Shown here: one piece after another, positions 1 to 64,000 of the stretch
How positions within the stretch are numbered: position 1 is the first letter of the stretch
How the letters are laid out: the number at the start of each line of letters is the position of its first letter
From: Fuerstiella sp.
GTDB lineage: Bacteria; Planctomycetota; Planctomycetia; Planctomycetales; Planctomycetaceae
Length of the DNA stretch: 64,000 nt
Assembly (NCBI GenBank): GCA_022843805.1
Contig: JALHMY010000003.1
Coordinates: 5,351 to 69,350, forward strand
Direction: 5' to 3'
Program-made: the position numbers and the translations under genes
Notes under the pieces: model-generated
The model's input: only the letters and a program-made list of their open reading frames with translations
Databases searched by the model: none
What the model was told of the DNA's origin: nothing

Positions 1-3000
1 TCTTCACGGTAACCTCGGATCGTCGCATCGCTTGCGTAATTCGGATACACCGAGTTGATGTTGAAGCCGATTGCGAACGAATCGCCGGTGGTGATACTGG
101 CGTTCAGTGGTTGCTGAAGAGTGTACGTACCATCTGCAGGATCATATGCCGAAATCGTATTGACGAAAGTGGACACCGTTCCATCGCTGTTGACGTGGGA
201 GAAGGTGATCGACTTCCCAGCCAGATCGACCTGTTTTTCGTTAACAGTATGACCTGGTAAAGAGACGTTGAGCCGATAGAGCGTACCGGCAGGAATTCCG
301 ATCTCCTGTGCAGGATCACCGGGATCGCTCATATAAACGACGATTGTGTACGTATCTGCAGAATTAATTTCAAAGTATCGGAGCGGATCGTTTGCCGTCA
401 GTGAGCCGGAATCACCGTCCCCGCCCGCGTCCGTCAGTGTAATGTCGGCTCCTGCAGAGTTGAGCAGCCTGATCCGCAGGATCTCCGAACGACTGTTACC
501 GGACGTTGCATCGACAAATTGATCGATATCCAGCAATCCGGTCAGAGTTCCATCGCCTTCCGTCAGCGTGACAACAAAGCCATCCATGCCGTCCAGAACA
601 ATCTTGTGGTCATCCCCTGACTGTGGCGCCGTTGCACTCCAGTTCGGTGAAGAGTCTTCAGCCTTCTTCGTCAGTTCATTCACGATTTTGGCGAAACTGT
701 CATGGCGTTTCGCACGATAGTCGAAACTCTCTCCATTGACCGTCAGTACCCACATCTTGCCGACGGATGGCACACCATCCGCGTTGAATTCCAGCGTCAC
801 CGTGTCGTAGTGCGTACGGTTATCGCTGACCGTGGCAACTTCCATAGCAGCGCTTGTATGTGTGAGGGTCAAAGTCACAGGCTCTCGATCTGACCTTGAG
901 ATTGTCAGAGCGTCGTTCGCAACGCTGGCCGTGTATCCTTCTGCCTGCAGCAGAGTCTTCAGCCCATTAAGAATGGCCGTCAGATCATCTCCGGCCTGCA
1001 CCACGTAGCTTGCTGTGTCCGGAGTAGCGCCCGAATCGAGTGTCAGTGTCAGGGTGAATCGATCGCCTGTTACGAAACTGTCCAGAGCAGATACGCTCGT
1101 GGCCCAGTCTTCGTGCAGGACTCCGGTCGTCATCGCAACAGCATCAGACACCGGCATGACGACGGATTCAGATGCGACAATCGAATTGCTGTCCAGTCGC
1201 ACGACACTCAGTCTTGCGTTTCCGGTGCTGTATCGAGCATGGTAGACACTGCCGGAGTTGACAGATGCAGCAAGGCTGTTTCCGATTGTGCTGAGTGATG
1301 CTCCACCATTAACGACTGTATAGACTGAGTCCGACTGGCCGTTAAGACTCAGCGTCCACACTTCGTCTTTCACCACACTGCCCGTAAGATCCGCGTAGGT
1401 GACATGTCCGGACGAGGTTCCGGCCGTCGTGAGCAGTGCGTCTTCGCTAATCGCTGGCTGAATTACATACGTGATGTCCGGTCGCGACACGGACCCTACA
1501 AGGTCGACAGAAATCGCGTCGCCGTTCGCTGTTGCGGTATAGTCAGGCATCGCTTCAATCAGGTCTGCGATCGCCTGGGCTATCGTTTCTGTCGTGTCGC
1601 CTTCGACCGCAACATAGTCCGCCACCGTATTAGTGCCGTCGAGCGTAATCTTCCATGTCTCTCCCGCCGTGACGGTACCGCCGATTGTCAGCACTCTTAC
1701 TCCGGAACCACCGTTGGACACTGCAGCTGACCCTGTGACTGCAGCTGTGACTTCCGTTGCAACAACGGGCGCTGTCGCCCCTGTCTTACGGATGATCAGC
1801 AGGTTCGTGCCTTCATCGTAAGTCACGGTATAATCGAGTGTTGCGTTGATCTGATCTCGCAGTGAGTTTCCAACGGCATCCAGCGAGCTCAGCGAGGCAG
1901 TGAACGACTGATTGTCAACGGTTACAGCAAAAGTGTCCGACGAGCTGAAGGTATGGCCATTGTTGACTGAGAGTTCAACGTTCGTGGACGTCCACGTTCC
2001 CGAGGACAGAGTAATATTGCCGCTCGGCGATGCGGGAGCAACGCTGTAGCTGATCGTGAATCCGGTCGGAATCGAAATGGTCAGTGACGAAGTTGTGGAC
2101 GTGACACTAATACTGTCCGCCTGCAGTTTCTGCTTCAATTCCGTCACCATGTTTGAGACGGTTGTGCTGCCTGCAGCCGTGTAATCGGTGCCATTAATGC
2201 TCACTGTCACAACTTCACCGACGTGCGCTGCAGCCAGATTAACGGTTGCTGATGTCCATCGTGCTGTATCTCTGGTTGCGGCGTCGGGGTTGCCGCTAAT
2301 CAGGACACGTCCCGCAGGAGATGCTCCGGTTTGCTCAAACTGCACCGAAAATGAACCGCTGCTCCTGGCAATGGTCAGGATCGAATTACTACCGCCCACA
2401 GTATAACTTCCGCCGAGCCCATTGACTCCGGCCAGAAGTGTTCTTAACGCGGCCACGGTAGCAACTACATCGGATCCTGCCGGAACCGCGTAAGGCGTTC
2501 CGTTTACCAGAACTTTCCAGGAAGTGCTGTTTGCCACTGAGCCAGAGAAGCTCAGTGACGCGGAATGGAATAATGTCGAACCGCTGCCGGCCGTGACAGA
2601 TACAGATCCGGGGTTTGCATGATTAATGTACGGCGCCGCGAGAGTGAATCCTCTCGCATCCGCCAGTTCGATTCTGGTCGACGCGGGGTCGCCGTTCGTT
2701 ACCACACTGGCTGAAAAGTGTGCAGGTATCACAGCCGCAAGGCCGTCAGCCACGTCGCCAATCGTGGCGTCACCCGCCTGAACCGTGTAAGGGTAAGGCG
2801 TTCCGTTCAGAGTCACGATCCACTGATCCCCGGCGGAGACCGGACCAGCCATGGTCAGTGACGCACTCAGATAGAACGTACCATCGTTGACGTCCGCATC
2901 AGTAAACTCCGCTCCGCTTCGAATCAAATCTGTTGCAGAGATCGTGAATTTGTAGCGGTCAACCGATCCGTTTCCGAAGCCCTGGATCGTTGTATATGCA

Positions 3001-6000
3001 ACTCCGGAGTTGATGTCTCCGGCACCGATGTCGGGATTCTGAAGGGTATACCAGCCCGACGCCGCATCAATGTTCTGGCCGACAGTCGTTGCGCTTTCCT
3101 GTTCAAGCACTGGCTGCGGCGAAAAGATGAATGCATCCCGCACATGTCCCTGGAGCGATACGTGAAGATCGTATGTGGCCCCGATCGGAATTCCGAAGAA
3201 TTCACGGTCCGAAATGCGTATGACATAGGTTCCAGGCTCAGTAATTAATGCCGCCAGTGATGCATCGGAGTCATTGTCCAGCCCGGTTGACGGATCCTGC
3301 AGTTCAATCACACCCGAAGCTCTGGTGCTGTTGTTGAGATTCCAGCCCCACCACGGATAGACGGGCCGGGCAGCGGCAAATCCACCGCCCGATTGTCTTT
3401 CAATGGAAATCGCTCCCAGCCAGTACACATTGCCACTGGTCTGGTCGATGTCCAGAAGGACTTTTAAACCACCGTCCGGAACAGTATTGACTGTGAACCG
3501 GAAAAAGTCAGATCGACCCTCGCCCGTTGCCTGGACAGTAATGTGGGGAATGGTGGTCGACTGAGAGATGCTCGGATTGCTGTAGTCGCTCCATTTGCCC
3601 AGGTCCAGATCCTGAGCGTTTCCAACATAGTCATTGTCAGCAATCTCCGACAACACGGACCCGCCTGAGGCTCCTGCACCAAAGCTTCCCTTTACGGACG
3701 TAGAGTTGTTGATTTCCAGAACCTGGCCGCCACCCACCGGTACAGTGGTTGTAACTTCCGTGACGTCGGTGCTGCCTTTCGACTGAGTGATCAGGATACC
3801 GGCGGTGTCATTGTCGATTATTGTGACGTCTACAGAATTTGCCCTGACGTTCAGATAATTCCCGGTGCCCTGAACAGCATTGATGATTCTGGCAAAGTGT
3901 TTCCCTTCCTTCACAGTATCGTTTGTTGCGGTGATCGTGACCAGCTGCGGAATTTTCCAGTCGTCCGGAGTAAACGTCAGAACTCCTGTTCCACCAATCT
4001 GCACCTGACTGTCAGAACTGACGGTCACGGTAACATTGTTGTCTGGCCGTGCATTCAATACCACGGAATATGTGTCCGTTGTTCCGCCTTCAACAACCTG
4101 AGTCGAGTCTCCTGATTTGGCGATCAGTACCCCAGGCCGATCATTATCGACAACCTCAACAACCATTCGGCGAATCTTCAGATTGTCGTACTCGCCACCG
4201 TCGCCGGCGAACAGACCTTCAATGGCTGTATGTCGAATCTCAAGGAATTCAGTGCCTTCCGCAACGGTGTCGTTAAACGCGGTCACGCTGACCGTCTGTG
4301 GAATAAACCAGTTTGTCTGATCGAAAATCAGAATCGTGCCGTTCTCTTCACCATTGACAGCAATCCCGTCAGCCAGCTGACCATTTCCCTTGCGGGTCGG
4401 CGTGACACTGACACGAACAGGTTCTGCCGGTGATCTAGTCAGTACCAGGGCATAGCTGGCCAGTGCCAGACTCTGCAGCGATGCGGAAATATCCTCAAAG
4501 ACTCTGAGGTTCAGATTTCCTGACAGGAGCTGCACACCAGCTTCTTCGTTGTCCATTACATTGACGGAGACATCCACTGGCGCGACGTTGTTATAAATCG
4601 GCACATGCTGGCCGTCACCGGTGGTGGTCACGACATGACGGATGATCCCGCTGTGTCCTCTCAGGTCATTGCTGACCACGCTGATCGCAGTCTCTTCACC
4701 CTGCGCGTTTTTATATCCTCCACCTACGTTAAACGTATCGCTGCCCTGTCCGCCGACAAGGCTTAGAACAACGTCATCACGTGTGCCAGCAATGTAGAAC
4801 GTGTCATTTCCTGCGAGTGCGTCCAGAACCAGCTTCTCGATTCCCTCGTACGAAATCGCCAGCCCTCCGCCGTAGATTCCATCTTCCGTAACGACAAAGT
4901 CCTCACCAAATTCCGTGCCCACCACAGTCAGAGTATCCAGCCCATCACCGCCCTGAATATTCACAGGCGCATTGACTGTATAGGAGATGAAGTCGGCACC
5001 CTGCCCTCCGTTAATGTTTGTGATCGGGGCATCGGGATCATCCGGATTGACACGCACGAATGCACGTACAAGGAAATTGTCGTTGTCCGCGTCACCGTAC
5101 AGGGACAATTCCGCAATATTGCGGTAAACCGTAAAGCTGTCGTCACCATCGCCGCCCCAAAGGCTGGCCGGAGCACTAATCCCGTTGCTCAGTGATCCGA
5201 GAGTCGTCGGGATCGTCGGAAAACGGTCAGCTTCAGCAATATTCGCCAGTTCGTCCCGCTCTGACTTGAAAATCTGCCCAATCTGGAACTTGTCATTGCC
5301 ACGACCACCAAAAATGTCCAGCGGAACACTGGTGTCATCAAGTACGAAGATGTCGTCACCTTCGTTACCCTTCACAACGATCGATTCCAGGTCGGCTGTA
5401 TACGCCAGTCGAATTGCACCACCGTTGTGGACAAAGTTGCCATACTGATCAATCTCCACGGCGGAAATGGAAACCGGACGGAACAGAAACAGATCGGCAA
5501 AGCGGCTTCCGTCCACTGTCAGCGCATCACTGTCCGTGCCACCGGCCACCAGCTCCACAATATTGATTGCCGCGTTACCTGTCCCCGTCATTCCCACGAA
5601 GTATTTATCAGAACCTTCTTCACCATGAAGGCTAAGGACTCCGGAGATTTCATTGGTTCCCGTCAGCTTTTTGCTGCTGTCGTGGTTAACGAAAATGTTA
5701 TCGTCGCCTGTGCCCGCGTTAATCGTGGTCGAACCGGCGGATCGGCGGACGATGATGTCATCGACACCGTCTCCGGCATTTACAGTCAGAGTCTCCTCGA
5801 CCGTTGACGTCAGCATAATCTGATCGGCACCATTTCCGGTATTCAGCGTCAGATGATCGAGGTATCTGGTTGGGCTGACCGTCACACTGTCGACAACAGC
5901 AGGTGTCGCATTCGCATTGATGTTCAGTACACCGGTTTCGAAGCCTGAGAACCACAGCCCATACTGATTCAGTCCGGAAACGACATCGTATCGCACGGAA

Positions 6001-9000
6001 TAGGCGGACGCTTCATCGCGGCTGGCCACATAAGCAGCGGGAACCACGACCTGCAGGTCTTCGACCCGGGTGATCGTCACTGTTTTAGGAACATACAGTC
6101 CGGCATCGTCCTGAATCTGCTCAATGTCCGCAGTGTGCGTATTGCCGTTCTTTTTCAGCGTAAGTCCATCAGCGACAGGCATCCGAATATCAGTACGCAG
6201 CTGCTGTTTAAATGCTGTTTCAATCAGACTTGTGACCGTGGCATCCGTGAAAGTCGCTGCAAGGAATGCACTATGCTGGCCCGATGTCAGCAACTGAAGT
6301 GAATACAGCGCATTCACATAAGCCGACCAGTTAGCAGCTGTCAGGTATACGCGATCCTGTTCAATCGCCTCAGCAGGTCCCAATACACTGCGAGCATCCA
6401 CAGCCACCATCGGCGAAATCGACTGATCCCTGTCATTCAGGCGACGCACCGCGACCGCTTCAAGCTTCTGGTTGCCGAGACTGTCCAGTCCGTAGAACGA
6501 CCAGGTGTAATACGATCGCTGGTAATTATCCATCGCCGCCACATAGGCACGCTCCATCCGAATCGGATCATATCCGTACTGTTGCCCGCTGATAGTTCCG
6601 TGAATCATATTTCCAGGGGCCGTGTTTCCCTTGTCACCATCGCGGAAGATCACCCACGAGATTTCGCGAAGAGTCCGAGTTTCGCCGCTGGTGTCGTTAT
6701 CCGGGAACATTCGGTTCAGATCGTCCGCGTCATCCCATGGGTCGAATCGTGACGCATAGGGAGTACCGCTGGAACGGTTGAACCAGTCTTTTCCATCTGT
6801 GTACTCTTCTTCCTCCCAGACCTTCTGATTGAACTTGTAGGTTGTTATACGCGAGGCAACCTGTGGCGTTGTCTGCTCATAAACCCTCAATCCGGGGTCG
6901 GCCGTCCATGTGAATCCCTGTGCAGTTCGCAAATCGCTGCTGACACTCGCAAGCGTGAGGAAGTCACGCAGCTGTTTCAGACTGGATTCCACGCTGATGG
7001 CTGAAACACTGCCATCCCCGGTCAGCTCTCTCAATGCAGTGGAGTTCAGCAATGCATCGAGCGCATCCACGGAGAACGACGCAGTGCTCTGTCCGTTCGA
7101 CAGTCCCGCCAGAATTTTTCCTCGAAGTACGAAGGCCTGCAGGTCCGTTTTCAGCCGCTGCTGCACAGCAGTCGACAGTCCGGTCAGGCCAGTTACAGCA
7201 GAATCCAGAGCGTTCAGCGAGGTCGTGATGCTGTAAGTGTTGGTGACGGTGTCCACGGAAACCGACACGGTGGCACTGTTCACCGTATTGTTGACGAGCT
7301 TCTTCAGAACGCCAATCTGTGTTTCCTTGTCTGCTCGTTCCAGAGCACCCTGCACATCGTCGTGAGAAATGCGGGGATCCAGCGTCAGTGCACTCAGATT
7401 GTAAGTGTAATCAGCCAGATCAAGCACCGTTTCACCCAGCGACATCGTAATGCCGTCGCTGTCGGCCGCATTGATTGTGAAGGTATCCCCAAAGGTTTGC
7501 CCCTGGACCGTCTCCTGCGGACCGCCGGCAATTCTGACGACACCGGCAATTCTGCTAATGTCAAAGCTGGCTGGCATGATCTTTGTTGCCTCACGCACAG
7601 GCAGCTGATCGAATCGATACGAAGCGGATCCGGAAACCGTTTCCGTGTCGAAGTTCTGCTCCACATTGATGATATTGTCCGGCGCAGGAGCGGCGATATC
7701 ATAAAAGAGTGTGATCAGGTCCCAGAACATACGCTGGCCCTGACCGGAGGAACTCCAGGTGTCGGTCCAGACATCCTTTTCCCCGGAAATGTGCGGCATC
7801 CATCCGCCCGCCGGAATCTGATGAGTATAAAGATCGCCCAGGTAAAGGTCGGGTTCCCAGCCCCAGTTCGCAATTCGAGCACTGCCGAGGCCTGTCCCCT
7901 GTCGCACCTGATCCGCCCGGATCATGTCGCCATAGATCGTGTAGGCAACCGCCGGGCGCAAATATTCATTCAGCAGAATCTGGTCAAGTGACCTTCCGTT
8001 GGCGGAGAACCGATTGCTGGCACTCACAACGCCGGTGAGTGTTTCGAAATCGAGCACTGCCGGCATCTGAGGCGCATAACTGTTCAGAAGTGCTGGATAA
8101 AGATAACTCGAATACACCGTCCTTCTGCCAAGATTCAGGAATCCATAACGGTACGAGTACGAGCTGACTGTCTGCATCCACCACCGACCACCATTGGTGT
8201 TCTGCAGCTGCTGTTCAAACGCATTGACGTTCGACAGCAGATCCTCGCGTTCTTCCCGATAGGCCGCCCAGCCGCGTGTCAAAAGAGTCCAGATGTTGCT
8301 GAGCGGTACAATATTCGACGAAGATGCCGCCAGTTCAATGGCCTGAGCATACAGCTTCAGGGCGACCGCAAGGTTTGCTTCCAGCAGGTTCCAGTGTTCT
8401 CTGGAAATCGTTACGTTACTCAGATCACGATCACTGATGTCGGATTTCACCCACTTCTTATAAAAGTCTCTCCACGCCTGCTGTTTTTCCACAGTCGTCA
8501 TTGAGAGCCGATTGAACGACAGATTGTTGTAGTTGATCGTCTGATTTTTAAACCGCTCCTTCACCACGTTCTGCTCGACCGTGTAGACAGCACTCGACTT
8601 CGGATAAGTCACAGTGAAAGTCTTTTCCTCCCCGCCGATGATGACCTGATCGTTTCCTGTTCCGGTGTTGATCAGCAGGCTCAGAGATGACTTCAGACCG
8701 TACAGATAGACGATGTCGTCACCGGAGCCGGTGACGAGCGCCAGTCGTTCAATACCGTCAATGTTCTCCAGCTTCAGTCCGGCGCCATACAGGTATTGCC
8801 GATTGTCGGCGTCTGTGAAGATGTAGAAAGTATCAGCCAGTGCGGTTCCTGCAACAACCACTGTGTCAAAGCCGCTGCCCCCATAAATGGCGACTCGGTT
8901 GTTCTCCAGATAGTTAATCAGAATATTGGATTCGTCTGCCTCAATATTATTATTAACATCGCCTGCCCCGGCAGTAATCTCGGCTCCCCCAAGTGAACTC

Positions 9001-12000
9001 GATGTTGGATTGTTATCCGGTCCCTGAGCCAGCAGCTGTGCTTTCAGAAAGAACATGTCGTCGCCAGCTTCACCGAACAGTTCCAGCACGCCCACGTTAT
9101 GATTGACTTCAAAGTAGTCGTCACCACGACCGCCAAGGAAGACGGCGTTGTAACTCACTCCAGGCGTGACACCGTCTTCACCGTCAATAGCTTCCACTGA
9201 CTGCTGATTGACAGTCACAGTCCTTGTTTTGATGACTCGGCCAATGACAAAATTGTCGTCGCCCTGATCACCTGAAACAACGATCGCGGCCATGGTGTCG
9301 TCCACGATGAACGTATCGGCGCCCTGACCACCACGGATATCCACCAGTTCTGCTGTGCGGTCGTAGAAGACTCGCTGATAGGTCAGCGGATTCGTTACCG
9401 TTCCCGACTGTCTTGTCGTGGCGGCAGCATCGGCAATATCCATTGGCCGTGTGATGACCGACGTATTCTGAGTGCCAATTGGCAGGTAGTTACCTTTGGT
9501 GTCCTTGTCCGCAACAATCAAAGTAACACGGAAAGGATCACGATTCGTGCCAGCGCCTGTGACAGTCGCCGAGGTGATCGTCGACAACGCCTCAAGCGCA
9601 GCCTCAATCTGTGATGCCGTCGAATTGTGATTCAGCTGTGTTGTCTGCTGCCCATTGTAGACCAGCTGGTAACTTCCGGTTTTCCCGGTCAATACGTTAA
9701 ATATCTGAGTCTCGTAGCCGGGACGCTCAAACATCGCGTCAATATCAGGTTTTCCGTCCAGCAGCCCGGGAACACCCTGCGGAAGTCGAGTGACCGTGGC
9801 CCGGCTGACCCGGGCTTCATAGCTTTGGCTGGTCGTGCCGATTCGGAACAGCTTTCCTTCCGCATTCGCCGCGTTCGGATTGGTGTGTTCCAGCTCGATT
9901 TTCCACAACATCCCCTGACCGCTTCCTGATCGTGTTACGACAACGCTGCTGAACAATGGGACACTGTTCGCTGTCAGCGCAAGAAGCGCGTTACGCACAT
10001 CCGACTCTGATGCGTTCTCGGCAAGACTGGAAGTCGTGAATCCGTGATACGTCAGCGCGAAGTTGCCGGAACCTTTGCGCTCAATTTCCTGGTGAGACGT
10101 ATCGGCATCCAGATGCAGAGTGTCGTCATCCTCTCCGCCGGTGATCTGAACACTGTCAGAATCCGTGCTTCCGGTGCCCGTATCCGTGACATAGACAGCA
10201 GACTGCAGATTGACTGTGCCCGTTAGTGTGAGCACATAGTTGTCACTGCCTTCGGTTCCGTCCAGCCAGGCATTCTTCGTGAATGCCGTTACGGCGAAGT
10301 TATTGATTCCGGCTCCGCCAAAGATCTCAAACTTCTCAAAAACTCCAATCCCTTTGGTGAGCGGATGATCCGGGTCAGAAGTTTCCACCTCACTTACGGG
10401 GTTCATAAGCGACGGATCGATCAGATCGCGTTCCAGACCAGTTACCACAAACTCCAGGTCTGAAATGCGGAAGTTCAGATTGCGAACTTCCTGCAGAGTA
10501 TCTGTCCCCGAGATATCAAGAAACGCGTCAACTCCGGCGCCTCCGGTGACAATGTCATTCCCGGCCCCGGAATCGATGATGTCAGCACGACTTGTGCCAA
10601 CGATGCGGTCGTTTCCGGTACCGCCGAGCAGCTGCAGTTTGTCAACGGCATGGGCTGAAACGATATCCTGAAGCACCACATTCAGATCAGGATCTGCTTC
10701 AAGTTTCGGAAGGAAGCCTGCTACCAGGCGGTCATCGCCCCCACTTCCGTCCACTGAAATCTCATCGTGATCAACCTGATTCGCGGGGTCGTCCAGATCC
10801 AGACCCCGGATTTTAATGACGACTTTTCGAGTGTTATTGAGCGTGCCATCAGAATTCAGGCGGCGGTGACTGATCTGCAGCGTATCTGTTTTCGTCTCAG
10901 TTACCGGGTTCTGTTCGCTGTCGAGTTGTCCGGTGAGAAGGACTTCGTGGCCGATCAGGAAGTAATCACGCAGTGCTGAACCGCTGATACTAACCTGATC
11001 CACGTCCTGGTCTGTCACCCAGGACGGATCTGTAAAGAAGTCCGTCTTCCCGGTTTGTTCCAGTATTCCGTCGCCATTGAGGTCGGCCCATACCGGACGC
11101 TCAACAAGTCGCGGACCTTCCTGTTCAATCGTCATGTGCGGAGAAATGTACTTGTCGTCTGACGCACCCGATTCGCTGCTTCCAAAAATCGCCAGTTCGA
11201 CCGGAATCACCTGCCCCTGAGCGTCCAGACCACCACCTCGAGTCATTTGCTCCCAGACACCGAGTTCGCTCCTCTTCTCAAGCGACGACATGGTCTCGAT
11301 CGGATTGTTTGCCAGCGAATGGAAGTCACCATAGTCAATCGTCACGATCAGCGGATTCGACGGATCATATCCCTCAATCGTGATCTGATATCCCAGTGTC
11401 GCAAGTTGTGAATCGTCAATCCGGACCCGAGTACCGGGATTCAGCTGATTAAGCAGTGTCTGCAAACTTGCCAGTGTTTGCGGATCGCCGAGCGGGAGTG
11501 CTCCGGGCTGGAATCCCCGCGAGTTGCCATTGAAGAAGAATCGTACAAATTCAAGATCTGCAGCAATGCTGATACGTCCCAGTGTCACTGTTGAAACGTC
11601 GAGAGGCGAAATCAACTCGCCGCTGACGAACTCAAGCGAGTGCAGGTTTCCGGAATCCGGGATGCTCACGACGAAATTTCCGGAAGAGTACACGACGCTG
11701 GCACCTGACAATCCTGTTAACGTTCGGAGCCGGGTCTGCAGAAGTGCTGCCTGTCCGGAAGTGCTGACCGAATCGATGTCGGTGGACCGTAATGCCACGG
11801 TCTGGCCGTTGTACCTGAATGCACTGCCTTCAACGATCTGGCGTCCCGGGACCGCCTGGGAAGTTAACGTGCCGTCCATAAAGGCATCGTCGAAATCATC
11901 TCCACTGATGATCTTTAGTTCGGCCGTCGCAGCGTCTTCAAAGTAGATGAAGAAGTAATCAGAATCGTAACCCACTTCTGCATCGGCCAGCCCGTTCAGT

Positions 12001-15000
12001 GTTCGGATTTTCGACTGCAGCAATGCAGCCTGCTGGGCTCTGGTGCCGACAGTAATATCTGCAGATGTCAGAATAACAGACTGGTCACTAAAGAACAGCT
12101 GCGTGCCGGTTACAACATCTGCTGTTGCGATCTGAATGCCTGGGGTAACGGCGACATCCGGCGTAACATCTCCATAACTGCCGAAATCGTATTCAACGGT
12201 GACTGGAGTGTCAGAGTTGTAACCTGAGAATCGGATGTTCCAGGGACTTCCCTCAACTCCCGTGCCCAGCACAGAAACCGTGCCATTATTCAAACTATTG
12301 AGATCCGTCACCAGAGCGTTTCGGATGGCAGTCGCGTCTCCGGCAAGAGAGATGACTTTTGTCGTCTGTCCCTTGCGGAATGTGACTGCGCTGAGGCGCA
12401 GCGGCAGTACCGTTGATCCGGTGGTGACGATGGTCGGACCAGCCTGTTCGCGTCCGGAACCATCGGTCCGCACATAAATAACCGGGGCAGGCACCGGGAA
12501 TGAGACGATGTAATGACCTGTGCCTGCGGATTCACCTTCAGCCCATGACACGGTTACAAGATTCAGCAGCTGGATGGTGCGCAGCTTCGTCTGGAGAATA
12601 CCGGCCTGCGCCTCTGGCGTGCCTGCGATGTCAGCTGCCGCCAGAGTGATTGACTGTCCCGAATAAGTCAGAACAGTTCCGTCAGTAATGACGACTTCCG
12701 GAATTGCCTGGAGATCCGTTCCCAGAAACTCGTTTGGTACGGCATTCTCTGTGCTACCGCCTGTGACGAGGTATTGAACGGGCTGCGACGCAGGCACTGT
12801 TACGCCAAAATATCCGCCATCAGCGGCATTCCAGGTCACCACGATATTTCGAAACGAATCGCTCAGTGCCCGGAATTTCGTCTGCAGAGTTGCAGCCTGA
12901 ACACTGGTGTCCGCCGAAATATCTGCCGGCGCCAGAGTAAAGCTCAATGTGTCATCAACAAACTGAGTTCCAGCGACTACAGCAGCGCCAGGGATTCGCT
13001 GCGTTGCTGTTGAATAATTCTCTGAGACCTGAAGCGGGACCTTCATTGCCTGAACTGCGACAACAGATTCCAGGACAAAATAGTTTCCATACTGATCCGT
13101 GTCCGCATCCAGAAAGACGATATTCCAGGGATCCTGAATGGCCGTCTGCAGGAGTGACGCTTCAATGAATGTGGAATTATCCTCATAAAGCATTCGCTGC
13201 GGATTCTCTGTCGGGAAGCTGACTTCGAATTCGTTCGACTCTTCGAGCCATGCGACCGTTACGTTCGTCAGGTCTCCGCCACCTGCTCTGAGTGCCGCCT
13301 GCAGATTTGTTGCCTGTACAGTCGGATCGTCGCTGATATCCGTCGCTGACAGAGTTACTGTCACGCTGGCGTATTTCAGAACCCGTTCACTCGTGATGAT
13401 TTCGGCCGACAGCAGCTGTTTCTGCGGATTCGGAATATTCAGGATTCGGCCACTTCCCGTGACCCAGACATCTCGAATGCTGTCCATAGATTCGAGCGCA
13501 GCTTCGACTTCGGCTGCGGTCATACCTGCCAGCAGATCGACGGTGTCGCTGCCATAGCGGACAGTCAGGTAACTTTGCCACTCCGCCGGAAGAATTGACT
13601 GAGTTGCAGGCGAAGCAGTTCGCGACGTCCTTTGAAACGAGAATGGAAGATTCTGCGAGTCCATTCCCTGGCTGGTCTGAATGACGCTCGACTGACTGAA
13701 CGTTTCGCTGCGGATTCGCAGGAACGCTCCTTCAGCGTCCGTTTCGGCCACGACCAGATGAATCAACCATGGACTTTGGGCTGTGCCCAGCCCGGTGACA
13801 TCCACTCTCTGAATCCCGGACAGAGATTCCAGCGCTGTTCTGACGTCAGCAGCGGTGATCGTGGATGTGCTGATATCCACTCCACTGTTGCCGTAGAATA
13901 CTGTGATGGCGGAATTTTCAGCGCGTACAAGCGTCTGCACTGAATTTTCCGGACTCTGGCTTACAGTGTTCACCGGTTGCGGAGAATTAACAGTCTCCTC
14001 AACCATATACAGCATTTGCTCAAATTCCTGCCCTGGCTGAATCGACGTAAATGTGGCCGTCCAGTTGCCCGCAGTGCCGGTTACGCTGACGGTCGCACCT
14101 TCAAGATTTCCTTCCAGAACATTAAAGGCCGTATTTACCTGGTCGAGCGTCATGACCGTTGTCAGAGGCAGACGGATACGTCCATACGATACAACGCCCC
14201 CTGATGCTCCATCAAAATTGATAGTCTGAATCGAATTCTGCTCATTAACGGACCCCGCAATAAATGGGAGCGACATCTGATGGGTCGGCATAGCGGAGAT
14301 CGAATAGTAAGCATCGTCTGAATCTCTCGCCGCGTCGGTCAGCACGATGACCCATGGTGCGGTCGACTCTGACCCCGATTCCACGGAAGCTGCTGTCACG
14401 TTCGAGAGCGCCTCCAGCGCCGCTTCAACGGCGGCCGGACCGTCCTGCAGATCAATCACAGACGTTGTCTGACCATCGTATGTCAGAGTAATTCGCGATG
14501 CACCGGCCGGGAGCGACAGCAGCTGCCTGCTGTTGACTGTCGCGTCCAGTGTCTGAGAAACTGCAGTCGTGCGCGTGGCCTTCTCCGAACTGTCCAGGAC
14601 TCCACCACCGGAGACCAGTTCCAGAGCGTAATATTGCCCATTCAGTTTCTCTGCATCAGAGAAATTGAATGCCCATGGATCCGAAAGTGTTCCCGTGCCG
14701 CTCACCGCGACAGAGTCAACCCCCGCGAGCAGCTGCTCCATCCGCGCCTTCAGAGTCGTCGCCGTATCGGTGGACTTAACCACAATACCTTCGTTGCCGT
14801 ACCACAGAATCGCGTCTTTTGTTTCGCTGATATCCCATGAATTCAGGTAGACAAACTGAACCTGACGGCCTTCAATCATCGTCGCGGCCGTTGCCTTCTC
14901 AATCAGCACCGGCGCGTCAGCAGTCGCCGGATTTCCATCGTCCTGATAAAGGTAAACGCCGTTGACATCGGAAAGGCGGTAGAATCGCTGAGCAACCCGT

Positions 15001-18000
15001 GTGTCGTCACGCTGGGTGAGAGCTCCAATGTACGACTGAACCTGATAGTGCTGTGCAAACTGCAGATATCGTCCGCTGCTGTCGGTGGTGGCACCGGTGA
15101 TCGTGATCATCCATGGATCCGCCAGAGTGCCGGATCCTGTAATACCAACAGCGCTGACCTGATCCAGCGACTCAAGTGCTGATTTGATCTCCGCGGCCGT
15201 CATTCCGGACCGAATTTCGACGGAGTTGCCCTTCAGTAACTGATTGTTAACGATACTGTCAGGTATCCGGCCATAATCCGTACCAAATTCGTCATAGCCG
15301 TAATACAGAGTCACCCGATCGAGCCCGTCAGCCAGGCTGACAGACTGAGTCTGATTAACGTTTCCGCTGACGTCCGCGGGAAGTGTGATATCGCTAAGCC
15401 GTGGAGAACCATCGGAATTAAACAGATAAGTGCCATTTTCCGCCAGATCGTAGCGGTAGAAGTACTGCCCTTCGCGCAGCCCTGTCCCGCTGCCGAGAAC
15501 CCCGTCAGGCTTCTCGTCAGTCACACCGTAACTGGTCGGGAAGACCTGGTGACTGCCGCTGACATCACGCTGAACGGTCCACATTTTGGCCAGGTCAGAA
15601 CCCAGTTGCAGGTCTACCGACTGAATATCCGTATCCAGCAGGTCGGTGACACTGATGGTGTCGCGCCCGGTGCGACCATCAATACTGACGTCCTCAACCC
15701 CGTCCAGCAGCATGGTGTTGGCGTCGATCGTCAGAAGAGCATCACCAGCCGCCGGAGTATCAGAGGCTTCTTCAAGACGAATCGTGTTGTTTCCATCAGA
15801 CTGAGCACTCACTGTCACCTTCAGCTCATCCCGCAGACCATCGCCGCCAGATATGGTTAGGTTTCCAGACTGGCTGAAGGCGGTGTAATCCCACACGATG
15901 GAGTCATCTCCCGCTCCCCCGTCAACGTCGACTGCACCGGATCCTGCTTCAATTCGATCGTTGTCCTCTTCGCCCCGAATTGTGTTGAATCCAGTTCCTC
16001 CGATCAGCTGATCGAAGCCCTGGCCTCCGCGAATTGTATCGCTGCCGTCACCGCCATCAATCACATCACCGTGAAATGCCCGAACGGTGAAGTTGCTGTT
16101 CGTCAGCACAACCAGCTGGCCATTACCCTGTGCATCGGGGGCCGACGTAATCGGACGGCCCAGTTTATCGTAGTAGTCAAACGGAGTGCCGTTTGCCCGA
16201 TAGATCTCGGACACTCGAAGTTCTGCCCCGGGTGTCCACACCGACCCGGTGACCGGAGAGTAAGCGGCAACGTCACGAATTGTCAGTTTTGATGTATCGG
16301 CTGGATAAACGCGTGAACCAAATTCGTCGCCACCATCCAGTTCGTCATCGCCACCATTGCCCACGATAATGTCGAAACCATCCAGACTGGCATTTGTCGT
16401 GACCGAGTCATCATGCCCGCCAAAAATGCGGTCAGGTCCGTCACCCCCGGTGAGTTTGTCATCACCGATTCCGCCCTCAATCGTGACTCCGCTGTAGTCA
16501 GTGTAGATCCCCGTAACTTTGACGCGGTCGTTGCCGGCCTGGCCCCTGAGTCGATACGCGGTTGCTGGTGTGTCGGCGCCCGGTGCCAGCAATGACGAAT
16601 CGATGTTGATATAGTCGTCACCGTCCCCACCGAGAATCACAACAGACGTAAGTCCGACGGTACCATTGTTTTCTGTGTCTCCCGTGGAGTTGACCGTGTC
16701 ATTGCCGCCACCGAGAGTAAAGTCGAGGTGTTCGATGACCCCATCGATTTTCCTCAGATCGTAGACGTCATTTCCATTGGTGCCGACGACCTTCAGTGTG
16801 CTCACTTCACTGTCCAGGTACACAGCCACCCGCTGACCGTTACTAACAATGATTGCCTTCTGCCCGGCGTGATTCGAACGGTAACCGGCCAGCTTGTCCC
16901 GCAGATTCGTCTCTTCGTCCCGAGACGAAAATTCGGGATCAAAGTATCCATCAGTCAGGAGTTTTGCCAGAGTCAGATCGTCATCAATCGGCAGAGCTTC
17001 GACTTTATAGGAGTGTCGTGCCGGTGCTCCATCGGTCATATAGACAGAAGTCGGATCATTGGCATTATTCAGGTACTGCAGCGTAAGAGTCGTACCGCTC
17101 AGCTGCGAAATGCTGTTTGGTGCATCATGCACACATTCCCAGTCGAACTTAGCGATGACTTCATCCACGAATCGTTCGCTTGCTTCGAACAGCGTAATCG
17201 TGCTGAAGCCCAGATCGATACCGATCCACAGGAATGCTTCCAGAAAGACGGACAGCTGGCCATTCACATCAAAGAGGCATTCCACGCCATGAGTGAGCCG
17301 ATCGACCAGCTCACTTCCATATAACTTCCCATCTCCGACTGGCAGATCGTTCAGAATCTGTGTTTCGAAGTCGTTCAGATCGAAGTTAACATTGGCCTGC
17401 AGACCCCCGCGAACTCCAGCCTCAACCAGCCCGCCGATTCCAAGGCTGACACTGGCACCAATCTTTGCCGTCAGACCCAGTTCGGGCCGGTCGCTGGCAG
17501 TGTTCTCCTGCCCATGGTCATCCAGATAAAACCCGTTGAAAATCCTCCACGATTCTGCAGGATCAAAATCTTCATCCATCCACTGCCGCAAACCGCGAGT
17601 ATCAAATCCGAAGTCAAAGTTCGTGAAGGCTCCCACACTGCCGAACAGGCCCGCATTCAGGCCCGGGAAAATCGGGAAACTGCGGCTGTATTCGAAGACC
17701 AGATTCAGGTCCGGCAGGTCATACCAGAACAGATCAACCTCACCTCGCCCCATCACAAAGTCCAGCAGCGACATTGGGTTCTCCAGCACAGGAATGCTGA
17801 AGTTCTTTCCGGGCGCTCGTTTTTTGGATTTGGTGGCAGAACTGGTTGTCAGAGAATTGCTGTCAAGTCCCTTCTGATCGGGCCCCTTCAGCAGTGCCTT
17901 CTGATTGCCGGTCAAATTTGCATCATTCTTCTGAGAACCGCTCACATCGGCGCTGCTCAGTTCAGCGCTGGGATTCTTCAGAGTCGATTCTGTCAGATTA

Positions 18001-21000
18001 AATGTGCCGAAATTAATCGTTCCGGCCGATGCAAGATCATTGATGTTCTCAAGAAATTTGATCGTACTGTCAATGACCTGCAGTACTTTGGTCATTGTCT
18101 CAACGGTCTTCGCCGGCAGACGCAGTCTGGCAATGTCAATGAATCGAATCGGCGGACTTGCAATTCCACCAAGCGGAATCTCGAACAGCAGCAGATCGAC
18201 GACTGGCTTCAGCGGGGTCACGATGTCGTGAATTGTGCTGAGCGTCGTGCCCAGGAAACTGCGGAACATACTTCCGACGTCAAGTGTCACGTTCTCCAGA
18301 ATGACTTCCGGACTGCCAAAGTCGATCGTTGCCTTTCCACTGGTTGACAGCTGCACATTGCCCAGCATCTGAGCATAGTGAATGGTCGTCGAAATCGACG
18401 GAAGGAAGTTGCCGGCGATGGATTCCACTGATGCTGCCAGATGAGCTTCTGCCCAGGCTGATGCATTCAGGGCCAGAGTAACTCCTTCGCCCACCTTCCA
18501 TTTGCCATCATTGTTGGCATCCTGAATATTCAGACCAAAATGACCCCACAGGCCCGTGTCGTTACCTTCCGCGGTCGACTCCGTGAACTGCATTTTCAGA
18601 AAGCCGAGCGTACCGGTTGCTGTGGAACCGTTTCCAAGTGTCGCAGACACGTCAAGTGACAGTTCTTCCCCGGATTCATTGATTCCGGTCGTGTCGATAA
18701 AGAACCCCATTTGAGGAATCGGCCCTGCGCTGACGTTACCGATTCCCAGCCCAATCCCCATCAGATAATCGATATGAGCCAGCAGTTTTGCGTCAACGTC
18801 GAGGTTGACTCCCGGGATTCCGGCGGAGAAGTCAATCGGGAGTTGTCCGTCAACCAGAGTTCCCCCAAACATCAGGTTAAATGTAATCAGTCCGCTCGCC
18901 GAGAACGTCAGCTGAATATCTTCGAAGCTCGTGGGAACCCTGACGAGTAGCTTTCCTGATGAGTCGTACTGCTTGGCCCCGAATTCATCCAGTTGCGGTA
19001 CGACAAAGGCAAACAGAGATCCGGAAACGCCATTCGTTTTCGCACCAGTCATCTCATTCAGCGCATCGAATCCGTTGAACAACTCCTGACGAATTTTGTT
19101 CAGAACGCTGTCAATAATGCTGGAGCTTCCCTGATCCTGCAGCCATTTCCCAAGGCCCTGACTGTAATTTGAGCCAACCTTCTTTCCGAGTACGCTGCTG
19201 CGAATATCGCGCAGGGTATTGGCGAGACTGTCGAACGGGCTGCCACCAATGACCGGCAGTTCGATCGAATCGATGCCCTTTGCAATAGTGTCAACGCCGT
19301 CAAAGAAGCCTTCCATGCCCCTCAGCACGTTTCCAGCATTGTCGATATAGGCGATGAATGCCTGTACCGCATCAAAGCTCATTGAGATGCGTGGCAGTGA
19401 ATAGCTGTAGGTTGTCTGCAGAACAAAGGTTTCATCAACAGAAAATCCGACATCGGCGTGCAGAACGTTGTCCGCCACACCGTTTCCATCCCGGTCCGCC
19501 GTTGTACCTCCGAGTGGCAGAGACGTAGTCGGGAAGAACATCGGAAGATCAATCGATGCGTTGCCGGACAGTTCCGCCTGAAACGCCGATCGCAGAGACA
19601 TGGGAGAGATTCGTCCGTCGCCGTCTGCGTCCGCTGCCGGATCTCCAAAGTCCGCTTTGAATCCGGCCTGAATTGCAGCCGTACCGTTCACGATGTACAA
19701 GCCGAGCGGCGGCAGATTCACGGGCCCAATGGAAGGAATATCAATCGCCAGACTCGCGTCAATGTCTGAGGCAATACCTGACGCAGAGGCGACGATGCCG
19801 GTATCCGCGTCCACTACGAATGAGGGATCAAAGACATTGCTCAGATCAAATCCAAATCCCAGATGCAGGTCCACACTGGCTGCGACCTGAACCGGCGCTG
19901 TCAGGCTGATGTCCAGGAATTGAGTGGGGTCAAAACCCAGCCATTGCTGCAAATTCAGCTGCTTTGCGTCGAGTTCCAGATTGTACGTGCGGCTGATCGC
20001 CTGTTCGAAGTCCAGATCAAATTCGAATACTCCGCCGCTGTACGACATCGTCACCAGGTTGACGCCGGCAGCCAGCCCAAAGAACGTTCTCAGTTCTTCA
20101 TTAAGCTGGTCCTGCAGCTGACCAATGTTCCTGGCAGAATCACGCACTGTGTGGATGGCGTTTGCAAAACCGCCGGCAAAGCTGACTGCCCCGTCGCCCA
20201 GCATATCTGCCAGACTGACTCCCAGCATCGGGATGTCGTTGTACAGCTCGCCGTCGCGAAGACGAATCAGACTCAGATTTCCCGTGGTCTGCGACGCCCC
20301 ATTCTTCAGGGTCACCCCTGCCTGAACATCAGCCGTCAGGCGACTGATTGCCACGTCGTCGGCGTCGTAAGTGGCGCTCAGCCGATAGTGATCAATGTCG
20401 TATGTCTGCACCTCTGCGGTATTCGGTCCCGTGGCCGACTCAATACCCCAGACATTCAACCCGCTGTGCAACCATTCGGTCAGTCGCAGTCGATTGCCAT
20501 CGGTATCTTCGACAATCTTCGAATTCTGAACGCTGCCATTGACGACAGCTGTATAACCGGATGTCAGCAGAGCCGCGGTGCCCCAGACTTCGCTGTAGAC
20601 TTTCAGCTGTCCGCCGGTAAATTCACCGCTGGCAGCATCAACAGATCCACCGACCAGCGTTCCCAGCAGCTGGGTATCTGTTCCCACCAGATCATCCGCC
20701 ACGTCCTCAAGCGCTGCCAGGATCGTGTCAAGTGACAGACCACTGAACTGCAGCAAATCCGACATGCCAGTGATGCTGATCGTCGACGGCAGGCTGGTCA
20801 GGAAGCTGGTCAGTGAGGCTCCGGGCTGAATCAGTGTGCTGGTCGCGGTGATGTAGCCAACTCCATCACTGATTCCATCCAGCAAACCGCTCCATTCGAC
20901 TGGCAGAACAATCGTAAACTGACTGTCGTCACCCAGTGACACGTCCAGATTCTGGAGAAGGTCAAACGCGCTGCCACCACTTTGCAGTTCTGTAAACGTC

Positions 21001-24000
21001 AGTTTCTGGTCAAACCCAAGTCCGGCCGAGATGCCCAGCGAAATGATTGCATCGTTTGACTGTAACCCCAGTGGCCCCAGATTGATGCCGAAATCCATCG
21101 TCTTGATCAGAGAGCCATCTGCTGTTTCTGACGGAAGATCTTCAGCGACCACAATGGTTGTCGTATCGGTGTAGATGTTATACGTGGCTGACGTCACGGT
21201 ATAGATGGCATTGTTTTCAGTGGAACCGGCAACGGCGATTCGATCTCCGGCCACAAAGTGCCCGTTTGCCGAATTCAGCTGCCCGTTGGGTGTCGTCCAG
21301 TTGCCTGCGATCTGCAATGAATTTGACAGCACGTCAACACCAAGTATCGCGTGCTGAGTTTCTCCGAATTCCACTGAAGCGCTGACATTCGGGTCCAGCA
21401 CATAAAACCGACCATCACCGTCGATCCCGAATGCAAATTCCAGCTGGACTCCGGCTGTCAGCTGCAGTGGCTGACTTTGAGTGGTCGAAAGACCGAAGCT
21501 GAAAGGCAGTTCAATGTCGATTCCATAGTCCGAGAGGTCCAGGGAGAGTGTACTCAGATCGAGCACAATCGACTTCGAATAACTGGCGAGATCGATTGTG
21601 GCAAAATATTCCTGGACACCCGGAGATGTCGCGATCTGAATTCCGGGAAGATCCTGCAGCGCCAGCAGCATGCCATTGGTGTCAGGCGATGTGGCACTGC
21701 CGAAATAACCGGTGATCGCGTCCGAAATGTCGTCCACGCGGTCATTCACCGTCGCACCGAAATCTGCTGTATCCACTCCAAGCATGCTCACCAGACTAAT
21801 GTCGGTAAACGGGATGGTTGTCGCATTGGTCAGAAAATCGTCAATTCGCTCACCCAGATTCTCCGCCCAGTCACCAAATGCATCGAGACCGGCTGCCAGT
21901 TTATCCTCAGATGACAGACCCGTTTCAATGTGTCCGACAGTCGGATTGAGCCGAACCCCCGTCTTCAGACTGTGATTCATCAGATCAGATGAATCAGGTG
22001 TTTCAGGATGATCAATACCGGCGACGTGCCCCAGCTCATGCATCAGAACGGTTAGCAGATCGATGCCGACAGGCGGACTGCTGGCAAATTCACTGTCACC
22101 GGATGCTCCGGTAAAGTTTGTATCCACGTACCAGCCTGCACCTGCCGCATTGTTGTCCAGCGTCAGGTCATATTTACTGGTCGCGGAGTTCCATACAACG
22201 CCGGCGATGGTGGTTCCGAGCTCCGAGATCTGAATATTAATGGCGCCCGCACTGATATCCAGACGGTCGGGCAACAGGGCGTTCCAGCGTGCAAGTGCTT
22301 CGGTCGCCAGTCCCGTAACCTGCGACACGTTTGTCAGTGAAACTCCACTGTTTCCGGAACCTCCGTCTGCCAGTACCACCGGACCACCGAGCAGTTTCTT
22401 TCCAAACAGTTCATTAATTGCGCCGGCTGAGCTGCTGGTTGCCTCTTTGATTCTGAATGCGCCAAACGCCGTGACACGGTTGTCACCCCATGTAAAGATT
22501 GTCGCACCGTGTTCCGAAGCTCGCGTTACCTTGCCACTGACTTTTGTAAAGTCGAGCACGTCGTCCCCGCCACCGCCATACACAAGGTTCCTGCCACTGT
22601 TATCGGTGAAGTAGAACGTATTGGCTCCGGAATCGCCCATCAGGACGTCATTGAATCGGGTGCCCTCAATGCCTTCAATGTTGCTGAGCGAAACAGTGGA
22701 TGCCGAACTGGTAAACTTCACCAGACCAGCTCCATCTCCGTTTCCAGGGTCAGCTGTTGCTGACAACACTGTGTCCGTGATCGATGCATCAAACGTCACA
22801 TCGAACGCTTCTGTGCCTGCGTTCCACACCACGGTCACTTTGCCTTCGCCCACGCTGGCAAGCTGTTCAAGCTCATGCTGTATGGCCTCACTGCTGGCAT
22901 TGAACGGAATACGAGCCGTGGTGTTGCCCGAATGAGTCAGTGTCAGCAGACCGGCGCTGGCATCGATTGAGATCGATGTCCCGGAGATGGTCACCGATCC
23001 GACTGTCAGACCGGTGTGAGCAACACCCGCTGCAAGATCAATTACCATTCTCTGCGGTGAAGCTTCAAAGATGACAGTGTCGTCTTCATCCCCGCCGTCA
23101 ACAACGTCACTGCCGCCGTGGCCAAGATTGAAGGTGTTCTTCTCGTCGTTACCGCGGAGCAAATCCTTCAAAGCCGTGCCTGTCGCCGAACCAAGACCGT
23201 CAACAGCATTGTTTTCCGGAGCGAATGAGCCGAGTGTTCCGGAAGGCACCCATAAATCCAGACCGGCCAGCCGACTGCCCAGTACGGCCGAGGCCCGTCC
23301 CCAGTTGACATTCACACCCGGGAACGTTCCGAGCACCGGAAGGGGAGCTTCTGTACCTGGTATTCCCCAGGACAGTCCTGCGGTACCGTCAACAACAATG
23401 CCGTCATACGTGACATTGTCGACAACTGTTGAGCCGGACGGTGTGTAGTCGCTGTAGTCGAAATGAATGCTGCCCCCGTCCCCGGCTGCCACGTAACCAT
23501 CCAGACGTGCGTCTCCATGGAACTTGAAGGTGTTCTTCCCTTTTCCTCCGATGATGTTTTCGATGCCCGTTGCAATCACATAGTTGAGGCCAAAATCATC
23601 AAATGAAACTGCCCCTCCCAGAAGGTCGGCGAATCGTTCTATAATCTGTGTACCAGCGTCATTCCGCGCAAGCACAAGCGTCATTCCGACCGACAGCGGC
23701 ATCGGATGACCCAGGGCATTCAGTCGACTCTGCCAGTCCCCAATATTGTCTGTCGACAAAGTGTAGATATCAAATGTGTTGTCCCCGCTGACAGCATTGA
23801 AGTCCAGCGTGTCGAATCCAAAATTCAGGTCGACGCCGGCGTAGACTGAAGGCGGTTCCACCACAGCGGCAACCCCCCAAAGACCGCTGAAACGGTACGT
23901 ATCCCCGCCCGTCATGCCGGACATCAGATGAATGCCAGGTGCGATCACCGGTTCGCCGATTGACAACTGCCCTTCCAGCAGACTTGAAGTCAGTGTGTCT

Positions 24001-27000
24001 GTAATAAACTTACCAATATCCTGCACGGTTGAGCCATCAAAGCGACCATCACTGGTTCGGCCATCGCCAAACAGGCTGCTCAGAATATTGCCACCCACCT
24101 CGAATACGTTCTTCCCCAGTGAGAAACTGCCGTCACCAAACAGAGATGACTTCGAGGCAGCTGTGGCTTTTTGTGCGAGCAGCGCTTCATAGATCGCCAC
24201 GTTGGAGCCAAGCAGCAGATTGAGTCCGCCACCGTAAGTCACATTCGACATATTTTTCACCACGCCGGTGAAGCCCGCAGCCCCTGGCGTGTTGCCAAAT
24301 CGACCATGCAGCAGATCTCCAACACTGACATCCTGTGCCAGCTGAGAAGCGTTCGCAGTCAGCATTCCGGACAGTGGCTGATCCTTTCCGCCAGCACCAC
24401 TGAACGTGACGTACCAGGTACTGGCGTCGGTTCCATTGACCTGAGCAAGTCCAGGAGTCGCGGTGAGACTGTCAAATGCGGCCTGGATTGAGGCTGTCTG
24501 GTAGCTGGTGTCGCCGGATGTCGCTCCATTGTACGCCAGCTGGAAACTGTTGCCGGCTTTGGCAATATCCAGCCGAGCCAGTTTCTGAATTTCCGCGACC
24601 GCCCGCTGTCCTTCGCTAACTGTCACGATCGTGGCCGATCGATCTGCTGAATGTCGCTGAACAAGAGAAGATGAATCAATCGAAAGTTTCTCAATTCCCT
24701 TAGTTGAATCGGGGCTGACGAATTCAACGATAAACTCCACTTCGTCGGCATCCGTGTCTCCCGCGACGCTGATCAGTGCCCTGGCGGCTCCGATGACGGA
24801 CCACGCTGTCACGTTGACGGTTGTGACTTTGCTCAGCGATTCGATTGCCGATTTAATGCGGGCAGCGACGGCCAGAGCATCAATGGATCCGACCGGCGAA
24901 ACAGGCGTGGACAGCAACTCAATCGGCTCTGTTTTTTCGCCGCCGTAGCTGACGACAAAGGAACCTCCGTCGGCTTTGTTCAGTGAGAACGTCTGAAGGC
25001 TGTTCTCACTGAAACTTCCATCGCGACGTGTCAATACTCCAAACGTCCCGCCCGTCGGCTGCTGCGCGACCGTCATCGCTGCAATATTGCCTGACAGAAG
25101 GTATTCAATATCCCATCCACCCAGTGGATTGACATTCACAAACACAGCATTGGTGCCCAGAACACCCGCTGCATTGATTGCCGCCTGAATACTGGCAGCT
25201 GTGTCCTGAGCCTGTGCACTCAGAGTGATTGCTGCCGTCGTTTTCTGAACACTGCTCACCGGATCGGTAATGCTCAGAGAAAATGTTCCGCTGGCGGGAA
25301 CTCCCTGCACACTATTTGTCAGCGTCAGCCGCTGAACCTCGTGCACAACACTCTCCATGCGAACGTTCACCGGACCGACCGGTGAATGACTGACAGCGGA
25401 AGGCTCCGCGACCGAGCGATTGCTCAGCACAAAGGGGCGCACCTTACCGGCCGTTGCCGGAAGGCTGAAAGTGATCGTCAGACCGGTGGCAAGGTTACCA
25501 CTAACCGAGACTGCTCCGGCCCCAATTGCGGCGTTCAACTGAGTTTCAACGTCTGTCGCGAGCGAGGCACTTGAAATACCAGCAACGATGGAACCCGTCA
25601 GGCTGGCCGTCCCGGCTCGCTCGACGTTGTATCGCAATTCGACAAACCCGGTCGTGGCAGAACCGAACGTCAGTTTCTGAATCTGACTACCATCCTGAGC
25701 ATACTGTGTCGTGTTAATCACCGCAGCGGCAACCGGCGTGTCGTTACTGCCGTCCAGTACATCAATCTTTACGTTCCCCCGAGGAAACGAGATATTGAAC
25801 ACGTTAGTGCCGGCAGGTGTCACTGAGGCCGCGCCCAGCGAAGCAGTCAGCATGTTCGCCGACACAATCTTATCAAGTGCAGCTCTGATGCCTGCCGCTG
25901 TTTTTGCTGTTGAAGCTGTCGTAACGATTGTTCCGGCAGCCGTCGTCAGTCGAAGGCGAATACTGCTGACCGCACTCGCTGCGCTCAGGTCCACAACTGT
26001 GGTCATGGACTGGGGAGTGCCCAGTGCCGTCACGTTCTTTGCTGAGAGTTCAGTCAGGCTGCGAAGTTCATCACCAACAACCTCAGTCAGAGTCAGACTG
26101 GCGTAGTCGATACCGGACTGAAGAAAGATGATATCCCAGGCGCTGACTGTTGATCCGTTGTCGTCGACAATTGAAATGGGTCGAACGGTGACACCCTGAG
26201 TCGGCAGTTCATCCAGCTGCACGTCCAGCGCAGACTGGATTCGTGTGGCGATTTCCGCTGCTGTGGCTTTGGTGATAATCTGTTGAGCCCCGGTGCCGCC
26301 CTGAACATGGTGCAGACTGATCGATGAGGTTGTGAATGCAGTTCCATCTGCTTTTCGTCCGCTCAGTGTGAACGAGCCAATGCTCGCTTCGCTGATGACC
26401 AGTCTCTGTACTTCAGAGCCGTTATGAGCATCGGTGACAGTTTGAGTATTCACCGCACCATTGTTGATCAGATGCGTCAGGTTAACGACTGTTGGCGTCG
26501 AAGCCCGGCTGTCCGACATGTCCAACGTGTTGATGGTGCTGATATTGGGGATATCCAGCGTCACAGCACCAGTCAGCGATTCGTAATCGAGGAACGATGT
26601 GAGCGGTCGCAGCCCGGTCTGTCCGATGATTGTCCCGCTGAACGCCGTGTTTCCAACGATTTTGAAATTGTTTTCGTTCAGTCCGCCGATGATCGTCGTG
26701 TTGGCATCCACATTGGTGATCACGACCTTGTCATAACGGATTTCGCCCCAGTAAGAATTCCACAGGTCAGACACATAGCTGTCGCCAAACACCTGCGGCA
26801 GATTGTAGACCTTTTCAATTGTCAGCTGAGTATCTCCGGCAGCTCCCTCGCGCAGTACTTCCGCATCGGCACCAGGCAGCAAATCGCCGGATCCATCTGC
26901 CTTGATGACATTCAGTAATGCGACGTTCTGCAAAGCGCTAAAAGTAACTTCAAACTGACCAGCCGTCAGTAATGCCGATTTGACTGTGACTGTGATGCCA

Positions 27001-30000
27001 TCGAGGCTCGTTCCGGTAAACGCACTGTTCAGCGCATTCTGAATGGCAGTGGCCGTAATGCTGTCTTTGGTTCCAACGGTGATATCGCCGGTCGTCACGC
27101 CGTCAATGCGAAGGCGGAACTTAGTGCCAGCCGGTGAACTGGCTGGCGTCAGCTGAACCTGCTGAATTTCCTGTTTACCCGAATTCTCAAACGTGAACTC
27201 CATTGCACGACTGACGTTACTAAAATCCAGCGTCAGCTTGTGACCATTCGCAGTCAGCACGCCGGAGTCAATTTTCAGTTCACCAAAGTCACGATACGCC
27301 GCTGGAAGCAGTGCCTGTTTGGCCACTTTTCCAATGGAATTGATGATCTCATTGCCGAAATACAGCGTGTTATCTGAATTCGAAACAACGATTGTTTCGA
27401 TGGCGTCCAGTCCGCCTCCGCTTTGACCGTCCTGAATGGTCGTCACCGTGGAAGTGACCGCTCCCGCTGTCGTCAGACCTGCGGCATCGACAGTGATATC
27501 TGCAACATCCTTATCTTCCGGACCGCTAAACGTGAGATCAAAAGTCTGACTTCCGGCGTTGCCGGTTCCCTTCACCGACACTTTGAATTTAGAAACACTG
27601 AACGTGCTTTGACGTACTGCTTCCACAGCCGCATCAATGGCCGCTGCAGTGACGGCCGGATCGTTATCCCATGGTATTGCGGCCGTCTGGCGGGAACCAA
27701 TGCTCAGTACAAAGGAGCCTCCAGTGACACCCGACAATGCGATTCGCTGAACTTCCGCACCAGATTGTCCCTGTTGCAGATTGAACGAACCGGTCGCATA
27801 GGTCAGTGCGGGCGAAACAATGCTGACAGCCGATACATTCACGGCTGCCGGGCTGGTGAACTCAACCTTAAAAATTCCCAGTCCGGTCGTGACAACGGTC
27901 GCAGCAGCTCCCGTCGCATCGATCGCCGACTTGATTCGTGCAGCGGTCGTCTGAGGATTGCTGTCCACCTGAATGCTCAGGGTGGACCTGGGAGATCCAT
28001 TATTGAAGGACAGCTCAAAACTGCCGCCACTGGCCATGCCCAGATTAAACTGCCAGATCGCATTCTTTCCGGCTCCACCCGTCTGGATTTGAACAGGCGC
28101 GGCCGGACTATCCCATACGAGCCCTGTAGTATTCAGTGTCAGCTGGGCAACATCAGTCCGGGCCGGCTTCAGGAACTCGATGTTAAATGTACTGACTGAT
28201 CCAACGATGACCTTAACAGAATCGGCACCCATGGCGTTGTTTAACGCGGCCTGAATATTCAGAGCGGTTGCTGCGTCATCAGCACCAACAGTAACTGTGC
28301 GACTAAAGTTCAGACTGTTCGCGACATCGGCAAGACTCAGAATAAACGTAGAGCCAATGCGAGCGCCAGCCAGAGAGATGGCCTGCTGCTCATTAATGCT
28401 GCCAGCTTTCACAACATTCAGCACATCGCCGCCACTAAAGCTGCCGGTAACATTATTGAAGCCGGTGAAATATCCCGGCCGGTTCTGCAGCGTGAGTGTG
28501 CCGTTGCCGGCAATGAGCCTTCCGTTGCTGAAGACAAAGCTCAGATTACTGGTCACCTGCGAAAGGTCGATCGTGTCACTGCCCCCTCCGGTTCCTTCAA
28601 TGACCGTTTCGCTGCCCCAGCCGTTCAGCAGGATATAAGTGTCATCATTCAAGCCCCCAATCAGCGTATCTGTCCCGGCGCCGCCCGTCAGAATATCTTT
28701 GCCAGTTCCGCCCTGCAGGTTATCGTCGCCTGCGCCACCGTCCAGACGATCATCGCCCGCATCGCCTTTGATCGTATCTGTGCCGCTGCCACCCAGAAGA
28801 TTGTCATTGCCCGCGCCTCCGCTGAGCGAATTTGCTCCTTCACCGCCGCTGATGCTGTCATTGCCCGGGCCGCCGGAGAGTATGTCGTTGCCCGCCGCCC
28901 CCGCGAGAATATCATCGCCCGCATCGCCACTGATGGTGGAATTCCCGGCGCCCGTATAGATCGTGTCGCGACCCGTGCCGCCGTTTGCCGTGCTTCCGCC
29001 GATCAGCACCATTTCCTTTTGTGCCGGGCCGGCAAGAATACTGTGCAGTGAATCAAACCCATTCAGACCGAACGGTGCCTCTCCTGCCTGAGTGGTTGTG
29101 ACAACCGCCGATCCACCGGGGAGCGTCTGGTCCGCGGCTGTTCTCAGTAATGCGGAATCGACCGTGAACTGGGGATGATTGGCCTGAATGGCGAATGTAA
29201 TCGTCCATTGAGTGTTTCCGTTGGCGACAACGGAGAATAACCCCGGACCCGCCAGTGCATTCAATGCAGTCTGAATATTATCGCGGGTTGCTGCACCGGT
29301 TGCTCCAAACAATATCGGCGCACTGCGGAGACTTCCCAGTGATAATGTGAAGCTGCCGCTGGCAGCATTATTAATTGTCAGCGTCTGAATTTCGTTCTTT
29401 GCTGCGGGCGCAGCGGAAAGATTCAGGCCAGTCGCCACTTTGGCCGTCGTATCAACGACAATCGGGACCGTCCCGCTGTAGTCGCCATAGTCCAGAACGT
29501 TCCTGCCACCCACACCAGCAGAAATCGTTCCTCTTAGCGCATTTTCGCTGTTAACTCGCCATGTATTAATTCCCTTTCCGCCCACAATACTGGCAATGCC
29601 GGTGGCTTTGACCTCATACGTGTGGGTCTTTGCGGAATTACCGCTCCCCTTCAGAACTCGCGCGGTGACCGTCACACTTCCGCCAGCTTCCAGCACGAAA
29701 TCCAGATTATGAGTGACACTGCTGAAGTCCAGAGTTCCTTTGGTGTTCCCGGATGCAGTGTCATCGACAATGAATGTCGTTTTTGGCTTTGCATCTGTTG
29801 ATGGAAGAAAGCCCCAGTCATCATGGAAGCGGTAAAGATTGGTCTGGTTTCCGCCAATCAGCTTTTCAATGTAGCGAGCGTTCTCCACCTTATTCCATGA
29901 CGAAGTTGTGCCGACAATCTGTACTCCCGCAGGACCAGATGTTGCCACGCTGGAATAGATATTTGCAGTGATCGCATAGGGCGCTGGACGGTTAAAGCTG

Positions 30001-31742: not shown

Positions 31743-32087
31743 CTATAGGTTCCATCAACGTTGCGGGACGATGAGACGACCAACCTGGGGGAAAGCCCGA
31801 CCATATACTGCGGTAAGCTGAATGCGCATTGCTGCACACTGTGCGTCAACGCAATTGCTCTGTTAATTCGGGAGCGGATGCCTGTGGCAGTAAGACAGAC
31901 CGGCGGATATTGCTGATATGCGGCCAGGTCTTTGCGTTTCGTCGCAAATGCGTGCTTTGTGTCAGATGTGCGGGGATACAAATCCGACAGGCTTATACGT
32001 AAAAACCCTATGTTTTTGATACCCTTTGCCAGGTATCTGCAGTCATCAGTCTGATCTGTCTGATCTGCGAAGTGATAGGGCCCGCCG

Positions 32088-33557
32088 TCAGGCCAGAATG
32101 CGTTCCAAAACCTGACCGTGGACATCGGTCAGGCGGAAATCGCGACCGGCGTGATGAAATGTCAGTCGTTCGTGATCCAATCCCATGCAGTGAAGAATCG
32201 TAGCCTGCAGGTCATGGATTGAGACCGGATCTTCTGTAATGTGAAAGCCAAATTCATCCGTACTTCCCAGAGTCATTCCGGGACGGATACCTCCGCCTGC
32301 CATCCAGAGAGAAAATGCCTGAGGATGATGGTCGCGTCCAAGTGCTCGCCCAAGAGCGGCGTTCGATTCGACCATCGGAGTTCTTCCGAATTCGCCTCCC
32401 CAGACAACGAGAGTCTCATCCAGCATGCCAAGCCGTTTAAGATCCTGAATGAGTGCGGCCGATGCCTGATCGGTGATTCGGCAGTTGTTCTGAACGTTTC
32501 CCTTTACGTTACTGTGAGCATCCCATCCGCTGTGAATGATCGTAATGCAGCGGACTCCTCGCTGGACCATGCGTCGTGCCAGCAGACACGCACGGGCAAA
32601 TGAAGGCTTTGAGGGCTCACATCCGTAAAGATCCAGGGTATGCCGCGATTCTGAATTCAATTCAAGCAGTTCCGGGGCGGAGGCCTGAAGTCGCGCCGCC
32701 ATCTCAAATGACGCGATCCGTGTGGCAATCTCGTCATCGTGGAGCAAATCCAGGCGGCGGCGATTCAAACGATTGATCAGCTGCCACGTTTCGTTCTGCA
32801 GTTCCTCATTCACACCTGCCGGGCTTTCCACATTGAGAATTGGAGCCCCCTGACTGCGCAACTGGACTCCCGTATAATATGTTGGAAGAAACCCGCTCGA
32901 CCACAAAGCTGATCCGCCGCTGATGCCATCACCGGTACTCATCACGACGAACGATGGCAAGTCCCTGGTTTCAGAACCCAGGCCATACAGAAGCCATGAC
33001 CCAAGACTGGGGCGACCTGGCTGAGAAAACCCGGAACTCAGGAAAATCTGAGCAGGTGCGTGATTGAACTGGTCGGTTCGCATTGACCGAATCAGACAAA
33101 TTTCATCCGCAACGTCTGCAAGATGCGGCAGGGCAGACGAGAGTTCAATGCCGGATTGTCCATGCCGGGAAAATTCGAACTGCGGACCCAGAACAGCAGC
33201 AGTCGGCTGAATAAACGCATATCGCTGACTACCGATCACAGACGGAGGAAGCGGCTTCCCGGACAACTTCGTCAGCAACGGTTTATTGTCGAACAGTTCC
33301 AGCTGACTGGGAGCACCGGCCATCAGCAGGTGGATCACAGCCTTTGCCCGGCATGGAAAGTGGGGACTGCGCGGACTCACAGGATCGGCCTTGCCGGGTT
33401 CCTGTGAGTTCGCAGCTGATACGCTCGACGCCTGCAGAAGCCCGGTGAGCGCTACGGCCCCCAGTCCCAGTCCGGACTGTTCAAGAAAAAAACGCCGACG
33501 CAGCCCACTCTGCAGGTCTGACAGCCAGCGTTTGCCATAAGACTGATTCTGAAGCAT
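32088..33557 (-). CDS. DUF1501 domain protein (sulfatase-like fold) with twin-arginine signal
   Basis: MLQNQSYGKRWLSDLQSGLRRRFFLEQSGLGLGAVALTGLL... followed by a DUF1501-type body (HFPCRAKAVIHLLMAGAPSQLELFD, WDAHSN, VVWGGEFGRTP, GRDHHP). The track start at 33617 is a TTG. ATG 33557 leaves the RR motif at the usual distance from the N-terminus, but the start remains uncertain. Confidence 0.88.
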   Translation of the reverse strand: MLQNQSYGKRWLSDLQSGLRRRFFLEQSGLGLGAVALTGLLQASSVSAANSQEPGKADPVSPRSPHFPCRAKAVIHLLMAGAPSQLELFDNKPLLTKLSGKPLPPSVIGSQRYAFIQPTAAVLGPQFEFSRHGQSGIELSSALPHLADVADEICLIRSMRTDQFNHAPAQIFLSSGFSQPGRPSLGSWLLYGLGSETRDLPSFVVMSTGDGISGGSALWSSGFLPTYYTGVQLRSQGAPILNVESPAGVNEELQNETWQLINRLNRRRLDLLHDDEIATRIASFEMAARLQASAPELLELNSESRHTLDLYGCEPSKPSFARACLLARRMVQRGVRCITIIHSGWDAHSNVKGNVQNNCRITDQASAALIQDLKRLGMLDETLVVWGGEFGRTPMVESNAALGRALGRDHHPQAFSLWMAGGGIRPGMTLGSTDEFGFHITEDPVSIHDLQATILHCMGLDHERLTFHHAGRDFRLTDVHGQVLERILA

Positions 33558-33668
33558 CCGAAGAAATTCCGACAAAACTGGTAAGCCAAAATTTGCAAGC
33601 CAAATTTGGTGAACCAAAAACGGCCTGACGTCATCCTCCCGATTACGGATGACATCTTACCACTTTGT

Positions 33669-35063
33669 TTATGGCTTACCAGAAGCATCCGGGGCTGCCG
33701 GGGCTGCCGGCCTGACCTCCTGCTGAAATTCTGCGGCATTCTGAATAAATCGCATGCCTTTTCGGGCACTGACGGCTCCAGGGGCTGAAGGAGCAGCTGC
33801 ACCTTCAAGTGCCTTCAGCTGACGGAAATTTTCCTGAAAAAACATGTCCAGTTTCGGGCTTTCCAGCAGGAGGCCGTTTTCCTTCAGATACATCGAGTTG
33901 TCTGACAGAATTCGGCGGCAGCCAACCAGGTCCCCCTGATCGAGAAGCTGTGTGGCCAGCTTATTCTTTTCACTCGCGATCAGAGCCACAACATCCGCCA
34001 TAACTGTCTTATTGATACTGGAGGATACTTCAGACGCCGAATCACTGAATTGAACAGATGCCTTACCCTGAAGCTGTTCACCCGATTTCGTCTGCATATT
34101 GGTATAGGTCACCGCGACGTCTGACAGCTGTTGAGTTGCACCGGAATCGGTCGCAGGAATCTCCAGCTCCACCACAATGTACCGAGTTTGCTTACTGTAG
34201 ATTTGCGAAATCCGGGTAACAATTTGCTGACCATTGATGTCAGCATCATTTCCAAGGACCCGAACCGGTCGGAGTGTCTCGGGAATAGAAATACGAATGT
34301 CGACTTCCTGAGCGACGACCGAAAGGACATCGTCAAATTCTCTCCGAAAAATGTCGGCAAGCTCTGATGCATTTTCAATAAAGTGATGATTTCCACCGCT
34401 CTGTGCGGCCAGCTGAACCATCAGATCTTCGTTGTACCCCAGCCCCAGACCGAGAGTGGATACGCTGATGTTTTCTTTTTTGAGAGAAGTCCCGAGAGAC
34501 CCGAGTTCTCCAGGGGATGATGGTCCGACGTTGGCGAGTCCGTCGGAGAGCAGGATGACGCGATTGACATGTCCTTTCTCCGCAAACTTTCGCACTTCGG
34601 CGACGCCTTTGCTGACTCCGGCAAACAGGGCCGTGTTACCGCCAGGCTGAAGACCACGAATGTGTTTGATGACCGCCTCTTTGTCTGTGAGTCTTGTGGC
34701 AGGAACCAGCACTTCAACTCCGGATTCGTATGTTACCACCGAAACGATATCATTTTCGTTCAGCAAACGAACTGCGTCGATTGCTGCTTCACGTGCTTTG
34801 GCGATCTTGTCACCATGCATCGAACCGGAACGGTCCAGCACGATCGCCAGATTGACGGGAGGTCGAGTTTCAGGTCGGCTCATCTCGAATCCCTGAACAG
34901 CCACTCTAACCCATACTGACTGCTTTTCGCCCGACTTTAATACGGCATACGCCGGAGCGATGTCGAGCGAAATCTTCCTGTCAGCCTCTTCTGCCCGGGC
35001 CGCCAATACGGGAATGGCCATGAGGGCCAATCCGGACATCAGTTTCAGAATCCCTGAGTACAT
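33669..35063 (-). CDS. Secreted von Willebrand factor type A (VWA) domain protein
   Basis: Signal peptide MYSGILKLMSGLALMAIPVLAARA. MIDAS motif in LAIVLDRSGSMHGDKI, then GGNTALFAGV and VILLSDGLANVG. The C-terminal half is long and partly helical. Confidence 0.88.
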   Translation of the reverse strand: MYSGILKLMSGLALMAIPVLAARAEEADRKISLDIAPAYAVLKSGEKQSVWVRVAVQGFEMSRPETRPPVNLAIVLDRSGSMHGDKIAKAREAAIDAVRLLNENDIVSVVTYESGVEVLVPATRLTDKEAVIKHIRGLQPGGNTALFAGVSKGVAEVRKFAEKGHVNRVILLSDGLANVGPSSPGELGSLGTSLKKENISVSTLGLGLGYNEDLMVQLAAQSGGNHHFIENASELADIFRREFDDVLSVVAQEVDIRISIPETLRPVRVLGNDADINGQQIVTRISQIYSKQTRYIVVELEIPATDSGATQQLSDVAVTYTNMQTKSGEQLQGKASVQFSDSASEVSSSINKTVMADVVALIASEKNKLATQLLDQGDLVGCRRILSDNSMYLKENGLLLESPKLDMFFQENFRQLKALEGAAAPSAPGAVSARKGMRFIQNAAEFQQEVRPAAPAAPDASGKP

Positions 35064-35213
35064 CGCCGTGTTTCCTTTGTTCTAAAGGCATTGCTGAGTT
35101 TACCGGGATCGCGGATTGCCTGTCTCGGTTTCTCAGTCGATCGAAGAGTTTTGCGAGTGAATTCCGCACATGGGACATTAGACGTAAAATCCGCCAGTCA
35201 GTGGTCAGGTCCC

Positions 35214-35231
35214 TGTCAAATATTTGTCAGA
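35214..35231. promoter_or_regulatory. Near-perfect 18-bp palindrome in the divergent VWA/helicase intergenic region (candidate operator)
   Basis: CTGTCAAATATTTGTCAG matches its own reverse complement at 16 of 18 positions, and the CAAATATTTG core is perfect. It lies 83 bp upstream of ATG 35314. Confidence 0.3.
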
Positions 35232-35313
35232 ACTTTGTGAGGAGAAGACGGTCGGTGGTTTACCTCCAGGTTTTCAGGTTTCCGACCCTGCTTTCTTCCA
35301 CTGTATTGTATGA

Positions 35314-38300
35314 ATGGATTCCATGAGTCGACTGTTAATCCGCGCGTCTGCTGGCAGCGGCAAGACTTTTCGTTTGTCGGGCCATTTTTTGCATCTGCTG
35401 TTTCTGGGAAATCGTCCGGAAACAATTCTGGCCACGACCTTTACGCGCAAAGCTGCGGGCGAGATTCTCGGACGAGTGCTTCTTCGCCTGGCGGTGGCAG
35501 CAGAGGACGAAAAGGCGTGTCAGCAGCTGGGGACCTTTCTGAACCTTTCGGAGATTTCGCGGGAATCGGCACTGGCATTACTGACCAGTGTCGTTCGTGA
35601 TCTTCATCGCATGCGGGTCTGTACATTGGACAGCTTCTTTCAGATGGCTGCCCGCAGTCTGACACTGGAACTCGGTCTGGCTCCCGGCTGGAGCATCATT
35701 GATGATCACACAGATCGGGAGCTGCGTCAGCAGGCCATCGACGCTGTTCTGTCGCAGCACGTGTCCCGAGATGCTCAGCAGCTGATGCAGATGCTGGCCA
35801 AAGGCCGTTCAAAACGCAGTGTGAGGGATCTGATCGATGAAACGGTCAGTGAATTCTACGAACTGTTTCTGCTGACCGACCGCGCCGCATGGGACCAGTT
35901 CCCGAAGCATCGGCGACTCACTCAGGAGGAGCGAGAACAGGCAGTTCGGGATCTTTATGCGTCAGCAATGCCGCCAGACAAGCGAGCGATTGCCGCAAGA
36001 GCCGGGGACGTTGAACGGTTTCAGGCAGGCGTATGGGAAGCTTTCGTTACAACAGGTTTAGCCGCTCGAGTGTTCACCGGCGAACCAACATATTATGGAA
36101 AGCCCCTGTCTGCAGAACTCATTGAGGCATACGAGCGGTTACTGCATCACGCCAAAGCGGAGCTGATGGATACTCTGGCTCAGCAGACTCGAGCAACATG
36201 GGAGCTGATTTCGCGTTTCGATCGTGAGTATTCTCGTCTGAGGTCGGAACATGGCTGGATGCGTTTCAGCGACGTAACTCGAGTTCTCGCACGGTCCGAA
36301 AATGCAGAATCCGATGGGCAGAGAATGGCGTTTCGGCTTGACAGCACAATTCGGCATCTGCTGCTCGATGAGTTCCAGGATACCTCACCCGATCAGTGGA
36401 GGATTCTGCGGCGTCTTGCTCTCACTCTCGCCAACCGAGCAGGGGCATCCAGTTTCTTTTGTGTTGGAGACGGCAAACAGGCAATTTACGGATGGCGTGG
36501 AGGAGAATCTGCCGTTCTCGATGCCGTGCAACAATCGATCCCCGAGGTGCAGGCGGAATCACTGGACAAAAGTCAGCGGTCATCGTCAGTCGTCATCGAC
36601 ACGGTTAACCGACTGTTTCAGCATCTGACCGATCATCAGCATCTGGATGACTATCAGGATGCCTGTGTGATGTGGCGAGATGCGTTCCCGGTTCATTCGA
36701 CGGCCCGGGAGAATCTGCCGGGGCATGTCATTTTCAGAACATCGCCGGAACCGGACGGTACATCTGCGGAAGACCAGAAGAGTCCGTGGCATCGATGGGT
36801 CGCCGAATACATCAGTTCGCTGCATAGGCAATGTCCGGCGGCAAGGATTGGAGTACTGACTCGCAAAAATGCAACGGTTGCCCGGCTGGTTCACGAACTG
36901 ACGCTTCTGGAGGTTTCAGCCAGCGAGGAAGGCGGTACTCCTCCAACCGACAGTCCTGCCGTACTTGCGCTAATGTCGCTGCTCCATATGGCCAGTCATC
37001 CGGGGTGTCGAATCTCGCGGTTTCATGTGGCAGGTTCGCCATTTGCGAAGGTCATTGACTATCGTGAGTGGCAGGATGAAACTCTGGCCGCCAGCGCTGC
37101 ATCGCGAATTCGGCACCGCCTTTCCAGCGACGGATACGGCCAGACACTCCAGTGGCTGTCAGAATCAGTGCGAGACTCCTGCAGTCTGCGAGATCTGATG
37201 CGTCTGCAGCAGGTGGTTGCGGCTGGCTGGCAGTTCGATGAATCGCCTTCGCTGAATCCTTCGGACTTCGTCAAGCTGCTTGAGAACAGCAGATTCAGCA
37301 AATCCGAACCCGCACCCGTACGTGTGATGACAGTGCATCAGAGCAAAGGGCTGGAGTTTGATATCGTTGTTCTGCCGGAACTCGATACAAAGCTGTTTCG
37401 TGCACCGTCGGCGGCGGCGGGAGGTCAGGGACCAGGGGAGCCTCCGGATCGTGTTTGCATCTGGCGAAGTCGCAGTCTTCGGGCACTTCTGCCGGATTCA
37501 TTGAAGCAGGCGTTCGATCAGACGACGTCTCGGGACTTATCAGAATCCATGTGCCTGCTTTATGTGGCTCTAACCCGGGCTGTGCACAGCCTGCATTTGC
37601 TCATTCCGCCTGTGACTGCAAAAAAAACGCCCAAAACCTATGCCGGATTATTGCTTGCCGCACTGACCGATGATCATGCCGCCCCGCCCGACAAAGTCTT
37701 GATGGAGTCCGGCGATCCCCTGTGGTTCGAACAGGTGCCGCAGCTAAAATCCCTCAGTGCGAATTCCGTTCAACAGCCCGAGGTATCGATTCAGGGTGAG
37801 CAGAAGTCGCTGCCCCGGATTCAGCTTGCCGCTATGCATGACGGACGACGAAGGGGGCTGCCACGACGAGCACCTTCGCGGCATGAAGAAGCACATCTGT
37901 ATCTTCCCGCGTTCGACACCATCAGAACGACGCCTGGCTCCGCAGCGGATTCCGAAATCAGCCCAAAAGTCCGCGGAACGCTGTTTCATGGCTGGTTCGA
38001 ACAGATCGGATGGCTGGCGGAAGATGGTCATTCATGGAGTCAGTTCGGGCAGACAGCCCAGTCTTCACCTGAGGTACTGCTGAAGGCGGCAAAAAAACTG
38101 GCGATGCCGGAAAGCGTTGTCAATAAGATGCTGCCCGAGTTTCTGGAAATGCTCCGGCGACCCGGCACGATTCAACTGTTGTCCAGCACCGGGGCAGCGG
38201 AGGCTCCCGCGTTTCATTCACTGAAAGGTGATCTTCAGAAAAAGAAAGTTACGCTTCGCGTTGAGGTCGAACGGCCGTTTGTGTTTCAGCTGGATGGTTC

Positions 38301-38553
38301 AATCGTGCAGGGGACGATCGACCGACTTGTGCTCGCCTTTAGCGGCAAAAAAGTGGTGGCTGCAGATATTCTGGACTTCAAAACGGACCGTTGTTTCGGG
38401 GATAAACAGCAATGGCTGAACGCAAGAAGAGACCATTATGCTCCGCAGCTGGCCGCTTATCGAACCGCCGTACAACATTGCTTCCGACTGTCTCCCGACA
38501 AAATCTCAGCCAGACTGCTGATGGTTGATGTCGACGCGGTATTGGAAGTGTAA
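35314..38553 (+). CDS. UvrD/Rep-family helicase fused to a C-terminal PD-(D/E)XK nuclease (AddA/RecB-like)
   Basis: Walker A LIRASAGSGKTF. Motif II LLLDEFQDTSPDQW. Further helicase motifs: FCVGDGKQAIYGWRG and VMTVHQSKGLEFDIVVLPE. Nuclease motif QGTIDRLVL...ADILDFKTD...YAPQLAAYRTA. Confidence 0.88.
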   Translation: MDSMSRLLIRASAGSGKTFRLSGHFLHLLFLGNRPETILATTFTRKAAGEILGRVLLRLAVAAEDEKACQQLGTFLNLSEISRESALALLTSVVRDLHRMRVCTLDSFFQMAARSLTLELGLAPGWSIIDDHTDRELRQQAIDAVLSQHVSRDAQQLMQMLAKGRSKRSVRDLIDETVSEFYELFLLTDRAAWDQFPKHRRLTQEEREQAVRDLYASAMPPDKRAIAARAGDVERFQAGVWEAFVTTGLAARVFTGEPTYYGKPLSAELIEAYERLLHHAKAELMDTLAQQTRATWELISRFDREYSRLRSEHGWMRFSDVTRVLARSENAESDGQRMAFRLDSTIRHLLLDEFQDTSPDQWRILRRLALTLANRAGASSFFCVGDGKQAIYGWRGGESAVLDAVQQSIPEVQAESLDKSQRSSSVVIDTVNRLFQHLTDHQHLDDYQDACVMWRDAFPVHSTARENLPGHVIFRTSPEPDGTSAEDQKSPWHRWVAEYISSLHRQCPAARIGVLTRKNATVARLVHELTLLEVSASEEGGTPPTDSPAVLALMSLLHMASHPGCRISRFHVAGSPFAKVIDYREWQDETLAASAASRIRHRLSSDGYGQTLQWLSESVRDSCSLRDLMRLQQVVAAGWQFDESPSLNPSDFVKLLENSRFSKSEPAPVRVMTVHQSKGLEFDIVVLPELDTKLFRAPSAAAGGQGPGEPPDRVCIWRSRSLRALLPDSLKQAFDQTTSRDLSESMCLLYVALTRAVHSLHLLIPPVTAKKTPKTYAGLLLAALTDDHAAPPDKVLMESGDPLWFEQVPQLKSLSANSVQQPEVSIQGEQKSLPRIQLAAMHDGRRRGLPRRAPSRHEEAHLYLPAFDTIRTTPGSAADSEISPKVRGTLFHGWFEQIGWLAEDGHSWSQFGQTAQSSPEVLLKAAKKLAMPESVVNKMLPEFLEMLRRPGTIQLLSSTGAAEAPAFHSLKGDLQKKKVTLRVEVERPFVFQLDGSIVQGTIDRLVLAFSGKKVVAADILDFKTDRCFGDKQQWLNARRDHYAPQLAAYRTAVQHCFRLSPDKISARLLMVDVDAVLEV

Positions 38554-38587
38554 GCCAGTCCGCTTCGCTGAGACCGCACGGTGCGCA

Positions 38588-38623
38588 GTAGTTTCGCACC
38601 ACTGCGTAGTTTCGCACCACTGC
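38588..38623. repeat. Perfect 18-bp tandem duplication in the convergent intergenic region
   Basis: GTAGTTTCGCACCACTGC occurs at 38588-38605 and again at 38606-38623, between the helicase stop (38553) and the lpxB stop (38646). GGTGCG/CGCACC and GCAGT/ACTGC segments could form short stems. Confidence 0.8.
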
Positions 38624-38645
38624 AAACGGACTGCTCACCACCGAA

Positions 38646-39827
38646 TCAGGCGGCCTTTCGACCTTCCGGAGCGTCCGGTACAGTTACATGCAGTTTCATG
38701 ATCAGCAGTTCCGCTGCACGAGTCGTCGCCCCTGGGGCCGCCGCATGACCAGCAAGCAGCGCCATCGAATTCTGAGTGGCCCGAAGAGATTCTCCGTCTG
38801 TCAGCCATTGAAGAATCTGCTGACTGATGCCGGCCACATCACTTTCCGGATTACCGCAGGAAATGAACTCCGGCATCAGTTCCGAGTCTGCAATGAGATT
38901 TGTCAGCGTAATGAATCGACACTTCATCAGGAACCATGAGGCAATCAGCCCAATTCTGGGGACACGATACAAAACGATTCCCGGCCGGTTGCGAGCCAGA
39001 AGTTCCAGACTTATTGAGCCGCTCACCATGAGGCAGCAGGCAGCTGCCTCGATCACTTCTGACGTTTGCCCAACAACATATTCCAGTTTCAGCCGGACAC
39101 CAGCCTCTTCCGCCAGCTGACGACACATCGTTTCATGAGCCGGCTTGTAGTTACCGACGATCCAGCGCACATTGGGAAGCTGCTTACTGACTCGCTGTAT
39201 TGCCTGCAGCATCACGGGCCAGTTCTTTGTGACTTCATGGTTGCGTGAGCCAGGCAATAGTGCCACGACAGGTGCTTCGGTTGTGGACCGCAGACGCTCG
39301 ACAAGTTCCTGGTTCAATTCGTGAGTGGCGACTTCGTCAAAGAATGGATGACCGACCCACGTGCAGCTGACGCCCCGCTTTCGATACCATTCATATTCGA
39401 ACGGAAGCGTGCAAATCACATGATCGACCCATTTTCGAACTCGTCGCACTCTCCACGGAGCCCATCCCCAAAGCTGTGGTGGCAAATAATAGAAAACGGG
39501 AATACCCCGCTTTTTTGCTGCCCGCGCGATCCACCAGTTAAACCCAGGGAAATCCACCAGAACGACGGCATCCGGAGGGTTTTGTTCAAAGTGTGCTTCC
39601 GCCAGCTGGACCAGTCTGCGAAATTTTGCAATCAGCGGAAGGACTCGGAGAAATCCCATGACAGCAAGTTCGGTCAGTTCAAAAAGCAGCCTGCATCCCT
39701 GTCGAGCCATCGCGGGCCCGCCAAATCCTTCCGCAGTCATCTGCGGATCACGCTGCTGCAGTTCCTCGATCAGCAATGCTGAGTGCTGATCGCCGCTCGG
39801 CTCTCCTGCCGAAAAAAAGATTCTCAT
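38646..39827 (-). CDS. lpxB: Lipid-A-disaccharide synthase
   Basis: MRIFFSAGEPSGDQHSALLIEEL..., FPGFNWWIA and VALLPGSRNHEV are LpxB signatures. I chose ATG 39827 because the track start at 39881 adds 18 Arg-rich residues. Confidence 0.88.
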   Translation of the reverse strand: MRIFFSAGEPSGDQHSALLIEELQQRDPQMTAEGFGGPAMARQGCRLLFELTELAVMGFLRVLPLIAKFRRLVQLAEAHFEQNPPDAVVLVDFPGFNWWIARAAKKRGIPVFYYLPPQLWGWAPWRVRRVRKWVDHVICTLPFEYEWYRKRGVSCTWVGHPFFDEVATHELNQELVERLRSTTEAPVVALLPGSRNHEVTKNWPVMLQAIQRVSKQLPNVRWIVGNYKPAHETMCRQLAEEAGVRLKLEYVVGQTSEVIEAAACCLMVSGSISLELLARNRPGIVLYRVPRIGLIASWFLMKCRFITLTNLIADSELMPEFISCGNPESDVAGISQQILQWLTDGESLRATQNSMALLAGHAAAPGATTRAAELLIMKLHVTVPDAPEGRKAA

Positions 39828-40035
39828 CCGTCGAATCCGTTTCAAATTATGGAAGTGAGGAATTCGTCTCCTGCTGGACATCCCTGGCTGTCGGCTGCGA
39901 TGATGCAGTCACGTCCCCGAATGACAACAATAGCATTTTTCCGGAAAGCTGAAAATACCCCTTGATCAGCACTCCGGCTTTATTGAGACCAACTGCCATC
40001 GCCATTGCCGCCTCGGGCTCTGGAGAAAATCACTT

Positions 40036-41106
40036 ATGCAACACAAGTTGTTAAGCAGAAACTGTTTACGTAATATTAAATGCCTCGTTCTGTTGCTTTT
40101 CACCGTCATCACCGGATGTGCCGAATCGGGGATACCTGTAGAGCCGCAGGCTGCCGGGGATGCGACTTCCGATCCGGCAAAGCAACCTTCTGAGGGCGCA
40201 GATGGAACTGCCAGGAACAAACCACTTGCGGTTGTCGTCACCGTCGGTATGGTGGCCGATCTGGTTCGCCAGATCGGAGGTGATCGGGTGGCGGTTACAC
40301 AAATTATGGGAAGTGGAGTAGATCCCCATTTGTACAAAGCCACGAGGGACGATGTGCGGCAGCTGATGAGGGCTGAGCTGATCTTTTACAGTGGACTGAT
40401 GCTGGAAGGTCGACTCACCGATGACCTGCTCAAACTTGGGAAGACTCGTCCCGTGGTCGCTGTAACAGAACAGATCCCGCCAGAGCAACTTTTGAAATCT
40501 TCCGATCAGGGCGGGCACCTGGACCCACATGTCTGGATGGATGTCAATTCATGGTCGATGTGCATTCCCGTGATTCGTAAACACTTGTCGGAGCTGGACC
40601 GCGGGGGAAGCGCTGACTATCAGCGCCGAGCGGCCACGCTGGAGACCGAACTTCAAAAGCTTCATGAATATGGACGCAAAGTCATCGCTTCCATTCCCGA
40701 AAATCGAAGAGTGCTGATTACTTCGCACGATGCGTTCAGCTATTTCGGTCGAGCATACAACCTGGAAGTTGTGGGTGTGCAGGGGTTGTCAACAGAGTCT
40801 GAAGCCGGTTTGGCTCGGATTAATGAACTGGTTGATCTGCTGGTTGATCGTCGAATTACTGCAGTTTTTGTGGAAAGCAGCGTTCCTCAAAAGAATATCC
40901 GGGCACTGATTGACGGAGCGGCCTCACGCGGGCAACAGGTCCGAATCGGCGGTGAACTGTATTCAGATGCTATGGGTGAAGCGGGAACCTACGAAGGAAC
41001 TTACGCAGGAATGCTGGATCACAATTTCACACTCGTTGCAAGAGGTTTGGGAGGAGAAGCTCCCGCCGGCGGCATGAATGGCAGGCTTTCAAAGATTGTT
41101 CAGTGA
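40036..41106 (+). CDS. Metal (Zn/Mn) ABC transporter substrate-binding lipoprotein, ZnuA/TroA family
   Basis: Lipobox LFTVITGC. Family motifs: VVVTVGMVADLVRQIGGDRVAV, GVDPHLYKAT, DPHVWMD, ITSHDAFSYFGRAY and VFVESSV. Confidence 0.85.
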   Translation: MQHKLLSRNCLRNIKCLVLLLFTVITGCAESGIPVEPQAAGDATSDPAKQPSEGADGTARNKPLAVVVTVGMVADLVRQIGGDRVAVTQIMGSGVDPHLYKATRDDVRQLMRAELIFYSGLMLEGRLTDDLLKLGKTRPVVAVTEQIPPEQLLKSSDQGGHLDPHVWMDVNSWSMCIPVIRKHLSELDRGGSADYQRRAATLETELQKLHEYGRKVIASIPENRRVLITSHDAFSYFGRAYNLEVVGVQGLSTESEAGLARINELVDLLVDRRITAVFVESSVPQKNIRALIDGAASRGQQVRIGGELYSDAMGEAGTYEGTYAGMLDHNFTLVARGLGGEAPAGGMNGRLSKIVQ

Positions 41107-41254
41107 AACAGTCTCAGGAGTTTTCGAATTTCCGGACAATTGGCAGCCTCGGCTAGCTCGGCACAAAGCCGAAGCATCTGATACACTTTGCTGGAACCTC
41201 TGAACGAACCTTCGTGGCCTCTACCCCCACGCAGGTATTGCAGGGGTTGTTAGG

Positions 41255-42091
41255 ATGTGTCCCGGTGACCAGGCTCTGGAACTCTGTATGGATCAGTCTC
41301 TAACGAAAAGTCTCAGCAAAAACCAATCTGAAATTCCGCTGTCGGTTTATGATTTAACAGTGGCCTACCATCGAAAACCGGTGATCTGGGACGTGGGATT
41401 CGAAATACCGCCGGGCAGCCTGGTGGGAATTGTTGGCCCGAACGGAGCTGGAAAGAGTACTCTCCTGAAGGCGATTCTGAATTTAATTCCGATTGCTTCG
41501 GGACGTATTCAGGTCTTCGGCAGGTCACTGCAGCAGAATCGGCAGCGGGTCGGCTACGTGCCTCAGCGGGAAAGTGTGGACTGGGACTTTCCAATCAGTG
41601 CGCTGGACGTCGTCGCGATGGGCCTTTACCGTCAGGTTGGCTGGTGTTTGCCGCTCCGTCGTTCCCACTGGAAGGCTGCACAGCAGGCGCTGGAACGTGT
41701 GGGAATCGGTGAGTTGCGGGATCGGCAAATCAGCCAGCTGTCGGGCGGGCAGCAGCAAAGGACTTTTCTTGCTCGCGCTCTCGTGCAGGAAGCCGATCTT
41801 TACCTGATGGATGAACCGTTTGCTGCTGTGGACGCATCAACAGAGAAAGCCATCATTGAGATTCTTCGAGACATGAAGAAAGCCGGGCGTACATCACTGG
41901 TGATTCACCACGATCTGCATACCGTACCCGAGTATTTTGATTATGTCGTGCTGCTGAACATGCGAGTGGTTGCGCACGGTCCGACGAGAGACGTGTTTAC
42001 GAGGGAGAATCTGGAAAAGACCTATGGGGGCCGACTGACGCTGCTGGATGAAGCAACTGAAGCCATGCGTCGCCGGGAACGATCGATGTGA
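41255..42091 (+). CDS. Metal ABC transporter ATP-binding protein (ZnuC/TroB-like)
   Basis: Walker A GPNGAGKSTLLK, signature LSGGQQQR, Walker B LYLMDEPF. The start could instead be ATG 41288. Confidence 0.88.
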   Translation: MCPGDQALELCMDQSLTKSLSKNQSEIPLSVYDLTVAYHRKPVIWDVGFEIPPGSLVGIVGPNGAGKSTLLKAILNLIPIASGRIQVFGRSLQQNRQRVGYVPQRESVDWDFPISALDVVAMGLYRQVGWCLPLRRSHWKAAQQALERVGIGELRDRQISQLSGGQQQRTFLARALVQEADLYLMDEPFAAVDASTEKAIIEILRDMKKAGRTSLVIHHDLHTVPEYFDYVVLLNMRVVAHGPTRDVFTRENLEKTYGGRLTLLDEATEAMRRRERSM

Positions 42092-42156
42092 CGCATGAGC
42101 CATACACGACAGAATCCATCTTCGTGTTCCCTGAAAAACGTCAGTCGTTTGCCGCT

Positions 42157-43101
42157 TTAGCCGACTCGCTTCAATTCTCCGTACTGCGCCATTTTGTTCC
42201 GAAGGGTACGAGCAGTTACGCCAAGTTCTGCGGCCGCCTCATTCTTGTTTCCGTGAAATCTCTCCAGTCGTGACAGGATCACGCGACGTTCGATTTCGTG
42301 CAGCGGCAGTGTTGAGAATTCTTCGGGCACTGCCTCGGGATGATGATCAGCAGCGGCAAAGGCAGGCAAGAGTTCCAGATGTGTAATGCGGTCGGAGTCT
42401 GAAATAATGCAGGCCCGATGAATCACGTTCCTCAGTTGTCGAACATTTCCCGGCCAGTGATAAGCCGCAAGCTCCTTCATCACCTCGGGGGTCACTCCAC
42501 ATACACTTGTTTCACCTCGATCATTCAGCTGAGCGATAAAATGGTGCACCAGTGCTTCGATGTCCTGCGGCCGTTCCCGCAGAGGAGCGATCTTCAGTGT
42601 CAGAACATCAAGCCGATGAAAGAGATCTTCCCGAAAACGACCTGTTGCGACCTCGTGCTCGAGTTCGCGGTTCGTGGCCGCCACAACTCGTGCTTCCATT
42701 TGCAGTACTTCGGTACTGCCGACTCGATTGAATTCATTCTCCTCAAGTACTCGCAGCAGCTTGGCCTGTGTCGAGAGAGGCAACTCGCCGATTTCGTCCA
42801 GAAAAAGAGTACCGTCACCTGCCGCCTGTATACAACCCTCGTGTCGGCGTACAGCCCCGGTAAACGCGCCCTGCTCATGTCCGAAGAGCTCGCTCTCAGC
42901 GAGTCCTTCGTGAAATGCCGCACAATTCACTCGCACGCACCGCTTTGCAGCGCGCGGGCTCTGCTCATGCAGATAGCGGGCAACAAGTTCCTTGCCGGTT
43001 CCGCTTTCTCCAATGATCAGCACTGTTGCTGACGATCGCGCAAACCGCTGCGCCTGAGTCAGTACCCGTTGCATGGATGAAGACTGAAAGATGATATTCA
43101 T
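42157..43101 (-). CDS. Sigma-54-dependent transcriptional activator (bEBP) with AAA+ and HTH domains only, no N-terminal sensory/receiver domain
   Basis: The protein begins directly in the AAA+ core: MNIIFQSSSMQRVLTQAQRFARSSATVLIIGESGTGKE. Sigma-54 contact loop ESELFGHEQGAFTGA. Walker B GTLFLDEIGEL. Also RVVAATNR and FREDLFHRL. C-terminal HTH AAAELGVTARTLRNKMAQYG. Confidence 0.88.
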   Translation of the reverse strand: MNIIFQSSSMQRVLTQAQRFARSSATVLIIGESGTGKELVARYLHEQSPRAAKRCVRVNCAAFHEGLAESELFGHEQGAFTGAVRRHEGCIQAAGDGTLFLDEIGELPLSTQAKLLRVLEENEFNRVGSTEVLQMEARVVAATNRELEHEVATGRFREDLFHRLDVLTLKIAPLRERPQDIEALVHHFIAQLNDRGETSVCGVTPEVMKELAAYHWPGNVRQLRNVIHRACIISDSDRITHLELLPAFAAADHHPEAVPEEFSTLPLHEIERRVILSRLERFHGNKNEAAAELGVTARTLRNKMAQYGELKRVG

Positions 43102-43132
43102 AACAAATTTGCTGAATGAGTTCTGTAACGTA

Positions 43133-43585
43133 TCAAATCGTTTTGAGCGATTTCTGATATGCTGACTGCATGGATCGGCGACGCGTGTCAGTGTCCAGCT
43201 GAGGAATCAGATCATCTCGTGCCTGTTCAAAACGCTCTTTAACTCGATCCATTCGAGTCAGCAGATTGCGTAATGTGACTTCCTGATCCCGGAGGTCCTG
43301 CTGCAGCCTGACGGAGACAGGCCGGCCGGAATTCTTTAGTTTCTGATGCACCTCAGTAACCCTGTGCTGAACTGACACAACTTCGTCCAGCGATTTCTGA
43401 AGGCTTCCGATCACGGATTGCGAAGATGGATCCCGAAGATCGGCCTGTGAGTGAATTTGTTCAATCAGCGCAATTGTGCCGGAAAATACCTGTCCCTGAC
43501 GCGACACAGCATCTGCAAGCTGTGACTCAAGATCATTTTCAGCGTGATCCCTGAGGCTCTGACTACTGAGGTTTTGCTGTCCCAT
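43133..43585 (-). CDS. Hypothetical 150-aa helical/coiled-coil protein (FlgN-like? unproven)
   Basis: Strong RBS GAAGGAG 7 nt upstream of ATG 43585. Heptad-like, charged sequence. The gene sits immediately upstream of the bEBP, and its start overlaps the end of the preceding gene by 23 nt. Confidence 0.6.
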   Translation of the reverse strand: MGQQNLSSQSLRDHAENDLESQLADAVSRQGQVFSGTIALIEQIHSQADLRDPSSQSVIGSLQKSLDEVVSVQHRVTEVHQKLKNSGRPVSVRLQQDLRDQEVTLRNLLTRMDRVKERFEQARDDLIPQLDTDTRRRSMQSAYQKSLKTI

Positions 43586-44810
43586 CCTGAGACTCCTTCA
43601 TCGCATCAATGGTCGTTTGCATGTTCCTGATTTCAGCTTCAAGTGCAGCTCGGTCAGCCATTCGATCCAGCCACCAGCGAGACATCTCCGTGAGAAATCC
43701 GGCCTCAGGCGTTCCGACAAGCTGCCGATAAAGTTTCTTCGCCTCGTCGATTCGTCTCAGCTTTCTCAGACAACAGGCAGACTGATATTCGACCCAATAC
43801 TTGTCCTGCGGGGTCAGGGACCGTCGATCGATCTGTGCGTACATCTCGAGCGCAAGTCCCAGCTGTCCGGAAGCATACAGATTGTTGGCAAGTGAAAGGC
43901 GATCAATGGGTCCTTCGACAATCGCGGTATGTGCATCGTGATTCGAAATGGCCGGGACATGAGAATTGCTGCCATGCGGAATCAGTTCAGGTCCTGGAAC
44001 GGTCGGTTCGACATGTTCCGCAGCACCCTCCAAAGACGCTTCGCTGTCGGAATGTTTGGATGCTTCGTGCGACTCCGGCGCGTTTTCGCTGGTTTCTGAA
44101 ATGGGCTGATCCGAGTGTCCATCACCCGACGAGTGGGGCGTCGCACTGTCACCGGACTGCGAGGGAATCGTATGATCGCCCTGTGGAGCCTCCGGGCTTT
44201 CGTTTCCCGATCGGTCCGGTTCCCGTATCCGCTGGCTGGAATTCAGCCTGCTTTTTTCTGCCAGCTGCATCTGTTTATACTGTTTAATCTGGTCCACTAT
44301 CTTTTGCGTACGAATCGCTTTAAGTTGATTAAGCCTGAGTTGTTCAGGCGTAAGACCTTTCAGGGGATTTGGCTGCTGTCCTGGTATTGCATTCTCTGCC
44401 GCGTTCAGGGAATGGCTTTCATCAGATACCGGAGGCTGCGTTCCAGATGCCGGAACGGGAACATCTTCCGCCATGGTCAACTGTGTGCTCGGCGATTCAG
44501 CGGCCGACGCGGTGAGTATTACATTCTTTTGTGCGGTTTGCCGGGCTGACTGACGATCGCCGGAAACCACGCGGCGACTTCGATTTTTCCAGCCTGCCGG
44601 GTTTCCTGTCTGGCTGCCTGTCTGGCTGCCTTCTCTGTTGTCAGGTGGGTCGCCAGCTGCGGCGAATTCTGATGTGCATGTGAGGGTCAGAATGCAAAGC
44701 ATGGCCGCTGGGAATTTCCTGCGTTTGAGCCCGCAACATGAGTCAGTCAATTTTCGAAGCAGTACTGAAATGGGATTCTTTGCTACCCTGGTAAACTCTC
44801 GTAGGGTCAT
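43563..44810 (-). CDS. Secreted/membrane protein with a low-complexity linker and C-terminal TPR-like repeats
   Basis: Hydrophobic N-terminal segment AAMLCILTLTCTSEFAAAG. A long Ser/Pro/Gln/Glu-rich linker. C-terminal LANNLYASGQLGLALEMYAQI...YWVEYQSACCLRKLRRIDEAKKLYRQLV. Its ATG overlaps the upstream stop as ATGA (44807-44810). Confidence 0.7.
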   Translation of the reverse strand: MTLREFTRVAKNPISVLLRKLTDSCCGLKRRKFPAAMLCILTLTCTSEFAAAGDPPDNREGSQTGSQTGNPAGWKNRSRRVVSGDRQSARQTAQKNVILTASAAESPSTQLTMAEDVPVPASGTQPPVSDESHSLNAAENAIPGQQPNPLKGLTPEQLRLNQLKAIRTQKIVDQIKQYKQMQLAEKSRLNSSQRIREPDRSGNESPEAPQGDHTIPSQSGDSATPHSSGDGHSDQPISETSENAPESHEASKHSDSEASLEGAAEHVEPTVPGPELIPHGSNSHVPAISNHDAHTAIVEGPIDRLSLANNLYASGQLGLALEMYAQIDRRSLTPQDKYWVEYQSACCLRKLRRIDEAKKLYRQLVGTPEAGFLTEMSRWWLDRMADRAALEAEIRNMQTTIDAMKESQDGTAKPQ

Positions 44811-47368
44811 AAAGCACCTCCCGTTGCTGCCGGTGCCAGACCTCGCAATGCTTCAGGATTCGGACTCGCAGTACCGGATTTTTGTTCAGTTCGGCCTGAG
44901 GCCGGCGCTAACTTATCCATAGATTCACTCGGAACAACGCCGGAAAAGCACTTAACAGCGGACAGATGATTGCCTTCTCGTTCGAAAGCATGCCCCATGA
45001 TTCGAAGTGTGGCTCGTTGAATTTCGGGAGTTATCTCGTTTGAGAGCAGTTGTCGACAGTGTCGAATTGCATCACTCGTCTGACCAAGCTGCAGGGCAAC
45101 TTCCGCGGCCCGCAGTGATGCCATCGTTGCAAAGGTTCCGGATTCTTCGGGAGTCAGCGATGCGAGCAGGCTTGTTGCCTCCTCAAATCGATCTCTCGCT
45201 CGATACGATGCAGCGAGTCGGAGCACAATCTGATTTCGCAATGGTCCGATTTGTTCGCGACTGAGAGCCTGAACATAGGCGTCTTCTGCCTGTCTTGTCA
45301 GCCCGGCTCGTTCTGCGGCATCTGCATATAAAAGGTACCAGTGGGATCCGAACTGTTCATCGGGCCTGAATGCCGCAAGCGCGGCTACGAGATGGCGAGC
45401 TTCGCGTTCCCGGCGGTCTTCCAGAACAACTGCCTGAAATCGTGAAAGCGCTGATGCGAATGCCGAAGCTTTCTGATAATTCCGGGAGCTTAAAAGCGGT
45501 CGACGTTCCATAAGTACATCGTTAGCACGCTGAGGATTCTCCAGCAGCAGATACGCGCTTGCCAGCAACAATGCAGCATCCCCCTCAAGCGAAGTGCCTT
45601 TGCTGATTGCAACCGCTCTCAGAAGAATGGCAACCGCTCGTTTAGGATTTCCCTGTTCGATTTGCAGACGTGCTGCGTAAAGATAAGCAGCAATTCTGAC
45701 TTCCGAAAGTCCGCCGGCAGAATCCACGCTCAGCAGAAACGCATCACGTGCTTCACTAATACTTCTCAGGGTTAACAGACATTTTCCAAGATCGTAGGCC
45801 GCCTCGGTTTCAACAGCAGATCCCGGAAAAGATTCCAGCTGCATTCGGAACACGCCGGTTGCGTCAGCCACCCGAGCTTCACGAAACAGCAGGGCCCCCA
45901 GCGCGATCCGGGTATGTCCATGGTGCGAAACATCCGGTGCTTCGGTCATCGCCAGATTCAGGAGCCTTTCCGTGGAACGTGCACGGAAGACCGCCGTGAC
46001 TTCGGGATCAGCGTCATCGGGCGAGAATACGCTGATCACGTCTCCACTGAACTGCCATGCGTTGCCAAATGGAATCGTGAGTCCATCCAGCAGGACACTG
46101 AGGCTCTGATTTCTGACGTGAATTTGCAGAGTGCGGCTCGCCATTGATTCAGCTGCCTGCTGGGAAATCTCACATTTCAGGTGACAGCGTTCCACGATCG
46201 CCGGCAGAAGTCGGCCGGCAGGTCCGGCGGAACTTTCGATCGACAGACGAATTCCATCCGGAGTGTCGTCGGCCTGATTCAGAATTGTCAGCTGAAGTTT
46301 GTCTGCAGGCGGATACTCTTCATTAAGGATCGCCGATGCCTGGTCGAGTGCCTGATTTGGTTCCGGGTGCCACACTGGTACAACCATTGACTCATCGTGC
46401 AGCAGATGCTGCTGATCACCGCCGGAAACAATCGCCCACTGGCCCCGCGATATCAGATGCAGGAGCTCTGCGCGAACCGATGGCAACAGTCGTGTCTTGT
46501 CAAGCAGAACCGGACGCAGGTACTCCGATTGCAGGATATCGTAGCGTCGGAGGGCGATCAGACACCTCGCAGCCCCAAGAGTCGCAATACCCACCCATTT
46601 GCCATGTGAGTGATTGGCCTCGATCTTCCGCCATGCCTCAAGTGCTTCGGAGGTATTTCCCGCCAGTTCAGAACAAAGAGCCAGGCGAAACTGCAATGGT
46701 AATCCCGGCGGGCCGGATGCTGAGTCCTTCAGATACTGGTAATCACGCTGAGCTCTCAGGTAGTTGCCGCTGCGCAGTTTTTCGTCGGCATTTGCCAGAT
46801 AGTTTCCAGCGGAATTCTGATCGTTCACTTCGGGTCCGATCGAACCACCATTCTCTGACAATTCAACGGGCTCTTCGGAAGCCGGAAACGGCCCGTCGAT
46901 TCGTGGGGATCCATCCTGATGTGTTGCTGACTCTGCAGCGGGTTCCAAATCAGTATCATTGACTTCTGCATGTTCTGATTTCGTGCCTGCCGCTTCGTTC
47001 ATGCTCACAGCTGTTTTCGAACCGAATACCGTATCCTGCATGAACTGAGCATCTGAATGTTCCGCTGATTCTTCGGAAGCGTCGGGGATTTCGTGATCGC
47101 CGGAAGATCCGGATCCATGTGGTTCAGACTGGCCCGGAGAATCACCCCGACGACCTTCATTCAATTCAGATTCTGAAGCTTCGGTCAGAAGCGGGGATTG
47201 GGGAGCTTCCTTCAGTTCTGCGGGATTTCCTTCAGAAGAGACGGTTTTGCTGCGATTAAACCAGGTGGCAGCTGCAGCACCGGCGGCAGCCATCGCCAGA
47301 GCGCCGAAAATCATCAGCGCAGGCCGCAAAAGGCGGGAAAATCGTTGATTTTTGGCGGACTCGGTCAC
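44807..47368 (-). CDS. Large membrane-anchored TPR-repeat protein
   Basis: GTG start at 47368 with AGGTGA RBS 6 nt upstream. TM segment PALMIFGALAMAAAGAAAATWF. An acidic low-complexity region is followed by many TPR-like helical pairs, e.g. NYLRAQRDYQYL, AAYLYAARLQIEQGNPKRAVAILLRAV and AEDAYVQALS. Confidence 0.75.
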   Translation of the reverse strand: MTESAKNQRFSRLLRPALMIFGALAMAAAGAAAATWFNRSKTVSSEGNPAELKEAPQSPLLTEASESELNEGRRGDSPGQSEPHGSGSSGDHEIPDASEESAEHSDAQFMQDTVFGSKTAVSMNEAAGTKSEHAEVNDTDLEPAAESATHQDGSPRIDGPFPASEEPVELSENGGSIGPEVNDQNSAGNYLANADEKLRSGNYLRAQRDYQYLKDSASGPPGLPLQFRLALCSELAGNTSEALEAWRKIEANHSHGKWVGIATLGAARCLIALRRYDILQSEYLRPVLLDKTRLLPSVRAELLHLISRGQWAIVSGGDQQHLLHDESMVVPVWHPEPNQALDQASAILNEEYPPADKLQLTILNQADDTPDGIRLSIESSAGPAGRLLPAIVERCHLKCEISQQAAESMASRTLQIHVRNQSLSVLLDGLTIPFGNAWQFSGDVISVFSPDDADPEVTAVFRARSTERLLNLAMTEAPDVSHHGHTRIALGALLFREARVADATGVFRMQLESFPGSAVETEAAYDLGKCLLTLRSISEARDAFLLSVDSAGGLSEVRIAAYLYAARLQIEQGNPKRAVAILLRAVAISKGTSLEGDAALLLASAYLLLENPQRANDVLMERRPLLSSRNYQKASAFASALSRFQAVVLEDRREREARHLVAALAAFRPDEQFGSHWYLLYADAAERAGLTRQAEDAYVQALSREQIGPLRNQIVLRLAASYRARDRFEEATSLLASLTPEESGTFATMASLRAAEVALQLGQTSDAIRHCRQLLSNEITPEIQRATLRIMGHAFEREGNHLSAVKCFSGVVPSESMDKLAPASGRTEQKSGTASPNPEALRGLAPAATGGAL

Positions 47369-47469
47369 CTTGATTCACCTTTAATATTCGGATTGAAGCC
47401 GTCAAAGTCGGCGCAATCGTCACCCTCTAATCGGCTGACACTGAGATCCGTATGAGCAGAAATTTGTGA

Positions 47470-47496
47470 GCAAGTTTCTTTGGCATCGTTCGATAA
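47470..47496 (+). promoter_or_regulatory. Sigma-28 (FliA)-type promoter candidate for flgM
   Basis: GCAAGTTT, an 11-nt spacer, then TTCGATAA, compared with the enteric consensus TAAAGTTT-N11-GCCGATAA. Each element matches 6 of 8 positions and the CGATAA core is intact. It lies ~39 nt upstream of GTG 47535. Confidence 0.5.
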
Positions 47497-47534
47497 ATCA
47501 GTCTGACTCAGGTCTCTCACCGGGAGCTAAACTC

Positions 47535-47828
47535 GTGCAGATACACAGAATTCATACCCCTGCCCCTTCCACCGTTTCAGGCTCAGCGTTACGCAAAGAG
47601 TCAGGAGCAGCGGGAGCGGCAGGTTCGAAGAGTGTACAGCGGGAGGCGGAAGCTGGGGGGGCGGCTGGCAATGGCGAGCTTGAACAGTTGTCTCGGCAGT
47701 TAGGCGAGTTCAGTGATGTTCGGCCTGATGTTGTTTCAGCAGCGAAAGTGAGAGTGCAGCGAGGCGATTACCTGACTCGCGCATCCGCAGAAGGTATCGC
47801 GGATGCAATTCTGAGCAAGGATGCTTAG
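47535..47828 (+). CDS. flgM: Anti-sigma-28 factor FlgM
   Basis: C-terminal VRPDVVSAAKVRVQRGDYLTRASAEGIADAILSK is FlgM-like. GTG 47535 has a GGGAG RBS 8 nt upstream and gives ~97 aa. The track start (GTG 47466) would place the candidate promoter inside the CDS. Confidence 0.78.
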   Translation: MQIHRIHTPAPSTVSGSALRKESGAAGAAGSKSVQREAEAGGAAGNGELEQLSRQLGEFSDVRPDVVSAAKVRVQRGDYLTRASAEGIADAILSKDA

Positions 47829-48020
47829 ATCGGGCTTTCGTTAACGGATTGGACTCGGGGCTCCCGTCTTGTGACGAGAGTCCTGCACGGTTCTTTAGAA
47901 GTTCTGTGCAGAGCGACGTTTTCGTTTTCTGAAGGCGAAGCTGGTTTTACATCCTGGGTGGTTCTGATCTTTTCAGAGAGTCGGATCTGAGCCACAACAC
48001 TTTCGACCAAGGGGCGGATC

Positions 48021-49430
48021 ATGGGGTTGTCAATTGCAAATAACGTTTCTTCGCTGACGGCTCAGCATAACCTGGGACGGGCAAACACTGCTGTTGCCAG
48101 GTCGGTCGAGCGGCTTTCTTCAGGTCTCAAGGTAAATCGTGGAGCCGATGGCCCGGCGGCCCTCGTGATTTCCGAAAAGCAGCGAGCACAGATTGCTGGT
48201 CTGCGACAGGCCATTGACAACTCAGAGAAAGCCGTTTCCGTGGTTCAGACCGCGGAAGGTGCTCTGAACGAAATTAACTCACTGCTGGTTAAAGTACGAA
48301 GCCTGGCGATCGACTCCGCCAACTCAGGCGTGAATGATGATGACGCTTTGGCGGCAAACCAGGCCGAAATTACCAATGCTCTGGATACAATTAACCGAAT
48401 TGCCAACAACACGCAGTTCGGAACCAAGAAACTCCTGGACGGCTCGGCCGGTATCTCCGGAGTGGCTACAGACGCCGATGTTACCTTCCTGAAAGGTACG
48501 TCCGAAACAACAGCCGGTACCTACGCGGTTGTGGTCACCACCGAAGGCGAACGAGCAACTGTCACCGCCGGTACAGCTCAGACAGGTGCTCTGGCCGCTG
48601 ATGAAGTGCTGACAATTAACGACGTCACCATTTCTCTTGGTGCTGGTCTGACTCAGTCTCAGGTCGTGGACCGAATTAACGAATTCACTGCTCAGACCGG
48701 TGTGATCGCCGACACCAGCTCTGGCGCAACGCGGCTTTATACTCAGGCCTTCGGTGGAAACGCATCACTGAGCGTCGTGTCGAATACTGCATCGGCTGCG
48801 ACAAGCAGTGCCTTCGGAACGACCACGGTCAACGATGTGGGAGTGGATGTTGTCGGGACGATCAACGGTACATCGTTCAACGGTGTCGGTAACGTACTCA
48901 CGGCCAACTCAGGAGTTGCCAAAGGTCTCTCGGTTCAATTTGCTGCCGACACAACAGCATTCGAAACCGTGGATGGAGCCCAGGGGAACGTCACCGTCTC
49001 CAACAACTCGCTGGTGTTCCAGATTGGAGCCAACCAGAACCAGACGGCCAGCGTGACAATTGGCAAAGTCAATGCCAATGCTCTGGGTATTGGAGTGACC
49101 GGCAACCAGTTCACCACACTGGAAGAAATCGACATTACCTCAGCCTCGAAGGCTCAGGACTCAATTGGCGTGATCGATGCGGCGATTGATGACGTTACGA
49201 ACCTGCGAGGTACACTGGGGGCGTTCCAGCAGAATACACTGGAATCAACCGCGAACAACCTTCGAGCAACACTGGAAAACACCGTGAACGCGGAATCGGT
49301 CATTCGTGACACGGACTTCGCGGAAGAAATTGCCAACTTTACAAAGAATCAGGTACTGGTGCAGGCAGGCACATCGGTTCTTGGAAACGCCAATCAGATT
49401 CCTCAGCTGGTGCTGTCACTGCTGCGGTAA
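48021..49430 (+). CDS. fliC: Flagellin
   Basis: N-terminal MGLSIANNVSSLTAQHNLGR...RLSSGLKVNRGADGPAALVISEK. C-terminal LGAFQQNTLESTANNLR...IRDTDFAEEIANFTKNQVLVQAGTSVLGNANQIPQLVLSLLR. Confidence 0.95.
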   Translation: MGLSIANNVSSLTAQHNLGRANTAVARSVERLSSGLKVNRGADGPAALVISEKQRAQIAGLRQAIDNSEKAVSVVQTAEGALNEINSLLVKVRSLAIDSANSGVNDDDALAANQAEITNALDTINRIANNTQFGTKKLLDGSAGISGVATDADVTFLKGTSETTAGTYAVVVTTEGERATVTAGTAQTGALAADEVLTINDVTISLGAGLTQSQVVDRINEFTAQTGVIADTSSGATRLYTQAFGGNASLSVVSNTASAATSSAFGTTTVNDVGVDVVGTINGTSFNGVGNVLTANSGVAKGLSVQFAADTTAFETVDGAQGNVTVSNNSLVFQIGANQNQTASVTIGKVNANALGIGVTGNQFTTLEEIDITSASKAQDSIGVIDAAIDDVTNLRGTLGAFQQNTLESTANNLRATLENTVNAESVIRDTDFAEEIANFTKNQVLVQAGTSVLGNANQIPQLVLSLLR

Positions 49431-49460
49431 GAATAAAAAGAACCGACTTGACTATGACAC

Positions 49461-49501
49461 GGTCCGGCTGGGTGTTCATCATCGAACGTCCTGGTCGGGC
49501 C
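49461..49501 (+). terminator. Stem-loop between fliC and fliD (possible partial terminator/attenuator)
   Basis: GGTCCGGCTGG (49461-49471) pairs with CCTGGTCGGGCC (49490-49501) over 11 bp if G-U pairs are allowed. It is followed by GTTTGTCGATTT. Confidence 0.35.
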
Positions 49502-49530
49502 GTTTGTCGATTTCCGAAGGCAGGTGAAAT

Positions 49531-51522
49531 ATGGCAGTCACAATCGACGGCCTTGTCAGCGGTATAGACACCGAAACAATTATCAGTGGCCTGCTTGAGA
49601 TCCAGAAGACGCAGGTCGATCGACTCACTCTGCGGCGAACGGAGATCCAGCAGAAACAGACCGTATTTCGCGGTATCGAGGCCCGACTACTGTCCCTGCG
49701 AACCGACCTGGGGACGCTTTCCCGAATTCAGAACAGCACCTTTTCGCAGTTTGCCGTCACGGTAAGTGATGAAACTGCAGTTGCGGCTACGGCCGGATCC
49801 AATGCCGCGGCAGGCGTCTATCAGCTGACAGTCAACTCGAAGGCCCGGGCTCATCAGGTGGCATCGCAGGGGTTTGCGGATAAAAACTCAGAAATTACCA
49901 CCGGTACATTTGCATTCAGGGTTGGCTCAGGAGATGTCACATCAATCTCGATCGATGCCAACAACAATTCCCTCGACGGGCTGGCGTCAGCGATCAATTC
50001 GTCCGGTGCAGGAGTTACGGCCAGCATTGTCAAAGATGCTTCCGGCGGTGCTACCCCCTGGCGTCTGCTGCTCACCTCCTCTAAAACGGGAGCGGCAAAC
50101 GCAATCTCTGTCACAAATAATCTTGCTAACTCAGCAGGAAATGCCATTAAGCCGATTATCGATCTGAACAACCCCGTTCAGGCAGCGACCGACGCAGAAA
50201 TCAGGGTCGGAAGCGGCGTCGGAGCGATTTCGGTTTCCAGCAGCACAAATCAGTTTGAGGATGTCATCTCTGACGTGCGGATTGACCTGCTGAATGTTAA
50301 CGCCGGCGAAGAAGTAACAATCTCAGTTGCGCGGGATACCGAAGGTGCAGTGTCCGCCGTTGAAGACTTTGTAAAATCTTTTAACGCGGTGCTTCAATAC
50401 ATTGACGACCAGTCCAGATTCAACAGCGAAACAAACGAAGCAGGTTTGTTACTGGGGAACCGCGGCGCTATCGGCGTTCAGCAGAAGCTTCGCTCGGCTG
50501 TACTGGGCGTCGTGCCAGGCGTCAATTCCTCAGTCAATCGACTTTCAGCGATTGGGATCTCCGTCAACGATCAGGGACGACTGATACTCAACAAAGCGCG
50601 GCTGGAAAACGTTCTGGCAGGTAATGTGGAAAACGCCAGCGCTGCGGATGTGAAACGACTGTTCACACTGGATGCAACGTCGACAAACTCCGGCGTAAGC
50701 TTTCTTCTCGGCAGCCAGCGAACGGCAACTTCAGAAACTCCCTATCAGGTTGATATTACTCAGGCAGCCGAACAGGCATCGATTACGGCTGGCACCGCAC
50801 TGGCGGCATCCACGGTGATCACTTCGGCGAATCGTGTACTGGAATTAAAGGTCGATGGACAGGCAGCGACGATCACGCTGACCGAAGGAACATACACTCG
50901 TCAGGCACTTGCCGATCACCTCGAGTCGGTCATCAACAGTTCAGACAAGTTCCCCGGACGCAGCGTGAGTGCATCATTATCCGGCAACTCACTGAAACTC
51001 ACCTCGGAATCGTTTGGTGGCAGCTCAGATCTTCTGATCGTCTCCGGAACCGCTCTCGCCGACCTGAAATTCACTGCCGGTCAGTCTGATGTTGGAAGGA
51101 ATGTGGCGGGCCAGTTCATTGTCAACGGAAATGTGGAAGCGGCAACCGGTCGGGGACGTGTGCTGTCGGGCAACGCCGACAATGAGAATACCGCCGATCT
51201 TCAGCTGAGGGTCACGCTGACACCGGCACAGGTCACCGCAGGTGTCGAAGCCGATGTTACCGTCACACGTGGCGTCGCTGCGTCACTGGACAAAATTCTG
51301 GGGGATCTCCTCAAGCCTGACACAGGAATTCTTGCCACATCGGACGATGGTTTCGACGGGCAAATCGACAGTATTCAAAAAACGATTGACCGGCAAAAAG
51401 GAATCTTTGATCGGGCTCAGGCGTCACTGCTGAAACAGTTTGCCACCCTGGAAACAGCGATTAGTCAGCTGAATTCCACAAGCAGCTTCGTCAACTCTCA
51501 GCTCGCCGGCATCACCAAATAG
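49531..51522 (+). CDS. fliD: Flagellar filament cap protein (hook-associated protein 2)
   Basis: N-terminal MAVTIDGLVSGIDTETIISGLLEIQKTQVDRL. C-terminal coiled region ...IDRQKGIFDRAQASLLKQFATLETAISQLNSTSSFV. The gene lies between fliC and fliS. Confidence 0.9.
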   Translation: MAVTIDGLVSGIDTETIISGLLEIQKTQVDRLTLRRTEIQQKQTVFRGIEARLLSLRTDLGTLSRIQNSTFSQFAVTVSDETAVAATAGSNAAAGVYQLTVNSKARAHQVASQGFADKNSEITTGTFAFRVGSGDVTSISIDANNNSLDGLASAINSSGAGVTASIVKDASGGATPWRLLLTSSKTGAANAISVTNNLANSAGNAIKPIIDLNNPVQAATDAEIRVGSGVGAISVSSSTNQFEDVISDVRIDLLNVNAGEEVTISVARDTEGAVSAVEDFVKSFNAVLQYIDDQSRFNSETNEAGLLLGNRGAIGVQQKLRSAVLGVVPGVNSSVNRLSAIGISVNDQGRLILNKARLENVLAGNVENASAADVKRLFTLDATSTNSGVSFLLGSQRTATSETPYQVDITQAAEQASITAGTALAASTVITSANRVLELKVDGQAATITLTEGTYTRQALADHLESVINSSDKFPGRSVSASLSGNSLKLTSESFGGSSDLLIVSGTALADLKFTAGQSDVGRNVAGQFIVNGNVEAATGRGRVLSGNADNENTADLQLRVTLTPAQVTAGVEADVTVTRGVAASLDKILGDLLKPDTGILATSDDGFDGQIDSIQKTIDRQKGIFDRAQASLLKQFATLETAISQLNSTSSFVNSQLAGITK

Positions 51523-51550
51523 AATTCACACCCAGGACTAAGGTAATGTC

Positions 51551-51949
51551 ATGAACGCATACAACAGATACAAATCCAACAATTCGCTTTCGTGGGCACG
51601 AATTGACATGCTGCTGCTGGTTTACGAAAAGGTTGTCAATTCGCTGTCAGAGGGTATTCGACTTCTTGAACAAAACAACCAGAAGGACCTGCTGCTGGTG
51701 CGTCTCGAGACCCAGCGAGTACTCGTTACCATTATCGACGGCCTGAATCTGGAAGTTGGCGAAACACCTTTTCAGATTCTGCGCCTGTGCCAGTTTGTAA
51801 TGGAACAAACCATGACTGATTCGATCGACGGCTGGCGATCATCGCTGAAGATTATGCAGACCCTGCGAGAAGGGTTCGAAGCCATTCAGGAGGAGGCCCG
51901 CGCCGCTGAATACAACGGCCAGATCTCTTCGCTCAACTTCGCTGGCTGA
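51551..51949 (+). CDS. fliS: Flagellar export chaperone FliS
   Basis: 132 aa with a helical-bundle pattern: RIDMLLLVYEKVVNSLSEGIRLLEQ...ILRLCQFVMEQTM...IMQTLREGFEAI. It sits directly downstream of fliD. Confidence 0.8.
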   Translation: MNAYNRYKSNNSLSWARIDMLLLVYEKVVNSLSEGIRLLEQNNQKDLLLVRLETQRVLVTIIDGLNLEVGETPFQILRLCQFVMEQTMTDSIDGWRSSLKIMQTLREGFEAIQEEARAAEYNGQISSLNFAG

Positions 51950-52190
51950 AGCAGGTCTGCGTCTCTCCGATGCCGAATCTTCCAATTGACCAGATCGCCG
52001 GAGATAACTTAAGACAGCCGCGAGTGACGCTGCAATATACCAAAGAATAAACAGCGAGCCGTGTTGATTCCGGCGAAGAAATCCAGAATCGATGGCGGGC
52101 TGTGAGCACGAATTTCGCTTTTGTAAACGGGGAGAACATGTTTCGCGATTTCGAAGCGATCCCCCACGAAATTTACAGGAGCTCGAAATT

Positions 52191-52652
52191 ATGTTGCAAA
52201 CAAAAAGGCTGTTGCTGTCCATTAGCGTTGCGGTCGCCATGGTGTCCCTGCTGGTTCTGAATTCGGCGGATGCAGCCCGCCCTTTCGAAGATCATGCTGT
52301 CAGTTGTGTGATCGACGTTGAAGTCGAATCAAAAAATCAGACCGGGACGGTTATTGGTACAGAAGTGTACCATCAGGAGTTTCTTCTTCAGGAGGGGGAA
52401 GTATTTTCCGAAGACTTCTCAACAAGGACACGATTCAAGTTCTTCGACGCGACCTTCAGCAAACTCAATGGTGATAGAACCATTTCGATCAACTGGTTTG
52501 CCGACGTTACCGTCTTCAATTCCGTGGACTGCAGCACGTCGGTGGTTTTGTCCGACGGCGACAAAAGCGGTAAAGCGGTTGGCGAAAATACGGTCTATAC
52601 GTCTGCCGGAAGCACCCGAACCAAATTCACCCTGACTTGCACTGAAGACTGA
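52191..52652 (+). CDS. Small secreted hypothetical protein (153 aa)
   Basis: AGGAG RBS 9 nt upstream of ATG 52191. Signal peptide MLQTKRLLLSISVAVAMVSLLVLNSADA. Beta-rich mature part with three Cys. The track start at 52092 adds an Arg-rich extension. Confidence 0.65.
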   Translation: MLQTKRLLLSISVAVAMVSLLVLNSADAARPFEDHAVSCVIDVEVESKNQTGTVIGTEVYHQEFLLQEGEVFSEDFSTRTRFKFFDATFSKLNGDRTISINWFADVTVFNSVDCSTSVVLSDGDKSGKAVGENTVYTSAGSTRTKFTLTCTED

Positions 52653-52662
52653 TACATCAAAG

Positions 52663-53088
52663 TCAACAAAACGCAGTTCTCAGAATTAAAGATTGGCAGA
52701 ATGCGAGCTCGTCGGTGGAAAGTGACCGAATGGCTCGCGCCGCTTTAATACGATCGAAAGCGCTGCCTGTAGCGGCTTTCGACTTCTCTGTAAACGTCAT
52801 TCCTCGCCAGAATTGAACTTCTGAGTACTCCCGTGAGTACTCCCGCTGCAAATTCTCACTGGCTGCAACTGCCGGCGGGTCACAGAATTCCATCTCTCTC
52901 AGGATCGCTGAATTTTCAGGGCAAAAATTCCGATTCCTGCAAATTTCCCCACCAGTTCTGCTCCTGATAAAGAGCATACCACCCTCACAGATGCTGATTT
53001 TCAGCCACGACGGGCGTAGAACTGAGTGCGACGGAAACATTTCTTCTATACACTGTTCAGCTTCGGGAAATAGACAATGAATTTCCAC
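52663..53088 (-). CDS. Hypothetical Cys-containing protein (141 aa)
   Basis: This is the only ORF filling the 52653-53170 gap. I recognise no motif. Confidence 0.35.
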   Translation of the reverse strand: MEIHCLFPEAEQCIEEMFPSHSVLRPSWLKISICEGGMLFIRSRTGGEICRNRNFCPENSAILREMEFCDPPAVAASENLQREYSREYSEVQFWRGMTFTEKSKAATGSAFDRIKAARAIRSLSTDELAFCQSLILRTAFC

Positions 53089-53170
53089 TTAAACAAAACA
53101 GAGAGTACTTTCGGCGTTTTCCAGACAGATGGGAAAGCGAATCTGAAAGCCAGAGATTACAGAGCTGACG

Positions 53171-54382
53171 ATGGACAGACCAGGAAACACATCACCCATT
53201 CCAGGGAAACCAGTTGAAAACCTGGAGGTGAAAGATGCTCAGGTGATTTTCACCAATGTTTGGAATGAACTCGAAGCCGAATTTGGTCATGAGAATCTCA
53301 GATTCTCCAAAGAGCTGATCCTGCTTGGTGGTGCACCTGGATCGGGCAAGGGAACCAATACAGAATTTATCATGAAGGCCCGGGATCTGACCTGTGCCCC
53401 AATTGTTGTGAGCTCTCTGCTGAATACTCCCCAGGCCTGTCGCATCAAACAGGCGGGTGGAATGGTGGGTGACCGTGAAGTTGTGGAACTGGTGTTTCGA
53501 AAACTTCTGGAAAAGGAATATCGGGATGGCTGTGTTCTCGACGGATTCCCTCGCACTCAGGTTCAGGTGGAATGCCTCAATCTTCTTGTACTCAAAATGA
53601 ACCAGTTGAGTCGAGAGTACCGCGAAACCCCGCTGGCGATCAACTTTCGAAAGCCCACGATTCACGTGATGGTTTTGTTCGTTGATGAGAAAACCAGTAT
53701 TGAACGTCAGCTAAAGCGGGGACGCGAAATCGCAGAATGGAACGCAAGGGCACTGGCTGAGGGAACAGAACTTCAGGAAGTTCGAGCAACCGATCTTGAC
53801 CCCGAAGCCGCGAGGCGTCGTTACCGCGTTTTCAAAGAGGAGACGTGGGAGGCACTGCAGTCGCTCAAGGAAATTTACCACTATCATTTTGTCAACGCTC
53901 AGGGATCTGTCGAAAGCGTTGAGAAAAACATTCGGGACGAACTGGATTACCAGTCATCGCTCGAACTTGATCCGGAAACTCATGATGCTGTTCGCCATTT
54001 GCCTCTGGCAAGCGATCTCATCATGCACGCCCGACAGGAACTTGTGCGACGAATGGACAGCTACCAGATTGAACATCGCAGCCTGTTCCATAAGGTCATT
54101 CGTCTGATTGAAGATCGATTCATTCCTATCGTGATTCGGCACGCAATCCCGGGTCTGGCAATCGTCAATTCGGAAGACCAGCTGTTTGACGATCCGCTGG
54201 CGCTGGCAATGGTCATCGATATCTTCGCCGAACGCGGATATCGAGCTGTGGCAAACGTTAATCGCGCAGAGATTCCACAGAGTGTGGATCTGGAAACCGG
54301 ACGAATCACCTGTTCGACAAAAAGGATCTACCGCTTTCAGATCCGCTTTGCCGGCTCTGAAATCCGCCGAGGTGGCGGTTAG
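53171..54382 (+). CDS. Adenylate-kinase-family NMP kinase with N- and C-terminal extensions (403 aa)
   Basis: P-loop LILLGGAPGSGKGTNTEFI, NMP-binding/LID motif VLDGFPRTQVQVE, and RRRYRVFKEET. About 130 extra C-terminal residues have no motif I recognise. Confidence 0.75.
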   Translation: MDRPGNTSPIPGKPVENLEVKDAQVIFTNVWNELEAEFGHENLRFSKELILLGGAPGSGKGTNTEFIMKARDLTCAPIVVSSLLNTPQACRIKQAGGMVGDREVVELVFRKLLEKEYRDGCVLDGFPRTQVQVECLNLLVLKMNQLSREYRETPLAINFRKPTIHVMVLFVDEKTSIERQLKRGREIAEWNARALAEGTELQEVRATDLDPEAARRRYRVFKEETWEALQSLKEIYHYHFVNAQGSVESVEKNIRDELDYQSSLELDPETHDAVRHLPLASDLIMHARQELVRRMDSYQIEHRSLFHKVIRLIEDRFIPIVIRHAIPGLAIVNSEDQLFDDPLALAMVIDIFAERGYRAVANVNRAEIPQSVDLETGRITCSTKRIYRFQIRFAGSEIRRGGG

Positions 54383-54415
54383 GCGGCAGCATTGAAGCAG
54401 GTCAATGGCTGGAAA

Positions 54416-54919
54416 CTACCGTGCAAACTCCGGGCCTGTTACTTTGGATTCCTGCTGATCTCGAAAGGCAAGGAATAAAATCAGGCCGCCACAGAAGCAA
54501 AATCCGAGACTGAACATCAACCGGAACTGCGGCGTTGATTTTGGCATTCTGCCGACAGACGTGTAGTGGCCATATGGAACTGACGCATTGACTGCAGGAT
54601 TGTGCGAATGATACCGTACGGTAACCTCCTGTCCTTCCTCCAAAATGCGAAACTGAGACTCGTTGATGATGGTCGAGTTGGAATACTCTTTGCCGTCTTC
54701 TGCTGTGAACTTGTAATCAAAGTTGAATTGACTGTTCATCCTGATATCAGTCAGGCGATGTTTGATTGTCGTTCCATGAACTCGAGTAATGATTCCCTTC
54801 GTTGTTACATCCCGTTTTTCAACGTCTGGCTTACCAAAGCTGGCAGCGGCATTGCAGACGCCAAAAACTCCCAGCCCCACAAACACGATCCCAATCACCG
54901 TAAAACCGTTGATCCTCAT
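54416..54919 (-). CDS. DUF3592-like membrane protein
   Basis: GGGAG RBS 8 nt upstream of ATG 54919. N-terminal TM GFTVIGIVFVGLGVFGV, a beta-rich middle with GQEVTVRYHSHNPAVN, and a C-terminal TM FSLGFCFCGGLILFLAF. Confidence 0.7.
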   Translation of the reverse strand: MRINGFTVIGIVFVGLGVFGVCNAAASFGKPDVEKRDVTTKGIITRVHGTTIKHRLTDIRMNSQFNFDYKFTAEDGKEYSNSTIINESQFRILEEGQEVTVRYHSHNPAVNASVPYGHYTSVGRMPKSTPQFRLMFSLGFCFCGGLILFLAFRDQQESKVTGPEFAR

Positions 54920-55069
54920 AATGTCAACTCCCGCGTGAGCCAGACGGCAGACAGACGATCCGAAGAGCACTCTTTGTTTCAGATCGTAATGGCCAAAGCC
55001 TAGTACGAATTTAGCGCCGAAGGAAAAATGCACGTCCGAACTGCTGCAACACAGGCAGCGGGGGAAGAA

Positions 55070-55139
55070 CCGGATTTGAAAAAGCGGATAAATCCGGCTT
55101 GAACGATTGCGCGGGTGCGCCCCTCGGGAACACCCGCGC
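55070..55139 (-). terminator. Two perfect stem-loops downstream of the PQQ-propeller gene
   Basis: GCGCGGGTG (55109-55117) pairs with CACCCGCGC (55131-55139). CCGGATTT (55070-55077) pairs with AAATCCGG (55090-55097). On the minus strand the second stem-loop is followed by TTCTT. There is no strong U-tract. Confidence 0.35.
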
Positions 55140-55291
55140 TGCCACTGCGTTCAGTTGCGAACGAACGAGTTTTGTTTTCCTCAGGTCCTTTTTGCCTTTC
55201 GGAACGGTCTTTGTACACTTTCCGCAACAGACCATTCAAATCGGCTCACCGGGCGGTGATATTCATTGAGCCTGCGTCGCAAGCTTTTCTG

Positions 55292-56623
55292 TTAGTCAGC
55301 CATTTCCCGTACACAATATACGTGACTGCCAACCCGGATCAGCAAACTTCCGCTGACTGCGGCGATTCCGTATTGTGTTGGCCCCGAGAACATCGCTGAA
55401 GCCTGACGGCGTTCCGGGCTGGTTTCGTCCGCCTTCGGAGCTCCATTGTCCGTCGGTGGCATGTCCGCGGCCCAGAGCTCACTGGATGCAAGCTCTCTGA
55501 ATTCCGGCCCGGCGGCAAGGACCGTGGTCATCCCATCCTTGCCAAAGAAGTAAATGCGATCACCAACCGGAAGTGGAGTTGCCCAGCAGGACTGTTTCGT
55601 TCGCTGAGCATACTTCTGCTCACCGGTTGCTGCGTCAATACAATAAACAATTCCCACTCGATTTACCCAATATGCAAAACCATTGTGGACAAACGGGGAA
55701 GCCCACGACGGTGTTGCCTCAGCACTCATCCAAACCTTGTCGACTTTCCAGCCGTCACCGTCGCGAGTGACCTTCATCAGTGCGTTCGATTTCTTTGCCC
55801 CTTCCGAGTTTTCGCCGGATCGACCCGGAGACGCTGCAACGAAAAACTCGTTCGGCCCGGCTGGCAGTGGCGTTGTTCCAGTGTTGCCGCCAACGTCCGT
55901 ATATGTCCACAGCAGTTTTCCGTTCGTCGGGTCATAGCCATCGACGCTTCCTGCTGAACTCACAACGACCTGCGATTGCCCATCCACAGGAATCAGCGCC
56001 GGACTGCTCCAGCTCGTTCGACTGCTGCGGTCAGTTTTCCAGAGGATACTGCCATCGGTTTTTCCAAAAGCGATCAGGTACGATGGTCCCTCGTCATCAA
56101 CCAGCACAATGACAGAATCGTCAGTCTGCACGGGCGAACTGCTTAACCCAAACTTATTGACAAACTTGCCGAATTCCTTCGACAGGGATCGGGACCACAC
56201 CTCTTTCCCGTCATGCGTCAATGCCACAAGATCGCCACATTCAAAGAATGCGAATACATGCCTGCCATCCACAACAGGCGTCGGCGCTGCTCGACTAATG
56301 TAAACACTGTTTGGATCCGGCGAGGAAGACGTATGCTTAAGGTTCCACAGAATAGAACCGTCTTTCAATGACAGGCACAGTACGTGACAGGTTTCCTTGT
56401 TATCACCTTCCACTGTGGTAACAAAAACTTTGTCTCCCCAAATCACAGGGCTTGACTGGCCGTGCCCGGGAAGAGATGCATCCCAGGCAATGTTCTTTGT
56501 TGGCGCCCAGCTGAGCGGAATGGAAGCCGGATCAATCTCTGAAGCCCCTGCTCCCAGAAAACCAGGCCACACTGTCGGTTCGGCAAAAAAACTGACGGTA
56601 ATCAGTAATAGGGAAGAAAGCAT
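55292..56623 (-). CDS. PQQ-like beta-propeller repeat protein (paralogue 1)
   Basis: Signal MLSSLLLITVSFFA, then WPGFLGAG...LPGHGQSSPVIWGDKVFV and repeated blade motifs (DGSILW, DGKEVW, DGSILW, NGKLLW, TGEQKY). Start moved to ATG 56623. Confidence 0.85.
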   Translation of the reverse strand: MLSSLLLITVSFFAEPTVWPGFLGAGASEIDPASIPLSWAPTKNIAWDASLPGHGQSSPVIWGDKVFVTTVEGDNKETCHVLCLSLKDGSILWNLKHTSSSPDPNSVYISRAAPTPVVDGRHVFAFFECGDLVALTHDGKEVWSRSLSKEFGKFVNKFGLSSSPVQTDDSVIVLVDDEGPSYLIAFGKTDGSILWKTDRSSRTSWSSPALIPVDGQSQVVVSSAGSVDGYDPTNGKLLWTYTDVGGNTGTTPLPAGPNEFFVAASPGRSGENSEGAKKSNALMKVTRDGDGWKVDKVWMSAEATPSWASPFVHNGFAYWVNRVGIVYCIDAATGEQKYAQRTKQSCWATPLPVGDRIYFFGKDGMTTVLAAGPEFRELASSELWAADMPPTDNGAPKADETSPERRQASAMFSGPTQYGIAAVSGSLLIRVGSHVYCVREMAD

Positions 56624-56776
56624 GATCTCAGGGACTCCGTCTGCTTGTTGAATAAAAAATCGTTGAATGAAAAAGAATGGCCTGTCGTGCTTCAGTGCCC
56701 GGGGCATTCGCGACACCTGTGTGCGAGGCACAGAGATGTGGATTGTATCCAATTCTCAACCAGACCTTTCAGTGCA

Positions 56777-57559
56777 CTAGGGCAGCGAATCCGCAACATT
56801 GAAGGTAATTGTCGCCGAATAGGCAGTCCTGTCGAACTTTTCCCCTTTTTCTTCCGGAGCCATATGATGCACGACGGCCAGTAAGCAGTTGGCTTCTTCC
56901 GGCGTGAATTCTGCCTGACCCTGACTGTCAGTCTTGCGCTCAAATTTCTCGTCAAACCCTTTTGCCAGTATTTGTCCGCGAGGGACAAACGTGACGCGTG
57001 CATCCTTCAGCGGCTGACCCTTAAAGAGTACCTGAATTCTGATGGGCTGGCCAGCAGCCAGTAGTGCGGGATGAGTCAGAGGCACAATCTCAATCGCACC
57101 ACCCAATGGCTTCTCAAATCCATTCGACGCTTCCGGAGATTTACCATTGCCAACAACAAAATAGCTCTTGCTGCTCTTAATGGCGCGAATCGTTCCGTGC
57201 AGGGTGTCCAGTGTGTGCCATGCGACATGTAATCCCTGCCGTTTCGGAACAAACCTGGCGGACCAGTAGCCTTCCTTTGGGGCAAATCCAGTGTCAACGA
57301 CTTTGGTTTTCAAATCGTGCAGCGTACCTTCCGAGTCAATGACCGCCAGCGTGCACGGTTCCAGCGTAATCTTGCTGGCAAGTTTAAAGTCGCGATGGTC
57401 GTTTCCGTGATTTCCCAGTTTCAGGTCCACATAAACAACCTGACCAGTTCTGACTTCTGCCGAACTGACTTCAACCCAGGTATCGTGAGCGATCGCAGTG
57501 CCGCTCACCACCGTGCAAACGATTGCTGACAATGCCAGATAGCGAAGTGCAAATCTCAT
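56777..57559 (-). CDS. DUF4198 periplasmic protein (NikM/CbiK-like metal-uptake accessory family)
   Basis: GGGGGAG RBS. Signal peptide ending AIAHDTWVEV, then LKLGNHGNDH, IEIVPL, GQPIRIQVLFKGQPLKDARV and TDSQGQAEF. Confidence 0.8.
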   Translation of the reverse strand: MRFALRYLALSAIVCTVVSGTAIAHDTWVEVSSAEVRTGQVVYVDLKLGNHGNDHRDFKLASKITLEPCTLAVIDSEGTLHDLKTKVVDTGFAPKEGYWSARFVPKRQGLHVAWHTLDTLHGTIRAIKSSKSYFVVGNGKSPEASNGFEKPLGGAIEIVPLTHPALLAAGQPIRIQVLFKGQPLKDARVTFVPRGQILAKGFDEKFERKTDSQGQAEFTPEEANCLLAVVHHMAPEEKGEKFDRTAYSATITFNVADSLP

Positions 57560-57640
57560 TTTTTCTCCCCCTGTCGAGTGAATCGTAACGTCTTTATTTT
57601 CAACAAAATATGAATTGCTGCCCCAGACTGACCTTCACGG

Positions 57641-58927
57641 TTACAGAAAACCAGGCTTCGTCTGCTGCAGAATTTCAATGATCGCCTGCCGATCTTCCTG
57701 AGACAGATGTTCGAATCCCTTTAAGGACTCAGATGAAGTCAGTATCTCCCGCATTCGTGATCCAACCGCCGCCTTCAATTCCAACGGAAGCGCTTCGAAT
57801 GCCGGAGTCTGGATCAGGTAGCTGCAGGGGTAGCAGAACATTCGGGTTCGCAAATCGAAGTCCCGGAGTGATCGGCCACTGCTGTCTTTCGGACCTCTTG
57901 AAGTGAATTCACGTCCGAATTCTGACGTCCCGAGAATCGGCGCCGTCAGCCGAGCTTCTTCCGAAAACAGCAGCGACTTTGCAATCAGGTCGCTGGATTT
58001 TTTCAGACGAGTTGTCAGCAGTTCCCGGCCGACTGCTGCCGCGTCAGCATCCTCACTGATTGCTTTTTCCTGCAAAAAGAGGGCGTGACGGATTTCAAAC
58101 GACGCCTGAGTCAGCACATTGTACATGTCGGTCTGATGTTCGAGCACCATCAGGGCGACGATATCACTGTGTGGCGTGAGATATGGGGATGTGTCAAATC
58201 GCTCCTTCAAATCTGTAACGTTCTGCCCCCCGGTGTTGTCAACCACCTTCGGTTTTTTTGAAGTCGCCAGCGAAAAATTGCCAAGATGCTGCTGATCGCC
58301 ATGAGTTCCCGTGACGTACCAGCCGCCCCACCGCTGATGCAGTGGACTTCGATGAGTCGACACGAAACTGCCCGCCGATACAACCGGATGTCCTTCGGAG
58401 TCCGGATAGACGGATCGAACGAGCAGTCCCGGTACATTTCTGGTCCTGGCGGCTCCATGACAGGTCAGGCACGAATTCGTCTGACGCCGGAACAGGGGAG
58501 GTTCCTCATTCGTCTGTTTTAGTGTGTAGAAGACCATTCCCAGTCCGGGATCCCTTACCGCAATCTCGATCAGGCCATTCTGCACAAAGCCCAGATGCAC
58601 TTCATCATTAAAATACAAGGCTCGCGGGGTCGTCGGCGAGATCAGGTCATTCTGAAGACTGGTGCGACTGAATGACATCACCTGTGACACCGGAGAAATC
58701 TCAAGTGCGTCGAGCAGCGATCTCAGGTAACCCCGACCTTCCTCAAACGTGAGCGATTTCTCTCCGGAGTCAAGCTGAGTCTGCAACTGCGAGACTCGAT
58801 TGTCAGGCGCCGAAACACTGTAGCTGATCGGTGCCTCTTCATAGTTGGCCCGCTGCGAAAATGCAGAAGATGCGGACAGGGCCAGAAGGGCAAACACAGA
58901 GGTTATGGTTAAAAATCTTCGGTACAT
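57641..58927 (-). CDS. Secreted conserved hypothetical protein with a single CxxCH heme-c motif
   Basis: Signal MYRRFLTITSVFALLALSASSAFS. RRQTNSCLTCHGAARTRNVPGLLVRSV, then RWGGWYVTGTHG and C-terminal FCYPCSYLIQTPAFEALP. Start moved from 59095 to ATG 58927, which removes the overlap with the upstream gene. Confidence 0.75.
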   Translation of the reverse strand: MYRRFLTITSVFALLALSASSAFSQRANYEEAPISYSVSAPDNRVSQLQTQLDSGEKSLTFEEGRGYLRSLLDALEISPVSQVMSFSRTSLQNDLISPTTPRALYFNDEVHLGFVQNGLIEIAVRDPGLGMVFYTLKQTNEEPPLFRRQTNSCLTCHGAARTRNVPGLLVRSVYPDSEGHPVVSAGSFVSTHRSPLHQRWGGWYVTGTHGDQQHLGNFSLATSKKPKVVDNTGGQNVTDLKERFDTSPYLTPHSDIVALMVLEHQTDMYNVLTQASFEIRHALFLQEKAISEDADAAAVGRELLTTRLKKSSDLIAKSLLFSEEARLTAPILGTSEFGREFTSRGPKDSSGRSLRDFDLRTRMFCYPCSYLIQTPAFEALPLELKAAVGSRMREILTSSESLKGFEHLSQEDRQAIIEILQQTKPGFL

Positions 58928-59076
58928 AATGGATCCGCCAAATTGAGGCGATGTCAGGTATAGAAGCCATCCAGAGGGCGAGCCACCAGCGAATGCATTC
59001 CAGGTTGTCACGGCAACTGAATCAACTGAATGATGTACGCTTTCACGTGGCAACTCGCCTCCGGAAACGTATTCAA

Positions 59077-60618
59077 CTACTCTGCCCGAACACAATAGAC
59101 CATCTCGCCGGTGCGAATTACGATGCTGCCGTTCACAATAGCGACGCCGTATTGAACCGGATCTGCGAATCGATTCTCTCCCTGAGCCATGGTCTGTGCA
59201 TCATAGCTGCCGCCACCACCGGGAGGACCACCACGCTTTTGGCCAGCCTCCGCCCGTTTAGCGCCGTCCGGACGATCGGTCGTTTTTCCCGACGATGCAG
59301 TTCCGTCAGCGGTTACTTCTGTTTTGGCCGTCTGCTCGGGCCCCACCTTTTCCTGTGGTTCACTCCCGGAAGCGACGGTCACCGATTCACGCTTCGCATT
59401 TTCGTCGCGTCCGGCGGCCCGATTTCGAGCCGTCGCTTCGCTGGGAAGTTCATTCGGGTCCCACAACTGATTCTTCGCAATCAACTGAAATTCAGGGCCC
59501 GTTGAAATGACTGTTGTGAGTCCATCTTTGCCGAAAACATACAACCGATCTCCAATTGCCACCGGAGTCGCCCAGCAACCCTGTTCAATACGCTTCGAAT
59601 AATGCTTTTCGCCGGTCTCCGCGTTGTAGCAGAAAACAACACCCGCTTTATTAACCCAGTACGCCAGCCCGTTGTTCACAGTTGGTGTATTGAAAGCAGG
59701 CATTGCTTCCTCGGTTCGCCACAATACCTTCGCCCTGAATCCATCATCGAACTTTTCTATCGAAACAACACCATTGGTCTTCCTCGCCTCGCCCTCATTT
59801 TCATTATGCATCCCGGGGCTTGCTGCCATCACGAAACGGCCATTTCCAGCCGCGAGAGGCGTCGTGGCTCGATTCCCCCCGACTTCCTCTTCCAGCGTCC
59901 ACAACAACTCCCCGGTTGAAGGATCATATCCATCGATACTGCCTGAAGAACTGCAGACAATGTGACTGGAGTCACCCACAGGAACCAGCGATGGTGAGGA
60001 ATAGCTCGTCCGGCTTTCGCGATCAGCTTTCCACTTCGTTTCTCCCGTTTCCTTGTCGACGGCCAGCAAATACGAAGGACCTTCATGATCAATCAGCAAT
60101 ACAATTGTGTCACCGACCATCAACGGCGATGAGGCAATACCAATCGTCGTTTCAAATGCGCCATAGTCTTCTGTCAGTGCTCGTTGCCACAATTGCCTGC
60201 CATCATGACTGACTGCGACAAAGTTCCCCGTTTCGAAAAACGCGTAAACCGCGACGTCATCAACGATTGGCGTCGGTGCAGAACGGCTCTGAAAGTAATT
60301 GCTGCGGACGGGCTGGAATGATTCCAGTTTCAGATCCCATGCGACGGATCCATCGGCAAGTCGCAGAGCAACAACATGGCAATAATCCTTCATTGTCCCT
60401 TCAATGGCCGTCACGAAAACCTTGTCGCCCATAATGACCGGGCTGGATTGCCCTTTTCCGGGAAGTTTTGATTTCCACGCAAGGTTCTTATTTGGCGACC
60501 AGTCCGTTGGAATCGTCGCGGGATCAACGGGTGTTGCCCCCTGACCCAAAAAGCCAGGCCATGACGGAACAGGTCCGTCGGTCAACAATAAAACAGTCAG
60601 CATTATCAGAGTTTGCAT
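59077..60618 (-). CDS. PQQ-like beta-propeller repeat protein (paralogue 2) with a low-complexity insertion
   Basis: MQTLIMLTVLLLT...WPGFLGQG...LPGKGQSSPVIMGDKVFV. It is collinear with 55292..56623, roughly half the residues being identical by eye. It carries an extra Ala/Gly/Glu/Lys-rich segment near the C-terminus. Confidence 0.85.
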   Translation of the reverse strand: MQTLIMLTVLLLTDGPVPSWPGFLGQGATPVDPATIPTDWSPNKNLAWKSKLPGKGQSSPVIMGDKVFVTAIEGTMKDYCHVVALRLADGSVAWDLKLESFQPVRSNYFQSRSAPTPIVDDVAVYAFFETGNFVAVSHDGRQLWQRALTEDYGAFETTIGIASSPLMVGDTIVLLIDHEGPSYLLAVDKETGETKWKADRESRTSYSSPSLVPVGDSSHIVCSSSGSIDGYDPSTGELLWTLEEEVGGNRATTPLAAGNGRFVMAASPGMHNENEGEARKTNGVVSIEKFDDGFRAKVLWRTEEAMPAFNTPTVNNGLAYWVNKAGVVFCYNAETGEKHYSKRIEQGCWATPVAIGDRLYVFGKDGLTTVISTGPEFQLIAKNQLWDPNELPSEATARNRAAGRDENAKRESVTVASGSEPQEKVGPEQTAKTEVTADGTASSGKTTDRPDGAKRAEAGQKRGGPPGGGGSYDAQTMAQGENRFADPVQYGVAIVNGSIVIRTGEMVYCVRAE

Positions 60619-60748
60619 TGATTGAATCCGGTGAAAGATAGTTTGGGGTTCTAAGTTTTGGTTAGAAGCCTGCAGTTCACAAAAACACCCACATTGATCC
60701 TGATGACCAGATAGACGACCGAACAGGCCAGTCGAAATTCATCAGGAA

Positions 60749-61165
60749 TTACTTTGATAACCTGGCCAGCAGTTCCGCCGGCACTTTCAAATCCAGTGAC
60801 TTCATATCGGTTGTCCAGGTAACCTTGAGAGGTGTCGTTTCCGGCTTCAGATAATCCGCCGGGAAAACAATCTGAGGCCCCAGGGATTCCAGTGTGAAAC
60901 AGTAGTCACCCGGTTCAAGAACCAGTGCCTCCTGTCCTCCGTTGTTGACGAGATGAAACGATCCGTTGTGGTCTGTCGTTCCGAATCCCGCTCCCTGAAA
61001 CGATGAACCGTCCTTTTTGTGAACGACTACGCAAATATCACTCAAAGTATCCGCGCCAAACTGCAGTGAACCAGACGATCCGTCCCTGCTAATCGCTGGC
61101 GAACTGCAGCCCATCAGGCAGGCTGCAACAATCGCTGCATTGAGCAGCCCAATTCGCGTCTTCAT
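60749..61165 (-). CDS. Small lipoprotein with a carboxypeptidase-regulatory/transthyretin-like beta-sandwich
   Basis: Lipobox ACLMGC. ICVVVHKKDGSSFQGAGFGTTDHNGSFHLVN...LEPGDYCFTL. Confidence 0.65.
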   Translation of the reverse strand: MKTRIGLLNAAIVAACLMGCSSPAISRDGSSGSLQFGADTLSDICVVVHKKDGSSFQGAGFGTTDHNGSFHLVNNGGQEALVLEPGDYCFTLESLGPQIVFPADYLKPETTPLKVTWTTDMKSLDLKVPAELLARLSK

Positions 61166-61306
61166 AAAGCAGCTCCGATCTCAACGGGATAACCCGAGGC
61201 TCAGGTAAGCAACATATCGAACTTCGAGCTTCCGCCGGAATTCGCCTGCAGATTCCGACGGAAGCCGGGACCACGGACACACAGCACCAAATGAACTCGC
61301 GCTGTG

Positions 61307-62167
61307 TTATTCTCGGGCAACTTCCGTCATACGATTGGTGCCTGTCGCCACTGTCGCAGCTGGCAACAGGCCCTGAGACTTTGCGATGACCTGCAACAGC
61401 GTTTTGTTATCAAGGAATGGCTCCTTCCCCTGTGCCGCCCAAATGACCTTACCATCTCTGCCAATGACAAATGTGCCATGGTTCATGAACTCTGGCTTTT
61501 CGTCCGACTCAGGCAGATACACCCCCCATTGACTGGAGACGGAATAGTCCGTATCGGCAAGCACGGGAAAATGAAATTCACCGTATTCCCCGTACCGTTC
61601 TGCAGTGTGTTCCGAGGTGTCCGAGCTGATCGCCACGATATCGGCGTCAAGTTCGCGGAAGTAGTGGAGGTCTTTATCCAGGGCCAGCAACTGCGCAACG
61701 CAGTGACTGCATCCATAGCCAAGATAAAACACAACCACAACGGGACGGTCTTTCCCCAGTACACTCAGCTTCCGTTCGACTCCACCAACATCGGGAAGCG
61801 TGAAGTCAGGTGCCATATGATTCAGCAGCCCATGAGACTGCGACTCAACCGGCCTGAATGCACTGTCCCTCAGCATTCCATCGAGTGTTTCCGTCAGCTT
61901 TCGCGACTGCACAACTTCCAGGTAGGACTCGGCATCATTTCGAATATTTCCGGTTGAAATCAGCCCGTATTGCAGGCAGATCTGTCTGCACTGTTCCAGG
62001 ATGCCGCTGTCGGCCGCGACAGTGCCAACTGGCTTCGCCACATGATAGATCAGCACGACAGCATAAATGCAGCTGATGATCCCAAGGAAAGTCAGAAACG
62101 CCCTGGTGCTCCACTCTCGCGGCACACCCGGCGAACGACGGGATGTGGTATCTGTTTTCTGTTTCAT
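61307..62167 (-). CDS. Membrane-anchored thioredoxin-fold protein (AhpC/TSA-redoxin family)
   Basis: TM AFLTFLGIISCIYAVVLIY. APDFTLPDVGG...RPVVVVFYLGYGCSHCVAQL...ADIVAISSD...HGTFVIGRDGKVIWA. CxxC is CSHC. Confidence 0.82.
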   Translation of the reverse strand: MKQKTDTTSRRSPGVPREWSTRAFLTFLGIISCIYAVVLIYHVAKPVGTVAADSGILEQCRQICLQYGLISTGNIRNDAESYLEVVQSRKLTETLDGMLRDSAFRPVESQSHGLLNHMAPDFTLPDVGGVERKLSVLGKDRPVVVVFYLGYGCSHCVAQLLALDKDLHYFRELDADIVAISSDTSEHTAERYGEYGEFHFPVLADTDYSVSSQWGVYLPESDEKPEFMNHGTFVIGRDGKVIWAAQGKEPFLDNKTLLQVIAKSQGLLPAATVATGTNRMTEVARE

Positions 62168-62260
62168 TTAAGTCTCCATCGGTGAATGCAGCAACTCCAC
62201 AGGTTCAGGTTCATCGCCTGCGGCATTACTCGAGCTGAAATTCGGCAGGCAGGCGAGTCA

Positions 62261-63343
62261 TCAAAGTTCACCCATGACTTCACCGTTGGATCGCGTTCCC
62301 AGGGCACGCCAGAGGTTCAGATCGATACTGTCACTGATAAATCGCACACTTCCATCACAGAGCACCGTCTGAATTCCGCCGACGTGTTCACTGCGAGCCG
62401 CAAAGATCCCGTTCCCACACGTTCCCATGTCAAGCAGCGGACTATTGGGCGTATGGTAATGGTTGTATCCCGTCCAGTACTCCCGTCCATTAATCCAGCC
62501 AGCACCACGTTCACCCGAGTATCCACGGCTGATGGCAATCGTCATTGCCTCGTATCCCGCTGCCGGATCCCATGGAGTTGTATAGCCGTTTGCAAGACCT
62601 GGGGTCGACGGTGGAAAAGTGCTGGAGGTCCAGACACATGCGACATTGATATAGGTACGGCGACGAGCCTTCAGCGTTGTGGGCGCCGGTTGCGGCGTGC
62701 CAGGCAGTCCAATAACTGATTCTGCAAACGCAGACGTGTTGCTCAGACCATCAGTAATGTCGCGAAATCGAACACTGCTGTTTGTCCACAGAATTCCGTC
62801 TGTTGGCAGACGAGCATCATACAGCTTTCCAACCGCAGTGCCGTTGTTCATGTGATAGTTGTTGGCTGCGTATGTGAAGACACCTCCCGTTGCTCCGCCT
62901 GTAGTGCCGGATTTGATTTGAAACGTATCCGGTCCGGGATCACTGGGGCAGCGAAAGAAGGGTATCACCGTCGCCGCGGCGACCACATTGTTCGGATGTA
63001 CGTCTCCAGGACAGCAGCCGATCTGCAGACGAATGCTGAAGTCAATCAGATTTCTGAGGTTTGACTGTTCAAGATACGGCAACAAATGAGCGTGAACGGA
63101 GTAATTTCCTGCGTTGGATGCGTTACCCTGAGCATAGTTTGACGGCAACACCCCCATGACGCTTTCGTAGTTGTGAAGCGCCAGCCCAATCTGCTTAAGA
63201 TTGTTCTTGCACTGAGTCCGACGAGCTGCCTCACGCGCCTGCTGAACAGCCGGCAAAAGCAGCGAAATCAGGATGGCAATGATCGCGATCACAACGAGCA
63301 ATTCGATTAAAGTAAAGCCGCGACGTACGTAGCGAGAAAACAT
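62261..63343 (-). CDS. DUF1559 protein with prepilin-type N-terminal cleavage/methylation domain
   Basis: AGGAG RBS 10 nt upstream of ATG 63343. [62 protein letters not shown]-terminal ...[20 protein letters not shown]. The track start at 63532 adds 63 residues. Confidence 0.92.
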
Positions 63344-63553
63344 GAGACAGTAGCTCCTGGAAAAATTTTGAATCCGAATCGCAGCCTGAAACGCAATGGC
63401 GCGTGTCCATGCAACACTGGCTGCGGTGAATGACGGAACCCGTGCACCGAGCGAAGGCTGCCGACACAGGTAGTCCGAATTATGGCCCCGTGTATGCGCA
63501 GCACGCCGCGCTGCGGATCTCTTCACGATCAACGTGAAGAAGGCAAAAAAACG

Positions 63554-63931
63554 TCAGCCGACACGCGCGACCTTTGGCGGCGGCAATGGCGGTCGAAGCG
63601 ACATCAAAGGCAGTCGCTCAGACTCCGCTGTTACTCTCTCAATCAAACCATCGCACCGCTCCTGCAACTCAATGCAGTCGGAAATGATTGTGATCGGAAA
63701 ACAAAACACGGGCGGAAATTGTCCCTGACACTCGGCTGCACAAATCGCCAGCAGGTACTTTGCCGCGATGGGTTTCGGAGACTCACAGGACTTATCGTTG
63801 CCTGCCTTCTCACATGTGCCACACTTCGCGCGGCTAGTTCCCCTGTCGGCCACGATTTTGCTGCAGCACGAATACCGGTTCACTGCCGTTGTCTGTTTTC
63901 CGCAATGCGAGCAACCTGAGCGACTGCCCAC
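63554..63931 (-). CDS. Possible Cys-rich zinc-ribbon-like hypothetical protein
   Basis: GTG start with no clear RBS. Two CxxC pairs (CSHCGK, CGTCEK) plus further Cys. The alternative plus-strand ORFs here are Arg-rich and look spurious. Confidence 0.3.
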   Translation of the reverse strand: MGSRSGCSHCGKQTTAVNRYSCCSKIVADRGTSRAKCGTCEKAGNDKSCESPKPIAAKYLLAICAAECQGQFPPVFCFPITIISDCIELQERCDGLIERVTAESERLPLMSLRPPLPPPKVARVG

Positions 63932-63969
63932 AGTTTGCTGTGACTTCGCCCGAAACGGTGATTGACATA

Positions 63970-63993
63970 TCTCGCTCTTTGTCTCGCTCTTTG
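63970..63993. repeat. Perfect 12-bp tandem duplication at the window edge
   Basis: TCTCGCTCTTTG occurs at 63970-63981 and 63982-63993. The context continues beyond the window. Confidence 0.7.
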
Positions 63994-64000
63994 TAGTGTC

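Follow-up and report, generated by a model that had tools for sequence, protein, structure and literature searches.

Half of the DNA stretch analysed here, a window of 64,000 nucleotides, appears to belong to one gene, which raises the question of whether such a gene is real and what its product might do. The first-pass annotation had claimed an unlisted giant open reading frame (ORF) of at least 10,580 codons, which begins at an ATG directly after an in-frame TAG and continues beyond position 1. Translation of the reverse complement of 3..31742 bears out the first two points: from ATG 31742 to position 3 the minus frame contains 10,580 codons and no stops, and TAG is the codon immediately 5' of the ATG. 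The ORF is missing from the ORF list because the listing omits ORFs that run off the end of the source.

Extent of the gene

The continuation beyond position 1 is documented by Logan contig SRR28154521_80295, an independent assembly from run SRR28154521. The gene call there starts at record position 34964, covers 11,654 residues and is still open where the contig ends. This contig is identical at the protein level (100%) to the window across the 2,691 residues of the giant gene that the two have in common in locus L001. Of the gene, 31,740 nt fall inside the window, and the Logan contig raises its length to no less than 34,962 nt. The start codon is confirmed by an orthologue, L018, that conserves the protein from its first residue (MSLEEWLRSLK...). 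These data support a single gene with its start at ATG 31742, an end beyond the left edge of the window and a true length of at least 11,654 codons.

The last visible residues are not the C-terminus. They are kept in the homologues P0125, P0129, P0130 and L020, which run 168-541 residues beyond the point equivalent to aa 10580; this extension contains a Calx-like domain, a beta-roll and one more copy of the small module termed A below. Searches for the 3' end with the last 400 aa gave no match in GTDB genomes and none in JGI metagenomes, and a scan with the homologous-tail alignment found L020 alone, whose contig also stops within the gene. None of the sequences at hand (the window, the Logan contig, L020 and the P0125-P0130 fragments) reaches the C-terminus.

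Authenticity and selection

A chance frame, an assembly chimera of shorter genes and a decaying pseudogene can be regarded as refuted for practical purposes. Such an artefact would fit the 3' end missing alike in the window, the Logan contig and L020, and the frameshifts in two homologues, L018 and L019. However, the probability of a stop per random codon is approximately 0.040 (from the window base counts), making the chance of 10,580 stop-free codons about 1e-188; the runner-up open stretch in all six frames spans 1,079 codons. The independently assembled Logan contig is also identical across the common part. Collapse of the assembly through repeats, a concern of the first-pass annotation, is unlikely because direct DNA repeats longer than 48 nt or above 84% identity are absent from the ORF and the internal repeats of the protein are merely 24-50% identical.

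Collinear homologues (L018, L019 and L020; 33-85% identity) occur in three other metagenomes. L018 is collinear with aa 268-7600 of the giant protein, and L020, an uninterrupted ORF of 3,843 codons, with aa 7239-10580, so that together they are collinear across the entire visible length; L019 is more distant. Both frameshifts in L018 lie at homopolymer runs (GGGG and AAAA), the pattern expected from sequencing errors. Over approximately 6,800 codons compared with L018, pN is 0.25 against a saturated pS of 0.74, which shows strong purifying selection on the gene. Codon usage matches that of the neighbouring genes (RSCU r = 0.94). Scans for Rfam families, tRNAs, promoters and terminators added nothing. 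The giant gene is real and conserved.

Host and genomic neighbourhood

The host is a member of the Planctomycetaceae. A neighbouring helicase is 50-58% identical to those of Planctomycetaceae metagenome-assembled genomes (MAGs), and DUF1501 and DUF1559/N_methyl genes lie near the giant gene. The helicase recovered 15 loci, from Planctomycetaceae, Planctomyces and Planctomycetota MAGs and one Opitutales MAG. None of the 15 has a giant gene nearby, and a VWA gene is kept in a single one (L016). In the nearest available genomes, the syntenic position lacks the giant gene.

Architecture of the visible protein

The giant protein is very acidic, with a net charge of about -633, and contains 3 Cys in 10,580 residues. 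No transmembrane-like stretch was found in it, and its N-terminus has no Sec-type hydrophobic core. Approximately 85% of the protein lacks a Pfam match, which makes the first-pass description of its function as essentially uncharacterised a fair one. Pfam and NCBIfam scans revealed no condensation, adenylation, KS, AT or carrier domains of the PKS/NRPS type, and membership in the PKS/NRPS, MARTX or LapA-type families was considered and is unsupported by these scans. The features, in order from the start codon, are as follows.

3..31742, minus strand: giant ORF, codons 1-10,580 of at least 11,654; start ATG 31742, 3' end beyond window position 1
31587..31742, minus strand: N-terminal leader, aa 1-52; a basic stretch, then LENRTLLS (aa 42-49, nt 31596-31619), without a hydrophobic signal-peptide core
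30906..31385, minus strand: DUF4347 domain (PF14252), aa 120-279; His179 (nt 31206-31208), Cys222 (nt 31077-31079)
24375..29396, minus strand: first array of module A, 11 copies within aa 783-2456 (iterative HMM search, alignment A1)
28608..29000, minus strand: main RTX nonapeptide (GGxGxD) calcium-binding block (PF00353), aa 915-1045
22767-23003, 13434-15305 (6 copies), 12204-12422 and 9495-9716, minus strand: further copies of module A (local iterative HMM search), for a total of 20
21873..22355, minus strand: metzincin-like zinc-protease region, aa 3130-3290; HELGHVAGIDH at aa 3235-3245 (nt 22008-22040)
16773..21845, minus strand: conserved core, aa 3300-4990, 64-75% identical to L018; Cys4822 and Cys4870 are two of the three Cys
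11619..13397, minus strand: array of module C, 5 copies, aa 6116-6708 (local HMM iteration, alignment A5)
8475-9449 and 4539-5822, minus strand: two paralogous beta-roll-like blocks, 29% identical to each other, flanking the tryptophan-rich region
5823..8474, minus strand: tryptophan-rich region, aa 7757-8640, 59-68% identical in L020
3753..4538, minus strand: Calx-beta-like repeats, aa 9069-9330, a weak assignment (PF03160, E 0.01, 16.3 bits, cut-off 27)
555..2858, minus strand: array of module B, 8 copies of about 77 aa each, aa 9629-10396 (local HMM iteration, alignment A4)
3..554, minus strand: last 184 visible residues, aa 10397-10580

Small modules related to phage decoration domains

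The protein contains 33 small modules in three families (20 A, 8 B and 5 C). Module A, a domain of approximately 75 aa with the order beta-beta-beta-alpha-beta-beta, is covered by no Pfam family. Among PDB sequences its profile matches only proteins of mycobacteriophage Bxb1, namely gp23 (E 7.8e-24), the capsid protein (E 1.6e-5) and the tail tube (E 2.4e-4), and the Bxb1 identity of these matches was confirmed by tblastn. The profile also matches PHROG 1260, annotated as minor tail protein (E 9.6e-11). An AF2 model of the module (pLDDT 88.5, pTM 0.76) retrieved the same Bxb1 chains, together with Patience chains, as top Foldseek hits (TMq 0.62-0.72, probability 0.95-1.0), and actinophage tail and capsid proteins with similar values from BFVD. 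Module A is thus homologous, by both sequence and fold, to the decoration domains on the surface of the Bxb1 virion.

Module C is probably a diverged relative of module A, judging from the alignment of their profiles (hhalign of A1 against A5, probability 78.6%, E 1.7e-5). Module B has no detectable relation to module A (hhalign to A1, probability 2.9%). Its profile gives weak PDB matches to phage structural proteins (9zdk gp76, 9c39 and 9mt4, E 5e-4 to 1.3e-3), and it recurs in other long proteins, with up to 20 matched stretches in one. An assignment of module B to LysM was rejected; the 'YxVxxGD' start is a visual resemblance only (PDB E 0.0075-0.3). The last 1,200 aa, which include the module B array, have 209 relatives at E <= 1e-3 in a full HMMER search. 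The last 800 aa had returned nothing in a word-indexed protein search, a false negative given those relatives.

Leader and DUF4347 cassette

The leader is shared with L018 (53% identity over aa 1-49, from Met1), and a basic stretch followed by LExRxLLS also precedes DUF4347 in unrelated homologues. It matches the 'Planctomycete extracellular' motif PF07595 (Planc_extracel) below the cut-off (E 0.038, 14.1 bits, cut-off 25.5). The resemblance is real; membership is not established.

The match to DUF4347 is strong (E 9.7e-50, 169 bits against a cut-off of 24.6, profile positions 1-155 of 164). His179, in VHIFSHG, and Cys222, in ILLYGCNVA, are invariant in all 21 aligned DUF4347 domains; each follows a hydrophobic strand and they lie about 43 residues apart. 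This His-Cys spacing is typical of clan CD proteases. The DUF4347 profile aligns both motifs with PDB 9qpe_G, a 'DUF4347 domain-containing protein' (E 0.011), and PF11713 Peptidase_C80 is matched by six of the 21 domains (best E 9.5e-5), the domain of the giant protein not being among them. The 9QPE protein, Tce1/PA0256 of P. aeruginosa, is a 310-aa T6SS cargo loaded into Hcp whose DUF4347 domain is described as resembling the TcdB cysteine protease domain (CPD), as superposing on it and as having a His/Cys dyad; its protease activity is putative (PMC13323088). By this resemblance, the DUF4347 domain of the giant protein is a putative toxin-CPD-like (peptidase C80-like) self-cleaving cysteine protease. 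The entire cassette is missing in L018, so the domain cannot be essential to the core function. Many other proteins combine DUF4347 with cadherin, RTX or PMP-repeat domains.

RTX repeats and the route of export

Besides the main block, RTX blocks occur at aa 515-590, 5000-5330, 6995-7085, 7432-7756 and 8641-9068, and 35 nonapeptide-like motifs were found with a regular expression. PF00353 HemolysinCabind is matched at 88 bits (E 3.3e-25, 6 stretches) and at E 6.7e-29 on a fragment, giving 88-100 bits against a cut-off of 23. NCBIfam matches to RTX-type and SMc04171 calcium-repeat families are all far under the family cut-offs. An internal repeat (aa 9034-9213 against 9169-9324, 30% identity) covers the Calx-beta-like region.

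Such repeats invite comparison with the classical RTX adhesins of type I secretion, such as LapA, SiiE and the ice-binding adhesins. A protein of this type would leave through an ABC-MFP-TolC channel with its C-terminus in front, its N-terminus would hold it at the outer membrane, and proteolysis would set it free. RTX blocks above the Pfam cut-off, long arrays of small domains and an acidic, cysteine-poor product are all consistent with this type. LapA-type adhesins undergo release cleavage near the N-terminus, and it is here that a protease-like domain adjoins the leader. However, none of the ORFs of at least 150 aa in the 32-kb right flank (31743-64000) encodes an ABC exporter, membrane-fusion protein or TolC; the sole ABC ATPase there adjoins a ZnuA-type binding protein. 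Within aa 1-10000, NCBIfam also reveals neither a retention module nor a prefix family of adhesins, and within the visible part the RTX blocks are scattered, not gathered before a C-terminal signal. A type I adhesin is thus unlikely, but it retains an appreciable chance of being correct.

Metzincin-like zinc site

The PF00413 Peptidase_M10 profile is matched at 25.1 bits by a 300-aa fragment and at 20.9 bits by a 5,000-aa piece (cut-off 24), over profile positions 102-137 of 159. Within the motif, Glu and all three His are invariant in the giant protein and four homologues (38-67% identity), and the Gly is present in three of the five. A candidate Met-turn, 'DLM', ends at Met3254; Met occurs 9 residues past the third His in four of the five sequences and is replaced by Leu in the fifth. 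In the PDB, the profile matches karilysin (E 3.3e-6) over 37 residues of the active-site region only. An AF2 model of aa 3090-3800, built from a 5-sequence alignment, was poor (pLDDT 46.8), and Foldseek with this model returned noise, apart from low-coverage local matches to the zinc peptidases selecase and MATCAP. The conserved ligands point to a metzincin-like zinc site, with catalysis putative.

The presence of two protease-like domains and RTX repeats raises the possibility of a MARTX-like self-processing toxin or antagonistic effector, in which the repeats deliver and the CPD-like protease and the metzincin act on or in a target such as prey, a competitor or a eukaryotic host. RTX repeats with a peptidase-C80-like domain are the MARTX pairing, and the zinc site shows conservation among homologues. 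Candidate T6SS effectors are found among DUF4347 proteins, and a relative of Tce1, Tce2, is toxic to yeast in an active-site-dependent manner (PMC13323088). Giant proteins have also been tied to predation in Omnitrophota (West-Roberts et al., bioRxiv 10.1101/2023.11.21.568195). Nonetheless, the NCBIfam RTX_toxin model (NF033943) gives 87 bits where the cut-off is 1000, no recognisable effector domains were found in the NCBIfam scan, the CPD-like cassette is dispensed with in the closest orthologue, L018, and the bulk of the protein consists of decoration-type modules, which are typical of adhesive and structural proteins. A toxin of this kind is quite unlikely.

Conserved cores without a recognised fold

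By identity to L018, aa 3300-4990 is among the best-conserved parts of the giant protein (64-75%, compared to 44-64% in most module arrays), and the Cys4822/Cys4870 pair is kept. This core has no Pfam match and no PDB sequence match, and the homologues recovered for it (P0121-P0124) all come from metagenomic sequences of planctomycete type, P0122 being annotated as Planctomycetia. The tryptophan-rich region likewise has no Pfam or PDB match. No usable match came from searching PDB sequences with aa 3290-4990, 7731-8640 and 9001-9600, and the distant homologues P0131-P0150 yielded nothing meaningful when scanned with Pfam. Approximately 3,000 residues in all (aa 2460-2900, 3300-4990 and 7757-8640) have no assignable fold and no detectable relatives outside their own family.

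A more speculative proposal, and a doubtful one, is that the giant protein and its three metagenomic homologues constitute a distinct family of planctomycete giant exoproteins. The cores without an assigned fold, not the repeats, would be the seat of a new activity, such as interacting with or crossing a membrane within a MARTX-like self-processing delivery system, and the leader would mark an undescribed planctomycete export route. The layout proposed for this family is a leader, an optional CPD-like cassette, a metzincin and decoration-domain arrays around approximately 3,000 strongly conserved residues.

Proposed function

The preferred reading, with a probability of roughly 0.55, is that this genuine, selectively maintained Planctomycetaceae gene encodes an exported, extracytoplasmic, calcium-stiffened and multivalent adhesive fibre with its own protease domains. 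That the protein leaves the cell is suggested by the RTX- and Calx-type repeats, the strong negative charge, the scarcity of cysteine, the lack of a membrane segment and the Planc_extracel-like leader. The RTX blocks would fold upon contact with extracellular calcium. By analogy with phage surface domains, the module arrays may serve as spacers and weak multivalent binders. The cysteine-protease-like DUF4347 domain, just behind the leader, could cleave the protein in cis for release or maturation, and the metzincin may process the fibre or attack external protein substrates.

Several observations weigh against an adhesive fibre. Neither type I secretion genes in the 32-kb right flank nor a Sec-type core at the N-terminus were found, and the Planc_extracel and Calx-beta scores lie under the Pfam cut-offs. 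The metzincin match is confined to the active-site helix, where the AF2 model is poor. The C80 match comes from DUF4347 domains other than that of the giant protein, and L018 lacks the cassette. The approximately 3,000 residues without an assignable fold may also hold the real activity.

Alternatively, the product may be a structural part of the cell envelope, such as a fibre, a holdfast, an appendage of crateriform structures or a periplasmic scaffold, instead of an adhesin that faces the environment. RTX repeats normally require extracellular calcium levels, which argues against such a location, and a core envelope role is disfavoured because the nearest genomes available lack the gene at the syntenic position. 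The modular, fibre-like architecture is compatible with an envelope part, but nothing in the sequence separates this alternative from an adhesin. In the work of Kohn et al., certain planctomycete giant gene products are proposed to be structural, and the periplasm is reported to be enlarged (PMC5177795). Overall, an envelope component is very unlikely, and an adhesive fibre is preferred.

Comparison with known systems

With a product longer than 11,600 residues, this gene is a well-supported addition to the giant surface-protein genes typical of Planctomycetota, and the general picture of giant bacterial genes is unchanged. Twenty copies of a 75-residue domain that is structurally known only from actinophage virions, and that Pfam lacks, occur in one cellular protein. 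DUF4347, for which the identity of a toxin-type cysteine protease was put forward recently, behaves as a removable cassette behind a conserved leader, which makes a role in self-release testable. Because the best-conserved parts have no recognisable relatives, they are good targets for structure prediction.

Like RTX adhesins and MARTX toxins, the giant protein has GGxGxD blocks in a very large, acidic, repetitive and cysteine-poor product, and like MARTX toxins it has a peptidase-C80-like cysteine protease domain within the same polypeptide. It differs from both in the lack of type I secretion genes in the 32-kb flank, an RTX_toxin score far below the cut-off, and a CPD-like domain that is N-terminal and dispensable in an orthologue. 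It shares with Tce1 and other DUF4347 proteins a strong Pfam match and the invariant His and Cys. Whereas Tce1 is a small Hcp cargo, the giant protein carries DUF4347 as a cassette, with a leader before it and more than 11,000 aa after it, in the manner of the many proteins that join DUF4347 to cadherin, RTX or PMP repeats; catalysis is putative in Tce1 and the giant protein alike. The match to matrixin-type metzincins (PF00413; karilysin of Tannerella forsythia) consists of HExxHxxGxxH and, in four of the five sequences, the following Met, with a significant profile match to the active-site region of karilysin. Only approximately 37 residues match, and the remaining catalytic domain is unrecognisable.

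Module A is homologous to the C-terminal decoration domains of Bxb1 (capsid, tail-tube gp19 and tail-tip gp23; PDB 9D93, 9D94 and 9D9W) and is arranged in tandem, as in gp23. Unlike in Bxb1, there are 20 copies, or 25 with module C, in a cellular protein of a Gram-negative-type planctomycete and not in the virion of an actinobacterial phage.

The first-pass annotation had placed genes of this size among the largest known in bacteria; this view of their rarity should be moderated, since giant planctomycete genes are well documented. The giant genes of Planctomycetes were reportedly described by Reva and Tummler in 2008. Proteins of at least 10,000 aa are 'frequently detected' in Planctomycetota, and a single public database contained 7,478 proteins without gaps that reach 10,624 aa or more, the record being 85,804 aa (bioRxiv 10.1101/2023.11.21.568195). 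The giant protein resembles the giant proteins of Omnitrophota and other PVC bacteria in that study in its PVC host, its length of more than 10,000 aa, its mostly unannotatable sequence and its fragmentation in assemblies. It is far shorter than the proteins examined in that study (30,000-85,804 aa), and the cell-wall-degrading domains reported there were not found here.

A parallel in host and size is with the giant genes of Planctomycetes, which are rich in such genes and whose giant products are predicted as surface proteins (Kohn et al. 2016, PMC5177795). The gene shares with this class (>5 kb) a planctomycete host, a length of more than 30 kb, a predicted non-enzymatic surface or adhesion product and a region unshared with related genomes. 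The domains differ; DUF4347, phage-type decoration modules and a metzincin are present here, whereas the survey reports Ig-like, lamin-tail and PapD-like domains. At no less than 34,962 nt, the gene stands at the top of the size range reported in that survey, in which the largest gene is 36,239 bp.

Results

The first-pass annotation had described a giant minus-strand ORF without a stop, starting at ATG 31742 directly after an in-frame TAG and continuing beyond window position 1. This observation was borne out in every detail. Translation of the reverse complement of window 3..31742 is open for all 10,580 codons, and the TAG is present in the sequence. Every other open stretch in the window, whatever its frame, has at most 1,079 codons. 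At the base composition of the window ~4% of random codons are stops, giving a chance of ~1e-188 for 10,580 stop-free codons. The ORF is absent from ORF lists only because these omit ORFs that run off their source. Logan contig SRR28154521_80295 (51,506 bp), from a public assembly, carries the same locus; the comparable part, 2,691 residues of the giant protein and four neighbouring genes, shows 100% protein identity. There the giant gene was called at 11,654 residues, starting at record position 34964 and descending to the end of the contig; its length is thus 34,962 nt or more, and it is still open. Homologous fragments extend beyond the edge of the window, where they carry a Calx-like domain, a beta-roll and a further copy of module A (a small repeated domain), in keeping with the 1,074 codons that the Logan contig adds. 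No stop codon was found. All contigs reaching the 3' part terminate within the gene. Window position 1, the Logan contig and the contig of homologue L020 all end inside it; near-identical, assembly-breaking repeats further downstream may be the cause.

Five lines of evidence, the matching Logan contig among them, show that the ORF is one real gene. Within it there is no direct DNA repeat longer than 48 nt or above 84% identity, and the protein repeats are only 24-50% identical, making repeat-driven mis-assembly unlikely. Codon usage agrees with that of 17 neighbouring genes (RSCU r = 0.94; GC3 0.58 vs 0.54). Collinear homologues occur in three other metagenomes. L018 (JGI contig Ga0558718_04301) covers aa 268-7600, numbered from ATG 31742, mostly at 50-85% identity, dropping to 34-44% in a diverged module array around aa 6000-6500. 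L020 (JGI contig Ga0105047_10000369) covers aa 7239-10580, mostly at 41-70% identity, in an uninterrupted ORF of 3,843 codons that leaves its own contig 970 nt later. L019 (ENA contig_84709) is more distant and shredded by frameshifts. L018 is itself split into ORFs of 2,465, 1,803 and 5,164 aa by two single-base frameshifts, at ~9990 and ~15285, one at a GGGG and one at an AAAA run; these are probably sequencing or assembly errors and illustrate how giant genes become fragmented in public gene calls. The L018 orthologue starts MSLEEWLRSLK..., 53% identical to aa 1-49, confirming ATG 31742 as the start. Over ~6,800 codons compared with L018, pN is 0.25 and pS 0.74 (saturated), a contrast present in every 500-codon block that indicates selection along the whole length. 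That the ORF is an artefact or a pseudogene can effectively be ruled out. A word-indexed protein search returned no protein longer than ~1,800 aa and missed relatives detected by full HMMER search, so the absence of a homologue in such a search is weak evidence for giant-protein queries.

The adjacent UvrD/PD-(D/E)XK helicase is 50-58% identical to those of Planctomycetaceae MAGs. The surrounding genes encode DUF1501, DUF1559/N_methyl, LpxB, ZnuA, a sigma-54 activator, flagellin and FliD, and include the following.

Neighbouring genes
Window 32088-35063, minus strand: VWA-domain gene and DUF1501 gene, same strand as the giant gene and immediately upstream of it, gaps 51 and 345 nt
Window 42157-43101, minus strand: sigma-54 activator, 314 aa, with AAA+ and Fis-type HTH only and no receiver or sensor domain
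Window 48021-51522, plus strand: adjoining genes for flagellin (Flagellin_N/C) and the FliD filament cap, at a distance of 16 kb from the giant gene

No giant gene lies beside the helicase in any locus recovered with it. A single MAG locus (L016) retains the VWA gene in synteny, followed by short genes; neither DUF1501 nor the giant gene shares this synteny.

Glycine makes up 10.5% of the giant protein, in which Thr, Ser, Ala and Asp are also abundant; the protein has a net charge of ~-633, three cysteines in 10,580 residues and no membrane-like segment.

Features of the giant protein
aa 1-52: leader, a basic stretch followed by LENRTLLS
aa 120-279: DUF4347 (E 9.7e-50)
aa 515-590, 915-1045, 5000-5330, 6995-7085, 7432-7756 and 8641-9068: RTX nonapeptide blocks
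aa 3130-3290: metzincin-like site, HELGHVAGIDH and then Met
aa 9069-9330: weak Calx-beta-like repeats

The leader has no hydrophobic core. It is kept in L018, its pattern also precedes DUF4347 in proteins from several phyla, and it resembles the Pfam 'Planctomycete extracellular' motif below threshold. His179 (...VHIFSHG) and Cys222 (...ILLYGCNVA) are invariant in all 21 aligned DUF4347 domains, six of which also match Peptidase_C80. In the DUF4347 profile both motifs align with PDB 9qpe_G. This is Pseudomonas aeruginosa Tce1; its DUF4347 part reportedly superposes on the cysteine protease domain of TcdB and has a His/Cys dyad (PMC13323088). In L018, the closest orthologue (2668-2900 vs window 30870-31742), a 49-residue leader is followed at once by the counterpart of aa ~290, indicating that the acidic linker and DUF4347 form an optional cassette, one of clean presence or absence between two otherwise collinear giant genes.

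The metal ligands and Glu of the metzincin-like site are invariant in four of four homologues (38-67% identity). Pfam Peptidase_M10 is borderline there (25.1 or 20.9 bits vs a cut-off of 24), a profile of the site matches the karilysin active-site region (E 3.3e-6), and structure prediction was poor (pLDDT 46.8). No relatives outside the giant-protein family were detected for the conserved regions aa 2460-2900, 3300-4990 and 7757-8640. The second is 64-75% identical to L018 and has a conserved pair, Cys4822/Cys4870. These two of the three cysteines lie 48 residues apart (window 17133-17279), where L018 is 78% identical; they may close a disulphide loop in this core.

Three families of small modules, with 33 copies and none covered by Pfam, make up ~25% of residues. 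Module A (20 copies; confident paralogue-based AF2 model, pLDDT 88.5) has matches in mycobacteriophage Bxb1, both by sequence (E 7.8e-24) and by fold (TMq up to 0.72), to the C-terminal domains that its capsid, tail-tube and tail-tip proteins expose at the surface. Further matches are PHROG 1260 and capsid and tail proteins from other actinophages. Module C (five copies) is probably a diverged relative, judging from an hhalign probability of 78.6%. Module B (eight copies, window 555-2858) has no detectable relation to module A; its profile matches phage structural proteins in the PDB (9zdk gp76, 9c39, 9mt4) at E 5e-4 to 1.3e-3. Many of its copies open with a 'Y-x-V-x-x-G-D' strand-helix pattern resembling the start of LysM; LysM proteins in the PDB were not significant (E 0.0075-0.3).

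Discussion

The architecture, conservation and catalytic-type residues observed here belong to a protein that is most likely a multivalent fibre or adhesin, exported, stiffened by calcium and equipped with proteases. After the presumed export from the cell, the RTX blocks would fold on a calcium trigger and the decoration-type modules would bind. The RTX repeats point to type I secretion as the export route, and a LapA-type adhesin secreted in this way is a possible but unlikely alternative; no type I secretion genes are nearby, none occurring within 32 kb to the right of the giant gene, and the C-terminus lies outside the visible sequence. DUF4347 may cleave its own polypeptide and the metzincin may act on a presumptive substrate. 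A self-processing, MARTX-like effector is a doubtful reading of the same protein, and a structural fibre of the cell envelope is the least probable of the three rivals. What chiefly sets these three apart is their target and release; the sequence by itself does not decide between them. Three features deserve follow-up: the occurrence of a phage-virion decoration domain in 20 copies within a cellular protein, the removable CPD-like cassette that DUF4347 forms after a conserved leader, and the conserved but 'dark' cores.

Planctomycetes are rich in giant genes, with reported examples above 30 kb in Fuerstiella and Gimesia, of which the longest has 36,239 bp; InterProScan results for planctomycete genes longer than 20 kb suggested roles in cell adhesion and carbohydrate binding and a location at the outer membrane (PMC5177795). 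Proteins of at least 10,000 aa are frequent in Planctomycetota, the record being 85,804 aa (bioRxiv 10.1101/2023.11.21.568195). Since giant genes are already common in this phylum, the gene described here is an unusually long, mostly unannotatable example of a known giant-gene type.

Follow-up and report, generated by a model that had tools for sequence, protein, structure and literature searches.

A conserved core of four diverged repeat units between a matrixin-like domain and an RTX beta-roll in a giant planctomycete protein

A giant planctomycete open reading frame (ORF) raises the question of what kind of module fills the roughly 1,750 residues between its metzincin motif and its beta-roll, which an earlier note had described as a unique core with no recognisable family. 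The ORF is one open frame at 3-31742 on the minus strand of the window (the whole 64,000-nucleotide stretch of DNA that was analysed), giving 10,580 aa within the window and at least 12,364 aa up to the end of the contig, where the frame runs off and the C-terminus is missing. Its product, which is repeat-rich, contains several RTX nonapeptide blocks and carries DUF4347 at the N-terminus, would be a secreted calcium-binding exoprotein. The core (16730-21971, minus strand) corresponds to aa 3258-5005 and holds 222 acidic and 89 basic residues. It had been placed correctly, with an intact HExxHxxGxxH upstream and an RTX beta-roll downstream, and all motifs quoted for it were found in the ORF, including HELGH (aa 3235), DADGDGRIS (aa 4038) and DRDGNGVADN (aa 4083); LGLTAKIGASVSLGIGGLVEAGVRGGLQANVNFDL begins at aa 4755 and TSSATKSKKRAPGKN at aa 4633.

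The lack of a recognisable family was borne out in five tests. First, searches of Pfam and NCBIfam left the core unmatched, with only a weak Peptidase_M10 match upstream, RTX repeats downstream (HemolysinCabind in Pfam) and no match to a stalk domain. Second, phmmer of the core against PDB sequences gave no match. Third, when a profile was compared with the PDB, only the RTX part was matched, at profile positions 1662-1922, and this acts as a positive control; the match, to the RTX structures of CyaA, serralysin and lipase, starts just past the core. Finally, Foldseek searches with both AlphaFold models returned no PDB structure at E<=0.001 (TM<=0.12) and only meaningless matches in BFVD (prob<=0.21, TM<=0.09). 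The core units are copies of a previously undescribed fold unit.

At the BLAST level, aa 2801-5225 is indeed the longest stretch of the ORF without an internal repeat at E<1e-4, as had been claimed, but a cryptic four-fold repeat appears in profile-profile comparison, so that "unique" and "non-periodic" hold only on the surface. In the core, four diverged units of ~340-410 aa each are arranged in tandem, with one lineage-specific inserted beta domain, and the last unit runs on into the beta-roll:

20688..21920, minus strand: unit 1 (aa 3275-3685), aligned to unit 2 by hhalign, with the conserved start helix SSEDKLAAGLDAFGDWA and a TIPF..SMLG motif
20301..20687, minus strand: inserted beta-rich domain (aa 3686-3814), lineage-specific, between units 1 and 2
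19296..20300, minus strand: unit 2 (aa 3815-4149), aligned to unit 3 by hhalign, pLDDT 70-90 in model 2
18201..19295, minus strand: unit 3 (aa 4150-4514), aligned to units 2 and 4 by hhalign, pLDDT ~80 in model 1, strands of 20-25 residues
17028..18200, minus strand: unit 4 (aa 4515-4905), best conserved of the four, aligned to unit 3 by hhalign
16323..17027, minus strand: junction and start of the RTX beta-roll (aa 4906-5140), joined to unit 4 without a structural break

The hhalign probability was 93% for units 1 and 2 (E1 vs E2; E 3.4e-7, 169 columns), 95.9% for units 2 and 3 (E 5e-9, 145-147 columns), 93.7% for units 3 and 4 and 89% for units 2 and 4. In the models, each unit is predicted to have a helical hairpin opened by an (I/L)P-x-x-G motif, followed by several antiparallel beta-strands of 13-25 residues with one greasy face and the motifs FGFGxD, FYVD and GTLGFL; each also carries a putative EF-hand-like DxDxDGxxxxxE loop. 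In unit 2, the helical part carries IPMLG, the long hairpins carry LHLGFGFDLS and SFVVD, and there are two Ca-loop motifs; in unit 3, IELPVIGG marks the helical part and IDYLMGIGLGIG, GFFIDT and GTLGFLKM the long hairpins, and the loop is DANNDGKWKVGE. Unit 4 is marked by FSIPVLENP, LFWYDLPDL, NFDFGFDTRG, GFYLDD and a Gly-rich hairpin. Model 1 (aa 4200-5140), which contains both long and helical hairpins, reached a mean pLDDT of 80.6, and model 2, in which unit 1 and part of unit 2 are poor, 61.5; unit 1, where pLDDT is 30-60, carries a poorly modelled insert at about aa 3470-3560. The inserted beta domain corresponds to strands E432-572 of model 2 (pLDDT mostly 60-83, one block at 57) and is missing from P0004, P0006 and P0018, whose alignments skip from about query position 3685 to about 3825. 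The C-terminal border drawn at aa 5005 proved not to be a domain border: unit 4 ends at about aa 4905, and the beta-roll junction is among the parts modelled with most confidence (pLDDT mostly 90-95 at model 1 residues 680-820; short, regular strands begin at residue 763).

The region is also widespread. The core matches 924 representative clusters at E<=1e-3 (214 at E<=1e-30), and 60 core loci were found in species-representative genomes labelled as Planctomycetota, Gamma- and Betaproteobacteria, Verrucomicrobia and Lentisphaeria. These loci come from MAGs or isolates, and the family occurs in aquatic bacteria. Along the gene, identity is highest in the core, where close orthologues share 76-82% and those from other phyla 46-62% at aa 4001-4800, compared with 25-40% in the flanks; the maximum is in unit 4 (aa 4601-4800), with 58-62% to gamma- and betaproteobacterial orthologues. 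Lack of conservation, which the earlier note had named as fatal to its proposal of a special function, is thus the opposite of what was found, and no other part of the gene is better conserved, which makes the core a functional module rather than a spacer. It is no Ig-like or cadherin-like stalk either, the other outcome named as fatal. A core that merely lengthens a fibrillar adhesin would suit a giant, repeat-rich and presumably calcium-binding host protein and a tandem arrangement, but it is very unlikely given this conservation across phyla, units that contain helices and 20-residue strands instead of ~100-aa Ig-like sandwiches, the absence of stalk-domain matches in Pfam and a copy number fixed among relatives at 2 or 3-4.

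The upstream neighbour of the core is a protease-like domain:

21921..22445, minus strand: minimal matrixin-like domain (aa ~3100-3274), adjoining the core, with HELGHVAGIDH and a Met-turn-like SDLM

Its Pfam Peptidase_M10 score is 21.7 bits, under the gathering cut-off of 24. The core might be the partner of this minimal metzincin, as exosite, regulator or self-cleavage substrate, comparable to MMP hemopexin domains or the serralysin beta-roll. Consistent with this, a homologous protease domain with intact HExxHxxGxxH was aligned in Amphritea and Psychromonas loci, and the order of M10-like motif, core and RTX is kept across phyla: among the 36 loci with an open upstream frame of at least 3,000 aa, 29 have the zinc motif 1345-2174 aa (mostly 1345-1771 aa) before LFWYDLPD. 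However, six loci (L008, L020, L025, L033, L038 and L049) keep the core without the protease domain, and the start helix of unit 1 is kept in loci of this kind. Compact RTX proteins begin with a two-unit version of the core, followed by the RTX repeats, and no protease domain was detected in these compact relatives with units 3-4; for example, P0181 (2,593 aa) has unit 3-like and unit 4 sequence from Met1. We therefore rejected the core as a mere protease appendage, and with unit 4, the most conserved, lying farthest from the protease, a dedicated partner role is rather unlikely.

The Asp-rich motifs had been read as calcium-loop-like, and column conservation agrees, pointing to conserved candidate calcium sites in units 2 to 4; unit 4 additionally contains a Cys pair and a basic loop:

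19605..19631, minus strand: DADGDGRIS, EF-hand-like loop of unit 2 (aa 4038-4046), aligning with the unit 3 loop
19467..19496, minus strand: DRDGNGVADN, thrombospondin-type-3-like or EF-like candidate Ca loop of unit 2 (aa 4083-4092)
18486-18521, minus strand: unit 3 loop DANNDGKWKVGE (aa 4408-4419), from column conservation
17307-17351, minus strand: EF-like loop of unit 4 (aa 4798-4812), from column conservation
17133..17279, minus strand: Cys-pair span of unit 4, Cys4822 (17277-17279) and Cys4870 (17133-17135)
17802..17867, minus strand: basic Ser/Thr/Lys-rich loop LDSNSLTTSSATKSKKRAPGKN (aa 4626-4647), pLDDT<50 at aa 4628-4641

The loop columns show D66, D50, D71/N13 and G76% for DADGDGRIS (38 sequences), D97, D63/N34, D68/N29, G89, D95 and N92% for DRDGNGVADN, D85, D74, G81 and E53% for the unit 3 loop (78 sequences) and D97, G97, K87 and E97% for the unit 4 loop (119 sequences). 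The two Cys are the only ones in the core, each ~77% conserved, and they co-vary (67 of 82 sequences have both, 14 neither and one a single Cys), so that they probably form a disulfide. The Lys/Ser-rich stretch exists as described, but it is no inter-domain linker: it lies inside unit 4 as a largely low-confidence, probably disordered loop. It varies in sequence and length (8-43 aa), being long and Lys/Arg-rich in most of the closer relatives listed and ~10 aa in more distant members. This variable loop is the sole hint of processing of the core.

Invariant or near-invariant columns of the core are Gly, Pro, aromatic, Leu or Ala, and Asp, Asn or Glu; no conserved His is among them, and conserved Cys is limited to the pair. 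An unrecognised enzyme, acting for example on polysaccharide or matrix, could use the invariant acidic residues outside the EF-like loops (D4714, D4742, E4754, D4825), and the extreme conservation of unit 4 would fit. This is highly improbable, as the core matches no enzyme family by sequence or fold, the rest of the conserved set is purely structural and the acidic pattern recurs in every repeat unit, as metal sites would. As a point against a scaffold, an unrecognised activity might explain equally well why unit 4 is so highly conserved.

The proposal that a Gly-rich segment forms amphipathic beta-strands was also supported:

17376..17480, minus strand: amphipathic beta-hairpin rich in Gly (aa 4755-4789), formed in model 1 by strands E556-570 and E574-590

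It is a predicted hairpin (pLDDT ~75-91) with odd/even hydropathy differences of 4.6 and 5.8, and A576, G577, G580, G581, A584 and F588 are near-invariant. The long strands as a whole are amphipathic, with a mean odd/even gap of 2.88 vs 1.22+/-0.19 after shuffling (none of 2000 shuffles reached 2.88). Long hairpins with one greasy side are also typical of membrane-inserting proteins, which weighs against a scaffold. Such hairpins could be pre-stems that insert, after calcium binding or nicking, into a target or outer membrane as a pore, translocation module or anchor; strands of 13-25 residues with a hydrophobic face of small residues, the adjoining metzincin and a basic disordered loop as activation site would agree, and the best of the poor Foldseek matches are to outer-membrane barrels and to MACPF/CDC, leukocidin, gasdermin and aerolysin in their pore forms. 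These matches are non-significant (E>=1.5e-3, probability<=0.2, TM<=0.12), however, and arise from hairpin geometry alone. Moreover, the hydrophobic-face and Gly/Ala positions are near-invariant, which is typical of buried packing and not of lipid-facing surfaces, no segment has transmembrane hydropathy (maximum 19-residue value 1.49) and the core lies mid-chain in a protein of >12,000 aa, making membrane insertion distinctly unlikely.

Taken together, the results point to a core that is neither an ordinary stalk nor an obvious enzyme. With a probability of about 0.55, we propose that it forms the conserved, folded main part of an as yet undescribed and widespread family of RTX-type calcium-binding exoproteins, serving as a scaffold or binding platform; the conserved Gly, Pro, aromatic and Asp/Glu residues and the co-varying Cys pair suggest that it would be calcium-latched and extracellular. 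RTX proteins of the CyaA type fold outside the cell, driven by calcium, from the C- to the N-terminus. Similarly, the acidic chain may stay unfolded in the low-calcium cytoplasm, be exported, and then fold extracellularly, starting at the beta-roll and proceeding from unit 4 back to unit 1, with Ca2+ locking each unit and the disulfide additionally locking unit 4. The product would be a rigid acidic platform, carrying the adjacent metzincin domain where present, whose conserved surface may bind an external partner.

Compared with known systems, the proposed scaffold shares features with several classes. The loop DANNDGKWKVGE fits the 12-residue EF-hand pattern D-x-[DN]-x-[DN]-G-x-[ILVW]-x-x-x-E, DRDGNGVADN is of the thrombospondin-type-3 kind (DxDxDGxxDN), and the Pfam EF-hand_1 score of a distant relative is 24.6 bits, under the cut-off of 25.4; unlike in EF-hands, the predicted loops lie between beta-strands, with no helix-loop-helix. 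Serralysin-type metzincins, a class (Peptidase_M10 followed by RTX beta-roll) represented by PDB 1SAT and 1KAP, likewise have HExxHxxGxxH, a downstream Met and a later beta-roll, to whose structures the RTX part here is matched. In the giant ORF, however, ~1,750 residues of unrelated fold separate catalytic motif and beta-roll, the M10 match is sub-cut-off and the whole lies within a >12,000-aa protein. Giant RTX adhesins and exoproteins exported by type I secretion (LapA, MpIBP, SiiE, FrhA class; PMC3034196) are also giant and acidic, with RTX blocks, a non-repeat functional region adjoining the beta-roll and, presumably, calcium-dependent folding, and the gene of the compact relative P0181 immediately follows a type I secretion locus with OEP, ABC and AprE-type adaptor genes. 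In contrast, the core shares no domain with their ligand-binding or Ig-like extender regions, the ORF's own genome has no type I secretion components above curated cut-offs, and the N-terminus has DUF4347 and an LE-x-R-x-LL-type leader in place of a LapA-type retention module. Kamneva, Poudel & Ward 2015 (PMC4452313) described secondary SecA_DEAD, Peptidase_M50-HlyD and GAF-HlyD machinery, not the core module. Against the LEPR-XLL / Planc_extracel cargo of those loci, leader matches are sub-threshold (PF07595 13.7 vs 25.5 bits, NF012209 11.8 vs 17) and the own genome's HlyD-type locus is not adjacent to the ORF. Nevertheless, the N-terminus of the ORF (...LENRTLLSGDP) resembles this cargo, and on another contig of the genome, another giant gene with the leader ...LEDRRVLNG adjoins three genes for HlyD-type adaptors, of which one weakly matches M50.

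The segment at window 16730-21971 corresponds to aa 3258-5005 of the protein encoded by a giant frame on the minus strand (window 3-31742), which takes up the first 31.7 kb of the window and specifies 10,580 aa inside it. In the assembly this frame continues without a stop to 12,364 aa and then leaves the end of contig C3, from which the window was taken, so that the gene is truncated and its C-terminus, together with any secretion signal, is absent from the assembly. Genes for DUF1501, VWA, AddA-like helicase and LpxB proteins neighbour it. The segment, hereafter the core or module, lies between a HExxHxxGxxH motif and an RTX beta-roll, and all of the motifs that an earlier, sequence-only note had quoted were present in the translated frame.

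Motifs in the translated giant frame (protein positions; minus strand of the window)
aa 3235: HELGH
aa 4038: DADGDGRIS
aa 4083: DRDGNGVADN
aa 4633: TSSATKSKKRAPGKN
aa 4755: Gly-rich segment LGLTAK...

The core had been described as the longest non-periodic part of the frame. This holds at the level of BLAST, where 200-aa windows were compared with the whole protein at E<1e-4 and aa 2801-5225 formed the longest stretch free of internal matches, but not at the level of profiles, where hhalign revealed a cryptic four-fold repeat. On reading, motifs recur: a helical start with (I/L)P-x-x-G, then LxLGFGFDLS, FYVD, GTLGFLxx and a DxDxDGxxxxxE loop. Alignments of the candidate units were made from homologues and compared pairwise with hhalign, and the resulting matches indicate that the core consists of four diverged tandem units.

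Units of the core and their pairwise profile matches
aa 3275-3685: unit 1
aa 3815-4149: unit 2
aa 4150-4514: unit 3
aa 4515-4905: unit 4
Unit 1 with unit 2, extended to take in the helical parts: hhalign 93%, E 3.4e-7, 169 columns
Unit 2 with unit 3: hhalign 95.9%, E 5e-9, 145-147 columns
Unit 2 with unit 4: hhalign 89%, E 2.2e-6, 120 columns
Unit 3 with unit 4: hhalign 93.7%, E 1.9e-7, 137 columns

The core in fact begins with the opening helix of unit 1 (S-x-x-D-K-L-x-x-G-L-x-A-F-x-D-W-A, aa ~3277-3295), and a beta domain inserted at aa 3686-3814 is absent from three homologous proteins (P0004, P0006 and P0018). Elsewhere in the frame, aa 7757-8701 (945 aa; ~window 5640-8474, minus strand) came second in length among the stretches lacking internal BLAST repeats; this part overlaps an aromatic-rich module of the earlier note and shares the colinearity with gammaproteobacterial orthologues.

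The absence of a recognisable family, as first noted, was borne out by every library searched, since the core gave no match in Pfam, NCBIfam, the PDB by sequence or profile, Foldseek PDB or BFVD. Pfam assigned DUF4347 (aa 120-279) and RTX repeats to the giant protein, with HemolysinCabind (PF00353) matching both N-terminal and C-terminal of the core, and Peptidase_M10 around the zinc motif (21.7 bits, cut-off 24) stopped at aa ~3259. Between aa ~3260 and ~5050 there was no Pfam match, in agreement with NCBIfam, and no GGxGxDxUx nonapeptide repeats occur within the core itself. The Pfam copy searched was one without PF26766, and newer releases might contain further families; the PF26766 in the precomputed annotation of one homologue, P0181, is Choice_anch_L elsewhere in that protein and is uninformative on the module. 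Searching the core against all PDB chains with phmmer gave noise only (E>0.4), while a profile of 15 homologues matched CyaA, lipases and serralysins in the PDB through its RTX part alone, immediately following the core (profile positions 1662-1922), which indicates that the method works and that the core is without a solved relative. In the literature on DUF4347, LEPR-XLL and giant RTX/metzincin proteins, no description of the module was found.

Two AlphaFold models were made, each from a 20-sequence alignment. Model 1 (aa 4200-5140) reached a mean pLDDT of 80.6 and a pTM of 0.56, with the beta-roll junction (model residues 680-820) mostly at 90-95; model 2 (aa 3258-4260) had a mean pLDDT of 61.5, its first ~430 residues being poor and much of the remainder ~70-90. 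In the modelled secondary structure, two kinds of hairpin alternate, helical ones of 23-29 residues and others built of 13-25-residue strands, which fits the unit anatomy. When both models were compared with the PDB by Foldseek, as the earlier note had proposed, no match appeared at E<=0.001 and TM scores were <=0.12. The top rows for both were TonB-dependent barrels and MACPF/CDC, leukocidin and gasdermin pore forms at probabilities <=0.2, which we read as reflecting a common long-hairpin geometry of the predicted folds and not homology. In BFVD, ssRNA-phage maturation proteins came on top for model 1 at TM<=0.08, a meaningless result. Ordinary adhesin stalk domains of the Ig-like, cadherin or BIg type, sandwiches of ~90-110 aa, had no Pfam or Foldseek match in the core, whose units of 340-410 aa combine helical hairpins with 13-25-residue strands.

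A membrane-inserting module, as the earlier note had speculated, would be in keeping with the amphipathic hairpins: the long strands show a mean odd/even hydropathy gap of 2.88 vs 1.22+/-0.19 after shuffling, a value reached by 0 of 2000 shuffles. Such hairpins, however, are a feature of any two-layer fold as well as of membrane-inserting pore-formers. For aerolysin, leukocidin, MACPF/CDC and gasdermin, the best Foldseek E values were 0.015-0.9 (probability<=0.2, TM<=0.12) and there was no Pfam match; no 19-residue window of the core reached transmembrane hydropathy (maximum 1.49). With fold matches that are not significant and packing positions that are invariant, we consider membrane insertion quite unlikely.

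The search of a 5.8-billion-protein set, scored on the core alone, returned 8 giant proteins at 29-55% identity and 21 shorter entries. A stand-alone core, which the earlier note had suggested looking for, did not emerge: no protein consisting of just the four-unit core was found in searches of 960-3,060-aa proteins, where pieces of giant genes alone came up. The four shorter entries read (P0014, P0011, P0018 and P0022) end in frameshift-like tails, and P0014 belongs to a run of six gene calls that together make up one broken gene, ordered DUF4347, RTX, M10, core, RTX. Orthologues of the giant gene in long-read MAG assemblies are broken up, one (L001, ERZ25039600 contig_32827) into six consecutive gene calls and another (L020) by 40 in-frame stops; many of the 1,000-2,400-aa database 'proteins' with the module are therefore frameshift fragments.

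The module is widely shared. When aa 3825-5005 were searched exhaustively with phmmer in a set of 1.84 billion representatives, 924 matched at E<=1e-3, of which 649 reached E<=1e-10 and 214 reached E<=1e-30, and sharing was broadest at aa ~4274-4894, that is, in units 3-4. In species-representative genomes, 60 loci with the module were located, labelled as Planctomycetota, Gammaproteobacteria (Amphritea, Psychromonas, Pseudomaricurvus, Simiduia, Colwellia, Cellvibrionaceae), Betaproteobacteria (Accumulibacter, Burkholderiales), Verrucomicrobia and Lentisphaeria, with a best-segment identity of 39-74% and nearly all 941 residues matched in most; the closest relatives were in Planctomyces and Planctomycetaceae MAGs, which, taken with the genes that neighbour the frame, puts the 9.2-Mb genome in the Planctomycetaceae. 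Beyond the core, aa ~3037-8728 are colinear with the giant genes of Amphritea, Pseudomaricurvus and Psychromonas (L019, L010 and L009) at 37-40% identity, so the entire downstream body is common across phyla, whereas the N-terminal 3,000 aa are much less similar to the same genes. This suggests that a very large gene segment was passed between phyla.

Within this colinear span, identity scored per 200 residues is highest in the core, where aa 4001-4800 are 76-82% identical among close orthologues and 46-62% across phyla; aa 4601-4800 reach 58-62% across phyla, and the flanks 25-40%. Instead of the absence of conservation that the earlier note had allowed for, the core is thus the best-conserved part of the gene and behaves unlike a spacer. 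That it is a plain stalk is very improbable in view of this profile.

The core is strongly acidic in composition (222 Asp+Glu vs 89 Lys+Arg). In both close and distant alignments, the invariant or nearly invariant columns are Gly, Pro, Phe/Tyr/Leu/Ala and Asp/Asn/Glu, with one Lys and no His. An enzyme that has escaped recognition would be extremely improbable, because this conserved set is purely structural and the core is without a family match. The calcium-loop-like motifs are themselves well kept.

Conservation of the loop positions
Unit 2, second loop: D 97%, D/N 97%, D/N 97%, G 89%, D 95%, N 92%
Unit 3, EF-hand-like loop: D 85%, D 74%, G 81%, E 53%
Unit 4, EF-hand-like loop: D 97%, G 97%, K 87%, E 97%

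By sequence, the loop of unit 3 and those of distant homologues of unit 4 fit the consensus of the 12-residue EF-hand loop, in surroundings that are beta-strand and not helix-loop-helix. The loops of a distant homologue (P0136) scored 24.6 bits with Pfam EF-hand_1 (cut-off 25.4), which had no match in the window's giant protein. Cys4822 and Cys4870, the only cysteines of the core, are both present in 67 of 82 sequences, absent together from 14 and found singly in 1, a co-variation that would be expected for a disulfide-bonded pair of an extracellular protein. The stretch rich in Lys and Ser that had been read as a linker does exist, but sits inside unit 4 as a low-confidence loop (pLDDT<50 at aa 4628-4641, model 1). 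Most of the closer relatives listed have a long version rich in Lys/Arg, and distant ones have ~10 non-basic residues in its place; we regard it as a surface loop of variable make-up that could at most be a site of nicking.

One could also picture the four-unit module as a new calcium-triggered beta-hairpin machine, whose long hairpins, greasy on one side, would detach from the helical ones after export and enter the outer membrane of the producer or a membrane of a neighbouring cell. In this way the giant protein would become anchored, or its downstream parts would gain a way through, and either the metzincin next to the core or the basic loop of variable length would act as the trigger. We consider this a long shot.

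In 29 of the 36 loci with an upstream frame open for at least 3,000 aa, the zinc motif HExxHxxGxxH lies 1345-2174 aa upstream of LFWYDLPD, the conserved unit 4 motif used as a landmark; the distance is 1345-1771 aa in most of the 29 and 1436 aa in the window's protein. The minimal matrixin-like domain aligns with its site intact in Amphritea and Psychromonas, and one locus (L004) keeps HExxHxxG with the third zinc-ligand His replaced. The core is kept without a protease domain, lost or never present, in L008, L020, L025, L033, L038 and L049, which fall in Pirellulaceae, Verrucomicrobiae, Cellvibrionaceae and Simiduia. Of these, three have a BLAST match to the opening helix (L008 and L020, E<=0.007; L049, weakly), L038 gives just a weak one at E 0.4, and L025 and L033 have no convincing one. 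The module is therefore independent of the protease, and a function as protease partner, contradicted by such members, is unlikely. The core as an M10 catalytic domain or a Peptidase_M10_C partner was rejected, since M10 ends at aa ~3259 and the core is kept where the protease is absent; Peptidase_M10_C had no match in the core.

Where a match had sufficient sequence upstream, three or four units were the prevailing form, and a two-unit form was also found. In the profile search for compact members, the beta-roll columns of the alignment drew mainly unrelated RTX proteins, and high-coverage matches alone were used. Units 3-4 are followed by RTX repeats in far shorter proteins (P0140, P0149 with the N-terminal leader ...LEVRRVLSALP, P0156, P0165 and P0136), and in P0136 DUF4347 immediately precedes units 3-4. 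P0181 (L074 10001-17782; 2,593 aa, on a contig of 1.35 Mb) opens at Met1 with a helical LPIVG motif; its first 340 residues correspond to unit 3 (hhalign 95.3%) and residues 335-704 to unit 4 (E 1.5e-38), after which RTX repeats begin. Its gene lies directly downstream of OEP, ABC-exporter and AprE-type adaptor genes, so that P0181, at least, is likely exported by type I secretion, with the module forming the non-RTX domain at its N-terminus.

Neither TIGR01842 nor TIGR01843, the models for type I components, scored above its cut-off in the genome that contains the window. At C71:4964-7813 (minus strand), a 727-aa ABC exporter (157 bits, TIGR01842) adjoins a 518-aa HlyD-like gene (46 bits, TIGR01843), a possible type I-like pair, both members being far under the curated cut-offs. 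Amphritea, Psychromonas and Simiduia each have a true HlyD somewhere in the genome. A separate region (C36:47000-66000, locus L073) carries an operon of three HlyD-type adaptors, followed on the same strand by a second giant gene.

Genes of locus L073 (coordinates within the locus)
11025-12911, minus strand: HlyD-type adaptor, 628 aa
9846-11000, minus strand: HlyD-type adaptor, 384 aa
7640-9838, minus strand: HlyD-type adaptor, 732 aa, weak Peptidase_M50 match
3-5591, minus strand: second giant gene, at least 1,863 aa, no Pfam match

The N-terminus of this second giant protein reads ...LLRLVHLEDRRVLNG, and its leader, ...KRKRLLRLVHLEDRRVLNG, is of the same type as LENRTLLSG of the window's giant protein. 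The arrangement resembles the loci of Kamneva et al. 2015 (PMC4452313). In the window's protein, ...LENRTLLSGDP (aa 38-53) scored below threshold with both models of LEPR-XLL / Planc_extracel leaders, at 13.7 bits with PF07595 (cut-off 25.5) and 11.8 bits with NF012209 (cut-off 17), and its export by a Kamneva-type route is a lead, not a result.

We favour the reading, at a probability of about 0.55, that the core is a calcium-latched scaffold or binding platform that folds extracellularly and is continuous in structure with the beta-roll. This reading is based on the large conserved family with its fixed unit count, the conserved Gly, Pro, aromatic and acidic positions, the EF-like loops, the co-varying Cys pair and strong acidity, the constant adjacency of the RTX beta-roll, and the secretion-gene linkage of the compact member. 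RTX substrates fold C-terminus first, backwards, driven by external calcium, and by analogy the units would fold in the order 4 to 1.

The new elements are the four-unit anatomy, the statistics of the calcium loops and Cys pair, the pattern of protease presence and absence, the identity profile along the gene, and the compact two-unit secretion-linked relatives. The module has no direct medical or applied consequence. It defines a large family of >900 clusters at 50% identity in several phyla, with a confidently predicted fold, and the compact two-unit form would suit expression and structure work. Once the module is named and solved, thousands of entries that now read 'hypothetical' or 'calcium-binding protein' would gain an annotation, and the role of these megadalton exoproteins at the cell surface would become visible. 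Aquatic bacteria commonly have giant calcium-binding exoproteins, whose non-repeat parts are mostly blank in the domain libraries searched. The host protein is of this known kind, a giant RTX-type calcium-binding exoprotein, and the module it carries, without a solved or curated relative, is an undescribed domain family.

Follow-up and report, generated by a model that had tools for sequence, protein, structure and literature searches.

Matrixins (M10A), represented by the MMPs and karilysin, are the closest relatives in sequence and fold of the protease domain described here. In the matrixin signature, the third His of the HExxHxxGxxH zinc-binding consensus is followed by a Ser and, at a spacing of eight residues, by an 'ALMYP'-type Met-turn. 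Matrixins also have an S-loop with structural Zn/Ca sites and a cysteine-switch propeptide (PRCGxPD). The signature of the serralysins (M10B) is 'HP' after the third His ligand; these enzymes have a Tyr two residues after the Met, and RTX repeats follow their metzincin domain. Snapalysin (M7) uses HExxHxxGxxD.

Protease domains embedded in very large proteins form a second point of reference. The CPD (C80) of MARTX and large clostridial toxins is an established protease inside a very large protein that cuts its own carrier, the CPD fold carrying out autoprocessing in both groups of toxins (PMC13323088). In the giant proteins of Omnitrophota, which exceed 10,000 aa, embedded protease domains have been proposed to split the chain (bioRxiv 10.1101/2023.11.21.568195). 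Whether giant bacterial proteins act as one working chain or as cut pieces is a general question that bears on the protein analysed here, in which a metzincin domain lies far inside a chain of more than 11,600 residues. We consider it probable that this domain, aa 3121–3290, is a complete and active zinc endopeptidase, most likely one that stays tethered and cuts other extracellular proteins.

A zinc-protease motif inside a giant open reading frame

The window, by which we mean the whole 64,000-nucleotide stretch of Fuerstiella sp. DNA analysed, contains a giant open reading frame (ORF) on its minus strand (1..31742). From its ATG at 31742 it runs for 10,580 codons without a stop to position 1, where the window edge truncates the gene. 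In a Logan assembly (SRR28154521 contig, locus L002, 13322–21395), the giant gene was called at 11,654 aa, a call that the end of the contig cuts in turn. The complete protein is therefore longer than the part in the window, and exceeds 11,600 residues. Genes neighbouring the ORF include DUF1501, VWA, LpxB, ZnuA, and flagellin. A scan of 10 ORFs on the side of the start codon found no secretion or export gene; the far end of the giant gene lies outside the window.

Recognisable features are few along this chain. An N-terminal 'LENRTLLSG' motif (31593..31619, minus strand; aa 42–50) gives a weak, sub-threshold match to Pfam Planc_extracel (13.2 bits versus a cutoff of 25.5). RTX calcium-binding nonapeptide repeats occupy 28545..29003 (minus strand; aa ~914–1066), with more RTX-like runs near aa 7040–7072. 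Beyond these repeats and an N-terminal DUF4347 domain, no other Pfam domain was found in the giant protein apart from a marginal Peptidase_M10 match. Cysteines number just three in 10,580 aa: Cys222, Cys4822, and Cys4870 (codons at 31077–31079, 17277–17279, and 17133–17135, minus strand). The RTX repeats, the scarcity of Cys, and relatives with dockerin or Calx-beta domains suggest that the protein is extracellular or secreted. No internal repeats were detected at blastp E≤1e-3 across the 10,580 residues; in this the protein is unlike typical giant adhesins, which consist of many similar repeats.

The zinc-binding consensus HELGHVAGIDH lies at 22008..22040 (minus strand; aa 3235–3245) and comprises His3235, the catalytic-type Glu3236, His3239, Gly3242, and His3245, followed by Pro3246. 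A 'DLM' segment at 21978..21986 (minus strand) contains the presumed Met-turn methionine, Met3255 (window 21980..21978), exactly 10 residues past His3245. The initial annotation had described a full HExxHxxGxxH site with a Met about 10 residues downstream, some 3,200 residues from the N-terminus. Both statements hold: the motif and Met span aa 3235–3255 on the minus strand, and HELGHVAGIDH begins at aa 3235 counted from the ATG at 31742. By analogy with solved metzincins, the catalytic zinc would be bound by His3235, His3239, and His3245, with Glu3236 as general base and Met3255 packed beneath the metal site.

We weighed whether such a motif could have arisen by chance within a region that is not a protease, a reading favoured by the weak Pfam score described below and by nothing else. 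HExxH occurs once in all 10,580 residues of the ORF, the expected number of HExxHxxGxxH motifs in a protein of the same composition and length is 4.5e-5, and HExxHxxGxx[H/D] arose in eight of 20,000 residue shuffles. The region also has a confidently predicted MMP-like fold and belongs to a family, thousands strong, with the same conserved residues. The shuffles, predicted fold, and family conservation together refute a chance origin, to which we assign a negligible probability.

Predicted fold and comparison with known metzincins

The MMP-like metzincin catalytic domain, supported by an AlphaFold2 model and Foldseek, covers 21873..22382 (minus strand; aa 3121–3290, ~170 residues). The model, built from a 46-member family alignment, has a mean pLDDT of 90.5 and a pTM of 0.88. 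It begins with strand 1 and backing helix A (VSQVTGLATEALARWNALL; 22272..22328, minus strand), which carries the family-conserved A..RW, and continues through three strands and a short fifth strand to active-site helix B with HELGH. The family signature AAGAGWYVD (22122..22148, minus strand) lies between the sheet and helix B. After helix B come the DLM Met segment, the stretch GVRLNP (21942..21959, minus strand) with its family-conserved Gly (94%) and Arg (99%), and two short C-terminal helices (SSEDKLAAGLDAFGDW; 21867..21914, minus strand) that are the likely counterpart of metzincin helix C. The predicted order of elements is that of metzincins. The initial annotation had taken the region for a minimal catalytic module. 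Since the mapped first strand and the C-terminal helices bring the domain to ~170 aa, comparable in size to the catalytic domain of an MMP, we reject that description.

Structural comparison, proposed in the initial annotation as a check on the metzincin assignment, supported a metzincin-like fold. All 50 of the best Foldseek matches in the PDB were MMP or karilysin catalytic domains, the top match being MMP-11 (1hv5) at E=1.7e-4 and probability 1.0, with a TM-score of only ~0.5. PDB sequence searches pointed the same way: the single domain sequence found karilysin (E=0.002), and the 46-member family profile found karilysin at E=1.9e-7 and then many MMPs. Against Pfam Peptidase_M10 (PF00413), the isolated domain scored 25.4–26.5 bits, marginally above the cutoff of 24, with a match covering the motif helix alone (profile positions 102–137 of 159); scanned as part of a 3,600-aa segment, it fell below the cutoff at 21.5 bits. 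In NCBIfam, the module matched myxosortase-dependent metalloprotease, fragilysin, and archaemetzincin, all far below threshold.

With the matrixins, the domain shares HExxHxxGxxH and a downstream Met, the order of strands and helices, and overall size. It differs from them at several defining positions. Strands 3 and 4 (48–53 and 58–65 in the model) are separated by just four residues, so there is no S-loop and the structural Zn/Ca sites of MMPs are absent. The cysteine-switch propeptide is also missing, no Cys being nearby. In the sequence HP...DLMNH, the third His is followed by Pro rather than Ser, and the Met lies at a spacing of 10 rather than the eight of MMPs and karilysin. The loops preceding helix A and helix B are longer than in MMPs or karilysin.

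Serralysins resemble the domain in having 'HP' after the third His and in placing a metzincin domain in an RTX-repeat protein. However, the NCBIfam model Zn_serralysin aligns to the RTX repeats alone (aa 968–1066) and not to the module, and Asn-His follows Met3255 where serralysins have their Tyr. The RTX repeats precede the domain here, and the host protein is >20 times larger. The likeness to snapalysin lies in the third ligand: its Asp is shared by 60% of the family, but the window copy has His, Pfam M7 matches are weak and rare in the family, and the fold search gave MMPs and not snapalysin. Because several M10A-defining features are lacking, as are a serralysin-model match and the Tyr after the Met, we assign the domain to an M10-like metzincin family that lies outside both M10A and M10B.

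A large family and its giant-type members

An exhaustive HMMER profile search of 1.84 billion representative proteins returned 7,877 clusters, defined at 50% identity, at E≤1e-3 and 5,296 at E≤1e-10. The family became visible by this search; a word-indexed homologue search with the single module gave only three matches. Likewise, scanning genomes with a single sequence gave no matches, and an alignment query found loci in Planctomycetota, Alpha- and Gammaproteobacteria, Cyanobacteria, and Verrucomicrobia. Matches are full-length with respect to the module, and the proteins that contain them range from 130 to >5,000 residues. The family is very large, mostly unnamed or unannotated, and richest in Planctomycetota.

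Domains of this type are well known, and a few relatives already carry names, from 'hypothetical protein' (Planctomycetaceae, Gemmataceae) to 'matrixin family metalloprotease' (Nitrospira). A precomputed PF00413 match exists for about half of the annotated relatives. When 46 family members were searched individually, 44 matched Peptidase_M10 and two weakly matched Pfam Peptidase_M7. Our literature searches found no paper on this planctomycetal M10-like family. At least 7,877 clusters of MMP-like domains are thus barely covered by current family models, and none has been studied.

Across 162 near-full-length family domains, the first His is conserved in 98%, the Glu in 98%, the second His in 96%, and the Gly in 94%, and the third zinc ligand is Asp in 60% and His in 32%. 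The Met corresponding to Met3255 is present in 97% and the Arg after the Met segment in 99%, and the Trp and Asp of the 'GWFVD' signature in 100% and 99%. The conservation of His, Glu, and Met that the initial annotation had proposed as a check was thus found at 92–98% (third ligand His or Asp), and the site is intact in all five giant-type orthologues found, one of them gammaproteobacterial.

In this family the module ends, or sits inside, long extracellular-type proteins. It is usually near the C-terminus, with 114 of 157 sampled domains lying ≤150 residues from the protein end. Some proteins have two or four copies, including tandem pairs, and P0004 (3,056 aa) has four. Some copies lack catalytic residues, for example with MEEQGR instead of MHEQGH, and degenerate distant copies include one in L009, where the Met is replaced by Leu, and one in L025, where the third ligand is lost. 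In P0003 (265 aa), the module, with Asp as third zinc ligand, is followed by a dockerin domain (PF00404). Short 'stand-alone' members of 103–155 aa were considered as autonomous mini-enzymes; they mostly look like truncated gene calls, and for that reason we do not count them as evidence for a mini-enzyme.

Several relatives are of the giant type. P0016 (5,323 aa, cut) and the window protein share an N-terminus, MSLSQW...EMLENRTLLSGDP; P0016 aligns with the window protein over its full length at 55–63% identity and retains all catalytic residues in its module (3325–3451). Four further loci share the downstream context: a Planctomycetaceae MAG (L004, 64% identity), a Planctomyces MAG (L005, 60%), a Pirellulales MAG (L006, 48%), and the gammaproteobacterium Ca. 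Litorirhabdus singularis (L007, 44%). The pattern HExGHxxGxxH...[LI]M is kept in these four and in a metagenomic locus (L001). The reading frame is open across all ~21 kb fetched for L005 and L007. L007 comes from isolate IMCC14734 (NZ_SHNN01000001.1, 415831–436769); its 44% identity extends over the module and downstream region, DUF4347 lies upstream, and the frame is open for 20.9 kb. This relative suggests, from sequence comparison, that the giant gene has spread across phyla. At about 12904–13069 of L004, the orthologous gene switches reading frame. The switch may come from misassembly; alternatively, it may mark a genuine frameshift or the boundary of a gene.

These alignments bear on whether the domain might be a pseudo-protease, a structural or binding module that has kept the fold and perhaps the metal and lost catalysis. 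The module shows no special constraint relative to its flanks in the P0016 alignment: it is 58% identical versus 64% across the aligned region, at the 23rd percentile of 130-aa windows, and is no better conserved than its surroundings. This pattern would suit such a module, and the degenerate copies (MEEQGR, and those of L009 and L025) show that catalytic residues have been lost elsewhere in the family. Against this, the Glu and all ligands are intact in the window copy and in the five giant-type orthologues from two phyla, and the Glu is conserved in 98% of the family. We therefore regard loss of catalysis in the window copy as quite improbable, and the domain as probably an active protease.

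Probable tethered action, possible self-cleavage, and a second protease-type domain

The giant protein has another protease-type domain near its N-terminus. DUF4347 lies at 30906..31385 (minus strand; aa 120–279; PF14252, E=1.3e-49) and contains the motifs SHG (His179) and YGC (Cys222). Among 64 DUF4347 sequences, the SHG His is nearly invariant (~90% conserved) and the YGC Cys invariant. A model of the domain (pLDDT 89.6) found the DUF4347 protein Tce1 (9qpe) as best Foldseek match, followed by legumain, caspases, and the TcdA CPD. On this model, we accordingly predict a caspase/legumain/toxin-CPD-like fold for DUF4347 of the giant protein, in which the His/Cys pair is conserved. Tce1 is a T6SS effector; a recent description presents it as a putative cysteine protease, with a dyad that can be superposed on the TcdB dyad (PMC13323088). 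Both DUF4347 and the metzincin module are present in P0004, P0005, P0016, L005, L007, L009, and L010.

We considered whether the metzincin domain cuts its own carrier, in cis or between copies, autoprocessing the giant precursor into mature fragments in the manner of a polyprotein. Its internal position is conserved, ~3,000–3,300 residues past DUF4347 in the window protein, P0016, and L005, and at least ~3,150 residues past it in L007, where the DUF4347 sequence is cut by the locus end. For protease domains of other giant proteins, the same role has been suggested (bioRxiv 10.1101/2023.11.21.568195). Those Omnitrophota domains are similarly embedded in bacterial proteins of >10,000 aa, but they are C39 and S8 peptidase domains, which belong to other protease clans, and come from another phylum; splitting is likewise a proposal there. 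Several observations speak against self-cleavage by the metzincin. The mostly C-terminal placement of the module across the family (114 of 157), in proteins of all sizes, is what one would expect of a general catalytic module and not of a device dedicated to self-cleavage, and no cleavage site was identified in the giant protein. DUF4347, being CPD-like, is moreover a precedent-backed rival for that role within the same chain (PMC13323088). The CPD uses Cys and His, belongs to clan CD, and differs in fold and chemistry from the metzincin module; its counterpart here is DUF4347. The giant protein has two protease-type domains, and by analogy with the toxins the precedent for autoprocessing belongs to DUF4347 and not to the metzincin. 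We judge autoprocessing by the metzincin unlikely.

Cutting of its own carrier is less likely than a role in trans for the metzincin. Tethered to a very large protein that is secreted or surface-bound, the domain would act on other extracellular proteins; we favour such tethered action because the module behaves family-wide as a general catalytic unit on many different long proteins.

A broader and more speculative picture, which we also hold to be unlikely, is a giant secreted 'polyprotein' family that spans Planctomycetota and Gammaproteobacteria, has a fixed layout, and carries two proteases that cut the chain after export. The layout would start with the N-terminal CPD-like DUF4347, continue with RTX repeats and then the metzincin, ~3,000–3,300 residues further on, and end with >7,000 residues of repeat-free, unannotated sequence. 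If this picture were true, two built-in proteases would yield several functional products from one chain. As two protease-type domains are recognisable, the question of processing is directly testable in this protein. Two things above all make the locus interesting: the recurrent two-protease layout, seen here in a protein of >11,600 residues, and how large the unstudied family is.

Two stretches outside the protease domains gave no matches in Pfam and PDB sequence searches of aa 3291–3700 and 4641–4920, and both are well conserved. Directly after the metzincin, aa 3291–3500 (window 21243–21872, minus strand) contain many blocks that are invariant in all giant-type relatives, among them TIPFTD, SIVLDLS.LS.DLS, and LPF.FGLSTTQSQP.QLTAGV. 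Further on, conservation within the aligned giant protein is highest at aa 4641–4920 (window 16983–17822, minus strand), which, judging from sequence, may be an unrecognised functional domain. Cys4822 and Cys4870, 48 residues apart, fall where conservation with the orthologue is greatest (82–85% identity).
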